In this document: piece after piece, positions 1-55,896 of the stretch
How the letters are laid out: each line of letters opens with the position of its first letter
Numbering within the stretch: position 1 is the stretch's first letter
DNA from: Solirubrobacterales bacterium
Lineage (GTDB): Bacteria; Actinomycetota; Thermoleophilia; Solirubrobacterales; 70-9
Assembly (NCBI GenBank): GCA_035605155.1
Contig: DATNHC010000009.1
Coordinates: 1 to 55,896 of the forward strand
Length of the DNA stretch: 55,896 nt
Direction of reading: 5' to 3'
Notes under the pieces: model-generated
Databases searched by the model: none
The model's input: the letters and a program-made list of their open reading frames with translations, nothing else
Told to the model about the DNA's origin: nothing
Program-made: the position numbers and the translations under genes

Positions 1-439
1 TTCCGTTCTCGGAGCCGACGATCGCGAGCTCCGTGGTGTCGGGGCCGTTTTTGCCGTTGCCGTTGCCCTTGCGACCGTTGGCGGGAGCCCCTTCCTCGAT
101 GTCGGAGATCAGCGCGGCCAGCGTGCCCGAGAGGGCGTCAACCTGGTGCGGGTTGAGCTCAGCGCCGTCGCGCAGCTTCGGCGGTTCGTCGGCGAGCAGC
201 CGCTCCAGCCCTAGCAGCAGCGAGAAGTCGCGGCGCCACTCGATCGAAGGCTCCTCCGCCCCGCCGTCGATCTCCGCCAGGGCCGCGTCGAGGGCCCGGC
301 GCCGTGCAGTGCCCGGGGCCAGCGCCTCGGGGCCCTCGCCGTCGAGCAGGAATGGCTCGCGGGCGAACTTCGCCGCCCGATCGATATCGGCGCTAGAGGG
401 AACTGCCGCCGCAGCGGCAACGTCGCTGGTCTTGGCCAT
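1..439 (-). CDS. Hypothetical protein, N-terminal part only (runs off the left edge); possibly the start of an SF2/ResIII-like helicase
   Basis: Absent from the ORF track because it has no stop in the window. ATG at 439..437, then an open frame to position 1 (MAKTSDVAAAAAVPSSADIDRAAKFAREPFLLDGEG...ELNPHQVDALSGTLAALISD...) with strong GC3 bias. The 'NPHQxxA' string resembles the first helicase motif. The listed ORFs 33..491(+) and 211..474(-) look like off-frame shadows. Confidence 0.45.
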   Translation of the reverse strand, partial: MAKTSDVAAAAAVPSSADIDRAAKFAREPFLLDGEGPEALAPGTARRRALDAALAEIDGGAEEPSIEWRRDFSLLLGLERLLADEPPKLRDGAELNPHQVDALSGTLAALISDIEEGAPANGRKGNGNGKNGPDTTELAIVGSENG

Positions 440-626
440 AAAGGCTTTCGGGGTTCCGTCCCCGCCGCAAGCAACGCACGTGGCGGGGTAACTAATCGAG
501 CGGCCGCGAGGTCTGGTTACGTCCCCCCGGCACTCTCAGCGGTTTGCTTCGCAGATTGCGAACCGAACGCCCTTTATTGTAATCATCTCGGAGCGAGATG
601 ACTGATTTTGATAGCCGCACCCGCGG

Positions 627-1208
627 ATGACACGTCAATCGCAAATCAGTTATCTCGTCTCATTGGCTCTTGTCTGTGCGGTCGTAGCTGGGTGTGGAGA
701 TGCCGAAAGCAGCGGCGGCCACCCCGATTACGAGAAGGCGCTGGCCGGCGCGCCTGCGCCTCTAGCTGCGCTGCACAAGCAGGCGAACGAGCTGTTGCCG
801 GGCGGCGCCGACGCCTACCGGCGACGCCTCGCGGCGCTCGAGAGCTACCCGATCGTGGTCAACGTCTGGGCCTCCTGGTGCGGTCCCTGTCGCTTCGAGT
901 TCCCCACCCTGCAGAAGCTCTCAGCGACCTACGGAAAACGGGTCGCCTTCCTCGGTGTCGACAAAGAAGACTCGGCCGACGCGGCGAAGACCTTTCTCGT
1001 CGAGGAGCCCGTTCCCTATCCCAGCTACAGCGACCCCGACGCGGAGATTGCCGAGCAGATCGGTGCCACACTCGGCCTGCCCGACACCGCTTTCTATGAC
1101 CGGCGGGGAAAGCTCTGCTACCTGAAGCAGGGGCCCTACACTGAGCACGCGGAGCTGGCCGCCGACGTCAAGCGCTTCGCCCTGCGCGAAGAGTGCGAGA
1201 GCGGATAA
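627..1208 (+). CDS. TlpA/ResA-like thiol-disulfide oxidoreductase lipoprotein (thioredoxin fold)
   Basis: Lipobox-like N-terminus (LALVCAVVAGCGD). Thioredoxin active site WASWCGPCRFEFP. Length is typical of the TlpA family. Confidence 0.85.
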   Translation: MTRQSQISYLVSLALVCAVVAGCGDAESSGGHPDYEKALAGAPAPLAALHKQANELLPGGADAYRRRLAALESYPIVVNVWASWCGPCRFEFPTLQKLSATYGKRVAFLGVDKEDSADAAKTFLVEEPVPYPSYSDPDAEIAEQIGATLGLPDTAFYDRRGKLCYLKQGPYTEHAELAADVKRFALREECESG

Positions 1209-1215
1209 TCAGCGC

Positions 1216-1689
1216 ATGGACTTCTTCCTCGTCCTCGCCCTGATCGGCGTCGCCCTCCTGCTTACCGAGCTGCTGCTGCCGACCGGCGGCGTGCTCGCCG
1301 TGCTCGGCGCCGCCGGGCTGGTCGCCGGCGGCGTCGTCGCCCTCACCTCTGACGCCAGCAACGCCGACTTCATCGGCCCAGCCCTGATCACGCTGGGCCT
1401 TGTCTCGGTGGTCACCTTCTTCGTCGTCGCCCGCAAGGTGCTCGCGGCGCATCGCGAACAGCCGGTACTTACAGGTCCGGAGGAGCTGATCGGGGCGCTC
1501 GCCGAGGCGCGCAGCGCACTCGACCCCGAGGGCCAGGTCTGGATCGAGGGCGCGCTCTGGCGGGCCCGAGTCGATGGGAACGGAGAGCCGGTCCGCCTGG
1601 GAGATAGAGTCCGCGTCGACGCGGTCGAGGGGCTGACGCTGGTCGTCCGTCCCGAGCCGTCACCCGGTCAAGAGGAGGGAGCAAGCTGA
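1216..1689 (+). CDS. NfeD-family membrane protein
   Basis: N-terminal hydrophobic helices plus a C-terminal OB-like segment ([14 protein letters not shown]...[18 protein letters not shown]). Sits directly upstream of the SPFH gene and overlaps it (TGATG at 1687..1691), which is the classic NfeD-stomatin pair. Confidence 0.8.
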
Positions 1690-2447
1690 TGGAAGTCGCG
1701 CTCGGAGTGCTGGTCGTCCTGGCGATCTTCGTCCTCATCGCGCTCGGCGCCGCGGTCAAGGTGCTGCGCGAGTACGAGCGCGGGGTGATCTTCCGCCTCG
1801 GCCGCCTGATCGCGCTGAAGGGCCCGGGCCTGATCCTGCTGATTCCCTTCATCGACCGCATGGTCAAGGTCGACCTGCGCACGGTGACGCTCAACATCCC
1901 GCCGCAGGAGGTGATCACCCGCGACAACGTCCCCTCGAGCGTCAACGCGGTCGCCTACTTCCGCGTCGTCGATGCCAATCGGGCAATCGTCGAGGTCGAG
2001 AACTACCTGCTGGCGACTTCGCAGATCGCCCAGACGGCGCTGCGCTCGGTGCTCGGCAAGGCCGAACTCGACCAGCTGCTCTCCGAGCGCGAGCGGCTCA
2101 ACGAAGAGCTGCAGAAGATCATCGACGAGTCGACCGAGCCCTGGGGCGTGAAGGTGACCGCGGTCGAGATCAAGGACGTCGAAATCCCCGAGCAGATGCA
2201 GCGGGCAATGGCCCGCCAGGCCGAGGCCGAGCGCGAGCGCCGCGCCAAGATCATCAACTCCGAGGGCGAGTACCAGGCGGCGCAGAAGCTCACCGACGCG
2301 GCCGACATCATCAGCACCAACCCGGCGGGCCTGCAGCTGCGCTATCTGCAGACGCTGCTCGAGATCGGCAGCAACCAGAACACGACGGTCGTCTTCCCGC
2401 TGCCGATGGACGTGCTCGAGCCGTTCCTCAAAAAACGCGACGCTTGA
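1689..2447 (+). CDS. SPFH / band-7 (stomatin-like) protein
   Basis: N-terminal TM helix, then [12 protein letters not shown]...[18 protein letters not shown]...[17 protein letters not shown], which is typical of prokaryotic stomatins. Confidence 0.9.
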
Positions 2448-3559
2448 CCGAGCTGCGCATCGACCAGCTCACCGGGCTGCCGACGATCCTGGCGCCGGGG
2501 CGGGCGGATCGTCCCGACAGCTTCGAGCTGCCGAAGAGCGAGCCGAAGGGATCCGGCAACTGCCCCTTCTGCGAGGGGCGCGAGGAGCGCACCCCACCAG
2601 AGGTCTTCGCGACTCGGCCCGGCGGCGGCGCGGCGGACACCCCCGGCTGGACGACGCGCGTCGTGCCGAACCTCTACCCCGCACTGACGCAGGAGGAGGA
2701 CGGCAAAGGCGCGGACACAGGCGACCGCCTCCGCGCGACGGCGCCCGCAGGCGCGACCAGCGGCGAGGCGGGCGCCTTCGCCAGCGGCGGCGATCCGCTG
2801 CTCGCCTCGCGCCGCTCCGGCGAACCTGACCTCTTCGCCTCGCGCCCGGCCCGCGGCGTCCACGAGGTGATCGTCAACTCGCCGGCCCATGCCACCACGA
2901 TGGCCGAGCTCGATGAGGCGCAGCTCGCCGCTGCCGTGGCGACCTGGCGGGCGCGGATGCGCGCCCACGCCGAGGCCGCCTACGTGCAGCTGATCGTCAA
3001 CGAGGGCGGCGGGGCCGGGGCGTCGCTCGAGCACTCGCACGCGCAGCTCTACGCGCTCGACTTCGTCCCGGCGGCCGTCGCACGCGAGCGCGAGCGGGTT
3101 GGGGCTTACGCCGAACGGACTGCGGGAGGTGGGCTGCTGGCTGACATCCTGGTCGAGGAGGTCCGTCGCCGCGAGCGTCTGGTCGCGATCGACGCGGAAG
3201 CGGCGCTGATCTGCCCCTGGGCCTCGCGCTCGCCGTTCGAGCTGCGGGTCGTGCCGCGGCACGCTGCAGCGAGCTTCGCCGAGAGTGAGGCCGGCACGGC
3301 GATGATCCGCACCGCCCTGCGCCTGCTCGCGACGCGCTTCGACGGCTCGCCCGAGCTGAACCTCTGGGTGCGTACCGCCCCTCGCGGCGCCGACCACTTC
3401 CACTGGCACGTCGACATCGCCCCCCGGCTCAGCGTCAAGGCGTCCTTTGAGTTCGCGACGGGGGTCGACATCAACACCTACCCACCCGAGCGCGCGGCGG
3501 CAGATCTGCGCGAGAGCCTCAGCGACGCGGACGTTTCCGTTTCTTCTTCACGCACCTGA
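2444..3559 (+). CDS. galT: Galactose-1-phosphate uridylyltransferase-like HIT-family nucleotidyltransferase
   Basis: Zinc/Cys motif [14 protein letters not shown]. Active-site-like HSHAQLYAL and [14 protein letters not shown] start overlaps the SPFH stop. The 3' end overlaps the convergent gene 3519..5600 by 41 nt. Confidence 0.75.
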
Positions 3560-5600
3560 GCTTGCCCCGCACCTTCGCCTTGCGGAAGCCTTTCCTGCAT
3601 TTGAGCGGCTTGGGGGGTGTCACGACGGGGGGTGGTGGTAGAGAGGCCGGCGGCGTCGGCGTCGGGACTGCGGTGGGCGGCGGCGAGAGAGTCGTGAAGG
3701 AGAGGTCCGTGCCTTTTGCGGTTCCGCCGAGATTGCTGCCGACAAGCCGGTAATGGTAGGTCGACGCTGGCGACAGGCCGGTGAGGTCCGCCTGCTCGGC
3801 CACCGGCGCATCGCCGTCGCCCGGATCGGTCGAGCACGGCACCGTGCTGCCGTAAGAGGTGGTTGGGCCGTACTCGAAATTGCAACTCGACGGGGCGCCG
3901 TTTGGATCGACCATGCCCATGATCGTGGCGCCGGTCTGCGTGATTCCGACAGCCGGCTCGGTGGTCACCGTGGGCGGCGGCGGCAGGGTGGTGAATTCCT
4001 GGTCGCTGCCGAACACGGTCCCGGCATTGCTCGTCACCACCAGGCGATAGTGATAGGTCGTCTCAGGCAACCGGTTGGTAACCCTCCCAGTCAGAGGCAC
4101 ATCACTGGTGATTGGTCCGACGCTCTGTTTACAGGAGACGCTGCCCGAATAAGAGACGCTCAGCCCATACTCGAAGTGGCAATCGGTCACCGTGCCGCCG
4201 TGAGGGTTCACCTTGCCGTTGAAGGTTGCGGCGGTTTGCGTCACGCTGGTGGCGGCTTCGGTGGTAACGCTCGCAGGAGCGCTGGGAAGGGTCGTGAAAG
4301 TTTGGCTACCACCCGTAACCGAGCCCGCATTGTTAGCTGCAACCACCCGGTAGTGATACGTGGTGCTCGGTTGGAGCGCGGGCAGCGTGGCGTCGACCGG
4401 GACCGAGACCGACCCTCCAGGCAATGACGTACATGGCTCATCGGTCGCATTCGCGTATCCGTTTGCTTCGAAATCGGCATGGTCGGTGTACTCGAAATGG
4501 CAATCGATCAGCGCGTGGAAGCGAGGATTTGCCGTTGCGTTGAGCTTGGCTGTAATCTGACCGACGTTGGATGCAGCATTTGTTACGACGGTCGGCGGGT
4601 TGATGGTCACTCGTTCAAAGACGCGCAAAGTGTTCGTGCTCGGATCGGTGACGTACACCTTTCGCGTGGTCGCGTTTACCGCAATCTGGCCGGCGCTGGG
4701 AATCCCGTAGGGCGGGGCGCCAAAGATTCCTGCGCCGAAGTCGTCGAACTGCTGCCCGCTGGAGTCGTAAGCCACAACATGGAAGCCTTGCCCTTCGGGA
4801 AGGCTGCCGACGAAAACCGAGTCGTCCGCGGGATCGACCCCGACGGCGGCGACGTCGCCGCCGTCCTGAATGATCGAGTCGAGCGAATAGACGCCACCAG
4901 AGACGGCGAACTTCATCACTCGATCAAGTCCGAGATCCACGACATAGAGGTCGTTCGAGGAATCGACCGCCACACTCACTGGAGTCTGGAACGACCCCCC
5001 GGGACAAGTTGGACACGTAACGGTTGCCTGAAGAGACCCGCTGGCGTTGAAGACTTCGACTGCGTTGTTCGCGTCGCTTGGAAAGAACACCCTTCCGCTC
5101 GAGTCGGTCGCAATTTGCGTGCCGACTGCCGGCGGGTTGTTGACGGCAAACTCGGTTCCAAGCGTGCCGGATGGCGAGAAGACGGTGATCTTCGAGCTGC
5201 CGAGATTCCCGAATGGCGTCGAGAGAATGAGCTGGGATACGTAGATGTCGTGAGTGACGGGGTTGACGGCGACGCCAGAGAAGAAAGTTTCCCCGCCCAC
5301 TTGGAAGGGAGAGGCAGACGTCGGCGTGCCCGTGCTTTCGAGCTGCTCGACCTGTCCGGGCTGCTGAGCGCTCGAGCTCGCCGACACCTCGGTGACATAG
5401 ATCTGCTGACTCGACTGGTCGATCGCGACGCCATGGGGAAGCTCGCCGTTGAGAGGGATGACGGGGTTCGAGCTTGCTGGCTCATAGCCGAGGGCTGCCC
5501 GAGCGGGATCGGCCAACGCCGCCAGCGATCCCAGGATCACCGCAGCCACAGCGAGGACCAGGCGAGCCCAGCCGGCGTCCATGTTCAATTGCGCGCGCAC
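3519..5600 (-). CDS. Secreted NHL-repeat beta-propeller protein with three FN3/Ig-like repeats, a Pro-rich linker and a C-x14-C-V polybasic tail
   Basis: Signal peptide (LVLAVAAVILGSLAALADPARA). NHL-like blades (IYVTEV, DIYVSQ, DLYVVDLGLDRVMKF, KVYVTDPSTNTLRVFE). Three ~95-aa repeats each ending TTYHYR[LV]V...FTT. Tail: [32 protein letters not shown]. Confidence 0.85.
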   Translation of the reverse strand: MRAQLNMDAGWARLVLAVAAVILGSLAALADPARAALGYEPASSNPVIPLNGELPHGVAIDQSSQQIYVTEVSASSSAQQPGQVEQLESTGTPTSASPFQVGGETFFSGVAVNPVTHDIYVSQLILSTPFGNLGSSKITVFSPSGTLGTEFAVNNPPAVGTQIATDSSGRVFFPSDANNAVEVFNASGSLQATVTCPTCPGGSFQTPVSVAVDSSNDLYVVDLGLDRVMKFAVSGGVYSLDSIIQDGGDVAAVGVDPADDSVFVGSLPEGQGFHVVAYDSSGQQFDDFGAGIFGAPPYGIPSAGQIAVNATTRKVYVTDPSTNTLRVFERVTINPPTVVTNAASNVGQITAKLNATANPRFHALIDCHFEYTDHADFEANGYANATDEPCTSLPGGSVSVPVDATLPALQPSTTYHYRVVAANNAGSVTGGSQTFTTLPSAPASVTTEAATSVTQTAATFNGKVNPHGGTVTDCHFEYGLSVSYSGSVSCKQSVGPITSDVPLTGRVTNRLPETTYHYRLVVTSNAGTVFGSDQEFTTLPPPPTVTTEPAVGITQTGATIMGMVDPNGAPSSCNFEYGPTTSYGSTVPCSTDPGDGDAPVAEQADLTGLSPASTYHYRLVGSNLGGTAKGTDLSFTTLSPPPTAVPTPTPPASLPPPPVVTPPKPLKCRKGFRKAKVRGKLRCVKKKRKRPRR

Positions 5601-5733
5601 GTCCGTCCCCCTTGCACTGCGATTCGCCTCCCGACTGCAAAACCGACGTGTGTATGGTCATAGTAGCGGCGCCGTTTGCTCAGATTTCCCAGTTGGACAA
5701 GAGTTAACACTCGGCTGGATAGGCTGGCGGTCT

Positions 5734-6360
5734 ATGCCTCCAAACCCGCGGCCGATTCCACGCTTCGTCGCCGACAGCACGCAAGAGGGGATCCCGCACG
5801 GCCGCTTCGCCGAGCGCCTGGGTGAGTGCTTTCGCGACGCATGTGGCGGGGTCGCCGGCCTGCCCGAGGGAACAGAGGCGCCAGAGGAGCTGGAGTGGTT
5901 CCCAGAGCGCGCGTGGGGCGGTCGGATCTGGGTTCCGTGCACCGCCAGGGTCCCCGGCCCAGACGGCCAGCTCGAGCTCTTCGGCCAGGTCTCCTATGTA
6001 CAGCCCGAGGGTCGCGACCCATCGAACTTCAAGGCAACAGCCGACTTCACCGACGTGCTCGCGGAGCACAACCCCGACTGGCGCATTGACCTCAACGACG
6101 AGGTGATCGGCCGCTGGCGCGGCGAGAACGGCCGCGCCGGCGCGGTGACGCTCGTCTGGGGTCGCCCCCTCGTGCAGGGCGCGGTGGCCGCAACGGCAGA
6201 GCTGGAGCTCGAGACGGTCGACCAGGAGTTCGTCTCCAACGGCCGCTTCACCCTGATCGCCCTGGACGCGCTGGAGGGCTATGGAGACGAGATCTTCATG
6301 CAGGTCAAGCTTTGGAGCCGCCGAGCTCAGGAGCTTGCCTGCGAGAGCCTCTACACGTAG
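5734..6360 (+). CDS. Hypothetical protein
   Basis: Internal ATG at 5734 of track ORF 5581..6360 (MPPNPRPIPRFVADSTQEG...). Composition looks like a real protein and GC3 bias is present. The competing 321-aa minus ORF is Arg-rich shadow. No recognisable domain. Confidence 0.5.
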   Translation: MPPNPRPIPRFVADSTQEGIPHGRFAERLGECFRDACGGVAGLPEGTEAPEELEWFPERAWGGRIWVPCTARVPGPDGQLELFGQVSYVQPEGRDPSNFKATADFTDVLAEHNPDWRIDLNDEVIGRWRGENGRAGAVTLVWGRPLVQGAVAATAELELETVDQEFVSNGRFTLIALDALEGYGDEIFMQVKLWSRRAQELACESLYT

Positions 6361-6501
6361 CCAGTCTGCTGACCCGTGCCCACACCGTCGCTGCAAGCGC
6401 CCTCGTAGCTGAGAACCGGTAGCGGCGACGATCCGCCCCTCTGTATTCGACGTCTCGATTGAGGCATGTGCCTGCGCTTGGCCTCTACGATGAGCTGTCC
6501 A

Positions 6502-6541
<40 letters not shown>

Positions 6542-6712
6542 CGAGTTGGAGGAGTGCGTGTTGTCGGCTCTGCAGCGCGGTTGATGCGGAGCCACATAGG
6601 ACATGCGGATTCGCGTCGATTGCGGCGGTTCCATCCTGATTTGGGCAGCGAGATCTCCCCCCTGCCCAATTAGCGCCGACGACAAAAAGATTCCGCCGGA
6701 AACGGCATTAAC

Positions 6713-7189
6713 GTGGATATGATGGCAGGGGAGTTCGAGAAACTGGCCTATGAGGCCGCGCTTCGCGGCCTCGACAAGCAGGAGGGCCTGCTCGAAGAGC
6801 TGCGATCCCGAACTGGTGTGCTCTTGGCCGCTTCTTCACTTGCCGCCTCTTTTCTCGGACAACAGGCGTTTCAGAATCCAAGTCCTCGAGGGCTTGCGAT
6901 CGCCGCCCTGGTTGCGTTCGTGGTCTCGATCGCCGCGAGCGTCTTCATCCTGCTGCCGAAGAAGAACCTGATCTTCGCCGAGGCCGGTGCCGGCCTGTAC
7001 GAGGGCCTCTATGCATTTCGCGACGACATGCCCGAGGTCTATCGTCGCCTCGCCTACGACCTTGACCTGTTCTGGGATTCCAACGACACGAAGATCAAGT
7101 GGCTAACCCGCGCCTACACTGTCGCCGCAACGGCCCTCGTGGTTGAGATTCTTTCCTTGGCTGCCCTACTGGGCGATAACATCTTCTAG
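6713..7189 (+). CDS. Small three-TM membrane protein of unknown function, lying in a lower-GC insert
   Basis: Soluble helical N-terminus (EFEKLAYEAALRGLDKQEGLLEELRSR). Two adjacent TM helices (VLLAASSLAASFLG; LAIAALVAFVVSIAASVFILL). A loop with DMPEVYRRLAYDLDLFWDSNDTKIKW, then a third TM. GC is visibly lower than the flanks. Start could be 6713 (GTG), 6719 or 6722. Confidence 0.65.
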   Translation: MDMMAGEFEKLAYEAALRGLDKQEGLLEELRSRTGVLLAASSLAASFLGQQAFQNPSPRGLAIAALVAFVVSIAASVFILLPKKNLIFAEAGAGLYEGLYAFRDDMPEVYRRLAYDLDLFWDSNDTKIKWLTRAYTVAATALVVEILSLAALLGDNIF

Positions 7190-7363
7190 CAATGGCAGAG
7201 GCACCTAAGCCCCAAACTGGAAGCGGCGGAACCCCCCCGCCCCCCCCTCCGCCTACTCCGGGTCTCGGTCGCCCCGAGACTCGCGGCGGCTGATCCCGGT
7301 CCGGTTAGCGCTGCCCCGAGCCCTCCCATCCCCCATCTCAGGCCTCTACGATCTGTCCTTCCG

Positions 7364-7437
<74 letters not shown>

Positions 7438-7448
7438 TCGTGTGATGG

Positions 7449-7475
7449 GCGCGACATCGGAGATAGATGTCGCGC
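7449..7475. terminator. 10-bp GC-rich hairpin between tRNA-Arg and the 3' end of the convergent operon; possible bidirectional terminator without a U-tract
   Basis: GCGCGACATC-ggagata-GATGTCGCGC is a perfect stem. No T-run on either side, so terminator function is uncertain. Confidence 0.35.
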
Positions 7476-7543
7476 GTCATCGTAGACACCTCAGCTCCCT
7501 CCGATCGGCTGGTAGTCCCAACTGAAGCCAACCGAGCGGGCCG

Positions 7544-8023
7544 CTAAGGAGCAAGCTCCCGCTTCAACCCCTGGGCCAGCGCGTAGACACAGCCACGGTA
7601 GCGCTCGATCGCCAGCGGCCCTGCGAACGTCCCCTGGTAGACCAGGGCGGCGAGCTGGCCGGCGGGGAAGTTGGCGCTCGGCTGTCTTTCGTGGCGGGCG
7701 ATCCCGGCAACCGCCTGGCGCTGCTCGGCGCTCAGCTCGCTCTCAGAGATATAGCGGCGGGCTACCTCGAGCGGGGTCTTGCCGGCGCAGTCGGCTTGCC
7801 CGGCGGCGATCGCCCCCGCGGAGCCGGGAATCGCGGTGTTGGGCGCAGGCGCGGGGAAGTTGCGGTAAAGCTCGCGCAAGACAGGCGAGGCGCCCTTTGG
7901 CGGCTTTGGCCCGCGGATCGGCGGGAAGGGGTCCCTGGCGGTGCTCTGGGTGTCCTCCTGCTCCCCGCAACCGGCGATCGCGAGCGCCAAGAGGGCGCAG
8001 AGGGCTGCGCAGCGGCGCCTCAT
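7544..8023 (-). CDS. Hypothetical lipoprotein (last gene of the large secreted-protein operon)
   Basis: Lipobox LLALAIAGCGE. The ATG overlaps the upstream stop as ATGA (8020..8023). No recognisable domain. Confidence 0.7.
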   Translation of the reverse strand: MRRRCAALCALLALAIAGCGEQEDTQSTARDPFPPIRGPKPPKGASPVLRELYRNFPAPAPNTAIPGSAGAIAAGQADCAGKTPLEVARRYISESELSAEQRQAVAGIARHERQPSANFPAGQLAALVYQGTFAGPLAIERYRGCVYALAQGLKRELAP

Positions 8024-8811
8024 CGCTTCGGCGTGCAGCTCCTTTGCACGTTGCCTGAGAGCCGCGTGCCGTCGGCGAAGAGGAAATCGCCGTGGGCATA
8101 GAGGTGGCCGGTGGGACAGCTCGCCAAGAGCAAGCTGCGCTTTTGGCCTTTATAGGTCCAGGTTTTTTTGATCCTCGCCCTGAAGGAGATCAAAGAGCCC
8201 TGGCCGCCGACGATCGTCGGGATCTTGACTTTAGTCTGGGTGCCGTATTTGCCCGCTGTGCGCTCGATCACCGCGCTGGTCACGAAGACCGTCGGGGCGG
8301 GGACGTAGGCATAGACGTGCATGATCAAGACCGGCTTGCCCGCCTTGGGGGCGCCGTTGAAGATCAAGAGCCTGCCGCCGGCTTTGAAGGGCGCCTGTTC
8401 GGGCAGGGCGATCTCCGCTTCGGCGCGCCCTGTGCCGATGAGGGCATCCCCGCAGACCCTTTCGGCCTCTGAGGTGAGCCTGCTCTGCAGCTTGGCGACC
8501 GTGCATCTCGCAAGGCCCTCGGTGTAGAGGTGGCCGTGGCGGTCGAATTTCAAGTGCAGGGTCGAGAGCGCCGGCACGTGGGAGCCGTCGGCGGTGCCGA
8601 TCGAGCCCGCCACCCGCAGGGCGATCGGCGCCGGCGCCTTGGCGGGCAGCGCCGTGGGGCTGATCGAGCCGTCGATCTCGATGATCAGGTTGCCGCTCCT
8701 CACGGTCTGCCCGAGCGCCGTGGCGGCGAGCGCGCCCAAGGCGAAGAGCGCCGCCAGCGCCAGGCGCGCACGGCGCGAGCGTGCCGGGCTCACTTGCCCC
8801 GCACCTTGCAC
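8020..8811 (-). CDS. Secreted single-module protein (paralog family with 8790..9590 and 46133..46897)
   Basis: Signal peptide (RLALAALFALGALAATALG). Shares GNL[IV]...C-x(n)-C-x(3)-IG-x-G...LL-x-FNG...C-terminal ..SC..K[RG] with the two paralogs. The track start (GTG 8811) overlaps the upstream gene by 22 nt. An in-frame GTG at 8793 would give a GTGA overlap instead. Confidence 0.8.
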   Translation of the reverse strand: MQGAGQVSPARSRRARLALAALFALGALAATALGQTVRSGNLIIEIDGSISPTALPAKAPAPIALRVAGSIGTADGSHVPALSTLHLKFDRHGHLYTEGLARCTVAKLQSRLTSEAERVCGDALIGTGRAEAEIALPEQAPFKAGGRLLIFNGAPKAGKPVLIMHVYAYVPAPTVFVTSAVIERTAGKYGTQTKVKIPTIVGGQGSLISFRARIKKTWTYKGQKRSLLLASCPTGHLYAHGDFLFADGTRLSGNVQRSCTPKR

Positions 8812-9590
8812 TCGCGCACCAGCTTGGCCGAGACGCTGCGCCCGTCGTCGAACTCAAAGCTCGCCCGCGCCAGGGGGAAGGGGGCTGAGGTGAAGCCGGC
8901 CGGGGCGGGGCAATCGGCTGCGGCGAAGCTCTTGCGCTTACCGGCGTGGGTGTAGCGGCGGGCGAGGGCCAGGTCGAAGGCCGAGATGTAGCCGTAGGAG
9001 GAGGCGATCGGCGGCAGGGTGCCGATCAGCGTCGTGCCGAAGGTCCCGGCGCTCTTTCTGAGCTCAAAGACGATCACGTAGGTGAGCGGCAGGGGCGCCT
9101 GGGTGGCGACCTGGGCGAGGATCGCGGGGCGGCCCTTGTAGCGGCCGTTGAAGGCGAGCAGCGGGCCGTTTGAGGCAAAGGCCCCCTGGCCGGGCAGGCT
9201 GATCCGCGAGGTGACGTTGCCGTGGCCGATCTGGGCATCGCCGCAGACGCGGCGCGCTTCGCTGGAGGAGATCGATTCGAGCCTTTGCAGCGGGCAGACG
9301 GCGAGGCCCTGGCTTTGCAGGCGCCCGTGGCGGTTGATCTCGAGCACGATCCGCTCCAGTTTGGGCGGCGTCGTGCGGTCGGTGGTCTTGATCTTGCCGC
9401 CCATGCGCACCGCGACCGGCGCGGCCTGCGTGCGCGGCAGGCGCTGGGGGGCGATCTCGCCGTGAAAGGAGACCACCAGGTTGCCCTTCTTGGCCAGCTC
9501 GGCGGTTGCGGGGCTCTGCGCGGCAAAGAGCAGCGCCGCGGCCAGGGCAAGGCCGCCCAGCAGGGTTCTGATCGTGCGGGGCGCCGCCAT
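8790..9590 (-). CDS. Secreted single-module protein (paralog of 8020..8811)
   Basis: Signal peptide (LLGGLALAAALLFAAQSPATA). Collinear similarity to its neighbour (GNLVVSFHGEIAP..., RVCGDAQIGHGN, LLAFNG, ends VRECKVRGK). Confidence 0.8.
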   Translation of the reverse strand: MAAPRTIRTLLGGLALAAALLFAAQSPATAELAKKGNLVVSFHGEIAPQRLPRTQAAPVAVRMGGKIKTTDRTTPPKLERIVLEINRHGRLQSQGLAVCPLQRLESISSSEARRVCGDAQIGHGNVTSRISLPGQGAFASNGPLLAFNGRYKGRPAILAQVATQAPLPLTYVIVFELRKSAGTFGTTLIGTLPPIASSYGYISAFDLALARRYTHAGKRKSFAAADCPAPAGFTSAPFPLARASFEFDDGRSVSAKLVRECKVRGK

Positions 9591-9598
9591 CGGTGCCC

Positions 9599-10219
9599 CT
9601 AGCGCACCAAGGGGTAGGCGCAGACGTACTCGGCGGGCGAGCCGACCGATATCTCAGAGATCGCCCCGGTGCCGCTGATCACCACGGTCGAGTAGCCGCC
9701 CCCGGTGGTGTTGCCGTAGTAGGCGTCGGTGAACTGGCGATCCGTGCCGGTGCCGGTGCCGAGGTTGATCGAGGCGCGCACCGAGTAAAGCGCCATCGGC
9801 GTGGGCAGGTAGCCGCCGCGCGCCGCGCACCCATCGGCCGCGGCGGCCAGGTTGGGCGCCGGTGGGTTCGATGCCGAATCGAAGCAGACGCCGCGCAGGA
9901 GGGTCGTCCCGGCCGGGCAGGCGGCGGCGTGGCCTGAAACCGTGTTGGCATTGCCCGCCCGGGTTGCCGCGGTGGCCTCGGGCACGGTGCCCAGGGCGGC
10001 GAGGTTGATGTCGGCGCCGCTCAGCGAGCCGTTTGCGACCTTCGATCCGTTGACCGCGTTTTTGGCGATCTTGCCGGTGGTCACCGCCTTTGCCCGCAGC
10101 TGGCGGGTGCCGACCGAGTTCTTATCCAGGGCGGCGTAGGCAGAGCCCGTGAGCGAGGCGATCAGGGCGATCGTCGCGATCACTGTGGCCGGTGAGGGCC
10201 GGCTGATGCCAAGCTTCAT
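9599..10219 (-). CDS. N-terminally anchored/secreted hypothetical protein with a Cys-containing C-terminal domain
   Basis: GGAGGA Shine-Dalgarno 6 nt upstream of the ATG. N-terminus VIATIALIASLTGSAYAALDKNSVGTRQLRAKAVTTGKIAKNAVNGSKV (short amphipathic repeats). C-terminal part has 4 Cys (AACPAGTTLLRGVCFD...DGCAARGGYLPT...EYVCAY). Confidence 0.75.
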   Translation of the reverse strand: MKLGISRPSPATVIATIALIASLTGSAYAALDKNSVGTRQLRAKAVTTGKIAKNAVNGSKVANGSLSGADINLAALGTVPEATAATRAGNANTVSGHAAACPAGTTLLRGVCFDSASNPPAPNLAAAADGCAARGGYLPTPMALYSVRASINLGTGTGTDRQFTDAYYGNTTGGGYSTVVISGTGAISEISVGSPAEYVCAYPLVR

Positions 10220-10237
10220 CTTGTTCCTCCGAGTCTC

Positions 10238-12943
10238 TTAGCGGCGCGCGCGCCGGTTGTCAGTGCCCTGGCGTTTGCCGCAGGCGGCCTTGATCGCGAC
10301 CTTCTGGGTGCGGGCCTTGCCGTTTTGGCCTGTGAACTCGACCAGCGCCTGGGGCGCCTTGCCCGCGCAAAGGCTCTTGGTGTTGACCAGGTAGCCCTGC
10401 GCGCCGCCGAGCAGGTCGAGGCGGAAATGGCCGACCGGGGCGTCGGGGATCACCGGCACGGTGGTCTTCAGGTGGCCCCTTTTGACCGAGGCCGAGCGGG
10501 CCTCGGGCATGATCGTCACCTGGCCGCCGAGGATGAAGATCAGGCGGGGCAGGCGGCCGTAGCCTGAGACCGCGTAGGCGGGGCCCGCCAGGGGCTGATC
10601 GAGGAGGGGCGTATCGACCCGCGCGCCGCCGATCGGCTGGCGCCCCGCGCAGCGTTTGGCGGCGAGCTCGGCCTTGGAGCAGATGTTGCCGAGGTGGCCC
10701 TGGTCGATCGCGAAGTCCTTGGGCAGGGTGACCGAGAGCGAGCGGATGTTGGCGTCGGCGGGGCGGGTGTAGAGGTCTACTCGCAGGGCGGGGTTCTTGG
10801 AGCGCTTGGTCTGCTTCTTGCCACCCAGCTGGGTGATCGCCATCCTTGGCCGGAAGCCGAGCGTTGCGCAGTTGACGACGTTAAAGAGCGAGCTGAAGGC
10901 GGCCACCGTGCCCTGATCGCCGATCCCCTGGCTTTTCACCGCGAGCGCCTCACAGTTGGTCGGGTTGAGGGTGAAGCCCGGGCGGGTCAGGTTGACCTCG
11001 ATCGAGCGCAGGCGGATCGGCACGCCGCCGACGATCGCCGGAACGGTGTCAGAGAGCGCGGTGACCTGGGCGGTGGCCGGATCGACGTTGACGGCGACCC
11101 TAACGACGATCGTGCCGTAGTCATAGGGGCCGGCCAGGGCCGGGGTGACCGCGACCAGGGAGAGCGGCGCGCCCTTGAAGGGCCCGGCGAAATACATCTT
11201 GCCCTGGGCGTGGAAGGGGTGGCTGCCGGGACCGGCGGCGACGTTGGTAGTGCCGATCAGGCTCTGGGCGGGACAGCTCGGCGCGGCCTGCTCGGCGAGG
11301 CCCGGCTTTTGGGCGGCGGCGAGGATCGCCGCCTCAGGACAGTAGGCCAGGCCGCGCAGCGAGCCGGTGAAGCCCGGCGGCATGGTGAAGCCCAGGTCAC
11401 CGATGAACTGGTCGCCGTCGTCGCGATCGAGCTTCAGGTGAAAGTCAGAGAAGGCGCCGGCCAGCGGGTTTGAGGTGCCGGCCGCAAGGCGCGGTGAGAA
11501 GGGGCGGGTGGTGCCCGGGCAGGAGGCGCCGCCGGGACCGGAGGAAAGCTCGAAGAACTGCTCAGAGCGCTGGTCTGCCAAGACCACGTTCCAGGGGAAG
11601 AAGTGGGCGTCGACCCGGTAGACCGAGCAGTGGGTGGGGGTGGCGACGAGGCCGCGGTCAGAGGCGAAGAGGTGCAGGTCGAAGGTCTCAAAGGAGACCT
11701 GGGGCAGGTCCTCGATCAGGGCGGTGATGCGGCCTGTGGTGGGATCGGGGTGGAAGGTGCCAAGCAGCTTGGCGTTGATGCCAAAGCCCGAGGCGAGCAA
11801 GAAGAAGCGGTACTGGTTGCCGGGCTTTGGCTGGCCCAGGTAGATCGAGCCGGTCAGCGGCCCGTCGAGGGAGGGCGAGTCGACCTCGAAGGTGCCGATC
11901 TTGGCGTTGTCAGGGCAGTTGTGGGGGGCCTCTGAGTCAAAGCCGGCCTCTGCGTCTAGGCAGGCCCTCTGCCCGTCGGCGGCGTCGGGGTTGATCGTCA
12001 GCCCCTCGGGCAGGGTCAGGGTGGCGCTTTTGATCGGCGAGGGGGTGGTCGATCTGCCAAGCGGCTGGGGGGCTGCCATTTCGATGTCAAAGCCCGCCGG
12101 GGCGTCGGTCTCCTTGCTGGTCGGGGTCGCCAGGAGCACCGGTTTGAAGGTCATCGCCGAACAGCCCGTGGAGGCCGGGTAGGCGGCCTCGGCGTGGGTC
12201 GGGTTGCCGGGGTCCTGGTAGGTGGTGAGGTCGAGGGAGACCGCCAGGGGCGCCCCGGTGCAGATCGAGGGGTTGTTGATCAGCGGGTTGACCGAGATCC
12301 CCGCCGAGGTCGGTTTTGTCAGGCAATCGGCGCCGGCTTTGCCCGGGCAGCCGACCGTGCCTTTGGGGAAGCGCTCTGGGTCGTGGATCTCATCGGCCGG
12401 AAAGCCCCAGTAGGTGAGCTCGGCTTTTGCCAAGGGCGTCAGCTGGGTCAGGTTGGCGACGGTGAAGCGCAGGCCGTAGTCGGTGGTGGTGCGCACCGCG
12501 ACCGGGATCGAGATCGGGATTTCCAATCCCGGCACGATGAAGCCAAAGAGCGCCGTCTGGGCGCCGGGCGGTTCGCGGTTATAGATCGGCGCGGTGCCGA
12601 GCAGGGCGTTGGGGTTTCCTTCGTGGTTGGCGCGAATCGTGATCAGGCCGACCTGAGAGGTGGAGGGGCAGCGCTTGAAGGCGAAGTCCTCAGAGGTGCA
12701 TTTGGGCACCGCGTTGGGGTTGCCGAAGAGGCCCTCGGGGGTGTTGACGGCGACGTCCTTGGCGGCCTCCGGGGCACCCGGCGAGTCGAGCGTAAAGGAC
12801 ATCTTGACGTCGGGGTGCCCGCCGGCCTGGGTGGTGGAGGTGGTTACGGTGAAGTCGTTGATCGCTTGGGAGGCCTGGGCGGGAGTCGCCAAGGCGCAGG
12901 CGGCCAGGCAGGCCGTAAGGGTGAGCAGGGCACGTGACCTCAT
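10238..12943 (-). CDS. Secreted ~900-aa multi-module protein, 'B-type' (paralog of 17391..20204), function unknown
   Basis: Signal peptide (LLTLTACLAACALATPAQA). Collinear with the paralog (QAGGHPDVKMSF; TLPEGLTINPDAADGQRAC; IGTFEVDSPSL..GSIYLGQPKPGNQYRFFL). Four recurrences of an LP-x-G...C...C(P)...[IV]G unit. ATG overlaps the upstream stop (ATGA 12940..12943). Confidence 0.85.
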   Translation of the reverse strand: MRSRALLTLTACLAACALATPAQASQAINDFTVTTSTTQAGGHPDVKMSFTLDSPGAPEAAKDVAVNTPEGLFGNPNAVPKCTSEDFAFKRCPSTSQVGLITIRANHEGNPNALLGTAPIYNREPPGAQTALFGFIVPGLEIPISIPVAVRTTTDYGLRFTVANLTQLTPLAKAELTYWGFPADEIHDPERFPKGTVGCPGKAGADCLTKPTSAGISVNPLINNPSICTGAPLAVSLDLTTYQDPGNPTHAEAAYPASTGCSAMTFKPVLLATPTSKETDAPAGFDIEMAAPQPLGRSTTPSPIKSATLTLPEGLTINPDAADGQRACLDAEAGFDSEAPHNCPDNAKIGTFEVDSPSLDGPLTGSIYLGQPKPGNQYRFFLLASGFGINAKLLGTFHPDPTTGRITALIEDLPQVSFETFDLHLFASDRGLVATPTHCSVYRVDAHFFPWNVVLADQRSEQFFELSSGPGGASCPGTTRPFSPRLAAGTSNPLAGAFSDFHLKLDRDDGDQFIGDLGFTMPPGFTGSLRGLAYCPEAAILAAAQKPGLAEQAAPSCPAQSLIGTTNVAAGPGSHPFHAQGKMYFAGPFKGAPLSLVAVTPALAGPYDYGTIVVRVAVNVDPATAQVTALSDTVPAIVGGVPIRLRSIEVNLTRPGFTLNPTNCEALAVKSQGIGDQGTVAAFSSLFNVVNCATLGFRPRMAITQLGGKKQTKRSKNPALRVDLYTRPADANIRSLSVTLPKDFAIDQGHLGNICSKAELAAKRCAGRQPIGGARVDTPLLDQPLAGPAYAVSGYGRLPRLIFILGGQVTIMPEARSASVKRGHLKTTVPVIPDAPVGHFRLDLLGGAQGYLVNTKSLCAGKAPQALVEFTGQNGKARTQKVAIKAACGKRQGTDNRRARR

Positions 12944-15900
12944 CGCCTGCCGCCTCTCTGCGTGCCCCGCTGTTTCTGTTTATTGGGCTTGCGCGCCACG
13001 CAGCGCCTCTTGCCGGCGCGGCGCACCGCCCGCTTGCCTTTCGGGCAGCGCTTGGGCTTTGCCGTCGGCTTTGCCTGGTTGGGGCTCGAGCCCAGGGTGC
13101 CGATCGCCGCCGGCGGCGCGGCCTGGGTGCCGGGCCCGTGGCACTCGTCGGCCGCCGCGCAGGGGGGCGGTGGGGGGATGTGGAAGAAGCCGCCACCCTC
13201 GCGGGCGTCATAGAGCTTCATCAGGGTGCCGTTGCCATCCCCCTCAACCAGCGTCTCGCGGGTGAAGAAAAAGGCGTCGGTGCCGTCGGCTGTGACCGTG
13301 AGCAGGCCCGAGTCGAAGGGGTCCTGGCCGGTGGAGATCAGCTCGACCTTGCCCTCTTTCCACTCATAGGCGTCTTGCTTTGCGTTGGCATCGCGCAGGA
13401 CCAGGGGCTCGGCCGTGTTGAAGAAGACCCGCCCGTCATCGCTCAAGCCGAGGCCCGCCTTTGGCAGCGAGGCGTGGCCCTGGGGCTCGGCGCCGGTGGC
13501 GCTGCAGGAGGCGCAGGAGATCTGCCCGCCGGATGCCTCATAGCGGAAGACCTGGCGCATATCGGCCGTCTCGAAGCCGCTCCCAGTCAGATCGAGCGAG
13601 GAGGGGAAGGCGGCGTAGGCGCTTGTGGGGGTGACCTGGAAGTCTGCCGTGTGGCGAGTGTCGGGCTCGGCGACGGAGTCGATCACCAGCGGGTTGTCAT
13701 AGGCGGCATCAAGCGGCGCCTCTGGCGGGCCGAAGAGCGCCACCTGGCCGTCTGCCGTGTCTGAGATCGCCAGGCGCCCGGCGTTGGCGGCGAGGCCGAC
13801 CGAGTCGCTCAGCACCCCTGCGCCGAACGCGGGGCCGACCTGGGCGCCGCTCGGGTCGTACTCGATCACCTGGCCCTGGCGGTCGACGTATATGTGGTCG
13901 TCGGTGGGGTCGACGGCGAGGCCGTAGGAGGGGGCGCTCTCCAGCACTTTGACGAAGGCGCCGCTGGAGTCGTAGATACGGGTTTCGGTGCCGTTGGTGA
14001 CGTAGGTGGTGCCGGCGGAGTCCACGGCGACCGAGTAGGCGACGCCAGGCACGGTGAAGGAGGTGGGGGCGACGGGTTCGGCGGGTTCGGCGGTGTTATA
14101 GACCTGGATCGTCGAGTCGCCGCCGAAGATGCCGAAAAGCGGCGAGGCGGCGACGTAGAGGTGGCCGTTTGCCGGGTTGACGGCCACGCCAACGGGGTGG
14201 AGGCCGCCGAATTCGCCGATCGTGATTTTCGCCTCATAGGCGCCAGTGGAGGAGAAGCGCTTGACCGCGTTGTTGCCGAAGTCGGGCACGTAGAGGTCGC
14301 GATAGTTGGGCGAAGCGGGGTAGTTGTCGACCGCGACCTGGGTCGGCAGGCCGACGGGGAAGCCGAGGATGGAGCTGTCGCCGAACTCCAGGAAAACGGA
14401 ACCCGAGGAGGCGCCATCCTCTTTGCTCTCCGTGCCGAAGGAGCTCACCGCTTTGCCGTCTTTGTCGAACTTCTGCACGTAGGCGCCGGGACTGGATAGC
14501 GTGTTGGCGTTGTCGAGCACGTAGATCGAGCCGTCTGCGGCGTCGATCGCAACCCCCTCGGGTTTGCCGAAGCTGCCGAAGGAGAGCGTGTGGTTGTGGG
14601 TGAGCTGGCCCAGCGGCGTGGAGGCGCTCGACTCAAGGGTGGCGAGGAGCTGCGGCGCCTGGCCCGGGGCGGAGCGGAAGAGGTTGGGGGCGCCCTCTGT
14701 GCCCTGGCCGTCGAGTTTCTCCGGGCTGAGGAAGTGGACCGTGCCATCCGCTGCCACCCCACCGCCACCGCCCACGGCGACCACTGAGCAGTCCTGGGCC
14801 CCGCCCGGCAGCGCGTTCCAGTCCTCGATGTTGAAGCTGTTGGCGGCCGGGTCGCAGGCGTCGGTGTCGCCGGCGCCGCCCATGCCGAGCGAGACGCGGC
14901 GAAGCGTGGCCGTGCTCGTCTCGAAGCGGAAGAGGTCGGCTGAGGTGTCGGTGTCCTGATCTGCCGCGGTGGCGAGCGGGTCGGGGGTGGTGAAGTAGAG
15001 CTGGGAGCCGTCAGCGGACATACCGGCGTAGTGGGCGCCGATCGTGGTGGCGGGTGTCAGCTCAAGCGAGTTGGGCGAGCCTGCCTGGTGCAGGTAGAGG
15101 TGGTGCAGCGGGTTGCCGGCGGCGTCCTGGCCGACCTCGACGCCGATCACGACGCGAGATCCGTCCTCGGAGACGTCGAGCGCTACGACTTCCTGCCCGG
15201 CTTTGATCGTCGTGCCGTCGGGCAGGGTGGAGGCGACCTCGGTCGTGTTGGCGATGAGGTCGCGCGAGTAGATCGTCAGGTTGCCGTCCTCGGGGTTGCC
15301 GGCCGGCTCGAACTGCTGCTCTGAGGCAAAGAGCAGGTGAGAGCCGTCGGCGGAGAGCTGCTCTTTGACCGCGCCGGGGACGTTCTCGGGCATCGGCACG
15401 GGTATCGAGCCCGCCATGCCCTGGACCAGCTCTCCCTCCGGGGTGCGCAGCGGGATGCCGGTCGAGCCGTCGGCAAAGCAGGGGTTGCAGATCTCAGGCC
15501 CGGCGAAGGCGAATGAGGAGAGCGAGGCATCGGCGCCGCCCAGGGTCGAGGAGAAGGGCGGTGAGACGCTGGGGCCCTCGGGAGCGTCGGCGGGGATGCC
15601 GACGTAGGTGGTCTCCCAGCGCTGGTTCTCAGCATCGCGCACGGCCAGGTAGGGGTCGGGGCCGCGGTTGGTCGGGTTGCCCGTGCCCGGGATGCCGCCG
15701 TCTTTGACCGAGTAGAGCGCTCTGCCGGGGGCCTCGGGGTAGCCGCCGAAGGGCAGCTCGCCGGGGACCAGGTCAGAGGTGACGTTATAGCCGCCCTGGT
15801 CTGAGGCAGAGACGAGCTCATAGGCGCGGCAGTCGAGCAGGAAGCCGGCGCCGGTCTGCTGGCGGGCGAGGTTGTTTTCACAGGAGGGATCGAATTTCTG

Positions 15901-17391
15901 CTCGGGGTAGGTGTGGAAGCTGCGGTCGGCGCCGTAGGCGGGGCCTTCGGAGTTGGTGGCGACCAGGCGGTAGAAGTAGGTGGTGTCGGGTTGCAGGCCG
16001 GCGATGTGGACAGCTGCGGGCACCGGGTAGAGGGCGGCGCCGACATCGTCTGCGTCGGTGCTCGTCTCACACGGGTTGGCCGAGCAGGGGGCGCTGCCGT
16101 ACTGCACCTGCACCGTGGTGTCGGCGAGGTTGGCGGTCACGGGGGCTTTGACGACGGCGCTCGAGAGGGTGATCTCCCCCACTTTCTGGGTGCCCACAAC
16201 GGGCGGCTCTGGCGCCGGGACGTCGAAGACATGGACCTGGCCGGCGACTTGGTCGGTCAGGTAGAGCTTGTGGGTCGGGGAGATGGCGAGGCCGCCCCAG
16301 GCGGGGCGTCCTCCGCTGAATGACTGAAGCGGCGGCGAGAGCTGATCGGTGCAGTCGACCTGCTGGCCACCGGGGTGGAACTCGGTGATGGTCGCGCCGC
16401 CGCCAAGCTCCTCGCAGCCGCGTTTGTAGTTGCGGGCGGCCAGGGGGAACTCGGTCTGCGGATCGACGGCGATCAGTTCCCAGGTGCTGTTCGAAACGGA
16501 TCCATGGCCGCCGTAGGTTTGCTCGGCCCTGACTTCGGTCCCGGTGAGGCTGAAGTCGCCCGCGGCGAAGCGTATCGGCGGCCCTTCAAAGTCGATGACG
16601 TAGAGGTCGCCGGCAGAGTTGACCGCGACGTCTCCGGGGATTCTCATGTCGTCGGCAATCTGGCCGACAAAGCTCGCCGCCGAGTCGAATTTCTGCACCC
16701 GCGGGTTGGGAACCGCTTTGAGATCGCCGACGTAGACGAAGCCCTCGCCGTCGACGGCCAGGCCGCCGCCGAAGGGCCAGCCACCGAACTGACCCGGCTC
16801 GCTGGGCACGCCGGGGGTGGGTGGGGCGGTGCTGAAGTCTTCGGGGACGCCCGAGACGTTGCCCGCCTTGCAGGTGTGACCGGCGGTGCAGACGTGCCCG
16901 CCGGTGTCGAGGTCGACGTTCTTGCCCCAGGTGAGGACGAACTGGCCTGTGGCGGTGAAGCGCTGGATGCGGTTGTTGGCGGTGTCCTGCACGTAGACCG
17001 AGCCGGCGGCGGGGCCGTCTGAGTTGTCGACCGCGATGCTGCCCGGGCTCGAGAACTGCCCGGCCTCACCGCCCCCCGCTCCCGCCTGGCAGGTGTGTTC
17101 GGAGGCGGCGGTGCAGACGTCGCCGTTAGTGGTGGCATCGACGCTCTTGCCCCAGGTGCGGATGAAGTCGCCGTCGGCGTCGAACTGGACGATGCGGTTG
17201 TTGCCCGAGTCGGCGACGTAGACGTCGCCGGTGGCGTGGTTGACGGCGACGCCGGTGGGGTTGTCGAGCTGCCCGGCGCCTTGGCCTTTGGCGGCGAAGC
17301 TGAAGTCGAAGGCCAGCTCTGCCTGGGCGGGGGCGGCGGTGAGCGCCAGGGCGGCGATCGTGGTGAGAATCGCTGGAATCGCCTTGCGCAT
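12940..17391 (-). CDS. Giant secreted NHL-repeat / FN3-like / TolB(PD40)-like propeller protein, 'A-type', with a PCAAADECHG + C-x14-C-V polybasic C-terminus
   Basis: Signal peptide (ILTTIAALALTAAPAQA). NHL blades (NRIVQFDADGDFIRTWG, NRIQRFTATGQFVLTWG, each with a vC..x..C[KQ]AG insert). One FN3-like repeat (..LQPDTTYFYRLVATNSEGPAYG). PD40-like DGS[HRQ]..F repeats. Further NHL blades. Tail: PPPPPCAAADECHG...KRCPKGKRAVRRAGKRRCVARKPNKQKQRGTQRGGRR. Confidence 0.9.
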   Translation of the reverse strand: MRKAIPAILTTIAALALTAAPAQAELAFDFSFAAKGQGAGQLDNPTGVAVNHATGDVYVADSGNNRIVQFDADGDFIRTWGKSVDATTNGDVCTAASEHTCQAGAGGGEAGQFSSPGSIAVDNSDGPAAGSVYVQDTANNRIQRFTATGQFVLTWGKNVDLDTGGHVCTAGHTCKAGNVSGVPEDFSTAPPTPGVPSEPGQFGGWPFGGGLAVDGEGFVYVGDLKAVPNPRVQKFDSAASFVGQIADDMRIPGDVAVNSAGDLYVIDFEGPPIRFAAGDFSLTGTEVRAEQTYGGHGSVSNSTWELIAVDPQTEFPLAARNYKRGCEELGGGATITEFHPGGQQVDCTDQLSPPLQSFSGGRPAWGGLAISPTHKLYLTDQVAGQVHVFDVPAPEPPVVGTQKVGEITLSSAVVKAPVTANLADTTVQVQYGSAPCSANPCETSTDADDVGAALYPVPAAVHIAGLQPDTTYFYRLVATNSEGPAYGADRSFHTYPEQKFDPSCENNLARQQTGAGFLLDCRAYELVSASDQGGYNVTSDLVPGELPFGGYPEAPGRALYSVKDGGIPGTGNPTNRGPDPYLAVRDAENQRWETTYVGIPADAPEGPSVSPPFSSTLGGADASLSSFAFAGPEICNPCFADGSTGIPLRTPEGELVQGMAGSIPVPMPENVPGAVKEQLSADGSHLLFASEQQFEPAGNPEDGNLTIYSRDLIANTTEVASTLPDGTTIKAGQEVVALDVSEDGSRVVIGVEVGQDAAGNPLHHLYLHQAGSPNSLELTPATTIGAHYAGMSADGSQLYFTTPDPLATAADQDTDTSADLFRFETSTATLRRVSLGMGGAGDTDACDPAANSFNIEDWNALPGGAQDCSVVAVGGGGGVAADGTVHFLSPEKLDGQGTEGAPNLFRSAPGQAPQLLATLESSASTPLGQLTHNHTLSFGSFGKPEGVAIDAADGSIYVLDNANTLSSPGAYVQKFDKDGKAVSSFGTESKEDGASSGSVFLEFGDSSILGFPVGLPTQVAVDNYPASPNYRDLYVPDFGNNAVKRFSSTGAYEAKITIGEFGGLHPVGVAVNPANGHLYVAASPLFGIFGGDSTIQVYNTAEPAEPVAPTSFTVPGVAYSVAVDSAGTTYVTNGTETRIYDSSGAFVKVLESAPSYGLAVDPTDDHIYVDRQGQVIEYDPSGAQVGPAFGAGVLSDSVGLAANAGRLAISDTADGQVALFGPPEAPLDAAYDNPLVIDSVAEPDTRHTADFQVTPTSAYAAFPSSLDLTGSGFETADMRQVFRYEASGGQISCASCSATGAEPQGHASLPKAGLGLSDDGRVFFNTAEPLVLRDANAKQDAYEWKEGKVELISTGQDPFDSGLLTVTADGTDAFFFTRETLVEGDGNGTLMKLYDAREGGGFFHIPPPPPCAAADECHGPGTQAAPPAAIGTLGSSPNQAKPTAKPKRCPKGKRAVRRAGKRRCVARKPNKQKQRGTQRGGRR

Positions 17392-20204
17392 CAGCGTGCC
17401 CTCTTCTTCTTGCAGGCGGCCTGCAGCGGGACCTTGAGGTTGCGCTTGGCCCCGTTTTGCCCTTTGAAGCGCACGGTTGCCTTTGGCACCTTGCTCTTGC
17501 AGAGGTCGCGCGAGTTCTGCAGGAGGCCCTTGGCGCCGCCCTGCATCTGCAAGACGATCTGTGAGACCGGCACGTCGGGGATGAAGTCAAAGGTGTTGCG
17601 GATGCCGCCTTTGATCGAGTCGACGCGGCCGACCGCGGTGAAGTCGACCTGGCCGTGCAGGTCCATCACCAGGTCGGGCAGCTCGTTGCTGGAGGATCGT
17701 AGGTAGACCGGGCCCTGCAGCGGTTGATCGAGGATCGGCGTGGTAGCGGTGACCTTGCCGTAGATCGAGCCGGCCGGGCAGCTCTTGGCGGCGAACTGCA
17801 CCCTGGTGCAGATCGTCTTGATGTGGGCCTGGTCGAGGAACTCCGACCTTGGCAGGGCGACCGAGGCGAAGGAAAGGTTGGCGTCGCCTGGCCTGGCTTT
17901 GAGGACGGCGCGCAGGACTGGGTGATCGCCGCGCTTGGTGCCGCCCCTAAGGCGCAGGCTGAGCTTTGGCTCAAAGGGCAGGTTGGCGCAGTTGGCGAGC
18001 TGGAAGTGGGAGGTGCGGGTGGCTTTGGCGCCTTCTTCGCCGAAGAGCTCTGCATCGGAGGAGAGCGCTTTGCAGTTGGTCGGGTTGAGGGCGAACTTCG
18101 GCCGGTCGATGTCAACGCGCACCGAGCGCACCCGCAGCGGGATGCCGTCGATCTGAAGCGGCAGTGGGTCAGAGACCGTCTTCACCCGGGCGGTTACCGG
18201 ATCGACGTGGACGGCGACGCGGGTGGCGATGTTGCCGACGTCATAGGGGCCGGTGACCGCGGGGATCACGACCACGATCGAGAGCGGCGCCCCTTTATAG
18301 GGACCGGCGAGGTAGGCCTTGCCCGATTGGTAGAGGACACGGCTGCCGGCACCGGCGCCGCCGGTCACGCTGCCGATCTGGCTTGCCTGTGGGCAAACCG
18401 ATGAACTCAGCTCTGCGAGGCCCGAGTAGAGCGGGTTGCCGAGCTGGGCGATCGCCGCCTCTGGGCAGTAGGGGATGCCCTTGAGGATCCCCGAGAAGCC
18501 AGCCGGGGGAGAGACGTTGGCGGCGGCAAGGAACTGATCGCCGTCAGCTCGGGAGATCTCGACGATGAAGGGCGAGTGGGCGCCGCCGGTGTTCTTGGTC
18601 ACCCCTGCTTGGAAGGAGGGCGCGAAGGGCCGTTGCGCTCCGGGGCAGGGCGTGCCGTTAGGACCTGAGTCGATCGTGAAGAACTGGGTCGAGCTCTGCG
18701 TGGGCAGCTCTGAGGCCCAGGGGGTGAAGCTGGCTTTGATCGGGTAGGTGCCACAGCGGGTCGGGGTGGCAAGGGCGCCGCGCTCAGAGCCAAAGACGTG
18801 CATGTCGAATTCCTGGAAGGTGAACTGGGGCAGGTTCTCGAAGCTGACCGTCATCCCGTTGAGGGGATCGGGGCGAGCGGTGCCGGGCAGCTTGACGTGC
18901 AGGCTGAAGCCGTCGAAGACCAAGAAGACCCGGTAGCGGTTGCCGGGCAGCGGCTCGCCCAGGTACATCGAGCCTCGCAGCACTTCTGGAAGCGAGGATG
19001 AGGTGACCGCGAGGGAGCCGATCTTGGCGTGCTCGGGGCACTGGGCTTCCTCGCGCGTCCCGAAGCGAGCTTGTGCTGCGGTGCAGGCCACCTTGCCGTC
19101 GGCGGCGTTGGGGTTGATCGTGAAGCCCGGCGGCAGCTGCACGGTGGTCGCCTTGATCGCCGAGGGGGTGGGAACGGTGCCGCTCAGCGTCTGGGGCACC
19201 GTCAGGGTGGCATCGAGGCCCGAGGGCGAGTCTGCCTCGGTGGTCGTCGGCTTGGCCACCAGGCTCGGGTTGAAGGTCAGCTTGTCGCAGCCGGTCGTTG
19301 CCGGAAAGCTGGAACTGGCGAAATCCGTCTCACCGTCATAGGCGAGGGTTTCGACCGAGGAGTTGAGCTCCCCCGCGCAGTTGGTCGGGTTGGAGATGAA
19401 GGGGGTGAGGGGGGCGTTGGAGGGAGTCGGAGCCGGGACCATTTTCTCCAGGATGTTGGCGCAGTCGGGATAGGGGAACCTGCCCGCCAGGAGGGCCGGC
19501 AGCGCATCCTGGTCGCGGCAGAGGTACAACGGCCACCCGTCCCCTTCGGATTCACCCTCGAACCCCTCCGGGGGCATGCGCAGCGCATCGTGGGAGGGAT
19601 CGGCCGGCACTCCCCAGAAGATGAACTCGACTCGCCTGGGCGCGACCGGGAAGGCGCCGACGCGCCGCGGGATGCCGAGGGTCTTCGTCTCGAGGCCGTA
19701 GTCGCTCTCGGTGCGGGCGGTGAACGAAATGAAGACGGGCAGTGAGAGCGTGTTGGAGGGCACCGGGGCCGGGAAGGCGAGCAGCGCCGCCTGGCCCCCC
19801 TTCGGCACCATGTTGAAGAGCGGCATCACGGTGCAGCCGGGGCCTGGCTCGGCCCCGCGAATGGACAGGCAGACGAGCCCCACCTGGCTCTCGATTGGGC
19901 AATCGAGCAAGGAGAACTGCGCCAGGGTGCAGCGGGGGATGTCGCGCGGAGCGCCGAGCAGGCCGGGGGCGCTGTTGACCGTGATCTCTTTCGCTCCATC
20001 GCAGTCCCCGCAGGGCGACAGATCCTCGCCGAACAGGAAGGAGAAGTGCAGGTCGGGGTGGCCACCGGCCGCCTGGGTGTTGACGGAGGTCGCCCCGAAG
20101 GAGAGAATCGGCGTCTTCGCCTCTGCTCGCTCGCCGAGCTCTCCGCCGGACAAACCCAAAGCGAGGGCGAAGGCTGAAATGCCGAGTAGCAGGCGCGCCC
20201 TCAT
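17391..20204 (-). CDS. Secreted ~940-aa multi-module protein, 'B-type' (paralog of 10238..12943)
   Basis: I place the start at the internal ATG 20204 (MRARLLLGISAFALALGLSGG, a signal peptide), which forms an ATGA overlap with the upstream stop. The 70-aa N-terminal extension in the track overlaps the upstream gene and is Arg/Pro-rich. The stop overlaps the next ATG by 1 nt (17391). Confidence 0.85.
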   Translation of the reverse strand: MRARLLLGISAFALALGLSGGELGERAEAKTPILSFGATSVNTQAAGGHPDLHFSFLFGEDLSPCGDCDGAKEITVNSAPGLLGAPRDIPRCTLAQFSLLDCPIESQVGLVCLSIRGAEPGPGCTVMPLFNMVPKGGQAALLAFPAPVPSNTLSLPVFISFTARTESDYGLETKTLGIPRRVGAFPVAPRRVEFIFWGVPADPSHDALRMPPEGFEGESEGDGWPLYLCRDQDALPALLAGRFPYPDCANILEKMVPAPTPSNAPLTPFISNPTNCAGELNSSVETLAYDGETDFASSSFPATTGCDKLTFNPSLVAKPTTTEADSPSGLDATLTVPQTLSGTVPTPSAIKATTVQLPPGFTINPNAADGKVACTAAQARFGTREEAQCPEHAKIGSLAVTSSSLPEVLRGSMYLGEPLPGNRYRVFLVFDGFSLHVKLPGTARPDPLNGMTVSFENLPQFTFQEFDMHVFGSERGALATPTRCGTYPIKASFTPWASELPTQSSTQFFTIDSGPNGTPCPGAQRPFAPSFQAGVTKNTGGAHSPFIVEISRADGDQFLAAANVSPPAGFSGILKGIPYCPEAAIAQLGNPLYSGLAELSSSVCPQASQIGSVTGGAGAGSRVLYQSGKAYLAGPYKGAPLSIVVVIPAVTGPYDVGNIATRVAVHVDPVTARVKTVSDPLPLQIDGIPLRVRSVRVDIDRPKFALNPTNCKALSSDAELFGEEGAKATRTSHFQLANCANLPFEPKLSLRLRGGTKRGDHPVLRAVLKARPGDANLSFASVALPRSEFLDQAHIKTICTRVQFAAKSCPAGSIYGKVTATTPILDQPLQGPVYLRSSSNELPDLVMDLHGQVDFTAVGRVDSIKGGIRNTFDFIPDVPVSQIVLQMQGGAKGLLQNSRDLCKSKVPKATVRFKGQNGAKRNLKVPLQAACKKKRAR

Positions 20205-23200
20205 CGCCCTGCCCTCCTCCCGGAGCGGTCGCGCCCACGCTTCGCGCGCACGCAGCGCTTGCCCTTCTTCTCGGCCGCCTTGCGCGCACGCTTCGTGCAG
20301 CGCCCCCGCCGTGGTTGGCGTTTGCGGGGCTCTGCAAGGTTCCCGCCACGGCCGAGGGGCGCGCTGCTGGCCAGTCGCGGCGGGGCCGGCGCCGCTCCTC
20401 CCACCCCATGGCACTCATCGGCCGCCGCGCAGGGGGCCGGCACGGCCGCGCGCGGGAAGCCGCCGTTTACGCGTGCGTCATAGAACTTGAGGTTGGGACC
20501 GTTCTCGTCCTCGGGGACGAGGGTCTCGAAGGTGGCGAAGTAGACGTCGGTGCCGTTGCCGCTGATCCCGATCAGGCCCTCGGGCGACTCGCTGTCGGGG
20601 GCCGCGTCGCCGCTGCCGGGGGTGATCAGCTGCGGGCGGCCGTTGACGTACTCATAGACGTCGATCGCCTCGTTGGTGTCGGCGGGGACGACTCCGTCAG
20701 CAGTGAAAAAGAAGGTGCGCCCGTCGTCGGCGATATAGAGACCGTTGCGAGCCCCCATCGCATCGGCGCTCGGCGGCTCGCCGCTGGGGCGGCAGGAGGC
20801 GCAGATCAGCTCTTCAGCCTCGGCGTCGAACAGGTACATCGCCTCGAAGCCGCCGTTGTCGGCGCCGGTCAGCCGATCGTCTGAGAGGAAGGCCGCGTGA
20901 TCGCCAGAGGGCGTCACCTGCAGGCGGCTGGCGGGTTTGTCTTCTGAGAGCGCGGCGACGAACTGCACCGTCCCTTCCCGTGCCACATAGAGATTGCGGG
21001 CGCCGGGGATTCCCTCACCGGGAACGAGCTGCTCGGGGGAGTAGAAGTAGGCGGCGCCGCTCCCGGTCCCGAAGGGGTGGTCGGTCTCACGCCAGTCGGA
21101 TTTGCTCCCGGCCGTCTGGGGGACGACGATCCCGCACTTCGCCACCCACTCGGCGTTGCAGCCGTCGCGGTCGCCGGCGCTGCCGAGCTCTCCCTTGGAG
21201 AGGCGCGTGATCTGATCGCCCGCCTCGCTCCAGCGGTAGAGGTCGGTCGAGGTGTCGGTGTCATCGGCGGTGATCTGCTCATCGGAGGTGAAGAGGACCT
21301 GCGAGCCGTCGTCGGTCATGCCGACGAAGTCGACGACGTGGCCGGCCGATACGTCGTAGCTGACCGCGCCGTCGACGCGCATGTAGAGGTGGCCGGGGTA
21401 GAGGCCGAACTTGCAGTGCTTGGTCTGGAGCGTCAGACCGCAGTAGAAGGGGTGCTCGCCGCAGAGGGGCCGACCGCAAACCCCTGTCGCCAGCGAGGAC
21501 ATCAACAGGTGGCTGCCGTCTTCGGAGACCGCCGGCAGCTCCAGCCAGCCGTCGGTCAGAGGGCCCGGCTCGCGCGGTATGTCGCCGCCCGCCGGCGTCT
21601 TCGAGGCGATCGTCACCGCGCCCGTCCGCAGGTCGTTGTCATAGGCTGACCCCGTGCCCGACGTCAACCCTCCCGGTGCGAAGGCCAGGTTGGCCGAGGA
21701 GAAGAAGAAGTGGCTGAAGTCGCCTGCCGGGCGGAAGTCCCCGGCGAAGCCGCCGATCGAGATATCCTCCATCGCGCCGGGCACCTCGGCGGCGTTGGTC
21801 GGCAGCCTGCCGAGGCTGTTGCCCTCAGCGTCGAAGAGGTAGCCCGCCGCGGAGCCGAGCCTGGGCGCCGCCCACTGCACGAAGCGCGAGAGCCGCTCGT
21901 CGAACATCGTGCCCGTGGCCGCGGCGCCCCCACTGTCAGACCGGTAGGGCGGCCCCCAGGTGAAGATCGCCGTGGTGTCCGTCGTCGGCCCCAGGCCCAC
22001 GTAACGCGTGCGCCAGCCAGTGTCTCCGCGCGTCGCCACGTAGAGGTCCCCGTAGGTGCCGAAGGGGTCGCCGCTGCCCTGCAGCGAGCCTATGAAAACG
22101 GAGAAGGGGAAACGCGAGGGGCTGGTCGCCTTGGGCGGTACCGCACCGCCCGGTATCAGGACCGTCGAGCCAGCATTCCCCGGCGAGACCAGCTCATAGG
22201 CGCGGCAATCGGGCAGGGCGCCGGAGCCCGACTGCTGGCGCGCGGTGGCGTTGGGGCAGGGCTCGGGGTAGAAGTTGAAGGTCTGGTTGGCGCTCGTCGT
22301 GGTGCCGGCTTCGTTGGTGGCGACGACGCGGAAGTGGTGGACGACCGGGTCGAGGCCCTCGATGTGGGCCTCGACCGCGACCGCTCCGTGGGAGTCGCCG
22401 ATCGCCACCTCGGGCGTGCTTTGCCCGTAGGCGCGGGTCGTGCCGTACTCGAAGTGGTAGGAGGTCGCGGTGCCGAGCGGGTTGATCTGAGCCCTGAGGT
22501 CGGCCGAGCTGGCGGTCACGTTGACGGCGCTCTGCGAGTCGATCGTCGGCGGCGCGGCGAGCGTGGTGAAGCTCTGCACCGGACCGGTCGTGTTGGAGGT
22601 GTATGGCTTTACGATCCGTAGCCGCACTTCGTACTCGGTCTTCGGCGCCAGGCCGGCAACGGAGAGGTTGAAGGCAATGGGCGAGTCACCGGTGCCGATC
22701 GGCGCCGGGCGCCCGAAGGGCGCCCACTGCGACTCCGATGCCTTCTTGTATTCGGCCTGGTAGGTGGTGGCAGGGGGACTGGGATAGGGGGCAGCATCCG
22801 GGCCGTTGGGGTCGATCGTTCCCGTGAGCGTCGCCGCGCTGCGAGTTACGTCGCCGACCGGGTCGAGGGTCAGCTCCGGCGCCGGCCCCAGCTCGCCGAA
22901 GACGCTGACGCGGATTTCGGTGCGGTTTGATGGATCTTGGAGGGTGTATGGCTCGGCTTTGATCGGGTTGAGACTGAAGCCGACGATGTCGTCGGAGGAG
23001 TCGGGAGCCGGAACGTCGGTGCAGGGCAGGCTGGTCTCGAGGAGCGTCCCGCTCGGGTCGAACTCCTGGATACGGACCTCCCTGGGGGATGGAATGCCGT
23101 CCGGGCAATCGGAGAACCCGGCCGGATACCGCTTCGCCACGAAGACGTGGTCGTTGGCCGCGACCGCGACGTCGAAGGGGGCATCGGCGAATCCGCTGCC

Positions 23201-25573
23201 TTGCGGCCCGCCGTCGGCGGCCGTCGCCACCGTCGCCGTATTGGCGCCAGCGCCAGAGCCGCCGCTGAGCGCCGGGCTGCCCTGCATCGCCTCGATCTCT
23301 TCGACGTCGGTCCCGGCGACGGGGCCGCTGTCGAACTCGATCGTGTAGGTGCCGCCGCCCGGTGCTCCGGGGCCGCCGGTGACGCTCACCGAGCCCCCGC
23401 CGGCGCCGATCGAGGGCAGCGCGTTCAACGCCTCTTCCACCGAGCCGGGCCCGCTCGGCGGCGCGTTGTGGGGGATGTTGGGGGTTTCGTAGGGGAGGTT
23501 CGAGATGAGTACGTAGTCGTCACCTGACGCCGTGGCCGGCGCGGAGATGGTCAGCGTGCCTGGGGTGACGGCGGTAATGAAGACATCTGCGTTAGGCAGC
23601 ACGGCGTTGCAATTCGGGACGGGTGGGCACGCCGTGGTGATCCTCTCGCCCACGGTGAAGGCGCCTGTCGTGGTTTCGACGTTGGTGATCACGTCGGAGC
23701 CTTGGGTGAAGTCGCCGAGGCCCGTAGTGCCGCCTGTTTCGGCCCCAAAGCTCAAGCGGAACTGGCCGGCGCCGGCGTTGACGGTCAGCTCTTGAATGTC
23801 GTTGGAGGCGATCGTCGAGGGTGAGAGCACAGGCGGGCCAACCTGCGGAGTGAACTTCTGCAGCCTGCCGGAATCGACGACGTAGATTGCGCCGTTGGAG
23901 TCCTCCGCAACCGCACTGCTCCTGAATTGGAACTGAAACTGAAACTGGCCCGTGGCGCCGCCTTGAACGCCCGCCTTGCACACGTCTCCCGAAGCGGGTG
24001 TACAGACCTCGAACTCATCGGCGGCGCTGTCGCCGGGGCCGGTGGCGACAACGTCCCAACCGAAGGCTCGCACGAGGGTGCCGGCCGCAGTGAACTCCTG
24101 GATCCGGTAGTTGGAGTTGTCGGCAACGAGAACGTTGCCCGCATTGGGGGCTCCTGCCGGAGCGACCGCGATGCTGCGTGCGGCCGAAAGGTAACCGGCC
24201 GCGTCGCCGTCCACCGCTGCCTTGCAGGCGTCGTTGGCGGTGCAGACCTCATAGCCCCCGCCGGATGCGAGGGTTGTAACCGCGGCCGTCTGGCTCCCGC
24301 CGGCCAGGTTCGTCGCGTCGGCTCTTAGCTCGACGACGTCGTCGCCGCCGAGGGCGCCTTTGTAGGTGATGACGTAAGGGTTAGAGCCCCCAGGGCCGCC
24401 GGTGACGGTGACGCTGCCCCCGTTGCCGCTGATCCCTGGCTGTGTTTCCAGTGCGGCTTTGACCTGCGCCGAGGTTGCGTCGTAGGGGATGGGTGCGGTG
24501 AATTCTGCGGGATTCGGGTTGCCAAAGTTTGTGAGGCAGGCGCCCGAGCAGAGGGTGAAGGTTCCGCCGGTGGCACTTACAGTGAGCTCTTGCACCTCGT
24601 CGACGTCGCTGTCGCCGGCCCCGGAGCGGACTACGTCGCCGCCGAAGGCGCGCAGGAACTGGCCGCTGGCCGAGAAGACGTTGATGCGTTTGCCGCCGCC
24701 GCCGCTGAGGCCGAGGTCGATGACGAAGAGGTTGCCGTTTGCCTGGTCGATCGCGATGTCGATGGGCTCGTCTACTGCCCCACCGATCTGAGTCGCATCA
24801 TCGACGCGGCTCTGCGGCGTTCCGTTCTTGCAGACGTCGCCGAGGTCGGTACGGCAGATCTCGGCGCCGGTTGCGCCGGGATTGACGGTCGTCACCCAAC
24901 CCTCGGCGGGACCGCCGCTGAGCGCGGAGTCATCGATAGCGATCCGCGGCTGGTCGGTGCCTCCCATCGTGCCGCCGAAGGCGATCAAATATGGGCTGGA
25001 GCCGCTGGCATCGCCGGGGCCGCCCGTGACGGTGACGGCGCCGTCGGTGATCGATCCGAGGGCATCGAGGGCAGCCTGCACCGCTGCTGCTGAGGCGTTA
25101 TAGGCGAGCGCCGGAGTGGTGTCGGCGCCAAAGCCGAGGGTGAAGGTGCCGCCGGTGGCCTGAATCATGAGCTGTTGGAGCTCGTCCGAGTTACCTGGGC
25201 CTTCCTTTACCACGTCGGTGCCCCAGAGGCGCTTGAAGGCCTGTGTGAGGGAGAACTGCTGGATGCGGTTGCCAAGGTCGTCGTATGCGCCGCGAAAATC
25301 ACCCAGGTACATGTCACCGGCAACGGCACCCCCAGCCCCGGTGCCATTGACGGCGATTGAGAGAGGGGTCACGAAGTCGCCGGGCTCTTCCTGAGGGCAG
25401 CGATTACTACCAACACACTCGTTTTCTAGTCTCGTCCCGAACTGATACGCACCGATGACTCCCCGTTCGGCACTCGCCGCAGGGGCGAGGAGAAGCAGCG
25501 CGGTGAGCCAGGCGCTCAGCGCGAGCCAAAGGCGAAGGCCTGGCTGGTGGCTGTGGTTTTGGGTGTCGATCAT
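20201..25573 (-). CDS. Giant secreted NHL-repeat / novel-repeat / FN3-like / TolB-like protein, 'A-type' (paralogous architecture to 12940..17391)
   Basis: Signal peptide (LWLALSAWLTALLLLAPAASA). NHL blades (NRIQQF, KRINVFSASGQFLRAFGGDVV, YRIQEFTAAGTLVRAFGWDVV). Three 'QELTVxATGGTFTL...VTVTGGPG' repeats. Two FN3-like repeats. CRAYELVS + PD40-like repeats. Tail: APCAAADECHG...RCTKRARKAAEKKGKRCVRAKRGRDRSGRRAGR. Confidence 0.9.
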   Translation of the reverse strand: MIDTQNHSHQPGLRLWLALSAWLTALLLLAPAASAERGVIGAYQFGTRLENECVGSNRCPQEEPGDFVTPLSIAVNGTGAGGAVAGDMYLGDFRGAYDDLGNRIQQFSLTQAFKRLWGTDVVKEGPGNSDELQQLMIQATGGTFTLGFGADTTPALAYNASAAAVQAALDALGSITDGAVTVTGGPGDASGSSPYLIAFGGTMGGTDQPRIAIDDSALSGGPAEGWVTTVNPGATGAEICRTDLGDVCKNGTPQSRVDDATQIGGAVDEPIDIAIDQANGNLFVIDLGLSGGGGKRINVFSASGQFLRAFGGDVVRSGAGDSDVDEVQELTVSATGGTFTLCSGACLTNFGNPNPAEFTAPIPYDATSAQVKAALETQPGISGNGGSVTVTGGPGGSNPYVITYKGALGGDDVVELRADATNLAGGSQTAAVTTLASGGGYEVCTANDACKAAVDGDAAGYLSAARSIAVAPAGAPNAGNVLVADNSNYRIQEFTAAGTLVRAFGWDVVATGPGDSAADEFEVCTPASGDVCKAGVQGGATGQFQFQFQFRSSAVAEDSNGAIYVVDSGRLQKFTPQVGPPVLSPSTIASNDIQELTVNAGAGQFRLSFGAETGGTTGLGDFTQGSDVITNVETTTGAFTVGERITTACPPVPNCNAVLPNADVFITAVTPGTLTISAPATASGDDYVLISNLPYETPNIPHNAPPSGPGSVEEALNALPSIGAGGGSVSVTGGPGAPGGGTYTIEFDSGPVAGTDVEEIEAMQGSPALSGGSGAGANTATVATAADGGPQGSGFADAPFDVAVAANDHVFVAKRYPAGFSDCPDGIPSPREVRIQEFDPSGTLLETSLPCTDVPAPDSSDDIVGFSLNPIKAEPYTLQDPSNRTEIRVSVFGELGPAPELTLDPVGDVTRSAATLTGTIDPNGPDAAPYPSPPATTYQAEYKKASESQWAPFGRPAPIGTGDSPIAFNLSVAGLAPKTEYEVRLRIVKPYTSNTTGPVQSFTTLAAPPTIDSQSAVNVTASSADLRAQINPLGTATSYHFEYGTTRAYGQSTPEVAIGDSHGAVAVEAHIEGLDPVVHHFRVVATNEAGTTTSANQTFNFYPEPCPNATARQQSGSGALPDCRAYELVSPGNAGSTVLIPGGAVPPKATSPSRFPFSVFIGSLQGSGDPFGTYGDLYVATRGDTGWRTRYVGLGPTTDTTAIFTWGPPYRSDSGGAAATGTMFDERLSRFVQWAAPRLGSAAGYLFDAEGNSLGRLPTNAAEVPGAMEDISIGGFAGDFRPAGDFSHFFFSSANLAFAPGGLTSGTGSAYDNDLRTGAVTIASKTPAGGDIPREPGPLTDGWLELPAVSEDGSHLLMSSLATGVCGRPLCGEHPFYCGLTLQTKHCKFGLYPGHLYMRVDGAVSYDVSAGHVVDFVGMTDDGSQVLFTSDEQITADDTDTSTDLYRWSEAGDQITRLSKGELGSAGDRDGCNAEWVAKCGIVVPQTAGSKSDWRETDHPFGTGSGAAYFYSPEQLVPGEGIPGARNLYVAREGTVQFVAALSEDKPASRLQVTPSGDHAAFLSDDRLTGADNGGFEAMYLFDAEAEELICASCRPSGEPPSADAMGARNGLYIADDGRTFFFTADGVVPADTNEAIDVYEYVNGRPQLITPGSGDAAPDSESPEGLIGISGNGTDVYFATFETLVPEDENGPNLKFYDARVNGGFPRAAVPAPCAAADECHGVGGAAPAPPRLASSAPLGRGGNLAEPRKRQPRRGRCTKRARKAAEKKGKRCVRAKRGRDRSGRRAGR

Positions 25574-25631
25574 CGTGGGGCCCCGGCCCGAGCGTTAGCT
25601 GTGGTGGACGCCCGGGCCGCTGGATCTGTCG

Positions 25632-25793
25632 TCAGCAATCGATCTCGCTACTCCGACTAGGGTCCGGGGGTGAATCCGAGGCGGTTGCCTTGCCTCCGGA
25701 GTTGTTGGCGGGGTAGGCGCCACCCAACGCCGCGAAGGCGACAACCGAGATCACTCCCGGGATGCCGAACCGGTTGCGTAGTGGCGAGAGCAT
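25632..25793 (-). CDS. Candidate 53-aa leader ORF (single TM) at the head of the big operon
   Basis: Below the track's length cut-off. ATG 25793 is preceded by AAGGAGAAG (spacing is a little long, ~11 nt). Product: MLSPLRNRFGIPGVISVVAFAALGGAYPANNSGGKATASDSPPDPSRSSEIDC. The N-terminus resembles the anchor of the 9599..10219 protein. Unverified. Confidence 0.3.
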   Translation of the reverse strand: MLSPLRNRFGIPGVISVVAFAALGGAYPANNSGGKATASDSPPDPSRSSEIDC

Positions 25794-25915
25794 CGAAATC
25801 TCTTCTCCTTGTCCCGTGAGCCCCTCTGCCCGCCGCTTCCCTTTGCGGCTTCCTCGAGGCTCGGTTGTCCCTGTTTGCTACGTCCCTGTGCCGTCTTTCA
25901 CAGACGACGTTCAAA

Positions 25916-25944
25916 ACTGTAAACGGAGACTTTCATAAAGTCAA
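25916..25944 (-). promoter_or_regulatory. Near-consensus sigma-70-type promoter for the secreted-protein operon
   Basis: Minus strand reads TTGACT-17 nt-TACAGT. It lies inside the only AT-rich patch of the 25.6-26.0 kb intergenic region, ~120 nt upstream of the candidate leader ORF. Confidence 0.4.
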
Positions 25945-26035
25945 GGGGGATGTTTTTGTGAGAAAGAAGGTTGTCTCGGTGAAGACCGGTCGTCCTGCAG
26001 ACCCGCAGGAAGAAGCTGGCGGATTTGGGATGCGG

Positions 26036-26710
26036 CTACTCGCCGAGATCGGCGCGCAGGGCGGCCAGCTCGGAGCGCAACTCCGCAACCTCGCCCTCGA
26101 GCCGGGTAAGGCGGTCCTCGGCGGGGGTGAGCTGCTCAGCCGCCGGGCCGCTCGCAGAATCGGCCTGAGCATGAGAACGATCCTCCTCAGGCCCGGCGCT
26201 CGCCGGAACCGTCGCTGCTCCAGCTGAACCGCCACCCAGCAGCTGCTCGAAGCGATCCTCCTTCTGTCCCGGCCGGCGCTCGTGGCGCGCCACCTGGCCA
26301 CGCTCGACCAGTCGGTCGAGCGTCTCCTGGACCGCACCGAGGTCGGCGAAGCGGTGAAGGCGATCGGCGCGCTGCTTCAGCTCGCCCGGCGTCTGCGGCC
26401 CGCGCAGCATCAGCATGGCGAGCAGCGAGATCTCGGCGTCATCGAGACCGAAGGCCTGGTCGAGCAGGTGGCGGTACTTGCGGGCACGGCTGCCGGCGCC
26501 GCTCGCCAGCCGTGTCCAGCCGCGCAAAGCGAGGCGGCGCAGCGCCTCGACCACCGTCGCCTCGTCGTACTCGACCACCGGCTCGCGGTTGGTTGACTGG
26601 TTGCAGGCGAGCCGCAGGGCGTTGAGCGAGAGCGGGTAGGCGTCGGGCGTCGTACGCTGCTTCTCGACCAGGCAGCCGAGCACGCGGATCTCTACGGCGT
26701 CGGGCTCCAT
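26036..26710 (-). CDS. YceH/DUF480-family protein
   Basis: N-terminus EIRVLGCLVEKQRTTPDAYPLSLNALRLACNQSTNREPVV...LMLRGPQTPGELKQR is characteristic of the YceH winged-helix repeats. Coiled-coil C-terminus. Confidence 0.8.
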   Translation of the reverse strand: MEPDAVEIRVLGCLVEKQRTTPDAYPLSLNALRLACNQSTNREPVVEYDEATVVEALRRLALRGWTRLASGAGSRARKYRHLLDQAFGLDDAEISLLAMLMLRGPQTPGELKQRADRLHRFADLGAVQETLDRLVERGQVARHERRPGQKEDRFEQLLGGGSAGAATVPASAGPEEDRSHAQADSASGPAAEQLTPAEDRLTRLEGEVAELRSELAALRADLGE

Positions 26711-26720
26711 CGCTCCTGGC

Positions 26721-27287
26721 TCAGCCCCGATCGGGTCGGTCGGGATAGATCTCGTCGATCGTCACGAGAGCACGGTAGGGGGCACCCGCCGCGGCTTCGA
26801 TCCTCTCCCCCCCGCCGGCGAGACGATCGACGACGCCGACCACGCCGACGACCTCCAGTCCCTGCTCGAGGACCCGCCCGATCGCCTTCGCGGTCGAGCC
26901 ACCGCTGGTCACCGTGTCCTCGACGACGAGGCAGCGGGCCCCCTCCTCTACCGGCCCCTCCACCCAGCGCTGCAACCCGTGCCGCTTGCGCTCGCCGCGG
27001 ACGAAGAAGCCGACCAGATCGGCGCCAGCGGGAACGGCGAGCGCCGCGCAGGCGGGTGGGATCGCAGCGGTGGCCGGGCCACCGACGGCGTTCGCCCCCG
27101 CCTCTGCCGCCGCTGCCGCGATCAGCTCGCCGGCCGCGAGGAACCCCGTGGGACGCAGTAGCGCTCGCCGTGCGTCCACGTAGTACTGGGCCATCGCTCC
27201 GCTTGACAGCGTCACCTCGCCAATCACAAGCGAGTGCTCGCGCAGCTCTGCGAGCAAAGTCTGCTTGGCGGCGGCGAGGTCGGCCAC
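26721..27287 (-). CDS. pyrE: Orotate phosphoribosyltransferase
   Basis: PRPP-binding loop CLVVEDTVTSGGS. Length 188 aa. N-terminal LREHSLVIGEVTLSSG pattern is typical of PyrE. Confidence 0.9.
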   Translation of the reverse strand: MADLAAAKQTLLAELREHSLVIGEVTLSSGAMAQYYVDARRALLRPTGFLAAGELIAAAAAEAGANAVGGPATAAIPPACAALAVPAGADLVGFFVRGERKRHGLQRWVEGPVEEGARCLVVEDTVTSGGSTAKAIGRVLEQGLEVVGVVGVVDRLAGGGERIEAAAGAPYRALVTIDEIYPDRPDRG

Positions 27288-27325
27288 GGGCGCATCCTAT
27301 GAATGCCGTCGGGCCGGCCGGCGAC

Positions 27326-28267
27326 TCAGCCGCGCGCCTCGGGGTCGGCGAAGCCCTGGCGCCAGCTCGGGTAGCGAGGCTGCCAGTCGAGCTCGCGCTT
27401 GGCCTTGGCGTTGGAGGCGCCGCGCAGCTGCGTCGCCATCGTCGCCGCTGCCGGGCCGGCGACGAGACGAGCGAGCCAGACCGGGACTCGGAATGGCTTC
27501 TTAGCACCGACCGCCGCAGTGAAGGCAGGGGTCCACTCGCATCCTGGCCCCGGGTCGTCATCGACGACGTTGTAGACGCCGGGACCGCCCCGCTCGAGCG
27601 CGGCGACGGTCGCGCTGGCGGCGTCCTCGACGTGGACGAAGGAGAAGACACCGGCGCCCTTGCCGACGACGGGCAGGCGCCGCCTATGGGCATCCTCGGT
27701 CAGCGAGCCGTCGCTCGCGTAGTAGGTGCCGGGCCCGTAGAGCCAGCCGTAGCGCAGCACGATCCCCTCTATGCCCTCTGCCTCGAGAACCTGCCGCTCG
27801 AGGTCCTTCAGCGCCGCGACGGCGCTGCCGAACGGTGGCGGCGCGTCGGGGAAGAGCGGCGCCTCCTCGTCCTTGACCAAGTCGCCCTGCGGTGCGTAGA
27901 AGAAAGCGACGCTCTCGACGATCAGGCGGCGGGCGCAGGCGGCGCAGGCGGCGGCGAGCAGGTTGCGTGTGCCCTCGGTGCGCACCCGGTTGGTCGGCGC
28001 CAAGGCATCCTTGTCCCGGTAGTCGAGCCGCGGCGGCAGTGCGGTGAGCAGGTGGACGACCGCCTCCGGCGCCGCCTCACGGACGGCGGACTCCAGCTTC
28101 GCCGCATCGAAGACGTCGCAGACGACCGTCTGTGCTCCGGTGGCGCGGATCGCATCCGCCCGCTCTGCGCTGCGCGTCATCCCAGTCACCTCGTGCCCGT
28201 CAGCAACGAGCTGACGCACCAGCGGCCGCCCGATCGCACCGCTCGCTCCGGCGACGAAGACTTTCAT
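27326..28267 (-). CDS. NAD(P)-dependent epimerase/dehydratase (SDR family)
   Basis: Start moved to the internal ATG 28267 (MKVFVAGASGAIGRPLV, a Rossmann GxxGxxG), forming an ATGA overlap with the upstream stop. Confidence 0.85.
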   Translation of the reverse strand: MKVFVAGASGAIGRPLVRQLVADGHEVTGMTRSAERADAIRATGAQTVVCDVFDAAKLESAVREAAPEAVVHLLTALPPRLDYRDKDALAPTNRVRTEGTRNLLAAACAACARRLIVESVAFFYAPQGDLVKDEEAPLFPDAPPPFGSAVAALKDLERQVLEAEGIEGIVLRYGWLYGPGTYYASDGSLTEDAHRRRLPVVGKGAGVFSFVHVEDAASATVAALERGGPGVYNVVDDDPGPGCEWTPAFTAAVGAKKPFRVPVWLARLVAGPAAATMATQLRGASNAKAKRELDWQPRYPSWRQGFADPEARG

Positions 28268-28677
28268 CCGGGCACCCCTCTTCCAGGCGTCTCTCCGCGC
28301 AGCCGTTCCGATACGCGGGCAAGCCAAGCAGCCGCCACCGCGCCGAAGGCGATCAGCAGAGTGTCGAACCAGCCGCGAGCCTCGCTGCGCGCCTCACCGG
28401 TGTCGAAGGCGTGGTTGATCGCGTGCAAGCCGTACCAGAGGGCACCGAGCCAAAGCAGCGGCGCGCGCCATGACGGCCGCTGCATGGCAACCCCGATCGC
28501 TATCCCGAAGGCAAGCGTGAAGGAGCCGACGTCGCCGACGTAATGCGAGTTCTCCACCCCGTACATGCCGATCTCGTCGAAGAAGGTCCCCGGCGCCAGC
28601 AGCTGCATCAGCCCGAGCACGACGTGATAGATGGCGATGAAGGCGAGAATCGTGCGCAGCGCTCTCTCGCCGATCAT
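28264..28677 (-). CDS. Small four-TM membrane protein, unknown function
   Basis: Four hydrophobic segments (ILAFIAIYHVVLGLMQLL; FTLAFGIAIGVAM; LLWLGALWYGLHAI; LLIAFGAVAAAWLA). Translationally coupled to the epimerase gene. Confidence 0.65.
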   Translation of the reverse strand: MIGERALRTILAFIAIYHVVLGLMQLLAPGTFFDEIGMYGVENSHYVGDVGSFTLAFGIAIGVAMQRPSWRAPLLWLGALWYGLHAINHAFDTGEARSEARGWFDTLLIAFGAVAAAWLARVSERLRGETPGRGVPG

Positions 28678-28685
28678 CGCATCCC

Positions 28686-29690
28686 CTAGAAGACGAAGAT
28701 GTCTTCGCCCAAGTTGATCCGGTTGTAGATCTCGGGCTGGTCAGCGATGAAGGTGCGGATGCAGCCGTGGCTCGCCGGGTAGTCGGGCACGGATTCGTAG
28801 CCGTGCACCGCGTAGCCACCGTAGAAGTAGAACGAGTAGTACATGCCGTGCGAGTTGTAACCCGGTTCGGTGCGGATGAAGGTGAAGTGACCGGTGACCG
28901 TCGGGGTCGACGACTTGCCGGAGGAGATTGGGTAGACGGCGACGGGCTTGTCACCCTTAGCGAAGACCAGGACCTGCTTGCCGAGCGGCACCTCGAGGTG
29001 CTGGCCGGCTCCCCGGTGGCGCACCTTGTAGGCGCCGCGTCCGCTGAAGACACGCTTCACCAGTCCGGCGCCGGCCCGGTAGGTGGCCGCCATGCCGTTG
29101 ACCTTGCGATAGGCGAGCACGCCGCGCGCCGTCTTGCCGCCGAAGCAACGGCCGTCGTTGGTGATGTAGCCCAGCTTGCGCATCGCCTTCTTGAAGCCGA
29201 CGACGACGTTGCCGCACTGGCCTTGGTGCAGGGAGGTGAAGCTGACCCGCCAGCTCTTGCGCACTGTGCTGTCGCCACCCAGGGCCGCGGTAGCCACGTG
29301 CTTGGCGCTGACCGCGTACTTGCCTGCCTCGCGAATCAGGACCTTGGCGCGAAATTTGCCGACACCGCCCTTGCCCTTCTGCAGCTTTACCGTCTTGCGC
29401 TCGATCCGCCTGCCGTTGAGGAAGAACTCGACCTGCACCCGCTGGCCGGCGACGTAGGGCGCCACCGTGCCGATTGCCGGCACCGTGCTGTAGATCGGCG
29501 CCTTGCCCTTGTGAAGGTGGCCGACCTTGACCTTGACGACCGCATCGGGCGGGGCAATCGTCTTGGCCGGCGCCGCAGCACTCGCCGTGGCCGGCAAGGC
29601 GCACAGCGCAGCGGAGAGGAGGAGAGCAAGGCGGCGGCTCACGGGCGCTGAATTCTTACGTATGAGCCGGCCGCCTGACGAAAGAGTCAT
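28686..29690 (-). CDS. L,D-transpeptidase (YkuD) with a peptidoglycan-binding-like domain
   Basis: Catalytic motif HGYESVPDYPASHGCIRT. Signal peptide RRLALLLSAALCALPATASA. The true start may be the in-frame GTG at 29642. Confidence 0.85.
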   Translation of the reverse strand: MTLSSGGRLIRKNSAPVSRRLALLLSAALCALPATASAAAPAKTIAPPDAVVKVKVGHLHKGKAPIYSTVPAIGTVAPYVAGQRVQVEFFLNGRRIERKTVKLQKGKGGVGKFRAKVLIREAGKYAVSAKHVATAALGGDSTVRKSWRVSFTSLHQGQCGNVVVGFKKAMRKLGYITNDGRCFGGKTARGVLAYRKVNGMAATYRAGAGLVKRVFSGRGAYKVRHRGAGQHLEVPLGKQVLVFAKGDKPVAVYPISSGKSSTPTVTGHFTFIRTEPGYNSHGMYYSFYFYGGYAVHGYESVPDYPASHGCIRTFIADQPEIYNRINLGEDIFVF

Positions 29691-29757
29691 TTCTTCGTGA
29701 ATTTAGAGCGACGTGGGGTTGATTTGCGGAAGCGGGCACCTACGTTCGGCGACAGCG

Positions 29758-29849
29758 GAGGGTGAAGCCGCGAGGTCGGGGCGAACGGATGACACCCGTG
29801 AGTTCGGACTGCTGTCCGGATGGGGTTCGAGTCCCCCGCCCTCCGCCAA
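29758..29849 (+). ncRNA. tRNA-like gene, class II (long variable arm), 8/4 acceptor/T-stem geometry, anticodon GAC, discriminator G, CCA encoded (allo-tRNA-like / tRNA-Sec-shaped)
   Basis: Hand fold: acceptor GGAGGGTG/CGCCCTCC (8 bp, one G-U). D-arm GCCGCG-AGGT-CGGGGC (6 bp with one G-G mismatch, 4-nt loop). Anticodon arm ACGG-ATGACAC-CCGT (U33, anticodon GAC, A37). 7-bp variable-arm hairpin TTCGGAC-TGCT-GTCCGGA. T-arm GGGG-TTCGAGT-CCCC. Then G-CCA. Not a canonical isoacceptor, because Val tRNAs are class I. Confidence 0.5.
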
Positions 29850-30020
29850 TGAATTGCTGTGCGCGTGAGAGTCGGAGCGAGGTGCAAATGTCATGCGGCC
29901 TGCGGGGTAGCACCTGCTCAACGAACCGCTCTCACGCCGCAGCGAACTCGGTATTTTGGCTGGTAGCCTTCTTCACCTCACGGGTGTCAGACGATTGCTG
30001 CAGTAGCGGCTTTACCAACG

Positions 30021-30048
30021 GCCCGCTTCGGCGGGCCGTTTCTTTGTC
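30021..30048 (+). terminator. Rho-independent terminator closing the tRNA-like/trailer transcript (also directly follows the stop of the convergent CPBP gene)
   Basis: GGCCCGC-TTCG-GCGGGCC followed by GTTTCTTTGT on the plus strand. The minus-strand reading lacks a T-tract. Confidence 0.6.
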
Positions 30049-30050
30049 CG

Positions 30051-30683
30051 CTACTGCGCCGCCATGGCAACCGAGTTGTTCAGCACGTGCAGGATGATCC
30101 CCGGCACGATCGAGCCGGTCTTCTCGTAGAGCAGGCAGAGCACGAAGCCGAAGGCGATCAGCGGGGGCACGGCGCTGATCCCGGTGGTTGCGTGCAGGGC
30201 GCCGAAGACCAGCGCCGCGACCAGGGCGGCCGCGACCCGCGGCAGGCGCCGGCGCAGCCCGCCGAAGAGGAAGCCGCGGAAGCAAACCTCCTCGCTGATC
30301 GGTGCCGCAATCGCGATCAGCAGGATCTGCACGGGCAGCGTGCCGAAGGCTTCGGCGATGTCCTCCTGTTCGGGGGCGCCGGCGATTGCGACGTAGAGAA
30401 TCGTCAGCCCCAGGTAGCCGCCGACCGCCGCGAACATCCACTTCACCGCCGAGAGTTGAAATCGGCGCAGGCCAAGCTCCTCGGCCGCCTGCCGCACACT
30501 CGCCCCCCGGCCGGCCGCGATCGCAAAGGGCGCCAGCAGGAATCCGAGCGCTGTGCCGAGCTGGACGAAAGCCGTCGCCGTATCGCTCAGATCCCCGTCC
30601 CCCGGACTGTCGGCAATCACCGCCGGGACCGACAACACAGCCCCCGTCGCCAGAGCCAGCAGGACACCGAGCACCCCGGTCAT
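30051..30683 (-). CDS. CPBP-family intramembrane glutamic endopeptidase (CAAX protease-like)
   Basis: Motifs ISEEVCFRGFLF and FGALHA...HVLNN. Multiple TM helices. I prefer the start at ATG 30683 (MTGVLGVLLALATG). The longer track ORF (to 31049) runs antisense through the MscS-like gene. Confidence 0.75.
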   Translation of the reverse strand: MTGVLGVLLALATGAVLSVPAVIADSPGDGDLSDTATAFVQLGTALGFLLAPFAIAAGRGASVRQAAEELGLRRFQLSAVKWMFAAVGGYLGLTILYVAIAGAPEQEDIAEAFGTLPVQILLIAIAAPISEEVCFRGFLFGGLRRRLPRVAAALVAALVFGALHATTGISAVPPLIAFGFVLCLLYEKTGSIVPGIILHVLNNSVAMAAQ

Positions 30684-30744
30684 CGGCCCCCAGCTGGAGT
30701 ACGGAAAGGGCGTCGGCTGTCCCTCCCCCTTTAGTTTGCATCCC

Positions 30745-31161
30745 ATGACGCCCGCAGTCTCCCAAGTCTCCCGCTCGACCAAGACCCGCCTGCGCTTCCT
30801 GCGCCGCCTGCTGATCCTCGTCGTATTCCTCGTCCTCGTCGCGATCGCGCTCAGCCAGTTCACCGAGCTGAAGCGTCTGGCAACTGGCATCCTCGCCTCG
30901 ACCGCGGTGCTGGCGGCGATCATCGGCTTCGCCGCCCAGCACACGATCGGCAACATGGTGGCCGGCGTGCAACTGGCCGTCTCGCAGCCGATCAAGATCG
31001 GCGACCGGGTCAAGTTCGAAGAGACCGAGGGGCGGGTGACCGACATCACCCTCTCCTACACATACGTCGACCCCGGCGACGGCACCGCGGTCGTGATCCC
31101 CAACCAGCTGCTGGTCGAGGGGGTCGTCCACAACCTCTCGACCGAAGACACCCAGGCCTGA
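30745..31161 (+). CDS. Short MscS-like mechanosensitive channel family protein
   Basis: Internal ATG 30745. One or two TM helices, then the pore-lining/beta-domain signature AAIIGFAAQHTIGNMVAGVQLAVSQPIKIGDRVKFEETEGRVTDITLSYTYV. At 138 aa it is much shorter than canonical MscS. Confidence 0.7.
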   Translation: MTPAVSQVSRSTKTRLRFLRRLLILVVFLVLVAIALSQFTELKRLATGILASTAVLAAIIGFAAQHTIGNMVAGVQLAVSQPIKIGDRVKFEETEGRVTDITLSYTYVDPGDGTAVVIPNQLLVEGVVHNLSTEDTQA

Positions 31162-31190
31162 GCCGCGCTGGGCCGAAGTACCCTCTGCCC

Positions 31191-33350
31191 ATGGCGCAGC
31201 GCAAACGGCGACGTCAGCGACGACGCGGTGGCGTGCCCAGCAAGCTGCTCTTCGTCGCCGCCGGTCTCTTCGTCGTCCTGGCCCTGGCCGGGATCGGCGT
31301 CGCCTCCTGGGTGCTCGACGTCGCTGCCGAAGCGCCCTCGCTCGCCACCTGCAAGAAGATCGACCGCGGCGGCAACACGGTTCTCTACGCCGGGAACGGG
31401 ACCAGGCTTGGCCTGGTTGACTCTGACGAAGCGCGCGCGCCGGTGCCGCTCGCGCGCGTGCCGAAGCAATTGCGGCTGGCGACCGTGGCGATCGAGGACC
31501 AGCGTTTCTTCGAGCACGGCGCTCTCGACGCGGAGGGGATCGCGCGCGCCGCCCTGAAGAACCTCGAAGCCGGCGAGACGGTCGAGGGTGGCTCGACGAT
31601 CACCCAGCAGCTGGTTCGCAATCTCTGCATCCGCAATCCCAAGCGCGACCTCGAGCGCAAGATCATCGAGGCAAAGCTGGCGATCGAGTATGCAGAGCGC
31701 TACTCGCGCAAGCAGATCCTCAACCAGTACCTCAATACCGCCTCCTACGGCACCGTCGACGGAGCGACGGCGATCGGCGTCGGGGCGGCGGCCAAGATCT
31801 ACTTCTCCCGCCCGGTCTGGAAGCTCTCGCTGGAGCAGGCGGCACTGCTCGCCGGCCTACCGCAGGCTCCGTCTGAATACAACCCGCTCCTGCACCCGCG
31901 CGAGGCGCGGACCAGGCGCAACGCGGTTTTGGCGAGGATGGCGAAGCTGGGCTACGTCTCTTCAGGGCGCTCGCGGGCGGCGCAGCGCATGGGGCTGAGC
32001 CTCGACGCCTCCGATTCGTACTTCGAGCACCGCGAGCCCTATTTCTTCGACTACGTCGAAGAGCAGCTGATCGACCGCTATGGGGTGGACACGGTGCGCA
32101 ACGGGGGACTCCAGGTCCATACGACCGTCGACCCTCGCCTGCAGGAGGTCGGCCTCGAAGCGATGCGATCCGCTCTCCCCTACTCGACCGATCCCTCCTC
32201 GGCGCTGGTCTCGATCGACCCCGGCGATGGCGAGATCGAGGCGATGGCCTCCAGCTCGAGCTACGAGCAGAGCAAGTTCAACCTTGCCGCCCAGGGCCAC
32301 CGCCAGCCGGGCTCGACCTTCAAGACCTTCGTCCTGACCACCGCGATCCGCCAAGGGATCGATCCCTACTCGACCTATTACACCTCTAAACCGCTTTCCC
32401 TGGACCTGCCCAAGTGGGGCCACTGGGAGGTGCACACCGCCGATGAGGGCTACCAGGGGACGATCAACCTGCAGCAGGCGACGGTCGCCTCCGACAACAC
32501 GGTCTTCGCTCAGCTCGATCTCGACGTCGGGCCGCAACGGGTCGCCGGTACGGCGAAGTCCCTGGGGATCGTCAGCCCGCTCGACGGGATCCCCGCGGAG
32601 GGGATCGGCGGCCTGCGCATCGGCGTCTCGCCGTTGGAGATGGCCAGCGCCTACGCGACCCTCGCCGCCGGCGGTCTGCGCCGGGTCCCGGTGGGCATCC
32701 GCAGGGTGGTCTTCCCCGGCGGGCGCGTGGAGCGTCCCGGCCGCAAGCCCGCGCGCCGCGTGGTCAGCGAGCCGGTCGCCTACGAGGTGACCCGCCTGCT
32801 GCACGACAACATCACCGGCGGCACGGGCACCGCCGCCTACACCGGCTGCCCCGGCCAGGCCGGCAAGACGGGGACCACCGATCGACTCACCGATGCCTGG
32901 TTCGTCGGCTACCAGCCCAACCTGGCGACCGCGGTCTGGGTCGGCTACCCAGAGTCCAACGCGATCGAAATGAGCAGCGTGCACGGGATCACCGTCTACG
33001 GCGGCACCTTCCCGGCCGAGATCTGGCACGCGCTCTACGCGGGGGGCGAAGTCCCCTGCGAGGAGTTCAGCGAGCCAAAAGCATCGATCAGCTGGGCGCC
33101 GTACTACGGGCGCTACTCGGCCGCCGCCCCGAGCCGGGGGAAGCGCGGCGTGTACGGCGGCGCCAAGGAGGAATCCGAACGGGCGCGGGAACTGGGCGAA
33201 GAAGCGACCGGTGGGTACGACCCCGATCGATACGACCCTGACGCCTACGCACCCGGCGCCGGACAGGAACCGACTCCCGTCCCGCCACCGCCCGGCCCCC
33301 CGCCATCGGTCGGCGGCGGCGACACGGCAGACGGCGGAGTGGATAACTGA
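31191..33350 (+). CDS. Class A penicillin-binding protein (bifunctional glycosyltransferase/transpeptidase)
   Basis: GT51 motifs EDQRFFEHGALD and GGSTITQQLVRN. Transpeptidase SxxK-like GSTFKTF. Pro-rich C-terminal tail. Confidence 0.9.
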   Translation: MAQRKRRRQRRRGGVPSKLLFVAAGLFVVLALAGIGVASWVLDVAAEAPSLATCKKIDRGGNTVLYAGNGTRLGLVDSDEARAPVPLARVPKQLRLATVAIEDQRFFEHGALDAEGIARAALKNLEAGETVEGGSTITQQLVRNLCIRNPKRDLERKIIEAKLAIEYAERYSRKQILNQYLNTASYGTVDGATAIGVGAAAKIYFSRPVWKLSLEQAALLAGLPQAPSEYNPLLHPREARTRRNAVLARMAKLGYVSSGRSRAAQRMGLSLDASDSYFEHREPYFFDYVEEQLIDRYGVDTVRNGGLQVHTTVDPRLQEVGLEAMRSALPYSTDPSSALVSIDPGDGEIEAMASSSSYEQSKFNLAAQGHRQPGSTFKTFVLTTAIRQGIDPYSTYYTSKPLSLDLPKWGHWEVHTADEGYQGTINLQQATVASDNTVFAQLDLDVGPQRVAGTAKSLGIVSPLDGIPAEGIGGLRIGVSPLEMASAYATLAAGGLRRVPVGIRRVVFPGGRVERPGRKPARRVVSEPVAYEVTRLLHDNITGGTGTAAYTGCPGQAGKTGTTDRLTDAWFVGYQPNLATAVWVGYPESNAIEMSSVHGITVYGGTFPAEIWHALYAGGEVPCEEFSEPKASISWAPYYGRYSAAAPSRGKRGVYGGAKEESERARELGEEATGGYDPDRYDPDAYAPGAGQEPTPVPPPPGPPPSVGGGDTADGGVDN

Positions 33351-33364
33351 GCCTCGCGCCGGGG

Positions 33365-34438
33365 GTGGCCTATGCCCTCATGTGGGCTGGCTTCCTCGCT
33401 TATCTGGGAGCCCTGGCCTGGGCGCCGCGGATCGGAAGGCGAGTCCTCTGGGGGGCGATCGTCGTGCTCCTCGCGCTATTCGCCTGCCTGCCGCCGCTGC
33501 TCTCCCACGACGTCTACAGCTACGTCGACTACGCCCGGCTCGGGGTGCTGCACGGTCTCGATCCCTACGTCCACACGCCGGACGCGGTCCCCACCGATCC
33601 AGCTTTTGCCGAGGTCACCTGGCCCGACACGACCAGCGCCTACGGGCCGCTCTTCACCCTCGCCACCTACCCGCTCGCCTGGCTGCCGGTCAATGCCGCC
33701 GTCTACGCGCTCAAGGCGGCCTCGGCCCTGGCGGTCCTGGCGACCGCGGCGCTCGTCGCCCGCCTCGCCCCGCTGCGCGGCATCGACCCCTCGCGCGCCG
33801 TGGCTTTCGTCGCTCTCAACCCACTCGTCCTCGTACACGTAGTCGGCGGTCCCCACAACGACGGTCTCGCCGTCTTGCTCATGACGCTGGGAGTCGTCAG
33901 CGTGCTCACTGCGCGTGAGGCGGGTGGAGCTGCCGCGTTGGTGGCGGCATGTGCAACCAAGGTGCCCGCCGCGATCGTGCTCCCCTTCGCGCTGCTCGGC
34001 GCCGCGCGTCGCACACGGCTCATTCTCGGCGCGCTCGCCACCACGGCGCTGGTCGCTCTCGCCGCATACCTCGCCTTCGACTGGAGCTGGCTCGACGCCT
34101 TCGCCCTCGCCGGTGAGAACCAGGGGCGAACGAGCTACATGAGCATCCCGATCACGACGGCCCGCCTGACCGGCCTCGACCCGGACGCAGTCCGCCTTGC
34201 GGCCCTTTCCCTCTACGCCGCCCTCGTCGCCTACCTGCTCGCCTGGACTTACCGCGGTGGCGACTGGCTCCGCGGCGCCGCCTGGGCCACCTTCGCCCTC
34301 CTCCTGGCCACATCCTGGCTCCTCCCCTGGTACCTCCTCTGGCCCCTCCCGCTAGCAGCCCTATCCCGCGACCGAGCCCTCCAGCTTCTGACTCTCGCGC
34401 TGACGGCCTACCAGCTCGGAGCTCGCATCCCGCTGTAG
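33365..34438 (+). CDS. Polytopic membrane protein, GT-C/DUF2029-like glycosyltransferase candidate
   Basis: About 9-10 TM helices. N-terminal loop SHDVYSYVDYARLGVLHGLDPY resembles the mannosyltransferase-like GT-C family. Assignment is by pattern only. Confidence 0.6.
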   Translation: MAYALMWAGFLAYLGALAWAPRIGRRVLWGAIVVLLALFACLPPLLSHDVYSYVDYARLGVLHGLDPYVHTPDAVPTDPAFAEVTWPDTTSAYGPLFTLATYPLAWLPVNAAVYALKAASALAVLATAALVARLAPLRGIDPSRAVAFVALNPLVLVHVVGGPHNDGLAVLLMTLGVVSVLTAREAGGAAALVAACATKVPAAIVLPFALLGAARRTRLILGALATTALVALAAYLAFDWSWLDAFALAGENQGRTSYMSIPITTARLTGLDPDAVRLAALSLYAALVAYLLAWTYRGGDWLRGAAWATFALLLATSWLLPWYLLWPLPLAALSRDRALQLLTLALTAYQLGARIPL

Positions 34439-34521
34439 TCCCCATACCGGGCTGTTACGTCGCATCGTGAGCCGGCGAGGGCAACCTCTCTCGAACGGGC
34501 GGATACTCAAAGTCGTCGCCC

Positions 34522-35613
34522 CTAGGGCGACGACTTGTCCGGGCGAGAGACGTTGCCCTCGCCGGCTCCCTCCTGCTCCTCTGCCGCGGCCTCCTCCGGC
34601 GATGCGTGAATCACGCCGGTATGGATCGACCACCCCTCGCGCCGCCCCAACGCCGTCACCGCCCCCACATAAAGCACCTCGACCACCGTCAGCACCCCTC
34701 GCACGACGATCGCGATCAGCGAGCCGATCGCGAAGCTGTCGCCGGGCACGGCCACCTTCACCGCCCAGGCGAAGGCGGCGTCGCGGATGCCGAGCCCGGC
34801 CGGAGCCACCAGCGTGGCGAGAGCCGCCACGTAGCCGAAAGCCTGGGCTGAGCCGAGCACGAGTATCTCGCTGGGCGAGATGTCGCTGACCGAGCGCGCA
34901 ACGCAATAGATGCCGACCGCGATCACCCCCCAGTTGAGCGTGTAGAAGGCGAGCACGGCAATCACGCCGCGCAGCGGCATCGTCGCCGGCAACGGCTCGC
35001 GGCCGAAGGCGCGCAGCAGGCGATTCGCCAAGCGTCCGAAGACACGCGGATGCAGTGCCGTCAGGGCCAGCGGGATGAGCAGCAGCACCGCCCAGCGCCA
35101 TGGCTGGCCCTCGAGGTCGGGGTGGACGATCAGGAAGTAGGCGGCGACGCCAATCGCCGAGGTCGCCTGCAGCGCCTGTTCGTAGACGATGCTGGCGACG
35201 GTCAGCCGCCGCGGCACGCCGGCGCGCTCGGAGAGCAGCACGCGCCCGAGCACGTAGAGCACGCTGCCGGGCACATAGCGGGCCAAGAGCGGCTGCCCCC
35301 AGGCGACCTGGGACCGGCCCGCCCCCAGCCGGTAGCCGAGAAAGCGCAGGATCAGGTCCCAGCCGAGCGCGTTCAGCGCATAGAAGATCGGCAGCACGAC
35401 GAAGGCGGGGATCAACCAGCCGACGTGGAAGTGCACCCCCTCGTCCTTGATCTCGGCCCACTGGTCGACAACGGTGAGCACCAGGAAGCCGAAGACGAGC
35501 ACGGCGATGCCGAGCTGGATCGCGAGGCGGACACGCTTGCTGCGCGGTGGCCGCGCACCGATCTTCGAACCGGCCTCGCCGAGCCGGTGCAGGAGGGGCT
35601 GCTGGCGCTCCAC
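34522..35613 (-). CDS. Flippase-like membrane protein (LPG-synthase TM / UPF0104-like)
   Basis: Eight or so TM helices with a basic N-terminus. Resembles the MprF N-terminal domain family. No C-terminal aminoacyl-transferase domain is present. Confidence 0.6.
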   Translation of the reverse strand: MERQQPLLHRLGEAGSKIGARPPRSKRVRLAIQLGIAVLVFGFLVLTVVDQWAEIKDEGVHFHVGWLIPAFVVLPIFYALNALGWDLILRFLGYRLGAGRSQVAWGQPLLARYVPGSVLYVLGRVLLSERAGVPRRLTVASIVYEQALQATSAIGVAAYFLIVHPDLEGQPWRWAVLLLIPLALTALHPRVFGRLANRLLRAFGREPLPATMPLRGVIAVLAFYTLNWGVIAVGIYCVARSVSDISPSEILVLGSAQAFGYVAALATLVAPAGLGIRDAAFAWAVKVAVPGDSFAIGSLIAIVVRGVLTVVEVLYVGAVTALGRREGWSIHTGVIHASPEEAAAEEQEGAGEGNVSRPDKSSP

Positions 35614-35709
35614 GCTCGCACCTTATTAGCGCAGCTCACCGTGAGTTCGTCGTTCTTCGCTGAAATGGCGGCCAAAGGCGAAATCAGCGCGGGGCGGGAC
35701 AATGGAACG

Positions 35710-36705
35710 ATGGGCGAGTTCGAGCTGCTGGCCAAGGTGCGAGAACGGCTGCCGCCTGCCAACGCGCGCATTCGGCTCGGCTCGGGCGACGACGCTGCGG
35801 TCGCGGTTCCCGGTGGCGCCACGGCGACCTCAGTCGACGCCGTCGTTGAGGGCGTCCACTTCCGCCGCGGCAGGGCGACCCTCGCCCAGATAGGCCACAA
35901 GGCGCTCGCCACGGCGCTTTCCGACCTGGCGGCGATGGGCGCCGAGCCCGGCGAGGCCTATGTGGTGCTCGGCGTCCCCTCCGATCTCGGCGAGGAGGGA
36001 GCGCTGGAGCTGCTCGACGGGATGGCGACCCTCGCGGAGAAAACCGGGACGAGCCTGGCCGGCGGCGATCTCACTCGCTCCTCACAGCTGTTCCTCGCGA
36101 TCACCGTGGTCGGCCATGCGCCGGAGTCGAGCGCCTTCGTCACCCGCGGCGGCGCCCGCCCCGGCGACGTGCTCGTCGTCACCGGCGAGCTCGGCGGCGC
36201 CGCCGCCGGCTACCAACTGCTTACCGCCGCTCGATGCATTGAGCACACTGGGGTGTGCTCAATGCATCGAGCGGCAAGATTTCGGGCTCGGCAGCTCGAG
36301 CCGTGGCCGCGAGTTGGAGCCGGGCGCGCCCTTGCTGCGGCGGGCGCCACGGCGATGATCGATCTCAGCGACGGGCTTGGCGCCGACGCCCGTCACCTGG
36401 CGGAGAGCAGCTCAGTGGCGCTTCGCATCGACGCCGAGGCTCTGCCGATCGCCGCGGGCGTGCAGGAGATCGCCGCAGCGGCAGGATGGGATCCCCTTCA
36501 GCTAGCGACAAGCGGGGGCGAGGACTACGAGCTGCTGGCGAGCATCCCGCGCAAGCGGCTGGCCGCCGCCCAGCGCAGCGTCAGGGAGGCGGATGCGGGA
36601 CTTGCGCTGACCGAGATCGGCGAGGTCCTGGCGGGCGACGGAGTGGAGATCAGGCTGCCCGACGGCCGGCTTCTGGAGCCGGGGGGATTCGACCAGCTCG
36701 CATGA
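35710..36705 (+). CDS. thiL: Thiamine-monophosphate kinase
   Basis: Start at ATG 35710 (MGEFELLAKVRERL...GSGDDAAV), the typical ThiL N-terminus. AIR-synthase-like fold motifs (DAVVEGVHF, GGDLTRS, VVTGELGGAAAG, DLSDGL, GGEDYELL). The upstream 220 codons of the track ORF are antisense shadow. Confidence 0.85.
   Translation: MGEFELLAKVRERLPPANARIRLGSGDDAAVAVPGGATATSVDAVVEGVHFRRGRATLAQIGHKALATALSDLAAMGAEPGEAYVVLGVPSDLGEEGALELLDGMATLAEKTGTSLAGGDLTRSSQLFLAITVVGHAPESSAFVTRGGARPGDVLVVTGELGGAAAGYQLLTAARCIEHTGVCSMHRAARFRARQLEPWPRVGAGRALAAAGATAMIDLSDGLGADARHLAESSSVALRIDAEALPIAAGVQEIAAAAGWDPLQLATSGGEDYELLASIPRKRLAAAQRSVREADAGLALTEIGEVLAGDGVEIRLPDGRLLEPGGFDQLA
36226..36275. repeat. Perfect 23-bp-stem / 4-nt-loop palindrome embedded in the thiL coding sequence
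   Basis: GCCGCTCGATGCATTGAGCACAC-TGGG-GTGTGCTCAATGCATCGAGCGGC, checked base by base. Locally AT-richer than the surrounding gene. The reading frame continues through it (..AARCIEHTGVCSMHRAARF..). Confidence 0.9.
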
Positions 36706-36838
36706 AGCTCTCGCTGGTGAGCAGCTCGCGCACGCTGCGGCGGCTGAGCATCGCATCGGCGATCAGCGCGGGCTCGGGTTTGTAGGCCCCCGCGTCGACC
36801 AGGCTCTTCAGCTGTTGCGCTTGCATCCTGTCCCCCAT
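36650..36838 (-). CDS. Possible small FlgM-like anti-sigma factor (62 aa)
   Basis: MGDRMQAQQLKSLVDAGAYKPEPALIADAMLSR resembles the C-terminal FlgM signature (..I..G.Y.vd...iAd.ml). However, its 3' 56 nt overlap the end of thiL convergently, and GC3 bias decays in the tail. Confidence 0.3.
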   Translation of the reverse strand: MGDRMQAQQLKSLVDAGAYKPEPALIADAMLSRRSVRELLTSESFMRAGRIPPAPEAGRRAA

Positions 36839-36957
36839 ATCGGCTTTCCACAAAGGAGCCTTAGTAGTTGGTACTCGCACATCTGTCCAAACGACCGGAC
36901 CCGTGCCCCGGCGCACCGGCGCAATATGCGGATTTCGACAGTCAATATCCTTTTCCT

Positions 36958-37653
36958 ATGCCGAACGGGTCGACGCGCATCCTCCTCGTCGATGACGAGC
37001 AGTCGATTCAGACCCTGCTCAGCTATCCGTTGCGCAAGGACGGCTACCACGTCACCTCCGCTGAAGACGGTCGCGAAGCGCTCGATCGCTTCGCCGAGGC
37101 TCGCTTCGACCTGGTCATCCTCGACCTGATGCTGCCCAAGCTCGACGGCGTCGAAGTCTGTCGCGAGCTGCGCCAGCGCAGCCAGGTGCCGATCATCATG
37201 CTGACCGCCAAGGGCTCGGAGACCGACAAGGTCGCCGGCCTCGAGGTCGGCGCCGACGACTACATAACCAAGCCCTTCTCGATGCGCGAGTTCCGCAGCC
37301 GCGTGAAGGCCGCCCTGCGGCGCTCGCGGATGGCCGGCGAGCCGCCCGAGGAGGAGGAGATCGAGCATGGTGACCTGAAGGTCGACTATGGCCGTCGCAT
37401 GGTCACCCTGCGGGGCGAAGAGGTGCGCGTCACCTACGTCGAGTTCGAGATACTCGGCGCGCTGGCTCGCTCCCCTGGACGTGTGCTCAGTCGCGAGACC
37501 CTGCTCGAGCACGTCTGGGGGGACTCCGAGTACCGCGACCCGCGCACCGTCGACGTCCACATCCGGCACCTGCGCGAGAAGCTCGAGCGCGACCCCAAGG
37601 AGCCGGAGTACCTCTTCACGGTGCGCGGCGTCGGCTACCGCTTCCGGGAGTAG
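36958..37653 (+). CDS. OmpR/PhoB-family response regulator
   Basis: Start at ATG 36958 (MPNGSTRILLVDDEQSIQ). Receiver Asp (LVILDLMLP). Winged-helix C-terminus (LFTVRGVGYRF). Confidence 0.9.
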   Translation: MPNGSTRILLVDDEQSIQTLLSYPLRKDGYHVTSAEDGREALDRFAEARFDLVILDLMLPKLDGVEVCRELRQRSQVPIIMLTAKGSETDKVAGLEVGADDYITKPFSMREFRSRVKAALRRSRMAGEPPEEEEIEHGDLKVDYGRRMVTLRGEEVRVTYVEFEILGALARSPGRVLSRETLLEHVWGDSEYRDPRTVDVHIRHLREKLERDPKEPEYLFTVRGVGYRFRE

Positions 37654-37659
37654 CGCTCA

Positions 37660-38730
37660 GTGCGGCGCATCAGGCTGACCACGCTCACCAACCGCATCAC
37701 CATGCTCGCGGTGACGGTCTCCGCCGGGACAGCCTTTCTGATCTACGTCTATACGGTCGCTATCGGCGGGGCCGCCAGCGGCCTCGGCGTGGTCAAGGGT
37801 CAGATCGCGATTGCCGGCCTGCTCGCCGTGCTGATCGCCACGGCGGTGGGCATCTACTACGCGCGGGTGGCGGGCGGCAACATCCGCCGTCTCCAGGACG
37901 CGGCGCGAAAAGTCGCGGATGGCAACTTCGAAACGCCGATCCCGATCTCCTCAGTCGGCCAGCTCGGCCAGTTGACCCGCACGTTCAACGAGATGCAACG
38001 CCGCCTGGCCGAGCTCGACAACGCGCGCAAGCACTTCATCGCCAACGCCTCGCACGAGCTGCGCACGCCGATCTTCAGCCTCGGCGGCTTCGTCGAGCTG
38101 CTCGAGGAAGAGGACCCCAGCCCGGAGGAGCGGGCCGAGTTCGTGCGCACGATGCGCCAGCAGATCGAGCGGCTGACCAAGCTCACGACTGACCTGCTCG
38201 ACCTCTCCCAGCTCGACGCCGGCGCCGTCGCGATCGAGAGTCGCAGCGTCGACCTCGGCTCGCTGGCTCGCGAAGTGATACGCGAGTTCGCGCCGCGCGC
38301 CGACCGGCACGGCTCGCGCCTCGAGCTGCGCACTCCCGAGCAGCCTGTGATCGCCAGCGGCGACCCCGACCGAGTGCGCCAGGTGATCCGTATCCTCCTC
38401 GACAATGCCCTCACGCACACCCCGGAGGGCACCAAGGTGACCGTGACCACCTACTCCGTCAACCGCCGCGCCGAGCTGACCGTCTCCGACGACGGCCCCG
38501 GCATCCCGCGCCGCGCCCACGGCCGCATCTTCGAGCGCTTCTACACGGCCGACTCGGCAGGCGGCTCGGGTCTTGGCCTGGCGATCGCTCGCGAGCTCGC
38601 TCAGCGCATGGAGGGAAGGATCGCGGTCGCCTCGACCAAGCGCTTCACCGCCTTCACCCTGGACCTGCCGCACTCACGTGCCGGGTTGCCGGCGCGGGCC
38701 GCGACGCTGCCCTCCAGAGCGGCCGCGTGA
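37660..38730 (+). CDS. Sensor histidine kinase (TM-HAMP-HisKA-HATPase)
   Basis: Two TM helices. HAMP-like linker. H-box FIANASHELRTP. N/G boxes (LLDNALTHTP; DDGPGIP; GGSGLGLAIAREL). Confidence 0.9.
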   Translation: MRRIRLTTLTNRITMLAVTVSAGTAFLIYVYTVAIGGAASGLGVVKGQIAIAGLLAVLIATAVGIYYARVAGGNIRRLQDAARKVADGNFETPIPISSVGQLGQLTRTFNEMQRRLAELDNARKHFIANASHELRTPIFSLGGFVELLEEEDPSPEERAEFVRTMRQQIERLTKLTTDLLDLSQLDAGAVAIESRSVDLGSLAREVIREFAPRADRHGSRLELRTPEQPVIASGDPDRVRQVIRILLDNALTHTPEGTKVTVTTYSVNRRAELTVSDDGPGIPRRAHGRIFERFYTADSAGGSGLGLAIARELAQRMEGRIAVASTKRFTAFTLDLPHSRAGLPARAATLPSRAAA

Positions 38731-39863
38731 AACGGCGCGCCCTCGGCGTGGCGTTGGCACTGGGCTTGGCGCTCAGCGGCTGCGGCAGCTCAGACGGCGG
38801 TGGATCGGCTTCGACCGCGACCAGCGAGGGGCTCCAGCGGCAACGGCCGCAGATCGTCGTGCAGGCCGCGGCGCTCGGCTTCGACGCCGCAGAGGTCTAC
38901 CGCGAGGCGTCGCCCGGCGTCGTCACGATCCGCTCGGTCTTCGGCGGCAGCGCCGGCGCGGCCGAGGGCTCCGGCTTCGTCCTCGACACCGATGGCCAGA
39001 TCGTCACCAACGCCCATGTGGTCACCAACGGCGAAGGAGCCAACCGCGAGCCGGCCGATGCGGTCTACGTCGAGTTCCCGGACCGCAACATCGTTGACGC
39101 CGAGATCGTCGGCTTCGATCCATTCGCCGACGTTGCCCTCCTGCAGATCGAGCCGGACGGGTTCGACCTGAAACCCCTGCAGCTCGGCGACGACCAAGAC
39201 CTGGTGGTCGGCCAGCCGGTGGCGGCGATCGGCAGCCCCTTCGGCGAGCAGCAGTCGCTTTCGCTGGGGATCGTCTCGGCCACCGACCGCTCGGTCGAAT
39301 CGCTGACCCGCTTCCAGATCGAGGGCGCAATCCAGACCGACGCCTCGATCAACCCCGGCAACTCGGGCGGACCGCTGCTCGACGCCAGCGCCCGCGTGGT
39401 CGGCATCAACCAGCAGATCGAGACCAGCTCCGGCGCCAACGACGGAGTCGGCTTTGCGGTGCCGATCTCAACCGTGAAGCGCTCCATTGCCCAGCTTAAG
39501 CGCGGCGGCGAGGCCGAGTACGCCTACATCGGCGTCTCCAGCCAGGCGCTCTACCCGCAGCTCGCCGAGAAGCTCGGCCTCGACACCGAGTACGGGGGGT
39601 TGATCGCCGAAGTCGTTCCCGGCGGGCCCGCTGAGGAGGCGGGGTTGCGCGGCGGCGAGGACAAACTGCGCTTCCAGGCGGCCGGCTTCACCACCGGCGG
39701 GGACGTGATCCTTGCCGTCGAGGGCCGCAGGATGGTCGACCCCGACGACCTTGCCTTCATCGTCTCGACCTACGAGCCGGGCGAAACCGTGACCCTCGAG
39801 GTGCTTCGCGACGGTCGCCGCGAGGAGGTCGAGGTGACCCTCGGCAGGCGTCCCGGCGGCTGA
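38727..39863 (+). CDS. HtrA/DegP-family serine protease with PDZ domain (PepD-like); lipoprotein-type N-terminus
   Basis: LALSGCGSS lipobox. Catalytic triad context (TNAHVV; DVALLQI; GNSGGPLLD). C-terminal PDZ. GTGA overlap with the kinase stop. The RR-HK-HtrA order mirrors mprA-mprB-pepD-type cassettes. Confidence 0.9.
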   Translation: MKRRALGVALALGLALSGCGSSDGGGSASTATSEGLQRQRPQIVVQAAALGFDAAEVYREASPGVVTIRSVFGGSAGAAEGSGFVLDTDGQIVTNAHVVTNGEGANREPADAVYVEFPDRNIVDAEIVGFDPFADVALLQIEPDGFDLKPLQLGDDQDLVVGQPVAAIGSPFGEQQSLSLGIVSATDRSVESLTRFQIEGAIQTDASINPGNSGGPLLDASARVVGINQQIETSSGANDGVGFAVPISTVKRSIAQLKRGGEAEYAYIGVSSQALYPQLAEKLGLDTEYGGLIAEVVPGGPAEEAGLRGGEDKLRFQAAGFTTGGDVILAVEGRRMVDPDDLAFIVSTYEPGETVTLEVLRDGRREEVEVTLGRRPGG

Positions 39864-39899
39864 GCGACGCCCGACCGCCGCTGCCTGTAGAACTCCCGG

Positions 39900-41138
39900 A
39901 TGCTTCAGGAAGTCTCGCTCGGCCAAAAGTCCCTCGCCGACTACACCCACATCGCCGGCAAGGAGACGATCGAACGCATCCGTGAGCTGGCCGAGCCGAT
40001 GAAGGGCCACCGCGTGCTGCACGTCAGCGCCACCGCCTTCGGCGGCGGCGTCTCGGAGATCCTCTACACGATCGTGCCGCTGATGCGCGACATCGGCATC
40101 GACGCTCACTGGCACGTGATCTTCGGCAAGGAGGAGTTCTTCAACGCAACCAAGCTCCTGCACAACTCGCTGCAGGGCGCCGAGGAGACCCTCAGCGACG
40201 AGCAGTGGCAGGTCTTCGACGAGATCAACGCGATCAACGCCGACGGTCTGCAGGGTGAGTGGGACACGGTCATCGTCCACGACCCGCAGCCGATCGGCTT
40301 GCGCAGAGGTGCAGAGCGGAAGGGTCGCAACTGGATCTGGCGCTGCCACATCGACCTCTCCGAGCCCAACCCGGCCCCGATCGCTCGCCTGCTGCCGATG
40401 ATCGAGGAGTACGACGCGACCGTCTGGCACCTGCCTGCCTATGTCCCGCAGGGGGTCAACGGACACAACGGGGTGAAGATCATCCCGCCGGCGATCGACC
40501 CGCTCTCACCGAAGAACATGGCCTTCTCGCCCGATGACGCGGCCTTCGTCTGCCGCCAGTTCGGGATCGACGTCGACCGGCCGCTGCTGACCCAGGTCTC
40601 GCGCTTCGACCCCTGGAAGGACCCGATGGGGGTGATCGACGCCTACCGCATCGTCCACGAGCAGATGCCGGACGTGCAGCTCGCCCTGGTCGGCTCGATG
40701 GCGACTGACGACCCCGAGGGTTGGGAGTTCTTCCAGCACACCTTCGAGTACGCCGATGGCGACGACGACATCAAGATCCTCAACAACCTCAACAACGTCG
40801 GCGCGATCGAGGTAAACGCCTTCCAATCGCAATCCGACGTCTGCTTGCAGAAGTCGATCCGCGAGGGCTTCGGCCTGACGGTCACCGAGGCGCTCTGGAA
40901 GGGACGGCCGACGGTGGCCGGCAACGTCGGCGGCATCCCCCTGCAGATCGCCGACGGGGAGAGCGGCTACCTGGTCAACTCGCCCGAGGAGTGCGCGCAG
41001 CGCTGCTTGCAGATCCTCGCCGATCCCGAACTGGGCATGCGTCTCGGGCGGGCGGGCAAGGAACACGCCCGCCAGGAGTTCCTCTCGCCGCGCCTCCTGC
41101 GCGACTGGGTCGAACTGCTGAGCGAGCTCGATACCTGA
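39900..41138 (+). CDS. treT: Trehalose glycosyltransferring synthase (TreT-type GT4)
   Basis: Collinear with my recollection of archaeal/thermophile TreT: LADYTHIAGKETIERIRELAEP..VLHVSATAFGGGVSEIL, WRCHIDLSEPN, LTQVSRFDPWKDP, DDPEGWEFF, IEVNAFQ, SIREGFGLTVTEALWKGRP. Confidence 0.8.
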   Translation: MLQEVSLGQKSLADYTHIAGKETIERIRELAEPMKGHRVLHVSATAFGGGVSEILYTIVPLMRDIGIDAHWHVIFGKEEFFNATKLLHNSLQGAEETLSDEQWQVFDEINAINADGLQGEWDTVIVHDPQPIGLRRGAERKGRNWIWRCHIDLSEPNPAPIARLLPMIEEYDATVWHLPAYVPQGVNGHNGVKIIPPAIDPLSPKNMAFSPDDAAFVCRQFGIDVDRPLLTQVSRFDPWKDPMGVIDAYRIVHEQMPDVQLALVGSMATDDPEGWEFFQHTFEYADGDDDIKILNNLNNVGAIEVNAFQSQSDVCLQKSIREGFGLTVTEALWKGRPTVAGNVGGIPLQIADGESGYLVNSPEECAQRCLQILADPELGMRLGRAGKEHARQEFLSPRLLRDWVELLSELDT

Positions 41139-41151
41139 GCGTTGCGGCGTC

Positions 41152-42615
41152 CTAGCCGACGGGCTCGCGCAGCTCGGCGATGTCGGCCAGCTGCTCGTCG
41201 ACCCAGTCGCCGGGGTTGCGCGCGAAGACCAGCTCCTTGAGGTGCTGGGCACGCATCTTGCGCTCCTCGGGGCTCATGGTCAGCGCCCGGTAGATCGCGT
41301 CTGCCTGCTCCTGGATGTCGAAGGGGTTGACCGAGAGGGCCGAGTCCGCCAGTTCCTCGTGCGAGCCGGTGTTCTCGGAGAGGATCAGCACCCCGTCGCG
41401 GGTGTTGACCGCCGGCGCCTCCTTGGCAACCAGGTTCATGCCGTCGAAGAGCGAGTTGACCATCAGCAGGTCGAAGTGCTTGTAGCGGGCAACCGCCTCG
41501 GGGAAGTTCTCGTAGATCTTCAGGTCGATCGGCATCCAATCGGTGGTCCCGTGGCGATGGTTGACGACCGCCACCAGAGCCTCGATCCGCTCCAGATACT
41601 CGACGTACTCGGGCACGTCCTGACGCGAGGGTTGCAGGTGCGCGATGAAGGTGACCTGTTCGCGGAACTCCGGGTGCTGAGTGAGGAAGACGTCGAAGGC
41701 AGTGAAGCCGCGCAGCACGTTCTTCGAGAGGTCGGCGCGGTCGACGCGGATGATCAGGTACTTGCGCCGGCGCTCCAGCACCTCGCGCTCGGCCGTCGCC
41801 ACCTGCGGCGATTCAGCCGCGCGTCGCAGGCGCTCGGCGTCGATCGAGAGCGGGTAGGCCCGGGTCCGGGTCTCGCCCCCGGCGTGGTTGACGATGCCGT
41901 GCTCGTAGTCGACGTCGACCTCGAGCAGTTCGTCGCAGCAGCGGATGAAGTTGATGCAGTAGGCGTGCGTGTGGAAGCCGATGATGTCGTTGGCGAGCAT
42001 GCCGCGGAAGATCGCCTCGCGGATCCTTCCCGGCAGGATGCGCCAGCTGTCGGGCTGGGACCAGGGGATGTGGACGAAGTGGTGGAGGAAGGCATCGGGG
42101 CGGGCGGCGCGGATCATTCCCGGCGCGGTGTAGAGGTGGTAGTCGTGCAGCATCACCAGCGGCCGCTCGCGCCCCTCGATCTGGCCCAGCACCGCCTCGG
42201 CGATGTCGCGGTTGACCGCCTGGTAGCCGAGGTCCCAGGCGTCGAGCTCCTGCTGGCGGATATCCGGCGCGTTGGAGAGATCCCAAAGGTAGTGCTGGAT
42301 GAACCAGAGGATCGGGTTGGCGATTACGTTGTAGAACCGGTCGTAGGCTTCGGCGTCGGAGCCGACCAGCAGCACGCGGTACTCGATGCCGTCGATCGAG
42401 AGCTCGACCGGTCCGCCGCGCTCCTCGGAGACAGCGACGTCCTCGTCGGTCATCGCCGAGGCGATCCAGAGCGCATCGCGGTGCGAGACGAGCCCCGAGA
42501 GCGCGGTGACCAGGCCGCCGCCGCCGCGGCGCACGGTGCGCTCGCCGTTCTCGTCGAGCTCGAACTGGGCCGGCCCCCGGTTGGAGACGATGATCAGCGG
42601 TTCGCCGTTGGCCAT
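41152..42615 (-). CDS. otsA: Alpha,alpha-trehalose-phosphate synthase (GT20)
   Basis: LIIVSNRGP, GGLVTAL, LWIASA, NPILWFIQHYLWD, FVHIPW, MPIDL..., NSLFDGMNLVAKE are hallmark OtsA blocks. Confidence 0.9.
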   Translation of the reverse strand: MANGEPLIIVSNRGPAQFELDENGERTVRRGGGGLVTALSGLVSHRDALWIASAMTDEDVAVSEERGGPVELSIDGIEYRVLLVGSDAEAYDRFYNVIANPILWFIQHYLWDLSNAPDIRQQELDAWDLGYQAVNRDIAEAVLGQIEGRERPLVMLHDYHLYTAPGMIRAARPDAFLHHFVHIPWSQPDSWRILPGRIREAIFRGMLANDIIGFHTHAYCINFIRCCDELLEVDVDYEHGIVNHAGGETRTRAYPLSIDAERLRRAAESPQVATAEREVLERRRKYLIIRVDRADLSKNVLRGFTAFDVFLTQHPEFREQVTFIAHLQPSRQDVPEYVEYLERIEALVAVVNHRHGTTDWMPIDLKIYENFPEAVARYKHFDLLMVNSLFDGMNLVAKEAPAVNTRDGVLILSENTGSHEELADSALSVNPFDIQEQADAIYRALTMSPEERKMRAQHLKELVFARNPGDWVDEQLADIAELREPVG

Positions 42616-42656
42616 GTGGTCACCCTACCCGCGAGCCTCACTGGCTCACGCAAGGG

Positions 42657-43136
42657 CTAGTGCGGGGCGAACTCGATCGAGCCGTCTTCGGGCGCAGCAG
42701 GTGCGGGTGTGGGTTCAGGAGAAGGTGGCACGACCGACGAGGGTTCAGGCGGGGACGCAGGGATCGGTTCAGGGTCGGGGGGACTTGCGGGCGGGTCCTG
42801 TCGCGGGGTGGGGGTGCTCGGCTTGGGCTGCGCGCTTCTTCGGGCAGAGGGACGAGACGGGCGCCGCTTCGGAGCCTTGCCCTCAGAAGCCTCCGCCCGG
42901 CGCCGACCACCCCCACCCCGCACCACCCGCCCGAGGTTCCGTCGAGGCCGAACCTCACGCGACCTCTCGACTGCAAGCGTCGGTGCCACCCCGACACGCG
43001 GGAGCCCAACGTCAGGCGCCAGCGGCGGTGGCTCAGGTGGCTGGAGCAGCTCGGGGCCAAGTTGAAACGCCAGAAGCACGAAAGCTCCACAAGCCAAGGC
43101 CCCGGCGGCCTGCGACCAGCGAACACGGAAGCTCAT
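42657..43136 (-). CDS. Pro-rich, N-terminally anchored hypothetical protein
   Basis: One TM (ALACGAFVLLAFQL), then a low-complexity P/R/E-rich sequence. Lies upstream of and co-directional with otsA. Coding status is uncertain (low complexity, mixed third-position usage). Confidence 0.4.
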   Translation of the reverse strand: MSFRVRWSQAAGALACGAFVLLAFQLGPELLQPPEPPPLAPDVGLPRVGVAPTLAVERSREVRPRRNLGRVVRGGGGRRRAEASEGKAPKRRPSRPSARRSAQPKPSTPTPRQDPPASPPDPEPIPASPPEPSSVVPPSPEPTPAPAAPEDGSIEFAPH

Positions 43137-43325
43137 CCTGGTCTAAGGCTCCAGCCGGGTGAACTTCTCCCTCTGTCGGTGGGGGGGCTGGGTGCCGCTC
43201 CCCGCGGCTTGTACTTTTCCGCCTGCTACCCCTCCGTGAGAGTCGCCCTACTCACATGCGGAAAAGTTGAGCGGGGAGTGGTACCCAGCGCCCCACCCGA
43301 CACCGGCTATAGTCCCTCGCCGCTT

Positions 43326-43775
43326 TTGGCAGCCCCACGCGAATACGAGCTTGTCCTGATGCTTGACCCCGGCCCCGACGAGGCCGGGCGCGACGCGCTG
43401 GCGCAGGACGTGCGCAGCCGCATCGAGGGCAAGGGGGCGCTGAAGCACGAGAACAACTGGGGCCTTCGCAAGATGGCCTACGAGATCGAGCAGCGCACCG
43501 AGGCCGACTACCGCTGGTTCCGCTTCGAGGCCCCGTCCGATTTGCTCGACGAGCTCAACCACAATCTGCGGATCGCCGACGGCGTGCTGCGCTTTCGCAT
43601 CTTCAAAGTCGACGCCGACGCGCCGGTGATGGTGCCGCCCGCCGTGGCAGCTCCAGTGCATGGCTCGCGCGAGCGGCCGGCGCAGGGCGGCCGTCCCTCC
43701 GTCTCCACCCAGGAGTCGGAGACCGAGGATGCCCCTGACGTGGCCGTCGAAGAGTCACCCGCGCCCGCCGAGTAG
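43326..43775 (+). CDS. rpsF: 30S ribosomal protein S6 (with acidic C-terminal extension)
   Basis: ..REYELVLMLDPG...HENNWGLRKMAYEIEQRTEADYRWFRFEA.. is the canonical S6 core. Start is uncertain (TTG 43326 or ATG 43359). The 220 upstream codons of the track ORF are shadow. Confidence 0.85.
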   Translation: MAAPREYELVLMLDPGPDEAGRDALAQDVRSRIEGKGALKHENNWGLRKMAYEIEQRTEADYRWFRFEAPSDLLDELNHNLRIADGVLRFRIFKVDADAPVMVPPAVAAPVHGSRERPAQGGRPSVSTQESETEDAPDVAVEESPAPAE

Positions 43776-43912
43776 GCGCCGGCGACCGATGCACGGGCGT
43801 TTGGCGCCCCTCGACCGAGAATAGTGCGGAAGATGCGGCCCGAGGGGGGAGAGTCGCGCCGCTGCCGCTCTTAGACTGAAGTCCAGACAACGATTTGGAG
43901 GAGTTGAGAGCC

Positions 43913-44371
43913 GTGGCGGCTTCGAACATCAACATAGTGGTGATCACCGGGAACTTGACCAGGGACCCCGAGCTGCGCCATACCGGCGGTGGCACGGCGG
44001 TTTGCGACCTGCGCGTCGCGGTCAACAGCCGGCGCAAGGACGGCCAGACCGGGGAATGGGTGGACAAGCCCAACTACTTCGACGTAACGGTCTGGGGTGC
44101 GCAGGGCGAGAACTGCGCCAACTACCTCTCCAAGGGCCGCCCCGTAGCGGTTGAAGGGCGCCTCGACTGGAGCGAGTGGGAGGCCAAAGACGGCAGCGGC
44201 AAGCGCCAGGCGGTGCGGATCGTCGCCAACTCGGTCCAGTTCCTCGGCTCCCGCGACGGGGGAGGCAACGGCAACGGTGGCTTCACCCCGAGCAGCGACG
44301 TACCGGCCGACTCCTCGGACTTCGCCGGCGCTGCGGCAGGTGGCGGCGGGGACGACGACATTCCCTTCTAG
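43913..44371 (+). CDS. ssb: Single-stranded DNA-binding protein
   Basis: GTG 43913 lies 9 nt after GGAGGAG. OB-fold [32 protein letters not shown]...YFDVTVWG. Gly-rich linker and acidic tip DDDIPF. Confidence 0.9.
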
Positions 44372-44429
44372 GCCTTCCCCCTGGCCGTTCGGGCATGGGA
44401 ACCGATCATCTGTAGGATTCCCAGCCCGT

Positions 44430-44696
44430 ATGGCCAGAACCAAAGACGCAGGAGCATCTTCACCACGCCGCGGACGGCGTGCGCCGGACCGCGCTCGGCC
44501 GCGTAAATACACGCGGATCAACTCGGCTGCGGTCGACTACAAGGATCTCAGCCTGCTGCGCCGCTTCCTCTCCGACAAGGGAAAGACGCGCGGTCGCCGG
44601 GTAACCGGCCTCTCGCGCAAGCATCAGCGCCAGCTTTCGGTGGCGGTCAAGCGGGCCCGCGAGATCGCCCTGCTGCCTTACGTCGGAGAGCGCTAG
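44430..44696 (+). CDS. rpsR: 30S ribosomal protein S18
   Basis: Internal ATG 44430. [50 protein letters not shown] is the canonical S18 sequence. Confidence 0.9.
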
Positions 44697-44858
44697 TGGC
44701 GCTCCCCATGGTGGTCGCCAGGAAATGACGAGGTCCAGGCGTCGCCAGACAAGGACGCAGGGAGGCCGAATAGCAGCGCTATTCGGCCGACTGAGGACGC
44801 CGTATGGCGGCGATCTGGGGCCGTCATTTGCGGCGAGGCATCATGGGGAGCGCCACTG

Positions 44859-45311
44859 ATGACGCAGGCGATCCTGCTCGAGGACGTCGAGCAGCTCGGC
44901 CGGCGCGGCGAGCCAGTCGACGTCTCCCCCGGTTACCTGCGCAACTACCTGATTCCGCGCAAGCTGGCTGCGCCGGCGACGCCGGGCGCTTTGGAGGAGG
45001 CACAGCGGCGACGCGCCACAGCCGAGAAAGCCGAGAAAGTGCGCGCCGAGCGCGAAGAGCAGGCGGCATCGCTGCTCTCCAAAACGGTGCTGACGATCCA
45101 CGAGCGAGCCGGCGAGGACGGCAAGCTCTTCGGCTCGGTCGGCGCCAAGGAGATCGTCGAGGCGATTCGCGACGCCCGCGACCTGCGCGTCGATCGGCGC
45201 AAGGTCCGCCTCGAGCAGCCGATCCGCGAGATCGGCACCCACATGGTCGAGATCGAGCTTGCCGACGGCGCTGTCGCCACGGTGAAGACGATCGTCACCG
45301 AGGAACGCTGA
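44859..45311 (+). CDS. rplI: 50S ribosomal protein L9
   Basis: MTQAILLEDVEQLGRRGEPVDVSPGYLRNYLIPRKLA is the canonical L9 N-domain. 150 aa. Confidence 0.9.
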   Translation: MTQAILLEDVEQLGRRGEPVDVSPGYLRNYLIPRKLAAPATPGALEEAQRRRATAEKAEKVRAEREEQAASLLSKTVLTIHERAGEDGKLFGSVGAKEIVEAIRDARDLRVDRRKVRLEQPIREIGTHMVEIELADGAVATVKTIVTEER

Positions 45312-45333
45312 CCCGCCGCTAGGCTGCGGGGCC

Positions 45334-46062
45334 GTGAGCGCGCTCCGTCTTCCCACCCGCGTCTCCCGCGTCTCCCGCCGCGCCCGGGCGAGGACCCGCT
45401 TCGGCTGGGCGCGCTCGGAGCGGGCGACGCTGGGGCTTGCGGCAATTGCCCTCGGTGGCGCCGGCGCCGTTATCGGTGGGCAGTACGGGCGCATGGTGCA
45501 GCGCCGCGCCCACGAGGACGATGGCGAAGGCCTGGTCGAAGTCGCTCCAGTTGCGGCCCGCGACACCGTCGGGGTGGCGGTCAGCGGCTACAGCGCCGCA
45601 CCGCGCAGCGAAACCGTGCTCTTCAACCTGCTCGCCGGCTTTCTCGGCTCCTTTGCCTTCGTGCGGCTCTCAACCCTGGGGATCCGCGACGGGTGGGGGC
45701 CGTTTCGCAACGTCAGCCTCGGCGGGCGCCACATCCACCACTTCGTGCCCGGCATCCTGATCGCCTTCGCCTCGGGAACCACGGCGCTGCTCACCGACGA
45801 CGAGGCCCTGGAAGAGCGCTTGGCGGTGACCACGGGGGTCGGCATGGGCCTGACCTTCGACGAGGCCGCGCTGCTGCTCGACCTGCGCGACGTCTACTGG
45901 ACCCGCGAGGGCCTGCTCAGCGTGCAGCTCAGCCTCGGCGCAACCGCGATCCTCAGCATCGCGATCCTCACCCAGCGCATCCTGCGGCGCGGCGAGCGGC
46001 GGCGGGAGGCCGAGGGGTTGATCCCGCCGGCGCCGATCGAGCGCCTCGACCCACGCGATTGA
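45334..46062 (+). CDS. Hypothetical membrane protein
   Basis: Basic N-terminus, then 4-5 TM segments (LGLAAIALGGAGAVIGG; LLAGFLGSFAFV; HHFVPGILIAFASGTTALL; VGMGLTF; LSLGATAILSIAIL). Follows rplI in the same direction. Confidence 0.6.
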   Translation: MSALRLPTRVSRVSRRARARTRFGWARSERATLGLAAIALGGAGAVIGGQYGRMVQRRAHEDDGEGLVEVAPVAARDTVGVAVSGYSAAPRSETVLFNLLAGFLGSFAFVRLSTLGIRDGWGPFRNVSLGGRHIHHFVPGILIAFASGTTALLTDDEALEERLAVTTGVGMGLTFDEAALLLDLRDVYWTREGLLSVQLSLGATAILSIAILTQRILRRGERRREAEGLIPPAPIERLDPRD

Positions 46063-46070
46063 AGGGCATA

Positions 46071-46109
46071 AGAAAGGGCGGCCGATGGCCGCCCTTTCTT
46101 CCCCTTTTT
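46071..46109. terminator. Strong bidirectional rho-independent terminator
   Basis: AGAAAGGGCGGCC-GATG-GGCCGCCCTTTCT (13-bp stem) followed by TCCCCTTTTTC. Lies between convergent genes 45334..46062(+) and 46133..46897(-). Confidence 0.75.
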
Positions 46110-46132
46110 CGTCCTGATCTGAAAGCTGCCGC

Positions 46133-46897
46133 TCAGCCCTTCGGGGTGCAGGAGCGGACGAAGCTGCCCGTCAGCCGAGTGCCATCGGTGAATACCGAGG
46201 TGGCTTTCGCGTTGAGGTGACCGTCTGGGCACTTGGCGAACAGATAAGGCGTGTTTTTGTAGCCGCGGTCGAGGGTCAGTTCGAAGCTCTTGACCGAGCC
46301 GTAGCCGCCGGCGATCTTCGGGATCGTGGCAATTGATTTGGTGCCGAAGCGGCCGTTCTTGACTTTCGAGATCTTCACCGTCGTCACCACTGCCGCCGAA
46401 ACCGGCGAGGAGAGGTAAGCGTGGATCAAGATCGTCGTCTTGCCCCCGCTGAAGCCGCCGTTGAAAGCGAGCAGCTTACTCTTGGCGATGAAAGGCGCCT
46501 GTTCGGGGAATTCGACCTCGACATCGGTCTTCCCATCGCCGATGATCGCCTTCGGGCAGATCTTTTCGGCGTTTTTGGTGTCCTGTGCCTGCAGTTTGCC
46601 GGAGGTGCACTTGGGCAGGCCTTTGACGTTAATCGAGCCGTTCTTGTCGGTTTCGACGACGACTTCCTTCAGGGCCGGCGGGTGTTTGCCGCTGATCGAG
46701 TCGATTTTGCCGCTGATGTTGAGCGTGATCGGCGTCGGTTTGGTTTTCGAGAGCTTCTTCGGCGTAAAGCCGCCGTTCAGCGTCAGCTTGAGGTCCCCCA
46801 CCTGGACGATGGTCGGTTTCTCCGCTGTCGCGATCCCCGCCACAGCAATGGCGGCCACCGCAGCCAGGGCCAGTGTCGTAATCAAACGCTTGCGCAT
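46133..46897 (-). CDS. Secreted single-module protein, third paralog of the 8020..9590 pair (Lys-rich, lower-GC copy)
   Basis: Signal peptide (LITTLALAAVAAIAVAGIATA). Collinear with the operon copies: GDLKLTLNGGFTP, KCTSGKLQ..EKICPKAIIGDGK, EQAPFIAKSKLLAFNGG, IPKIAGGYGS, AKCPDGHL, FTDGTRLTGSFVRSCTPKG. Confidence 0.8.
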   Translation of the reverse strand: MRKRLITTLALAAVAAIAVAGIATAEKPTIVQVGDLKLTLNGGFTPKKLSKTKPTPITLNISGKIDSISGKHPPALKEVVVETDKNGSINVKGLPKCTSGKLQAQDTKNAEKICPKAIIGDGKTDVEVEFPEQAPFIAKSKLLAFNGGFSGGKTTILIHAYLSSPVSAAVVTTVKISKVKNGRFGTKSIATIPKIAGGYGSVKSFELTLDRGYKNTPYLFAKCPDGHLNAKATSVFTDGTRLTGSFVRSCTPKG

Positions 46898-47046
46898 GTG
46901 CTCTATCTCTCTCCTTTACGGCCTGGCCCTTTTTAGCCCCGGCCATTCGAAAGCCTCGGTCAATCCCTCCAACGGCCAAAGCTACCACCCTTGCCATCTA
47001 GATAAACCCCCGCATTCACGTAAAAGAGCGGCTTAACGTAGTTCGT

Positions 47047-47736
47047 CTAGCTCTCCAACATGGCCAATCTGGTGCGCTCGCGCTCCTCGGCGGCGCCCTC
47101 GGGGCCGAGGAAGGGCAGGGTGATCCAGAACATCAGGTCAGGCAAACGGCTGGGCAGGCGCACGGCAGCGCCATGCAGGATCTCGCTGTAGAGCAGCTCG
47201 TTGATGCCGCCGGCCAGCGAGAGCGAGGTGATTCCGGGCAGCTCCACCGAGGTCTCGGCGCGGCCCGCATCGAGGAAGCCGGTGAACTGGCGCAGCGCCG
47301 CGTCGCGCCGAGCCAGCGCTTTCGGACCGGCGGCGAGCACCTCGACGATCGCGAAGCGCGCCTCGTCGGGATGCTCGGCGAGGTGCTCGAGCAGCGCGCC
47401 GAGGCCGGCGGCGACGCGCTCGGCCCAGGGCGAGCCGGGCTTCGACTCAAAGCCGCGAGCCGTGTCGCCCAGCAGGTTGCCGAGCAGGACGTCGTAGGCG
47501 GCGAGGAAGCAGTCCTCCTTGCTGGAGAAGAGTTCGTAGAAGGTCTTCCGCGAGACGCCGGCAACCCCGATCACGTCGACCACGCGAGTCTCCGGATAGC
47601 CGCGCTCGGAGACGACCTCGATCATCGCCTGCAGGATGCGGCTGCGTTGGGACTCGGTCACGGCCTCCCGCGGCAACCCGTGCCTGCCTCTCGGCAGCCG
47701 CTCGCTCAACCTAGCGGTGCGTCTACCGGAAGCCAT
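47047..47736 (-). CDS. TetR-family transcriptional regulator
   Basis: Start at the internal ATG 47736. HTH region SQRSRILQAMIEVVSERGYPETRVVDVIGVAGVSRKTFYELFSSKEDCF. Divergent from the lipoprotein gene 47813..48538. Confidence 0.85.
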   Translation of the reverse strand: MASGRRTARLSERLPRGRHGLPREAVTESQRSRILQAMIEVVSERGYPETRVVDVIGVAGVSRKTFYELFSSKEDCFLAAYDVLLGNLLGDTARGFESKPGSPWAERVAAGLGALLEHLAEHPDEARFAIVEVLAAGPKALARRDAALRQFTGFLDAGRAETSVELPGITSLSLAGGINELLYSEILHGAAVRLPSRLPDLMFWITLPFLGPEGAAEERERTRLAMLES

Positions 47737-47812
47737 CAACGAACTGTAGAACAGAAGCGCCCATGTCGCGACCCATGTACCCCAGCGTCTCCAGCTCGGG
47801 GAAACCAGCTTC

Positions 47813-48538
47813 TTGCAGGCGATCACTACAATTGCGACGGTGACCAGGGGGGGCATCAGTTGGTTTGCTGCGCTCGCGGCGGCGGTTCTCGCAATCGCCT
47901 CGCTCTCGGCATGCGGCGATTCGGAGTCGGATTCGAAGAGCACCTCGGCCTCGACCCAGAGCGATGGCCCGGACACAGGCGGTGGCGCCCAGCAGACACA
48001 GAAGAACGGTCAAGGCGACAACAAACAGGGCTCCGACAACTCCTCTCAGAAAACCGCGGATGCGAGCCCAGCGAAGGTCGCGACGCCGCTGCACGTCTCG
48101 GGCGGGGGATCCGAGCAGTTCCGCTCCAAGGGCGGCGACAACAGCATTCAGGAATACGGCGAGGAGAGCGACGAATCGGAACTGCAGGAGGTGGCAGAAG
48201 CCGTGCACGGCTTCTACGTGGCTCGGGCCGAAGAAGACTGGGGCAGGGCCTGCACGTATCTGGCGAAATCGATGGTGAGTCAGCTGGAAGCGATCGCCGC
48301 TCAATCTCCCGAGCTCAGGGACAAGGGCTGCGCGGTGGTGCTGAAGGCCTTCACGCGACCCCTGCCCGCCGTCGTGCGCCGCGAAACGACCGTGGTCGAC
48401 GCGGGCAGCTTCCGTCACGACGACGAGCGCGGCTTCCTCATCTACTACGACAGCGAGGACAAGCCGTTCGCGATACCGCTCGAAGACGAGGACGGCGAGT
48501 GGAAGCTGACGCTCCTCTCCGCCACCCCGCTGGGCTGA
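47813..48538 (+). CDS. Hypothetical lipoprotein with a low-complexity linker and a small C-terminal globular domain
   Basis: Lipobox LAIASLSACGD. S/D/Q/G-rich linker. C-terminal ~120 aa (VHGFYVARAEEDWGRACTYL...GEWKLTLL) suggests an NTF2/SnoaL-like fold (guess). Start may be TTG 47813 or GTG 47840. Confidence 0.65.
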   Translation: MQAITTIATVTRGGISWFAALAAAVLAIASLSACGDSESDSKSTSASTQSDGPDTGGGAQQTQKNGQGDNKQGSDNSSQKTADASPAKVATPLHVSGGGSEQFRSKGGDNSIQEYGEESDESELQEVAEAVHGFYVARAEEDWGRACTYLAKSMVSQLEAIAAQSPELRDKGCAVVLKAFTRPLPAVVRRETTVVDAGSFRHDDERGFLIYYDSEDKPFAIPLEDEDGEWKLTLLSATPLG

Positions 48539-48570
48539 CCGAGGACGCAGGCATGCGCCGCCAGGCGTCC

Positions 48571-50676
<2,106 letters not shown>

Positions 50677-50677
<1 letters not shown>

Positions 50678-53600
50678 CAGAACTCAGGCCCAGCCGCGGC
50701 GGCGTCCTCGAGCGGCGGCCCCTCACCGGCAGGCTGCTCGATCGGCCGCTCCTGGCCGGCGAAGTCGGCGAACTTCGGGAAGCGGTCGAGGAAGACCAGC
50801 TTCGGCGAGCCGATCGGCCCGTTCCTGTGCTTGGCGATGATCAGGTCGGCAAGACCGTCGGGCTCGTCGTCGGGATCGCGGTAGTAGTCCTCGCGGTAGA
50901 GGAAGGCGACGACGTCCGCGTCCTGCTCGATCGAGTTGTGGACGACGATGTTCTCGGCGACGAAGTTATGCAGGCCGGCCACGGTGAGATCGAAGACCTC
51001 CTCTTCGCCGTCGGGTTCGATCGAGACGATCGGATCCCAGTAGGCATCGCCCAAGGCGAGGTCTACCAGCTTCTCGGACCGCACTGCCGCAGCAACTCGC
51101 ATTGCCCGCTCTCTGCTCAACCCGCTCTTGTAGAGAGCCGTGCCGCAGTAGCGAGTATCGATAGCCGCCTGCATCTGTCGGGAAGTCATTCCAGACTTTG
51201 CCATCGCCGGCACGACCAGGTCGCGCCAGGCCTCCTTCGGAATCACATCGCGGTTGGGGTTTCGGGTGCGTTCGGCGAAGTACTCGAGGATCGCGCTTGC
51301 GCTGCGACGCTTGTTGGCGCCGAGCGCGCCCACCGTCTCCAGGAAGCGGACAAGCTCCGTCCCACCGCTGATGCTGACGTGGAACTGAGTCCGTCCCTTG
51401 CCGCTATTCCTCTGCGCACGCACCCGAGCGTTAATCCCCAAGCGCAAGAGCAACGAGTGGACGTCCTGCGCCAAGCGCGGACTGCTGGTCGCGTAATAGA
51501 CGTTCGCCGTTTCCCGTGGTCCACCGAACCAGACGCAACCGTCGGTGGCCCAGAGATGTCGCAGGAAGGTTGCGATCGCCCAATGCGGCTGAGCAAAGAC
51601 CGCGTCCGGGACCCGCTTCTCGTGAGACCGCAATCCAAAAACGCCGAGCCCCTCCAGCCACGCCGCGACCGGATTGCGCTTCCTATGAGTCAGGTGTTCG
51701 CTTGCGGCGAGGTAGACCTGCAACCACCGTCGCTCGCGCTTTACCCGGGGTCGAAGCGCTTGGCCGAATACTCGCCTTGAGAGGTCGGCAACCATCTCGG
51801 CGAGCTTGCGCTCGTTGCTCGTGTACTGAATCGCGTGGCGGGGCAACGTGCAGCCATCGCCGATCAGATGGCCGAGCAGCGCCAGCTCCTCCTCCGACAT
51901 GGTCGCGATCTCGGGCCCCGGCAGGAATCGGGGAGCCGCGATTGGCTCACCTACGCTTAGCTCGTCGAGCCGGCGCCAACCGCCGATCGTCAGAAACTTG
52001 TGGTTGGCGGTTGCGCGGACCGTTCGGCCCAGTCTCGTCGCCAGCTTGAAAACCTGCTTGTGGCCGGTCGAGAAAGAGCGGGTGACCAGTGCCGGGCGCT
52101 GTTTCCAGCTCTCCGGGTCCATCGCCAAGACTTCGAAGCCGCTCTTGCCGACGAGATCTCTGATCGGCCGGTGGACCCCCTCGCGAGGCAGATAGACGCG
52201 GGTATCCCCGGTGAGACAGCCCGACTCCCTCAGGTCCGAGAGCATCGGCTTCGGTGGATGGCGTTGCTCAGGGGCACGGGACAGTTGGGAGATGGCCAGC
52301 ACCGGCACCTCCAGCTCACGGGCGAGGATCTTCAGGCCTCGACTCATTTGCCCCACCTGCTCGACTCGATTCGCGCGGTGGTCATCGGCACGCATCAGCT
52401 GCAGGTAGTCGACGATCACCAAGCCAAGACCGCCCCTGTCCTGTTCCTGAGCATGCAGGCGGCGTGCCTTTGCCCGGAGATCGAGGAGGCCGAGGTCTGA
52501 GGAATCGTCGAACCACAGCGGCGCCTCCTCCAGCTCGTTGCAAGCGCGCACGACCTTGGGCCAGTCCTTTTGCGAGACCTGCCCCTTGCGCAGCTTGTCA
52601 CCAGAGATCCGCGCCCGGCAGGCGATGAAGCGCTGTGCGAGCTCGACCTCGGACATCTCGAGCGAGAAGAAGGCCACGGGAAGCTGCCGCTTGACCGCCA
52701 CGTTTTCGGCGATGTTGGCGACGATCGCACTGTTGTGGACGACGATGTCGTCGGCGACGAAGTTGCGCAGCCCGGGCACGTCGATGTCGTAGGTCTCTTC
52801 TTCGCCGACGTACTCGACCGACTCCAGCTCGTCCCACCAGATGTCGGAATCGCAGAGCTCCTCGAGCGCCGGGGAAGCGATCGCCTCAGTCAGCTCCGCG
52901 ACGAGCCCACGGGACGGTGAGCGCTTGCCGACGTGCCAGTTGTGATTGCGAGGGCGGCCAATCAGCTCGCTGACATCAGCCCAGGAGCGATTGCCCTTGG
53001 CAAACAGGATCTCCTCCCAGACGTTGGCGGGGAGCGTGTCGGTGTTCGTCGACCGGGGAGCAGACCCAAGACGCTCCAAGACCTCGTCCTGCTTCCCCTC
53101 CTTGCCGGGGACGCGGATCAGCTCGCAGAAGCGGCGCAGGCTCTCCTGAGAGGTGATGCGGATCTCCCGAGCGACTTTCCCCGTCCCCTCGTAGACCGGC
53201 CGCTTGAGCGTCCTGATCGCCGCCACGATGCCCAACCTCAACAGCAGGTGCTGGACATCGTGGGCAAGTCGCTCGCTGATTGTCGTGTAGCCGATCTGCG
53301 CCAGGTGATCGCTGCAGTACACGTGCCCGTCGCAGGCGTACATAACGCCGAGGAAGCGAGCTAGCTGCTCATCGCTCAATCCGAAGATCGCATCCGGCAC
53401 GAACTTCTCGGCCGAGCGCAGACCCATGAGACCGTGGCGGCGCAGCATCGTGGTCACGGGGTTGGATCTAGAACCGGGCCCTGCACTGATCAATCCATCG
53501 CCATGCCCACTTTTGTGCATCCGTAGGCCGTACCGATCAACCGCCTCTTCAACGAGGGGAAGGATCTTCGAATCGGCACCGAAGCAGAACCGCGGCGTTC

Positions 53601-54645
53601 CTTGACTGATCGCACCATCCGCAATCAGGGCCCCCAGCAGAACGATTTCCTCATCGGGCAACTCGACAAGTTGTGAGGGCTTGGGCAATGTCCGAGGCAC
53701 AGCGATTCGAGCACCACGCTTGACATCTCTCAACTCTTGCCAACCCGAGCTCGTAAGGACCGGGTGGTTCGCGGTCGCCTCCGTCCATCGGCCAAGACGA
53801 GTCGTTACTCGGTAGACCCGCTTGCGTCCGTTGCACTCGACGGCAGCGACCTTCGCGGGTTTCATTTTCAGATCAGGACTGAGAGACGCAACCCAAACCT
53901 CCTCCCCACGCTCAAAGGACTCGTACAGAGATCCAACAGTTCGCCGGGCGCCAGTACGAGGATCATAAATCAAAGAATTTCGAGCACTACACTTTCCCAT
54001 AGCGGGTCTCGCAGCCACGATGATCAAATTCCCCGGCTGGAACCCTCCCGTGATCGAGTCGATGTCGCGGAAGCCGGAGGGGGTGCCAGTCAGCTCGAGC
54101 TCGCCGGTGGAGAGCTTCTCGAGCCGATCGACCTCGTCGTGGAGGATCTCCGAGAGCAGCTTGAAGTCGCTCGCCTGCTCTTTGTGGGCGACGTCGAAGA
54201 GCAGCTTCTCGGCGCGCTCGGAGAGCTCGCGCGGTTCGCCGTCGCGCTCGTGGACCCAGCCCTGGATCTGCTGGCCGGCGCCGAGCAGGCGGCGCAGCAG
54301 CGAGTTCTGCTGGACGATCTCGGCGTAGTGCTTGGCGTTGCCGGCCGCCGGGACCTTGGCCGCCAGCTCGGAGACGTAGTGGCGCCCGCCGGCCTGCTCG
54401 ATTTGATTGCGCTGGACCAGCGCCTCGCTGACACTCAGCTCGTCAACCGGCTTGGAGGCCGCGTAGAGATCGTGGACGGCGGTGAAGATCGTCGCGTGCT
54501 TCTCAAGGTAGAAGTCGGCGGCGTTGAGCTTCACCTCGTCGATCACCCGCGTCAGGCTCACCTCGGCGACCAGCATCGCCCCGAGGACCGATTCCTCCGC
54601 CTCGATGTTCTGCGGCGGAACGTGGGCTGTGGGAGCGGATGCCAT
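50677..54645 (-). CDS. dnaB: Replicative DNA helicase DnaB interrupted by two inteins (precursor 1322 aa; predicted mature ~474 aa)
   Basis: N-terminus PPQNIEAEESVLGAML. Walker A ARPAMGK|...|S split by intein 1. SLEMS, LVIVDYLQLM. ISQLSRAPE...SDLRESG|...|SIEQDADVV split by intein 2. KHRNGP. Confidence 0.95.
50935..52218 (-). mobile_element. DnaB intein 2 (428 aa, RESG|SIEQDAD site) with LAGLIDADG homing-endonuclease domain
   Basis: Starts Cys (ESG|CLTGDTRVYL), ends VVHN|S. Block B ATANHKFLT. Motifs LLGHLIGDGCT and FLRHLWATDGCV. Clearly paralogous to intein 1 (WD..S.E..GEEE..D..V.GL.NFVA..IVVHNS). Confidence 0.85.
52732..53991 (-). mobile_element. DnaB intein 1 (420 aa, P-loop insertion) with LAGLIDADG homing-endonuclease domain
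   Basis: Starts Cys (GK|CSARNSLIYD), ends VVHN|S. Block B ATANHPVLT. Dodecapeptide motifs LLGALIADGAI and FLGVMYACDGHV. GC is visibly lower than the exteins, especially at 53850..54000. Confidence 0.85.
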
Positions 54646-54779
54646 CGACTTAGTTAAGGGCGCGAACCGGCGTCAACCGGTCCGGAGCCCAAGCAAACCA
54701 GACGAAGGAATGACGACTTAGAGCCGTCCGTGCAAATTGAGAGGAAAGAATCGGCGGCGGGCCCGGCCGGCGACCCCGC

Positions 54780-55896
54780 CTATTCCTGCGCGAAGAAGTG
54801 CTGGTAGATCGTCTGTGGGCCGCCGTGGCCGACGGAGTCGAAGGGAGCCTGCTGGTAACAGCTCGGCGCTGGGATGGCGGCCGAGTCGGTCTGTTCGGCG
54901 TAAGCGTATTTCTTCAGGCGTTCGAGGAATTCTTTGGAGCGTTTTTCGTTTTCTTCGGGCGTGCGTTTTGCTTCGGCAACGCGTGCTTTGAATGCTTCGT
55001 CTTTGTAGCTTTCGAGATCGAGCGTCGCGGTTACGCCGGAGGTGCAGCCGCGCGTATCGAAGCTCGGCAGTCCGGCCGCGAGTCTTTTCATCGCCAACGG
55101 TTGGGTGTAGGCGTTGGTCCGATTTGTCGTCGTGCGGCTCGGGAAGGTCGCCAGCGACTCGGGGCTGAAGGGGCCCATCGCCCGCAGGTAGTGAACCTGC
55201 ACACCGGCGGCATTGGTCGGCAGCTTGGCGTTGGCCATCGCCGCCACGTTGGCAAACGTCGCAGCCAGCTCGCGTTTGTAGAGGTTCAAGCCGGTAAGAA
55301 ATGGGTTGAGGTTGCGCAGGAAGGGATCGGTGGCCCTCAGCAGCGGCGGGAACTCGTCGCGAAAGAGCTTGCGTAGCGCCGGGAAGCCAGTCGGGGCGCG
55401 CTCTATAACCGGTTCGAGTCCTTCGAAGAAGCCCTTGGCCTGGGGCGCGAAACGCGAGAAGGCAACCAGGGTGGGCGAGAGCTGTTCGGCGACGGGGACG
55501 AGCTGTTCCATCACCGGGGTGGCGTTGACCGAGAACTCCTCGAGCCGGTCGACGGTCAGCCGCGACTCGTCCTGGAAGGTCGGGAAGGCACGGAAGAGCC
55601 CTTCGATCTGCCGGTCGCGGGCGGCGGTGGTGCTGAAGAGAGCGTTGGAGTTCCGGATCAGGCTCGCCAGCTCACCCTGGCGGCCGCGCAGGGCCTGCAG
55701 TGAGGTGGAGCCGTTGCGGAAGATCTGGCGAACGGCGAGGCGCTGGCTGTCGAGCACCCGGAAGAGCTTGTCGAAAGCAACGAAGCTCGGTTCGAGCTCA
55801 CCGAAGGCATAGGAGAGGCTGGCGCCCTGACCCTCGATCGAGAGCGCCGCTTCCTGCTGCCAGGTCTGGAAGGCGGCCCGGGTGCGTGCGTCGAAG
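54780..55896 (-). CDS. MCE-family (MlaD-like) protein, C-terminal part; the gene continues beyond the right edge
   Basis: The frame stays open upstream of the track start (GTG 55757) to the window end (FDARTRAAFQTWQQEAALSIEGQGASLSYAFGELEPSFVAFDKLFR-VLDSQRL...). The helical 'Mce C-terminal' style (LIRNSNALFSTTAARDRQIEGLFRAFPTF...) is typical of actinobacterial Mce proteins. Confidence 0.7.
   Translation of the reverse strand, partial: FDARTRAAFQTWQQEAALSIEGQGASLSYAFGELEPSFVAFDKLFRVLDSQRLAVRQIFRNGSTSLQALRGRQGELASLIRNSNALFSTTAARDRQIEGLFRAFPTFQDESRLTVDRLEEFSVNATPVMEQLVPVAEQLSPTLVAFSRFAPQAKGFFEGLEPVIERAPTGFPALRKLFRDEFPPLLRATDPFLRNLNPFLTGLNLYKRELAATFANVAAMANAKLPTNAAGVQVHYLRAMGPFSPESLATFPSRTTTNRTNAYTQPLAMKRLAAGLPSFDTRGCTSGVTATLDLESYKDEAFKARVAEAKRTPEENEKRSKEFLERLKKYAYAEQTDSAAIPAPSCYQQAPFDSVGHGGPQTIYQHFFAQE

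Follow-up and report, generated by a model that had tools for sequence, protein, structure and literature searches.

In the polysaccharide-utilisation loci of Bacteroidota, the SusC/SusD proteins form a strictly adjacent cognate envelope pair, and a single genome carries many diverged paralogous copies of it. Among the Actinomycetota common in soil, the Thermoleophilia, Solirubrobacterales included, are poorly represented in culture, and to our knowledge almost nothing has been described of their cell surface. Here, we describe a cassette of large secreted proteins from a Solirubrobacterales bacterium (GenBank assembly GCA_035605155.1, contig DATNHC010000009.1, positions 1 to 55,896; this whole 55,896-nt stretch is referred to below as the window). 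Its two kinds of protein, A and B, occur as A2-B2-A1-B1.

Eight closely spaced minus-strand genes span 7544-25573 (Table 1), and every product has a signal-like N-terminus. An earlier sequence-only reading had proposed a tightly coupled operon of secreted proteins, and the junctions, where read directly, bear this out. A2 and B2 meet in an ATGA overlap with GGGAGGAGGG just ahead, B2 and A1 in a 1-nt overlap within TGATG, and A1 and B1 in another ATGA overlap. An 18-nt gap with GGAGGA inside separates B1 from anch, and 8 nt separate anch from S1; S1 and S2 overlap by 22 nt, provided that S2 starts at GTG 8811, and an ATGA overlap joins S2 to the lipoprotein gene. The same reading had counted nine cistrons, of which eight are secure. 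The doubtful one is a leader ORF that stops 58 nt ahead of the A2 start and is therefore uncoupled to A2. Over 31 aa its N-terminus shares 52% identity with that of an anch-type protein in a related locus (L082); the ORF may be what is left of an anch-family gene after truncation, or else encode a small membrane peptide. The promoter candidate is the sole minus-strand sigma-70-like site within 7000-26500, as had been claimed, but it matches 9 of 12 positions and is thus not near-consensus; over both strands of this interval there are two such sites, against 0.7 ± 0.9 in shuffles. A tRNA-Arg gene does flank the 3′ end and was the sole match in an Rfam scan for riboswitches and leader RNAs. The hairpin nearby is a candidate terminator with no T-run; the 109-nt stretch has a predicted folding energy of −48.4 kcal/mol (z = −2.87).

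Table 1. Features of the locus, with positions in the window.
Feature	Position	Strand	Description
Promoter candidate	25916-25944	−	sigma-70-like, TTGACT-17 nt-TACAGT; consensus match only
Leader ORF	25632-25793	−	53 aa; AAGGAG ribosome-binding site; signal-anchor-like N-terminus
A2	20201-25573	−	1790 aa
A2 domains			signal peptide; NHL-type head; two FN3; propeller core aa ~1100-1713
A2 CRAYELVS			aa 1123-1130
A2 PCAAADECHG	20405-20434		aa 1714-1723
A2 disordered tail	20204-20404		net charge +21
B2	17391-20204	−	937 aa; ATG start; longer GTG ORF extends to 20414
B2 features	20052-20066 (GGHPD)		signal peptide; GGHPD; four modules; basic C-terminus; position-2 clade
A1	12940-17391	−	1483 aa
A1 domains			signal peptide; NHL propeller head aa ~25-395; FN3; propeller core
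A1 CRAYELVS			aa 521-528
A1 PCAAADECHG	13135-13164
A1 tail	12943-13134		net charge +20
B1	10238-12943	−	901 aa
B1 GGHPD head motif	12809-12823	−
B1 module M1	12140-12871	−	signal peptide ahead
B1 module M2	11498-12139	−
B1 module M3	10850-11497	−
B1 module M4	10274-10849	−	followed by basic tail
anch	9599-10219	−	206 aa
S1	8790-9590	−	266 aa
S2	8020-8811	−	263 aa; GTG start
Lipoprotein	7544-8023	−	159 aa; lipobox IAGC
GC-rich hairpin	7440-7489	−	terminator candidate; 10-bp core 7449-7475; between lipoprotein stop and convergent tRNA-Arg
tRNA-Arg(CCT)	7364-7437	+	convergent with operon 3′ end

The operon has the GC content of its flanks, the genes around it serve housekeeping functions (dnaB, ssb, purA, a PBP and otsA), and a duplicated tRNA-Arg half sits across the tRNA from the operon, on its far side. 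No B relatives were found on viral contigs, among 2.9 million. A phage or mobile origin was rejected on these grounds. PADLOC returned no meaningful match to a defence system. Near-identical long direct repeats are absent from the window beyond the paralog blocks, which are 60-85% identical, and no reverse-transcriptase domain occurs among the scanned ORFs, which are part of the window's ORFs. With no TR/VR-like repeat pair and no inverted repeats around the promoter, a diversity-generating (DGR) target and phase variation were rejected as well.

The A proteins consist of a variable NHL-type head, FN3, a conserved large PD40/TolB-like beta-propeller core, a C-x5-CHG motif and a disordered charged tail. 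A common architecture of A1 and A2 had been claimed, and it is found in the FN3, core and tail region, where CRAYELVS and PCAAADECHG are present in both. The NHL-type head of A2 is broken up by a ~100-aa domain that occurs three times (aa 125-215, 318-425 and 585-745), and aa 122-211 match a decoration-type domain common to phage tail proteins (PHROGs); the A1 core carries an inserted second NHL-like region (aa ~932-1250). In Pfam/NCBIfam searches, NHL (PF01436) scores 83.7 bits in A1 and a marginal 22.3 bits in A2 (cut-off 20), and both proteins are NHL-repeat propellers at the domain level only, with the NHL part being the variable head. The A1 head also matches the NHL domains of TRIM71 and Thin (~1e-19), and Pfam matches of A1/A2 to FN3-like, PD40 and TEN_NHL families are all weak or sub-threshold. 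A predicted model of the A core (pLDDT 80) has an FN3 domain and a propeller resembling TolB, DPP-IV and sortilin. A bodies are acidic (pI 4.25), and each A or B body has 18-26 cysteines. The motif residues C, D, E, C, H and G do not vary over 32 aligned A proteins, and the C..DxCHG pattern occurs 146 times in 82 loci plus the window.

B1 and B2 are paralogs, as had been recognized, with 42% identity end to end. The B proteins share an invariant GGHPD head, four homologous beta-sandwich modules in tandem, each of ~200-240 aa, and a basic tail. Single-sequence and profile searches with B1 and B2 gave no Pfam/NCBIfam match and no PDB sequence family; judged by these searches, the B module is a new domain family. 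It comprises 8,910 clusters at 50% identity and extends to giant relatives of 3,400-7,200 aa with 8-18 matched B stretches. In its predicted model (pLDDT 84), B1 forms a string of beta-sandwiches, and the folds that match it best are those of integrin alpha legs, alpha-2-macroglobulin, Ig-repeat adhesins and DUF11 proteins. Among A and B homologs, 94-97% carry a polybasic tail, versus 10% of background ORFs.

The eight products have no assignable enzyme, transporter or regulator domain in Pfam or NCBIfam, which agrees with the first description of the locus. No LPXTG motif lies near any C-terminus, which places the proteins outside the sortase-anchored class, and over the final 80 aa of A and B the 15-aa hydropathy reaches at most 0.36-1.05; the tails are long, polybasic and non-hydrophobic, with no C-terminal transmembrane helix. 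SLH, CWB2, LysM and GW wall-binding domains are absent from the eight proteins at E ≤ 0.1 (Pfam, NCBIfam). The window has no TolB_N, Pal or TolQRA, and only the propeller, by fold, matches the TolB system; A1 and A2 have no RHS/YD repeats and fall outside the teneurin/Tc-toxin/RHS class. CXXCH occurs in none of the products, which by this sequence criterion fall outside the c-type cytochromes. A full-text literature search found no account of an A/B family. Pfam, NCBIfam, PADLOC, PHROGs, PDB and the literature thus offer no covering family, as had been suspected; on this evidence no described family covers A and B.

The genes behind B1 are a different matter. The anch protein has an N-terminal signal/anchor helix, a tail-fibre-like repeat stretch (aa 27-79, matching the decoration-type phrog_892 of PHROGs at E = 2e-5) and a Cys-containing C-terminal domain with weak C-type-lectin-like matches. 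S1 is secreted and basic (pI ~10) and belongs to a family with 594 scored matches; S2 is its paralog (35% identical), and a third paralog lies at 46133-46897. S1, S2, anch and the lipoprotein have no Pfam or NCBIfam match, S1 also has no PDB match, and searches with S and anch against PADLOC, PHROGs and PDB sequences assigned neither to a family. The idea that S1 and S2 are single B modules is unsupported: hhalign of the S profile against whole B and against each module gave probabilities of 0.1-2.5%, and a BLAST match between B1 (497-640) and S2 (81-203) in a database of nine proteins (E = 0.003) falls short as a sign of kinship. Nor are the last four genes a constant part of the system, as the sequence-only reading had it. 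The anch-S1-S2-lipoprotein set follows B1 in only ~13 of 80 loci, the lipoprotein is present in 8 of 82, and S-family genes elsewhere adjoin MMPL and TetR genes. These four genes are a facultative tail outside the conserved core.

The wider family was sampled in 82 related loci from 31 Solirubrobacterales MAGs; a genome-collection scan with B1 gave 80 loci, its best 80, and 3 loci were chosen from the A side. Gene order was taken from tblastn maps and not from a simple GC3-based gene caller, which overlooked genes where a locus had lower GC. Every homolog is from a MAG or a metagenome: the best 80 of the scan are MAGs only, and two clusters that were looked up have metagenomic or MAG members only. 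Conservation of A-B adjacency in relatives was fixed beforehand as the observation on which the proposal would depend, and A is followed by B for 139 of 139 A genes in the 82 loci and in all three A-side loci. The order A2-B2-A1-B1 is kept in essentially all 80 B1-found loci and in 3/3 A-found loci. Among 116 A/B junctions, there are 52 with a 4-nt overlap, 25 with an 8-nt overlap, 8 with a 1-nt overlap and 24 with a gap of 0-25 nt. Adjacency and conserved overlapping junctions support the proposal that A and B are functional partners. The locus in the window has the same order on one strand, the short or overlapping junctions, the C-x5-CHG and polybasic A end and the GGHPD B head that define the cassette.

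Trees indicate that this arrangement is old. The B tree has two deep clades that track gene position (position-2, 70/70; position-4, 74/74). In the A-core tree, A genes that precede a B2-type B form one clade (61/61), and those that precede a B1-type B all lie outside it (75/75). These position-specific clades rule out a recent tandem duplication; with the strict pairing of A and B types, they replace the tandemly duplicated two-gene module of the original proposal with what is, judging from the phylogenies, an ancient fixed unit of four genes, in which there are two types of A that do not interchange and two types of B. One Solirubrobacterales MAG carries at least eight diverged cassettes, roughly 116 kb in all, and within-MAG cassette paralogs are 47-75% identical. 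Divergence of the four genes is correlated across 49 cassettes (r = 0.58-0.73), a result that co-inheritance alone also gives. As far as these comparisons indicate, the cassette duplicates and evolves as a unit. In some relatives (P0490, P0383 and P0376), A core, polybasic stretch, FN3 and B are fused in frame without the B signal peptide; the motif His and Gly are gone from the fused relatives and C-x4/5-C is left.

We consider it somewhat less than an even bet (probability ~45%) that the two cognate secreted pairs encoded by the fixed A2-B2-A1-B1 cassette act as envelope-associated heteromeric binding complexes with diversified heads. Signal peptides, many cysteines and basic tails suggest that A and B may be located at the cell surface. 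Each A would be co-translated with its B via the overlapping stop/start codons and would bind it. B would be an extended stalk or scaffold of Ig-like domains and the strongly acidic A propellers a distal ligand-binding head; "stalk" and "head" are analogies, as TM-scores of 0.1-0.3 mark the fold matches as generic. The basic tails could fasten the complex to the anionic Gram-positive envelope or else to the acidic partner. Diverged cassettes with different heads would then supply a set of different binding specificities, whether for substrates, surfaces or other cells, and anch, S1, S2 and the lipoprotein could be an optional co-transcribed envelope accessory set. A bolder version, which we regard as doubtful, is a new Gram-positive envelope organelle: a four-component propeller-on-stalk receptor of two cognate A:B pairs, held on the wall by polybasic tails, with a repertoire of at least eight versions with different heads, which would be a monoderm functional counterpart of SusC/D-type capture.

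Other explanations can be offered for the same proteins. A and B could form a regular layer or sheath, i.e., an envelope coat or S-layer-like lattice, with the cassettes as coat variants that serve, for example, in escape from phages or predators. The proteins are large, acidic, cysteine-rich and secreted, their cationic tails could bind wall polymers, stoichiometric coupling is conserved, genomes have several diverged paralogs, and decoration-type domains are held in common with phage tail proteins. S-layers, however, are normally made of one or two abundant proteins rather than a fixed set of four, domain searches of the eight proteins gave no SLH, CWB2 or other S-layer anchoring domain, the region near 25.6-26.1 kb has neither an invertible promoter nor switching repeats, and variable heads on a conserved core are more like specificity modules. 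We judge a coat unlikely.

It would also surprise us if the cassettes encoded extracellular catalytic complexes, in which the six- to eight-bladed A propellers do the catalysis (as lactonase-, lyase-, phytase- or peptidase-like enzymes), B provides a scaffold that binds carbohydrates or polymers, and each cassette is a degradative unit for a different substrate with PUL-like logic. Enzyme-family matches are all under curated cut-offs, no S9 hydrolase domain or GH signature provides a catalytic partner, and the transporters that adjoin cassettes vary by locus and are often on the opposite strand. A catalytic role nevertheless has some basis, because NHL/SGL-type propellers include enzymes: the A1 head has sub-threshold matches to SGL, phytase-like, arylesterase and Vgb-lyase families, one homolog carries the JGI name "sugar lactone lactonase YvrE", ABC sugar-transporter or MMPL genes adjoin some cassettes, and the A core fold-matches DPP-IV/POP and GH74 propellers, although such matches are generic for propellers.

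That A and B have no common function, and are independent secreted proteins that are co-transcribed and together only through co-duplication, is quite improbable: correlated divergence is what co-inheritance alone predicts, but strict gene order and type pairing hold over at least 136 pairs and have persisted since the duplication that left B1 and B2 only ~42% identical, and the overlapping junctions have been kept and natural A-B fusions exist. A metal or redox role at C-x5-C-H-G (non-canonical haem-c or a Cys/His metal site for extracellular metal or electron handling) is barely credible despite the six invariant residues, the many pattern occurrences and a CusF-like JGI label on one giant B-module protein, given a single non-CXXCH motif per 1,500-1,800-aa protein in a region predicted to be disordered and the loss of His and Gly in fused relatives, which a small disulfide loop fits better.

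A unit of ~14-15 kb of which several old, diverged copies persist in genomes down to ~3 Mb is a large unannotated investment, and the B module alone has its thousands of clusters without a Pfam entry. The A2:B2/A1:B1 pairing, C-x5-CHG, polybasic tails, GGHPD and the fusions provide a handle for annotating thousands of "hypothetical" proteins, and the same invariant features can be used for targeted experiments. If the binding-repertoire reading is true, some of the ecology of this dominant soil lineage would be accounted for, and a propeller-on-stalk organelle would weigh heavily in how these abundant soil bacteria attach to substrates, particles or partners. If the binding repertoire is wrong, the cassette is still a strongly conserved, unexplained system.

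Described systems resemble parts of the cassette. Teneurins and Tc-toxins (NHL, FN-plug and YD shell) have NHL and FN3-like domains in common with A (weak TEN_NHL match; fold match 9ifo_A), but A has no YD/RHS shell or toxin domain. The A core has a PD40-type fold (4r40_C, E = 1e-8; weak PD40 Pfam match), as does TolB; in contrast to TolB, A has no TolB N-terminal domain or Pal/Tol partner, its host is Gram-positive with no outer membrane, and its propeller is far larger, with FN3, NHL heads and a polybasic tail. The NHL propeller of Mycobacterium tuberculosis PknD, likewise an extracytoplasmic one from Actinomycetota, matches the A-family profile (1rwi_B, E = 2.4e-14), whereas A has no kinase or transmembrane segment and NHL is its variable part. 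B and its giant relatives recall the tandem beta-sandwich arrays of Ig-repeat/DUF11 surface proteins and giant adhesins (MpIBP region II), and B fold matches include the repeat regions 6xi3 and 4p99 and a DUF11 protein; unlike these, the B module belongs to no Pfam/NCBIfam repeat family, B mostly has exactly four modules, is always paired with an A gene and has no RTX/T1SS or LPXTG signals. By structural analogy only, a propeller with a beta-sandwich string also occurs in receptors such as the integrin alpha ectodomain, with integrin alpha chains as the best PDB fold matches of B1 (probability 0.97-0.99), and sortilin/VPS10, whose 10-bladed propeller matches the A core (TMq 0.31). Sequence homology to either is absent and TM-scores are 0.1-0.3; the cassette is bacterial, has no FG-GAP repeats or transmembrane segment, has two pairs per unit and, rare fused relatives aside, places head and stalk on separate chains. 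SusC/SusD has unrelated folds, belongs to another envelope type and comes with a TonB-dependent transporter, glycoside hydrolases and hybrid sensors that the cassette lacks, but the genomic logic of multi-copy, diverged, cognate envelope pairs is, by analogy, that of the A2-B2-A1-B1 cassette.

The four-gene cassette A2-B2-A1-B1, in which A is a propeller protein and B a stalk-like beta-sandwich protein, recurs in many related genomes. A scan of species-representative genomes confirmed at least 546 relatives, and the best 80 loci, from 31 metagenome-assembled genomes (MAGs), have the order A2-type, B2-type, A1-type, B1-type in essentially every case (tblastn with the window proteins). The same order is seen at the related loci L001 and L002 and in three loci picked from the A side. 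A B homolog lies downstream, on the same strand, of all 139 A-tail motifs that have enough downstream sequence, which upholds the expectation of a sequence-only reading that A-B adjacency is conserved in related genomes. A/B junctions (n = 116) comprise overlaps of 4 nt (52), 8 nt (25) and 1 nt (8) and gaps of 0–25 nt (24), with the remainder having gaps >25 nt (4), longer overlaps (2) or no usable start codon (1).

A neighbour-joining tree of 162 B proteins contains two deep clades that track gene position: one holds 74/74 position-4 proteins and window B1, and the other holds 70/70 position-2 proteins and window B2. The tree of A-core C-termini places all 61 A proteins that precede a B2-type B in one clade, together with window A2, and all 75 that precede a B1-type B outside it. 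These position-specific clades and the matching A pairing imply an ancient duplication that became fixed as a unit of four genes, so that the duplicated module proposed earlier stands as a duplication but not as a local tandem event. Judged by sequence, the cassette is a fixed unit of two non-interchangeable cognate pairs. One MAG (MFD09368.bin.2.101) carries at least eight B1-type cassettes, of which three complete ones (L044, L036 and L034) lie consecutively, head to tail, within ~66 kb (CAWCHE010000001.1, 639780-705837) and five lie elsewhere. Several other MAGs carry 4–6, and one of these, a complete chromosome of 3.09 Mb, has four or more. Paralogs inside one MAG are 58–75% identical for B1-type and 47–63% for B2-type proteins, and the multiple cassettes of a genome are old paralogs. 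Distances for the four genes correlate among 49 cassettes (r = 0.58–0.73), the pattern expected when entire cassettes are copied and then diverge as one.

Within the window, the ORF list, translations and junction sequences bear out eight contiguous minus-strand genes and the junction types described for them (table). ATGA overlaps occur at A2/B2, A1/B1 and S2/lipoprotein, B2/A1 is a TGATG junction with a 1-nt overlap, and S1/S2 overlap by 22 nt. The B1/anch gap of 18 nt, which contains GGAGGA, and the anch/S1 gap of 8 nt suggest that anch, S1, S2 and the lipoprotein gene are co-transcribed here. Signal-like N-termini are present in every product, as had been claimed, and LPXTG, a C-terminal TM helix and CXXCH are absent from all of them. 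A ninth cistron, the leader ORF, is less secure: it has a good AAGGAG site, its stop lies 58 nt 5' of the A2 start, and its N-terminus is similar to the signal-anchor N-termini seen at other loci in anch-family proteins, so it is possibly a remnant and eight cistrons are secure. The supposed near-consensus promoter matches at just 9/12 positions and is therefore weak evidence, although it is the sole minus-strand sigma-70-like site within 7000-26500. A GC-rich hairpin (z = -2.87) lies between the lipoprotein stop codon and the convergent tRNA-Arg(CCT). Pfam/NCBIfam assign NHL alone, clearly to A1 and marginally to A2, besides sub-threshold matches to FN3-like and six-bladed-propeller enzyme families; B1, B2, S1, S2, anch and the lipoprotein have no matches in either database.

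Features of the operon and of the rest of the window
Feature	Position	Strand	Length	Remark
Candidate promoter	25944-25916	-		TTGACT-17-TACAGT
Leader ORF	25793-25632	-	53 aa	
A2	20201-25573	-	1790 aa	ORF list and translation
A2 head domain, three copies	23339-25201	-		
B2	17391-20204	-	937 aa	counted from ATG; longer GTG ORF also present
A1	12940-17391	-	1483 aa	ORF list and translation
B1	10238-12943	-	901 aa	ORF list and translation
anch	9599-10219	-	206 aa	
S1	8790-9590	-	266 aa	
S2	8020-8811	-	263 aa	GTG start
Lipoprotein	7544-8023	-	159 aa	lipobox IAGC
Hairpin	7449-7475			
tRNA-Arg(CCT)	7364-7437			
tRNA-Arg duplication	6486-6541 vs 7346-7403			
ORF between tRNA-Arg copies	6713-7189	+	158 aa	hydrophobic stretches
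NHL + FN3 protein	3519-5600	-	693 aa	
tRNA-Val(GAC)	29757-29848	+	92 nt	ARAGORN call
ssb	43895-44371			
Third S paralog	46133-46897	-		
TetR-family gene	47047-47976	-		
IstB/DnaC-like ATPase	49949-50677			
DnaB helicase	50677-54645	-	1322 aa	split by intein sequence with LAGLIDADG endonuclease domains

The window is ordinary chromosomal DNA. A second copy of the 5' half of tRNA-Arg(CCT) and its upstream GGCCTCTACGAT box lies 862 bp upstream at 98% identity, on the side of the tRNA away from the operon; with the single ORF between the copies, the duplication looks like the scar or remnant left by a small element that inserted at the tRNA. The tRNA-Val(GAC) call is doubtful because a scan of the whole window at Rfam gathering thresholds gives tRNA-Arg alone. 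The ATPase gene lies directly downstream of the DnaB gene and ssb lies further away. The NHL + FN3 protein is A-head-like, lacks the A core and has no B gene after it; the 4–6 kb around it have a GC content of 0.62 vs ~0.68–0.70 in the rest of the window.

Gene content 3' of B1 is variable. The set anch-S1-S2-(c5)-lipoprotein, in which c5 is a 175-aa secreted protein, occurs in ~13/80 loci, and others have one S-like gene, S-MMPL-c5, TetR gene arrays or nothing recognisable, which makes anch, S1, S2 and the lipoprotein a facultative accessory set rather than a constant part of the system, as they had been regarded. Nor is there support for S1 and S2 as single modules of B: the S family does not match the B modules (hhalign probability <=2.5%). 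Both are basic (pI ~10). The anch protein has a helix of signal/anchor type, a stretch of tail-fibre-like repeats (phrog_892, E = 2e-5) and a domain that contains Cys and gives weak C-type-lectin-like matches only. A third S paralog, 39% identical to S2, lies directly downstream of a TetR-family gene, and S genes elsewhere recur by TetR arrays, MMPL transporters and c5, so that S may be a functional partner of MMPL-type export and not of A/B. At five loci (L011, L015, L017, L020 and L045), an S-MMPL-c5 block lies downstream of B1, and genes for undecaprenyl-diphosphate synthase and a DUF2600 protein come after it on the other strand; this recurrence may be a matter of orthologous genomic context and not of function.

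A1 and A2 share FN3, a core starting at CRAYELVS and the tail motif PCAAADECHG, which is invariant across the family as C-[KAEQ]-A-[SA]-D-E-C-H-G. In the A2-core model (pLDDT 80, pTM 0.78), FN3 is followed by a large propeller, similar in fold to TolB, DPP-IV/POP propellers, sortilin and GH74, and the chain is disordered from the motif to the C-terminal end. The N-terminal heads are NHL-type with profile-level likeness to the extracellular PknD sensor propeller, and A1 has an additional NHL-like insertion (aa ~932-1250). The A2 head contains three copies (aa 125-215, 318-425 and 585-745) of a ~100-aa domain without a Pfam match, with the pattern E[VLI]QxL.V.A.GG.F.L.F ... Y[ND]A[ST]..V..AL ... 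V.V.GGPG. It matches decoration regions of PHROG tail-sheath and major-tail families (phrog_2839, 4e-9; phrog_10909, 9e-7) and is probably an undescribed decoration-type domain that also occurs in phage tails.

B1 and B2 share 42% identity over their full length, and nearly all of the family has the head motif [AG]G[GA]HPD. The B1 AlphaFold2 model (33 homologs; pLDDT 84, pTM 0.74) is an all-beta chain of beta-sandwich domains for which Foldseek returns generic multi-Ig and MG arrays alone (TM 0.1–0.16), including integrin alpha legs, alpha-2-macroglobulin, mastigoneme, adhesin repeat regions and a DUF11 protein. When the B alignment is cut into four pieces, hhalign pairs them nearly end to end (M2~M4 95.8%, M2~M3 89.5%, M1~M3 83.7%); by profile comparison, B is four homologous modules in tandem. 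More than 1,300 scored relatives of B1 are all “hypothetical” and come from Solirubrobacterales/Actinomycetota MAGs and metagenomes. An exhaustive profile search extends the family to 8,910 clusters at 50% identity, 3,489 of them below 1e-30, in which retrievable names are again “hypothetical” except for one automatic “CusF” label. Giants of 3,400–7,200 aa have 8–18 matched B stretches; four from Actinomycetota (P0362, 7161 aa; P0369, 6729 aa; P0368, 4362 aa; P0364, 4032 aa) consist mostly of B-type modules, with 9–18 stretches, so the module also serves as the building repeat of very long proteins that are not part of the cassette.

A polybasic C-terminus is a family property of A and B: the last 20 residues have a median net charge of +8, with 94–97% at >=+4, vs a median of 0 and 10% at >=+4 in other ORFs of the same loci. 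A bodies are strongly acidic (pI 4.25, net charge about -110) with tails of +20 and +21, and B bodies are near neutral with tails of +5. In-frame fusion of A to B is seen in P0490, P0383 and P0376, three of the 150 best B representatives; each runs from a signal peptide through the A core (CPNEA...DCRAYELV), C-x4/5-C, a polybasic stretch and FN3 to a B body that begins AGGHPYE and lacks the signal peptide of B. Of the available evidence, these Rosetta-stone fusions give the strongest hint of a joint physical action of A and B, and their layout shows that the basic stretch can serve as an internal linker.

It counts as established that the proteins are secreted and cysteine-rich, that A and B pair strictly as cognates with conservation of their overlapping junctions, that each unit has two such pairs, that heads vary while cores are conserved, that B is made of stalk-type repeats, that the tails are basic and that A and B are occasionally fused. 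We propose, with a probability of roughly 0.45, that each A is co-translated with and binds its own B; B would be an extended scaffold, the acidic A propellers would form a distal binding head, the cationic tails would tether the complex to the anionic wall or membrane or else to acidic partners, and diverged cassettes would differ in specificity. A coat or S-layer-like lattice with cassettes as variants is unlikely, and extracellular catalytic propeller complexes are equally so. That the genes have no common function is less probable again. A metal or haem role for C-x5-CHG is very improbable.

Sortase substrates, S-layer anchoring domains, Tol-Pal, teneurin/Tc, cytochromes c, phage/defence systems and DGR targets were tested and give no family fit. 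A literature search found no description of the family, in keeping with the earlier statement that no described system of this composition is known, and neither the cassette as a unit nor the B module as a domain family seems to have been described before. The gene system appears new and its building blocks are ordinary extracellular folds: likeness to known proteins is at the level of the propeller, FN3 and Ig-like folds, and likeness to SusC/D is in genomic logic, namely many paralogous cognate pairs.

Follow-up and report, generated by a model that had tools for sequence, protein, structure and literature searches.

The window analysed here, a stretch of 55,896 nucleotides from a Solirubrobacterales bacterium, carries on its minus strand three genes for exported proteins, P1 (3519-5600), P2 (12940-17391) and P3 (20201-25573), whose products end in C-x14-C-V followed by a polybasic tract. 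P2 and P3 are the A-type members of a cassette (7544-25573, minus strand) in which A (P3), B2, A (P2) and B1 are followed by fam3 (9599-10219), two fam1 genes (8790-9590 and 8020-8811) and fam8 (7544-8023), a gene order that recurs in many of 81 Solirubrobacterales loci. Direct reading of the translations gives a Sec-type signal peptide to all the cassette proteins in the window. Stop and start codons of neighbouring A and B genes overlap (20201-20204, 17389-17393 and 12940-12943, all on the minus strand), an arrangement found for 114 of 122 A genes.

The B proteins, which structure prediction on database homologues suggests to be chains of Ig-like domains, form a family of at least 1,376 homologues. 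Pfam recognises no domain in any of them, the best 120 are all named 'hypothetical protein' in their sources, and the B-type profile found no match among PDB sequences. They end in a Cys and a short polybasic tail, CGKRQGTDNRRARR in B1 (10241-10282) and CKKKRAR in B2 (17394-17414), both on the minus strand. The B-type homologues listed share an end of the form ..GQNG..x..C followed by a K/R/H-rich tail, and AlphaFold2 predicts the last 10 residues of the B type to be disordered. The short Cys-plus-basic ends quoted in an earlier note on this DNA, ..AACGKRQGTDNRRARR and ..AACKKKRAR for the B type and ..RSCTPKR, ..RECKVRGK and ..RSCTPKG for three 260-residue proteins, are correct as quoted.

The same note had singled out the common ending of the three large proteins, and the translations of P1, P2 and P3 reproduce it, with 14 residues between the two Cys, GK(x)R before the second Cys and Val after it in each. 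P2 ends in ..KPKR-C-PKGKRAVRRAGKRR-C-VARKPNKQKQRGTQRGGRR*, with a hairpin unit of the x14 variant, C1449-PKGKRAVRRAGKRR-C1464-V1465, at 12997-13047 and a polybasic tract, ARKPNKQKQRGTQRGGRR, at 12943-12996 that is predicted to be disordered (AlphaFold2 pLDDT <50). P3 ends in ..RRGR-C-TKRARKAAEKKGKR-C-VRAKRGRDRSGRRAGR*; its unit, C1759-TKRARKAAEKKGKR-C1774-V (20249-20299), is by comparison with the consensus a degenerate x14 form without the G3 and F4 positions, and its tract is RAKRGRDRSGRRAGR (20204-20248). In P1, three Fn3-like domains and then a Pro-rich linker precede the unit C668-x14-C683-V (3549-3599), and the tract KKKRKRPRR (3522-3548) has no Gly cap. All these features lie on the minus strand. 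When the window was screened for ORFs of at least 80 residues with at least 9 K/R among the last 25, P1, P2 and P3 alone among real genes had a Cys pair in the basic tail, the remaining matches being short Arg-rich off-frame ORFs.

P2 and P3 also share PCAAADECHG (13135-13164 and 20405-20434, minus strand), which the earlier note had described together with the tail. Its presence in both proteins and its near-identical DNA stood up, 24 of 25 bases agreeing between 13140-13164 and 20410-20434 (1-2 bases from the positions first given) where chance would yield 0 matches, but we do not count it as part of the tag: the motif is absent from P1, P1-type carriers of the tail lack it, and CEGEACQ, CESPEGCGR and similar strings can replace it. 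On sequence comparison, we assign PCAAADECHG to the A-type C-terminal domain, outside the tail module, with the consensus C[AKR][AS][SA]DEC[HR]G[PA] in 427 confirmed relatives from species-representative genomes. We rejected the idea that CxxxxxCHG binds haem (in the manner of CXXCH) or a metal, as the His changes to Q, R, K or G in variants that keep the Cys pair. Outside the 25-mer, the tail DNA of P2 and P3 is only about 63% identical, so that one tail is not a recent copy of the other.

The spacing of exactly 14 residues holds for the window and not for the motif as a whole. Among the relatives, 117 tails have 10 residues between the Cys, 10 have 14, 9 have about 53-54, and 56 have no Cys, so that C-x14-C is a minority variant of a usual unit C-x10-C-V with the sequence C-[KR]-K-G-F-V-[KR]-[KR]-x-G-[KR]-C-V. 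This consensus is position-specific, with G3 kept in 80 of 104 tails, V5 in 83, G9 in 92 and the Val after the second Cys also in 92. When the two forms are aligned with MAFFT, they differ by two symmetric 2-residue insertions around the x-G turn, and AlphaFold2 predicts a hairpin in P2 with strands at 227-232 and 235-240 and a turn at A-G (pLDDT about 90, against about 50 in the flanks); in the light of these models, the x14 form is a predicted x10 beta-hairpin with two more residues per strand. Cys pairing is strict. Downstream of the CHG motif, 211 non-redundant tails have 0 (56), 1 (3), 2 (148), 3 (0) or 4 (4) Cys, the three single-Cys tails are all truncated or frameshifted, and in the window 9 of 9 mature cassette proteins have an even number. 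The strict pairing, the symmetric length variation and the confidently modelled hairpin fit the idea, raised in the earlier note, of a disulfide-closed cationic hairpin, and we infer that the disulfide forms. Copy number varies from none through one to a tandem double. The hairpin is present on the second A protein in 34 of 37 cassettes, whereas the tail of the first A protein is polybasic but free of Cys in 28 of 37; the hairpin is thus dispensable, and the polybasic tract is the common denominator.

Kindred tails occur on hundreds of proteins of Solirubrobacterales metagenome-assembled genomes (MAGs), which makes the ending a shared C-terminal unit and not a quirk of three paralogues. With the last 257 residues of P2 as the query, we obtained 93 matches, and the 427 confirmed relatives in GTDB species genomes come almost all from Solirubrobacterales/Thermoleophilia MAGs, with many copies per genome. 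A search with the tail alone that was confined to candidates apparently near the query length returned only 4 short proteins, and was superseded by an exhaustive search of cluster representatives, in which the 38-position tail profile matched 148 of them (1.84 billion proteins), about 120 carrying the unit at the extreme C-terminus. It is preceded by Fn3-like, PD40+CxnC, Flg_new_2 or unassigned domains, and some tails are tandem doubles. Nearly every carrier falls into a single broad NHL/Fn3-containing group, so the modularity of the tag comes down to shuffling of domains inside one superfamily and to a few outliers (P0102, P0241). Literature searches combining the lineage with sorting signals or with NHL repeats found nothing.

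The final residues of the tail need a separate explanation. Its Gly/Arg-rich last residues are dual-coding, since an overlapping gene downstream takes its Shine-Dalgarno sequence and start codon from the same nucleotides. In P2, the final codons AGA GGC GGC AGG CGA TGA include a Shine-Dalgarno-like stretch and the next gene's ATG; in P3, the B gene's Shine-Dalgarno sequence and ATG both lie within GGG AGG AGG GCA GGG CGA TGA. The needs of the next gene thus shape the last 3-6 residues (RGGRR, RRAGR). Tails ending in [HN]G have the next gene's ATG at -8 in 29 of 29 cases, those ending in G.[RKGQ] have a 4-nt ATGA overlap in 26 of 30, and 94 of 110 have a Shine-Dalgarno-like 4-mer 4-15 nt upstream. 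We therefore rejected the endings ..RHG, ..RNG, ..GG[NSR]R and ..NRRAGR as a terminal recognition motif and regard them as a footprint of translational coupling; motif hunters should be aware that a seemingly conserved C-terminal 'cap' can arise in this way. One could go further and take the whole tail for neutral baggage of paralogy or for a by-product at the nucleotide level, such as the ribosome-binding region of the next gene. The constraint on the last 3-6 codons and the relatedness of most carriers agree with this reading. However, the polybasic tract spans 27-135 nt, far longer than a ribosome-binding site; it also occurs where no downstream gene is coupled, as in P1 and in the final B gene of cassettes; and the hairpin residues and Cys pairing are kept across hundreds of proteins that share only about 45-60% overall identity. 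The consensus, the tail-profile matches, the Cys pairing and the charge relationship described below largely refute this reading, which we consider very improbable.

Beyond the hairpin, the distal tract is conserved in charge and not in sequence. It is 9-45 residues long, with a net charge of +3 to +21 and a composition of 24% K, 23% R, 16% H and 1.3% D+E. As the earlier note had said, there is no hydrophobic helix: in 235 non-redundant tails, the count of L/I/V/F/M/W/A in any 10 residues does not exceed 5 (median 1). The bodies carry the opposite charge, with net values of -34 in P1, -105 in P2 and -107 in P3 (pI 4.3) against tails of +18, +19 and +17. Across the 81 loci, the more negative the body, the more positive the tail: A proteins have a net body charge of -6.2 per 100 residues and +11 in the last 25 residues, B proteins -2.35 and +8, unrelated genes -1.0 and 0, and the basic fam1 and fam4 proteins (pI about 10) +6.8 and +3, and +8.1 and +2, respectively.

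We can best explain these observations by a modular polycationic tail that holds the acidic A proteins, and the B proteins through their shorter tails, on an extracellular polyanion by multivalent charge, a reading to which we give a probability of about 0.5. The tail has two parts. The first is an optional, predicted beta-hairpin of 12 or 16 residues, probably closed by one disulfide, present in one or two copies and following the pattern C-x2-G-x-V-x3-G-x-C-V, with or without two further residues in each strand; the second is a tract of 9-45 residues, about 63% K/R/H and predicted to be intrinsically disordered. Sec export would deliver the tail outside the membrane, where it would bind a polyanion, an anionic polymer of the cell envelope being the first candidate, and the hairpin would serve as an additional basic knob, stiff and resistant to proteases. 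In unrelated bacteria, arrays of this basic hairpin accompany PG_binding_1 (P0098, P0207), which agrees with the retention reading. Attachment to an anionic polymer of the wall is our inference, and export of the tail itself is assumed, since a tract of +10 to +20 is unfavourable for Sec translocation.

The same charges could instead act within the complex. In this tentative and clearly less probable alternative, the tails, together with the basic fam1 and fam4 proteins, would bind the acidic A bodies and assemble A, B and the small proteins into a surface structure or matrix. The A bodies, at -105 and -107, would suit such basic partners; the translational coupling of A and B in 114 of the 122 cases suggests co-assembly; cassette gene order is conserved; and the presence of the hairpin on the second A protein but usually not on the first suggests distinct partner sites. 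However, a tract conserved only in composition, over a 5-fold range of lengths, would be unusual for a specific protein-protein interface, and the tail is also borne by proteins outside A-B cassettes, namely the P1-type proteins and the small protein P0102.

It is also tempting to speculate that the tail is a sorting or processing signal read by an enzyme encoded elsewhere, either through cleavage in a conserved linker, G-x-G-G-N, or through covalent attachment of tail lysines to peptidoglycan by an L,D-transpeptidase, as happens to the C-terminal Lys of Braun's lipoprotein. The unit stands at the extreme C-terminus of about 120 carriers, its hairpin core is sequence-specific, a region further upstream that is predicted to be disordered contains a conserved linear motif, the tail is lineage-restricted like other signal/enzyme pairs, and a YkuD L,D-transpeptidase and an Rce1-like protease are encoded 3-5 kb from the window cassette. 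Yet these two genes are not among the families that recur at the other loci, and the genes within 10 kb of the cassettes at the 81 loci include no conserved protease, sortase or transpeptidase, so the suggestion in the earlier note of a recognition signal for a processing or attachment step did not find support. Moreover, the hairpin is dispensable, K, R and H are freely interchanged, some tails are almost free of Lys after the hairpin, and the overlap with the next gene's Shine-Dalgarno sequence and start codon accounts for what look like terminal motifs (..RHG, ..GGxR). We thus regard this reading as unlikely, and just as unlikely the broader proposal of a new class of sortase-independent C-terminal surface-sorting or attachment signal, specific to Thermoleophilia, read by unlinked machinery and carried by >1,000 A and B proteins.

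Solirubrobacterales are abundant in soils, and nearly all the relatives described here are from MAGs of uncultured bacteria. In these genomes the conserved cassette occurs in several copies; its giant exported proteins have no annotation at all, and the tail is the only candidate device for keeping them on the cell. If the charge-based retention proposed above is true, the tail would give high-GC Gram-positives a compact tag that can be transplanted for display or retention, and would open a way into what the cassette does; its 38-position profile offers a simple sequence handle for finding cargo. A prophage or tailocin origin, with the tail binding DNA, was also considered and rejected, because IMG/VR contained no A-type match and one B-type match at a contig end.

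The tail has no hydrophobic anchor and corresponds to no known signal, and the earlier view that it is unlike LPXTG and PEP-CTERM-type signals was right. No Pfam or NCBIfam model describes it, the last 60 residues of P1-P3 contain no LPXTG-like pentapeptide, the whole proteins match no sorting-signal model of NCBIfam at E<=0.01, and 47 isolated tails match none of the PEP-CTERM, GlyGly-CTERM, PGF-CTERM and MYXO-CTERM models of NCBIfam at E<=10. LPXTG signals are tripartite, joining a signature motif to a hydrophobic helix and a short cluster of basic residues (PMC5817068). The CTERM signals likewise consist of a signature motif, a transmembrane helix and an Arg-rich cluster. The likeness to LPXTG and CTERM signals lies in the position at the extreme C-terminus of Sec-exported surface proteins, the restriction to a lineage and the basic end (+17 to +19 in the window); those signals are paired with a dedicated enzyme, whereas the tail has none linked to it, and its basic part, at 10-45 residues, is much longer than the LPXTG cluster. 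The analogy with the charged tail of sortase signals (PMC5817068), and the concentration of positive charge at the very C-terminus of Sec substrates, could also mean that the tail acts during export, slowing or arresting the last Sec step to hold the protein transiently at the membrane for folding, disulfide formation or assembly. We think this improbable: there is no hydrophobic stop-transfer segment, the paired Cys argue for arrival of the tail in an oxidising compartment, and the scaling of tail charge with body acidity is left unexplained.

For the polycationic retention tail that we favour, the closest parallel in working principle is the mycobacterial HBHA, an actinobacterial surface protein whose lysine-rich, low-complexity C-terminal region binds a polyanion through charge (PMC3293801, PMC8467707). 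The tail shares with it a K/R-rich, low-complexity C-terminal region (63% K/R/H, 1.3% D/E, predicted to be disordered), a likeness of description; HBHA differs in having Lys/Ala/Pro repeats and a host glycan as its ligand. To our knowledge, HBHA has neither a cysteine hairpin nor a signal peptide. More broadly, polybasic retention tails that attach to teichoic acids or sulfated glycans offer the same kind of parallel. For the hairpin, the antimicrobial peptides thanatin, tachyplesin, arenicin and bactenecin come to mind, which are short, basic, disulfide-closed beta-hairpins that bind anionic envelope components. Thanatin-type hairpins are free secreted peptides with amphipathic faces, while the hairpin of the tail is joined to a protein that can reach 1,800 residues, has an almost wholly basic sequence and leads into an extended, disordered basic tract.

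The register C-x2-G-x-V-x3-G-x-C-V is identical to that of the terminal hairpin in EGF/TIL/EB domains and in ENF cytokines. Manduca stress response peptide-2 (PDB 5w54, CPSGRVRRLGICV) matches the tail in this register at E 0.22, and weak similarity to the closing part of the TIL_2 model, below the cut-off and confined to the terminal hairpin, appears in 13 of 47 tails (best E 0.005). The full P1-P3 proteins have no Pfam match to TIL, EB or EGF-like domains, which have 6-10 Cys against 2 in the tails, so that only their last hairpin is comparable; the ENF insect cytokines are free peptides of about 23-25 residues with an ENF motif at the N-terminus and one disulfide hairpin, whereas the hairpin here is tethered and lacks the motif. 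From these sequence comparisons, the resemblance is one of structural motif, reached probably by convergence, and not a sign of membership in these families. Bacterial proteins with arrays of the hairpin motif match EB/TIL models.

Three exported proteins encoded on the minus strand of the window, in DNA of 62-72% G+C, end in the same way. In translation, P1 (3519-5600; 693 aa), P2 (12940-17391; 1483 aa; ending ..KPKR-C-PKGKRAVRRAGKRR-C-VARKPNKQKQRGTQRGGRR) and P3 (20201-25573; 1790 aa; ending ..RRGR-C-TKRARKAAEKKGKR-C-VRAKRGRDRSGRRAGR) carry two cysteines 14 residues apart (3/3), the second followed by valine in each, as the earlier note had quoted. Its other readings are also borne out: B1 and B2, the partners of the giant acidic A-type proteins P2 and P3, end in ..AACGKRQGTDNRRARR and ..AACKKKRAR, three 260-aa proteins (fam1) end in ..RSCTPKR, ..RECKVRGK and ..RSCTPKG, and P2 and P3 share PCAAADECHG (the CHG motif), whose coding 25-mer is identical at 24 of 25 positions (13140-13164 versus 20410-20434). 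Outside this 25-mer the tail DNA of P2 and P3 is only ~63% identical, so the likeness of the tails is held at the protein level. A Sec-type signal peptide can be read directly at the N-terminus of P1-P3, B1, B2 and the 260-aa proteins. Searches against Pfam and NCBIfam found NHL and Fn3-like/PhoD_N-like domains and nothing else in P1-P3, and gave no match in the B proteins and none on the tails.

The earlier note had asked whether the tail is confined to these three paralogues; profile and genome scans returned hundreds of relatives, mostly with the unit at the C-terminus. The last 257 residues of P2 retrieved 93 proteins, most ending in a related tail, and a search through a single genome for each prokaryotic species gave 427 confirmed relatives; nearly all of the best 80 are from soil MAGs of uncultured Solirubrobacterales/Thermoleophilia, frequently with at least five copies per contig. 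A profile of the tail only (38 positions, alignment A3) had 148 matches at E<=0.001 among 1.84 billion cluster representatives; in about 120 of them the unit lies 5-48 residues from the C-terminus, and 16 carriers have it doubled in tandem. The 81 related loci contain ~60 giant proteins ending in a basic Cys-x-Cys tail, while viral contigs searched for the family yielded essentially none. One A-type relative (L016, CAZKYJ010000317.1) comes from a MAG labelled Verrucomicrobiales, on a contig of 6 kb; as it is 53% identical to the Solirubrobacterales family, the label probably reflects a binning error.

The spacing of 14 that the earlier note took as the shared pattern holds within the window but is a minority form among relatives, where, downstream of the CHG motif, 10 tails have it and 117 have a spacing of 10. 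The dominant form is C-[KR]-K-G-[FK]-V-[KR]-[RK]-[HRN]-G-[KR]-C-V-[KR]-[KR], with G3 in 80/104, V5 in 83/104, and both G9 and the valine after the second cysteine in 92/104. When the longer form is aligned on the shorter with MAFFT, two 2-residue insertions fall symmetrically about the x-G turn, as expected of a beta-hairpin grown by two pairs. In an AlphaFold2 prediction built from the P2 C-terminus and 26 homologues, two strands (227-232 and 235-240) connected through A233-G234 lie between Cys223 and Cys238; pLDDT is ~90 in the hairpin block and ~50 in its flanks (CHG region and distal tail), and the domain before them is a TolB/S9-peptidase-like propeller. Counted downstream of CxxxxxC[HRQ]G in 211 non-redundant tails, cysteines number 0 in 56, 1 in 3 (all truncated or frameshifted), 2 in 148, 3 in none and 4 in 4 (tandem hairpins), and the mature cassette proteins of the window all have even numbers (10, 20, 28, 18, 22, 4, 4, 4 and 4). 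Cysteines have thus been gained and lost in pairs, as disulfide partners in exported proteins would be, and a disulfide-stapled basic beta-hairpin is the best-supported reading of the tail pair.

This hairpin has the same register as the terminal hairpin of EGF/TIL/EB-type domains and ENF insect cytokines; PDB 5w54 (CPSGRVRRLGICV) matches it at E 0.22, TIL_2 matches 13/47 tails (best E 0.005), and bacterial multi-hairpin proteins match EB/TIL models. We read the likeness as a shared structural motif, not as membership. Six unrelated bacterial proteins (P0098, P0207, P0103, P0099, P0175 and P0197) carry 4-15 tandem basic C-P-x-G-x5-G-x-C-V hairpins, combined in P0098 and P0207 with DUF11 and a PG_binding_1 peptidoglycan-binding domain. 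In the A-type homologues P0004, P0048, P0064, P0074, P0078, P0085 and P0089, the hairpin is replaced by a basic segment of ~53-54 residues between two cysteines (C-x53/54-C), which its sequence pattern marks as probably a helical hairpin.

Beyond the hairpin lies a distal tract of 9-45 residues (median 20), composed of 24% K, 23% R, 16% H, 11.5% G and 1.3% D+E, with a net charge of +3 to +21 and no hydrophobic stretch when one was sought. As K, R and H interchange freely, composition and not sequence is conserved. In the last six residues glycine is overrepresented (29% versus 4.7%) and lysine scarce, and the endings ..RHG, ..RNG and ..GGxR were considered as a terminal motif and rejected, being the coding footprint of the next gene's start region. 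The next start codon overlaps the stop in 114/122 A-type genes, by 4 nt (ATGA/GTGA) in 67 genes, by 8 nt (xAT-GGx-stop) in 42 genes and by a single nucleotide in 5, and Shine-Dalgarno-like 4-mers stand upstream at 4-15 nt in 56/68 and 38/42. The next gene's ATG lies inside all 29 [HN]G endings, and the 4-nt overlap is seen in 26/30 endings of the form G.[RKGQ]. In the window (P3 end, GGGAGGAGGGCAGGGCGATGA; P2 end, AGAGGCGGCAGGCGATGA), such A/B overlaps occur on the minus strand at 12940-12943, 17389-17393 and 20201-20204, as ATGA, the 8-nt xAT-GGx-stop or TGATG, and the same translational coupling is found in the 81 related loci, with the Shine-Dalgarno inside the upstream gene's last codons. 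Dual coding therefore sets the last 3-6 tail residues. Genes that are not coupled have a polybasic tract as well, among them the last B of cassettes and P1, so the tract itself is no nucleotide artefact; P1, with no gene coupled to it downstream, finishes in KRPRR and lacks a Gly cap. The mechanical B2 ORF (17391-20414, minus) begins at 20414 with a 70-codon extension that overlaps the P3 tail in another frame; translation almost certainly begins from the ATG at 20204 (MRARLLLGISAF.., signal peptide).

Most carriers are related NHL/Fn3 multidomain proteins, and P1 and P2 share NHL and Fn3-like parts, with their tails aligning separately. Pure paralogy, like a nucleotide artefact, is largely refuted as an explanation. 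The tail follows Fn3-like domains and a Pro-rich linker in at least 45 representatives (as in P1), a PD40 propeller with CxxxxxC[HR]G in the A-type P2 and P3, the CHG variants CEGEACQ, CESPEGCGR and CTGEDCK, and divergent InlB B-repeats in P0168; it is also borne by the small proteins P0102 (two hairpins, outside any cassette) and P0241, which have no assigned domain. PCAAADECHG is therefore part of the A-type domain. The interpretation in the earlier note is supported in part: the proposed tag is a modular, non-hydrophobic unit with an optional hairpin, but without this motif and without the spacing of 14 as its norm. Around the motif, a strongly conserved linear stretch, P-C-x-x-x-D-E-C-H-G-P-G-[ST]..PP.IG[TS]..G.GG[NQ] (13050-13164 and 20300-20434, minus; alignment A1), is predicted by AlphaFold2 to be disordered. 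Tails that lack cysteines still keep its G-x-G-G-N part, and the stretch might serve for docking or cleavage.

Acidity is extreme in the A bodies. The bodies of P1, P2 and P3 have net charges of -34, -105 and -107 (pI 4.3) and their tails +18, +19 and +17, while the B bodies of the window are near neutral with tails of +5, and fam1 has a pI of ~10. Across the 81 loci, body charge per 100 aa and charge of the last 25 residues are -6.2 and +11 for A, -2.35 and +8 for B, +6.8 and +3 for fam1, +8.1 and +2 for fam4, and -1.0 and 0 for unrelated genes; tails grow more cationic as bodies grow more acidic.

We consider the tail best explained as a polycationic disordered extension, usually after a disulfide-stapled hairpin, that would bind a polyanion by multivalent electrostatic contact and so keep the exported protein in place; an envelope polymer, the acidic A bodies or extracellular DNA are candidate polyanions. 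We think it unlikely that the tail is a true signal for sorting or attachment by an unlinked enzyme: composition rather than sequence is conserved, length varies, the hairpin is optional and duplicable, the charges are complementary, and there is no hydrophobic or enzyme-linked element. No sortase, protease or transpeptidase recurs in the neighbourhoods of the 81 loci, the window's YkuD and Rce1-like genes being 3-5 kb off and not conserved partners, and, in agreement with the earlier note, the tail has no motif, helix or model match of LPXTG or of PEP-, GlyGly-, PGF- or MYXO-CTERM.

A candidate alternative is assembly, in which the tails bind the acidic A bodies themselves, and the organization of the cassette speaks for it through A-B translational coupling and a position-specific hairpin. 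The order A-B-A-B-fam3-fam1-fam1, then TetR, fam4, fam5 or fam8, is found in the window (7544-25573, minus) and in many of the related loci (L002-L081), and the cassette is multi-copy in Solirubrobacterales. The second A has the hairpin in 34/37 cassettes and the first a Cys-free polybasic tail in 28/37; the window is atypical, both A genes having the x14 hairpin. At least 1,376 proteins are homologous to B; none of the best 120 has a Pfam domain, and those that bear a name are called 'hypothetical protein'. The B proteins are predicted (mean pLDDT 86) to form a chain of Ig-like beta-sandwiches with a disordered basic end; the predicted sandwiches are similar to integrin alpha legs, complement MG domains and the Ig-like domains of PrgB. 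One internal module of B has a weak relationship to the 260-aa proteins.

For polyanion retention, the nearest functional analogue would be the C-terminus of mycobacterial HBHA, which is rich in Lys and binds heparin (PMC3293801, PMC8467707). Our literature search found no paper describing the tail or the cassette. Disulfide-stapled cationic hairpin peptides are a second functional analogue. Charge-based surface retention is already known as a principle, and we regard the tail as a lineage-specific form of it, borne by a large protein system that is wholly uncharacterised; the anatomy of the tail is clear, it is a useful sequence handle, and its function is what we infer.

Other elements of the window deserve mention. 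A cell-envelope cluster adjoins the cassette (28686-34438), comprising a YkuD L,D-transpeptidase (28686-29690), an Rce1-like CPBP intramembrane protease (30051-31049), a class A PBP (31191-33350) and a GT87 glycosyltransferase (33365-34438), and does not recur beside cassettes in other loci. A second mini-cluster (46133-48538) holds the fam1 paralogue ending RSCTPKG (46133-46897), a TetR regulator (47047-47976) and a fam5 protein (47813-48538) with no significant Pfam match, and these families also flank cassettes elsewhere. P3 contains three copies of an unrecognised ~75-aa repeat (residues ~140-215, 335-425 and 600-760; window ~23290-25160, minus), GGTFTL.FG..TT..L.Y.AS...VQ.AL..L....G.V.VTGGPG....Y.I.F.G..GG.D., with no Pfam match. 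Finally, the replicative helicase DnaB (50677-54645, minus; 1322 aa) is split by two inteins with LAGLIDADG homing-endonuclease domains.

Follow-up and report, generated by a model that had tools for sequence, protein, structure and literature searches.

A conserved allo-tRNA-type gene of Solirubrobacterales followed by a structured tail that covaries with its anticodon

Natural tRNAs in which identity elements and anticodon do not match pose a puzzle: how do cells put up with deliberate mistranslation, or turn it to use? In Streptomyces, the mistranslating tRNA-ProX has a canonical shape and its dedicated synthetase, ProRSx, is encoded by an adjacent gene. Antisense control through loop-loop kissing followed by helix extension operates in CopA/CopT and RNA I/RNA II, and CreT/CreA is an RNA-RNA toxin-antitoxin pair. 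Allo-tRNAs are (8/4) and (9/3) tRNA-Sec-like tRNAs (Mukai et al. 2017, NAR 45:2776; PMC5389517), and by definition they accept serine (or alanine) and work in translation whatever their anticodon. They have been described from Clostridia, Proteobacteria and Acidobacteria with 35 anticodons, often near toxin-antitoxin or transposon genes (PMC5389517). Allo-tRNAs with sense anticodons, one of them a valine anticodon, have been published and insert serine efficiently in E. coli (PMC5389517), so a tRNA of this shape is not new by itself. No control mechanism for allo-tRNAs is given in PMC5389517 or PMC7609411, and neither these two papers nor a targeted full-text literature search, whose coverage mostly stops short of subscription journals, mentions a tail of the sort described below. 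What is new at the present locus is this tail; tRNAs of such a shape are known, though not so far reported from the phylum concerned (Actinobacteria).

We analysed a stretch of 55,896 nucleotides, referred to as the window, and found that the element at 29757-29848 is a real, conserved allo-tRNA-type gene. ARAGORN called a tRNA-Val(gac) at exactly this position, and the 92-nt cloverleaf was also the minimum free energy (MFE) structure of a 96-nt stretch (-46.6 kcal/mol, 59% of the ensemble, z=-2.0). An AA linker joins the acceptor stem to the D-arm, and the anticodon stem has 4 Watson-Crick pairs only, flanked by G.A/A.G. The earlier note, made by hand folding, had recognised the element but placed it one base downstream, at 29758-29849. 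Its 8-bp acceptor, 4-bp T-stem and 6-bp/4-nt D-arm with one mismatch were borne out by the MFE structure and by an alignment of 24 copies, and its reading of the anticodon loop AUGACAC with GAC, U33/A37 and G73 was confirmed. The long variable arm was also correct, with a hairpin of 8 bp including terminal G.U pairs rather than the 7 bp proposed. The encoded CCA is present in the window copy, but it occurs in only 14 of the 94 members collected and is not a feature of the family; the canonical tRNA-Arg of the window (7364-7437) carries no encoded CCA, as had been noted. A 111-aa ORF (29762-30097) overlaps the RNA unit and was taken as spurious. The coordinates of all features are collected in Table 1.

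Table 1. Features of the unit and their positions in the window.
Feature	Position	Strand	Description
Putative promoter	29719..29746	+	-35 TTGATT 29719-29724, 16-nt spacer, -10 TACGTT 29741-29746; ends 10 nt before G1
Allo-tRNA-type gene (8/4)	29757..29848	+	ARAGORN, MFE cloverleaf, tRNA-Sec model 40.7 bits, family model 100.4 bits, covariation in all stems
Acceptor stem	29757-29764/29837-29844	+	GGAGGGUG/CGCCCUCC, 8 bp including U7.G
D-arm	29767-29782	+	GCCGCG-AGGU-CGGGGC, 6-bp stem (one G.G mismatch), 4-nt loop
Anticodon arm	29785-29799	+	Loop AUGACAC; GAC 29791-29793; U33, A37
Variable arm	29802-29821	+	8 bp including terminal G.U pairs, 4-nt loop
T-arm	29822-29836	+	GGGG-UUCGAGU-CCCC, 4 bp
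Discriminator G73	29845	+	G in 55 of 56 subfamily-i members
Encoded CCA	29846-29848	+	Present in 14 of 94 members
Module A	29857..29942	+	Long hairpin; inverted repeats I7, I9
Module A outer stem	29863-29871/29929-29937	+	Outer stem of the long hairpin
Module A codon loop GUC+A	29890-29893	+	In the loop of a small hairpin
Module B, 5' part	29977..29998	+	Antisense to tRNA 25-46 (anticodon arm and flanks); I2, 22 nt, 82% complementary
Codon GUC+A in module B	29986-29989	+	Within the 5' part
Module B, 3' part GCGGCUUUACC	30006..30016	+	Antisense to tRNA 5-15 (5' acceptor strand, linker and first part of the D-stem); I4, 11 nt, 91%
Intrinsic terminator	30017..30048	+	Stem 30017-30040, 10 pairs (8 G-C), then U-rich tail; terminator scan

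The window copy was scored with covariance models, a check proposed in the earlier note. The best Rfam match of the window copy was tRNA-Sec (RF01852) at 40.7 bits (E=7e-7), below the gathering score of 47, and the general tRNA model (RF00005) gave no match even at E<=10, whereas a model built from relatives scored 100.4 bits (E=5e-22). A weaker Rfam match to sX4 (21.7 bits) reflects only the tRNA-Ser-like T and acceptor arms, since the sX4 consensus includes a tRNA-Ser(CGA) and its trailer. The gene shares with bacterial tRNA-Sec (selC; RF01852) the 8-bp acceptor, the two-base linker, a D-arm made of 6 bp and a 4-nt loop, a long variable arm and G73. It differs in having GAC instead of UCA, a T-stem of 4 and not 5 bp (12 and not 13 bp in all) and a score under the gathering threshold, and genuine Binatia tRNA-Sec genes form a separate group. 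The 7/5 branch, short variable loop, A73 and RF00005 match of a canonical tRNA-Val are likewise absent. With published allo-tRNAs the gene shares the 12-bp acceptor/T branch split 8/4, the long tRNA-Sec-like D-stem with a tetraloop, the long variable arm and G73 or U73 (PMC5389517, PMC7609411), as well as non-serine sense anticodons and a near-miss of the tRNA-Sec model. It departs from them in the phylum of its host (Actinomycetota; Solirubrobacterales), in its conserved chromosomal sites, which do not lie beside toxin-antitoxin or transposon genes, in using three anticodons (GAC, GAU, GAA) against 35, and above all in its tail, which is apparently transcribed together with the tRNA and shows covariation with the anticodon.

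The window is a soil metagenome contig, and the nearest named relatives of its proteins belong to Solirubrobacterales. The protein of the YkuD neighbour was used as the query in a metagenome scan, which yielded 80 syntenic loci. The tRNA-like gene was present in 25 of these (ARAGORN, then covariance model), two of which held a second copy. A pattern scan over 185,579 species genomes returned at least 119 stretches, so both the distribution and the copy numbers given here are minimum estimates. Among the matches listed, family members scored 77-102 bits and came from Solirubrobacterales, Thermoleophilia and 'Actinomycetes' MAGs, while a second group at 42-55 bits with the loop CUUCAAA consisted of genuine tRNA-Sec, mostly from Binatia or 'deltaproteobacterial' MAGs. 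Judged from these sequences, the lineage is confined to uncultured Solirubrobacterales. The syntenic loci and the genome scan together gave at least 94 distinct members, all from MAGs of these groups or from soil metagenomes, and the 93 with a readable anticodon carried GAC (54), GAU (37) or GAA (2) and no other; in one copy the anticodon loop was not recognisable. The members fall into two subfamilies: subfamily i, the type of the window, has G73 (55/56, the window copy included), and subfamily ii has mostly U73 (30, with G73 in 8). C33 takes the place of U33 in six members.

To assess the cloverleaf, 24 distinct copies were aligned with MAFFT without any fitting to structure. The predicted partners were paired in 95.1% of cells compared with 41-57% when the partners were slid, 13 pairs were changed on both sides (D-stem 4, anticodon stem 4, i.e. 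all of its pairs, variable arm 4, T-stem 1), and none of 500 shuffles reached the covariation score. Acceptor pair 7-82 varied among U.G, C-G and U-A, and the first T-stem pair switched from G-C to A-U in 7 of the 24 copies, which supports the 8/4 split; a fifth T pair is impossible because U65 faces C81. Across the family, the D-arm has a 6-bp stem with two-sided changes in 4 of its 6 pairs and a 4-nt RGGU loop (in subfamily ii a slight variant, GCGGCG-AGG-UGCCGC), and the variable arm is a 7-8-bp hairpin of varying length. The anticodon stem has 4 Watson-Crick pairs (29-32/40-43; 87.5% paired), and its outer positions are R.A/A.G, so that a sixth 'pair' could form only from non-canonical purine pairs. 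The T-loop UUCGAGU and the D-loop GG are conserved. Two copies each lack one acceptor base. The alignment of relatives, which the earlier note had recommended, thus revealed compensatory changes in every stem, which argues against both chance and a pseudogene.

The tRNA appears to be the 5' end of a transcript of about 290 nt with its own promoter and intrinsic terminator, and the unit from promoter to terminator spans about 300-350 bp. The pattern TTGAnn-N16-18-TAnnnT-N8-12-G1 was present in 51 of the 56 subfamily-i units; a generic sigma-70 scan called no promoter, so the putative promoter is drawn from conservation only. The terminator sequence CGGCCCGC...GCGGGCCGTTTCTTTG also follows the unit at other loci, where the order promoter-tRNA-tail-terminator is kept. 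No alternative helix competing with the terminator was predicted.

The tail contains two modules. Module A consists of a long hairpin that ends in a three-way junction, one arm of which is a 5-6-bp hairpin that displays a codon followed by A in its loop; in the window, a second hairpin (GCGGGG-UAGC-ACCUGC) follows the codon hairpin. Module A was found in 35 of 55 subfamily-i units, and in subfamily ii, where the layout is the same, 17 of 29 predicted pairs showed compensatory change. The loop codon matched the anticodon: units with GAC carried GUC in 34 cases and AUC in 1, whereas units with GAU carried AUC in 24 and GUC in 5 (Fisher p=1e-11). Module A also holds a small ORF, an AUG preceded by the SD-like GAGGUG. 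It was rejected because the AUG is not conserved, relatives having ACG, AAG or AGG in its place, and because covariation in the stems indicates an RNA rather than a coding function.

Module B (29977-30016) occurs in subfamily i only. Across the family its 5' part is complementary to tRNA 26-44 and its 3' part to tRNA 4-10. In 47 units aligned by anchoring on the 7-nt loop only, the helix between tRNA 26-44 and module B was paired at 88.4% compared with 25-34% when slid, 16 of its 19 pairs were changed on both sides, and 0 of 500 shuffles reached the score. Positions outside the anchor were 81-100% paired. Position 33 and its partner were U-A in 42 units and C-G in 4, and the third anticodon base also covaried with module B. 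Within this helix G.U (51) exceeded A.C (19), which points to an RNA on the + strand. For the 3' part, the family motif TTCRCCC was located 11-16 nt upstream of the terminator, and the variable base of the motif followed tRNA position 7: C7 was found with G in 4/4 cases, and U7 with A in 24 and G in 5 (p=0.003).

For the transcript of the window (29753-30048) the MFE came to -156.8 kcal/mol (z=-6.4), and in this structure the 5' half of the tRNA is paired to module B with no cloverleaf. In 50 subfamily-i units the full-length fold lay on average 15.4 kcal/mol below that of tRNA and tail folded apart, compared with a gain of 3.7 kcal/mol with non-cognate tails (p=1e-14). In subfamily ii, ddG was about 0, and secondary-structure energy predicted no interaction between tRNA and tail; these units also lack module B, and only a loop-loop contact of 4-5 bp would be possible there. 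Both the cloverleaf and the alternative fold thus show covariation, which points to a switch.

In the window, the unit lies between co-directional CPBP and YkuD genes, on the opposite strand. Syntenic metagenome loci spanning the CPBP-YkuD spacer lacked the unit more often than they contained it, and at the empty sites the gap was just 10-40 nt, which identifies the unit as an insertion. One locus has kept promoter, tail and terminator and has lost the tRNA body. Other loci contain the unit as well, in one case between sucCD and a TetR gene. Its neighbours are housekeeping genes (sucCD, TetR, thiolase, MMPL, HxlR, CPBP, YkuD) with nothing related to tRNA, and no conserved protein partner travels with it across the loci compared. 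Searches of viral contigs gave 0 matches, and a phage origin was not retained. With respect to a miniature inverted-repeat mobile element, the unit is an insertion, but a comparison of filled and empty sites revealed no clear terminal repeats or target duplications. The inverted repeats of the unit are internal (tRNA against module B), and copies of the unit have diverged with compensatory changes. An AIRS-family gene about 6 kb away proved to be ThiL and not SelD, and a link to selenium was set aside.

We tentatively read the unit as a missense, probably serine-accepting, tRNA that is braked by its own tail, which masks the anticodon; we regard this as something short of an even bet. From its own promoter, an RNA of about 290 nt would be made with the tRNA at its 5' end and would stop at the intrinsic terminator. 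The module A loop (GUC+A) would kiss the anticodon loop, and module B would pair with tRNA 26-44 and 4-10, opening the cloverleaf into a stabler alternative fold, so that in subfamily i the tail would mask the anticodon and also unfold the cloverleaf. An attached or bound tail would mask the anticodon and leave the acceptor stem unformed, and such an RNA is therefore proposed to be neither charged nor used. Cutting after G73 and degradation of the tail would release the tRNA. The released tRNA would then be charged by SerRS, with which the long variable arm, G73 and the pairs G1-C72, G2-C71 and A3-U70 are consistent. Once charged, it would read GUC/GUU, and sister copies would read AUC/AUU or UUC/UUU. 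GUC, AUC and UUC are the dominant codons for their amino acids in the window: GUC accounts for 149 of 262 Val codons, AUC for 105 of 122 Ile codons and UUC for 89 of 95 Phe codons. Because GUC is the major Val codon here, free decoding of it as serine would be harmful, as the earlier note had rightly argued, and its guess that the molecule is tightly regulated fits the covarying, anticodon-complementary tail. The tail itself did not figure in that note.

Several known systems resemble parts of this scheme. As in the specifier loop of T-box Stem I, an RNA presents a codon and a following purine to the matching tRNA anticodon. Unlike in a T-box, the codon here is carried in cis by a simple hairpin loop 3' of the tRNA; the unit has neither a T-box sequence nor an antiterminator, it is not followed by a gene on its own strand, and the antisense pairing of module B reaches far past the codon (17 bp). 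The Rfam T-box model gave no match on the unit. With antisense systems of the CopA/CopT type the unit shares a hairpin loop complementary to a target loop, with complementarity continuing into the stems, so that a kiss can grow into an inactivating duplex. It differs in that the target is tRNA-shaped and the antisense element lies downstream on the same transcript rather than on a separate RNA of the opposite strand. Like tRNA-ProX, this is an actinobacterial tRNA with identity elements and anticodon at odds, although it has no partner gene, its shape is non-canonical and its control element is a cis RNA.

Several observations count against a braked missense tRNA. The anticodon stem has 4 Watson-Crick pairs only, whereas published allo-tRNAs are described with a longer one (6 bp), and the C33 of six members is poor for decoding. 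The restriction to GAC, GAU and GAA is not what would be expected of an anticodon that SerRS ignores and that can drift freely, and this narrow set hints at a specific further role. The 4-5-bp contact of subfamily ii may not be strong enough for inhibition. During transcription the stable cloverleaf takes shape first, and module B would then have to invade it. The covariation of the inverted repeats could partly reflect gene conversion instead of selection on RNA. Some of the same features would suit a non-decoding structured RNA, an unlikely but serious candidate, in which the whole transcript of about 290 nt is functional, its anticodon docked on the cis codon domain and never aminoacylated. 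With similar reserve, we can imagine such an RNA as a mimic of a tRNA-mRNA complex that binds or titrates a partner, for instance the ribosome, an enzyme that binds tRNA or an anticodon nuclease. The tail that runs on directly from G73, strongly structured and conserved, the rarity of an encoded CCA, the weak anticodon stem with C33 variants compensated in module B, the full-length MFE that is not a cloverleaf, and an anticodon repertoire as narrow as that of a docking site all speak for it. Against it, features of the L-shape and of EF-Tu and SerRS recognition are kept and covary (12-bp acceptor/T branch, T-loop, D-loop GG, G73/U73, GGAG acceptor), no conserved protein gene accompanies the unit, and the lack of an encoded CCA is normal in this genome, as the tRNA-Arg shows.

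A selfish RNA-only toxin-antitoxin system, which we consider distinctly unlikely, would have the stable mature missense tRNA as the toxin and the less stable co-transcribed tail as the antitoxin, so that loss or silencing of the locus frees the toxin. Such a system would account for a self-contained unit that is inserted together with its own promoter and terminator, varies in presence at a syntenic site and is decayed in one copy, for several copies per genome region and for anticodons aimed at the most used hydrophobic codons; published allo-tRNAs, moreover, often adjoin toxin-antitoxin systems (PMC5389517). The units are nevertheless found at few conserved chromosomal sites, look vertically inherited, and have neither viral-contig matches nor clear terminal repeats or target duplications. 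The core mechanism is common to this system and to a braked tRNA, which differ only in the target of selection. A role as aminoacyl donor for cell-envelope chemistry, tied to the L,D-transpeptidase, PBP and flippase-like neighbours, had been suggested in the earlier note and is in our view very improbable. In the window the unit does adjoin genes for YkuD, PBP1A, GT87 and an LPG_synthase_TM protein. Most syntenic loci, however, lack the unit, which lies on the opposite strand and recurs at the unrelated sucCD/TetR/thiolase loci, and no Fem/MprF-type aminoacyl-tRNA transferase domain was found in the neighbouring genes scanned or among the recorded domain matches; the only recorded match for the 'flippase-like' gene is LPG_synthase_TM, with none on record to the aminoacyl-tRNA-dependent C-terminal domain. 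Finally, scores below the Rfam thresholds, the D-stem mismatch, the lost tRNA body at one locus and the two copies short of an acceptor base could suggest a pseudogene decaying from tRNA-Ser or tRNA-Sec, a cloverleaf arisen by chance or a canonical tRNA-Val wrongly scored. This is refuted for the family and barely credible overall: every stem shows compensatory changes among at least 94 distinct members, the putative promoter and the terminator are conserved, and the family model gives E=5e-22. For the window copy, which the earlier note had allowed might be decaying, such a reading is likewise not supported. A tRNA-Sec identity is further contradicted by the absence of a UCA anticodon, the 8/4 instead of 8/5 branch and the scores of true tRNA-Sec in the same scan, and a tRNA-Val identity by the long variable arm, G73 and the missing RF00005 match.

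As an answer to the mismatch between identity and anticodon, a tRNA braked by its own tail would be testable: the family offers a putative cis RNA brake with three independent sets of covarying contacts. Taken further, and more doubtfully, the unit may represent an RNA-only circuit of a kind not previously described, in which a tRNA that mis-decodes GUC/AUC/UUC, probably with serine, is co-transcribed with an antidote tail that acts by a kiss and then by antisense unzipping, serving as a toxin-antitoxin system or as a stress-triggered mistranslation switch. In a bolder variant, the tRNA together with its cis codon may act as a 'self-decoding' tRNA that satisfies the ribosomal decoding centre without an mRNA. 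If the tail gates the tRNA, the unit would provide a compact natural on/off design for suppressor or missense tRNAs, of interest to genetic-code engineers, who already use allo-tRNA scaffolds. The family also places the allo-tRNA class in Actinobacteria, where it is apparently vertically kept, multi-copy and limited to Val, Ile and Phe anticodons, and where the Val- and Ile-anticodon types often stand side by side within one locus.

A weak antisense match to the family covariance model (12 bits, E=0.8) was found on module B, the tail segment antisense to the 5' half of the tRNA. This match fits module B having originated from part of the tRNA, copied in inverted orientation. Two family members, L128 and L163, carried the anticodon GAA (Phe). 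In L128, module B was altered in step with the anticodon (UACGUGUUUCA), and in L163, GUC was still present in the loop of module A, the tail hairpin. In two members, L010 and L020, one C was missing from the 3' acceptor strand, leaving G8 without a partner and giving a 7/4 branch (acceptor/T-stem bp); these may be impaired copies or an additional shape variant.

Coordinates of the features discussed
Feature	Sequence	Positions	Strand
Antisense covariance-model match	window	29957-30020	-
sX4 alignment	window	29742-29912	
'Flippase-like' gene	window	34522-35613	-
'Flippase-like' gene	L003	7332-8423	
GAA member	L128	4394-4483	
GAA member	L163	1547-1635	
7/4 member	L010	2848-2935	
7/4 member	L020	2816-2903	
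tRNA-Sec example	L159	977-1069	
Stretch downstream of a subfamily-ii unit	L113	5270-6635	

The DNA pattern used in the genome scan for the family also caught at least about 50 genuine tRNA-Sec genes (among loci L084-L202). Those among the matches listed had the loop CUUCAAA and an 8/5 branch and were almost identical in many species; most belonged to Binatia-type or 'delta proteobacterium' MAGs and a few to other phyla. Rfam RF02223 (sX4), whose consensus holds an apparent complete tRNA-Ser(CGA) gene plus trailer, aligned weakly to the window; this match reflects tRNA-Ser-like arms only.

The CPBP-YkuD spacer, which holds the unit in the window, seems to be an insertion-prone site. Three relatives lacking the tRNA unit (L007, L026, L042) carry long palindromic insertions of other, unrelated kinds at the same intergenic position. 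In L019 (Ga0157374_10002465), the copy in this spacer kept its promoter, module B and terminator, and the tRNA body was cut down to GGAGG|CCCTCCG by a clean deletion between both acceptor strands. For the neighbouring 'flippase-like' gene, LPG_synthase_TM was the sole recorded domain match; the aminoacyl-tRNA-dependent synthase C-terminal domain was absent among these matches, and an NCBIfam search of the gene returned no match.

Many units of subfamily ii (mostly U73, without module B) were followed on the 3' side by a conserved palindrome-rich region (L113, L139, L155, L131, L093, L143), in the order GTCACGTTAC...ATATAAATTTATAT...GTAACGT, then CGATGGATGCATCG. Beyond this region lay a gene of the TetR family that appears to have an operator of its own.
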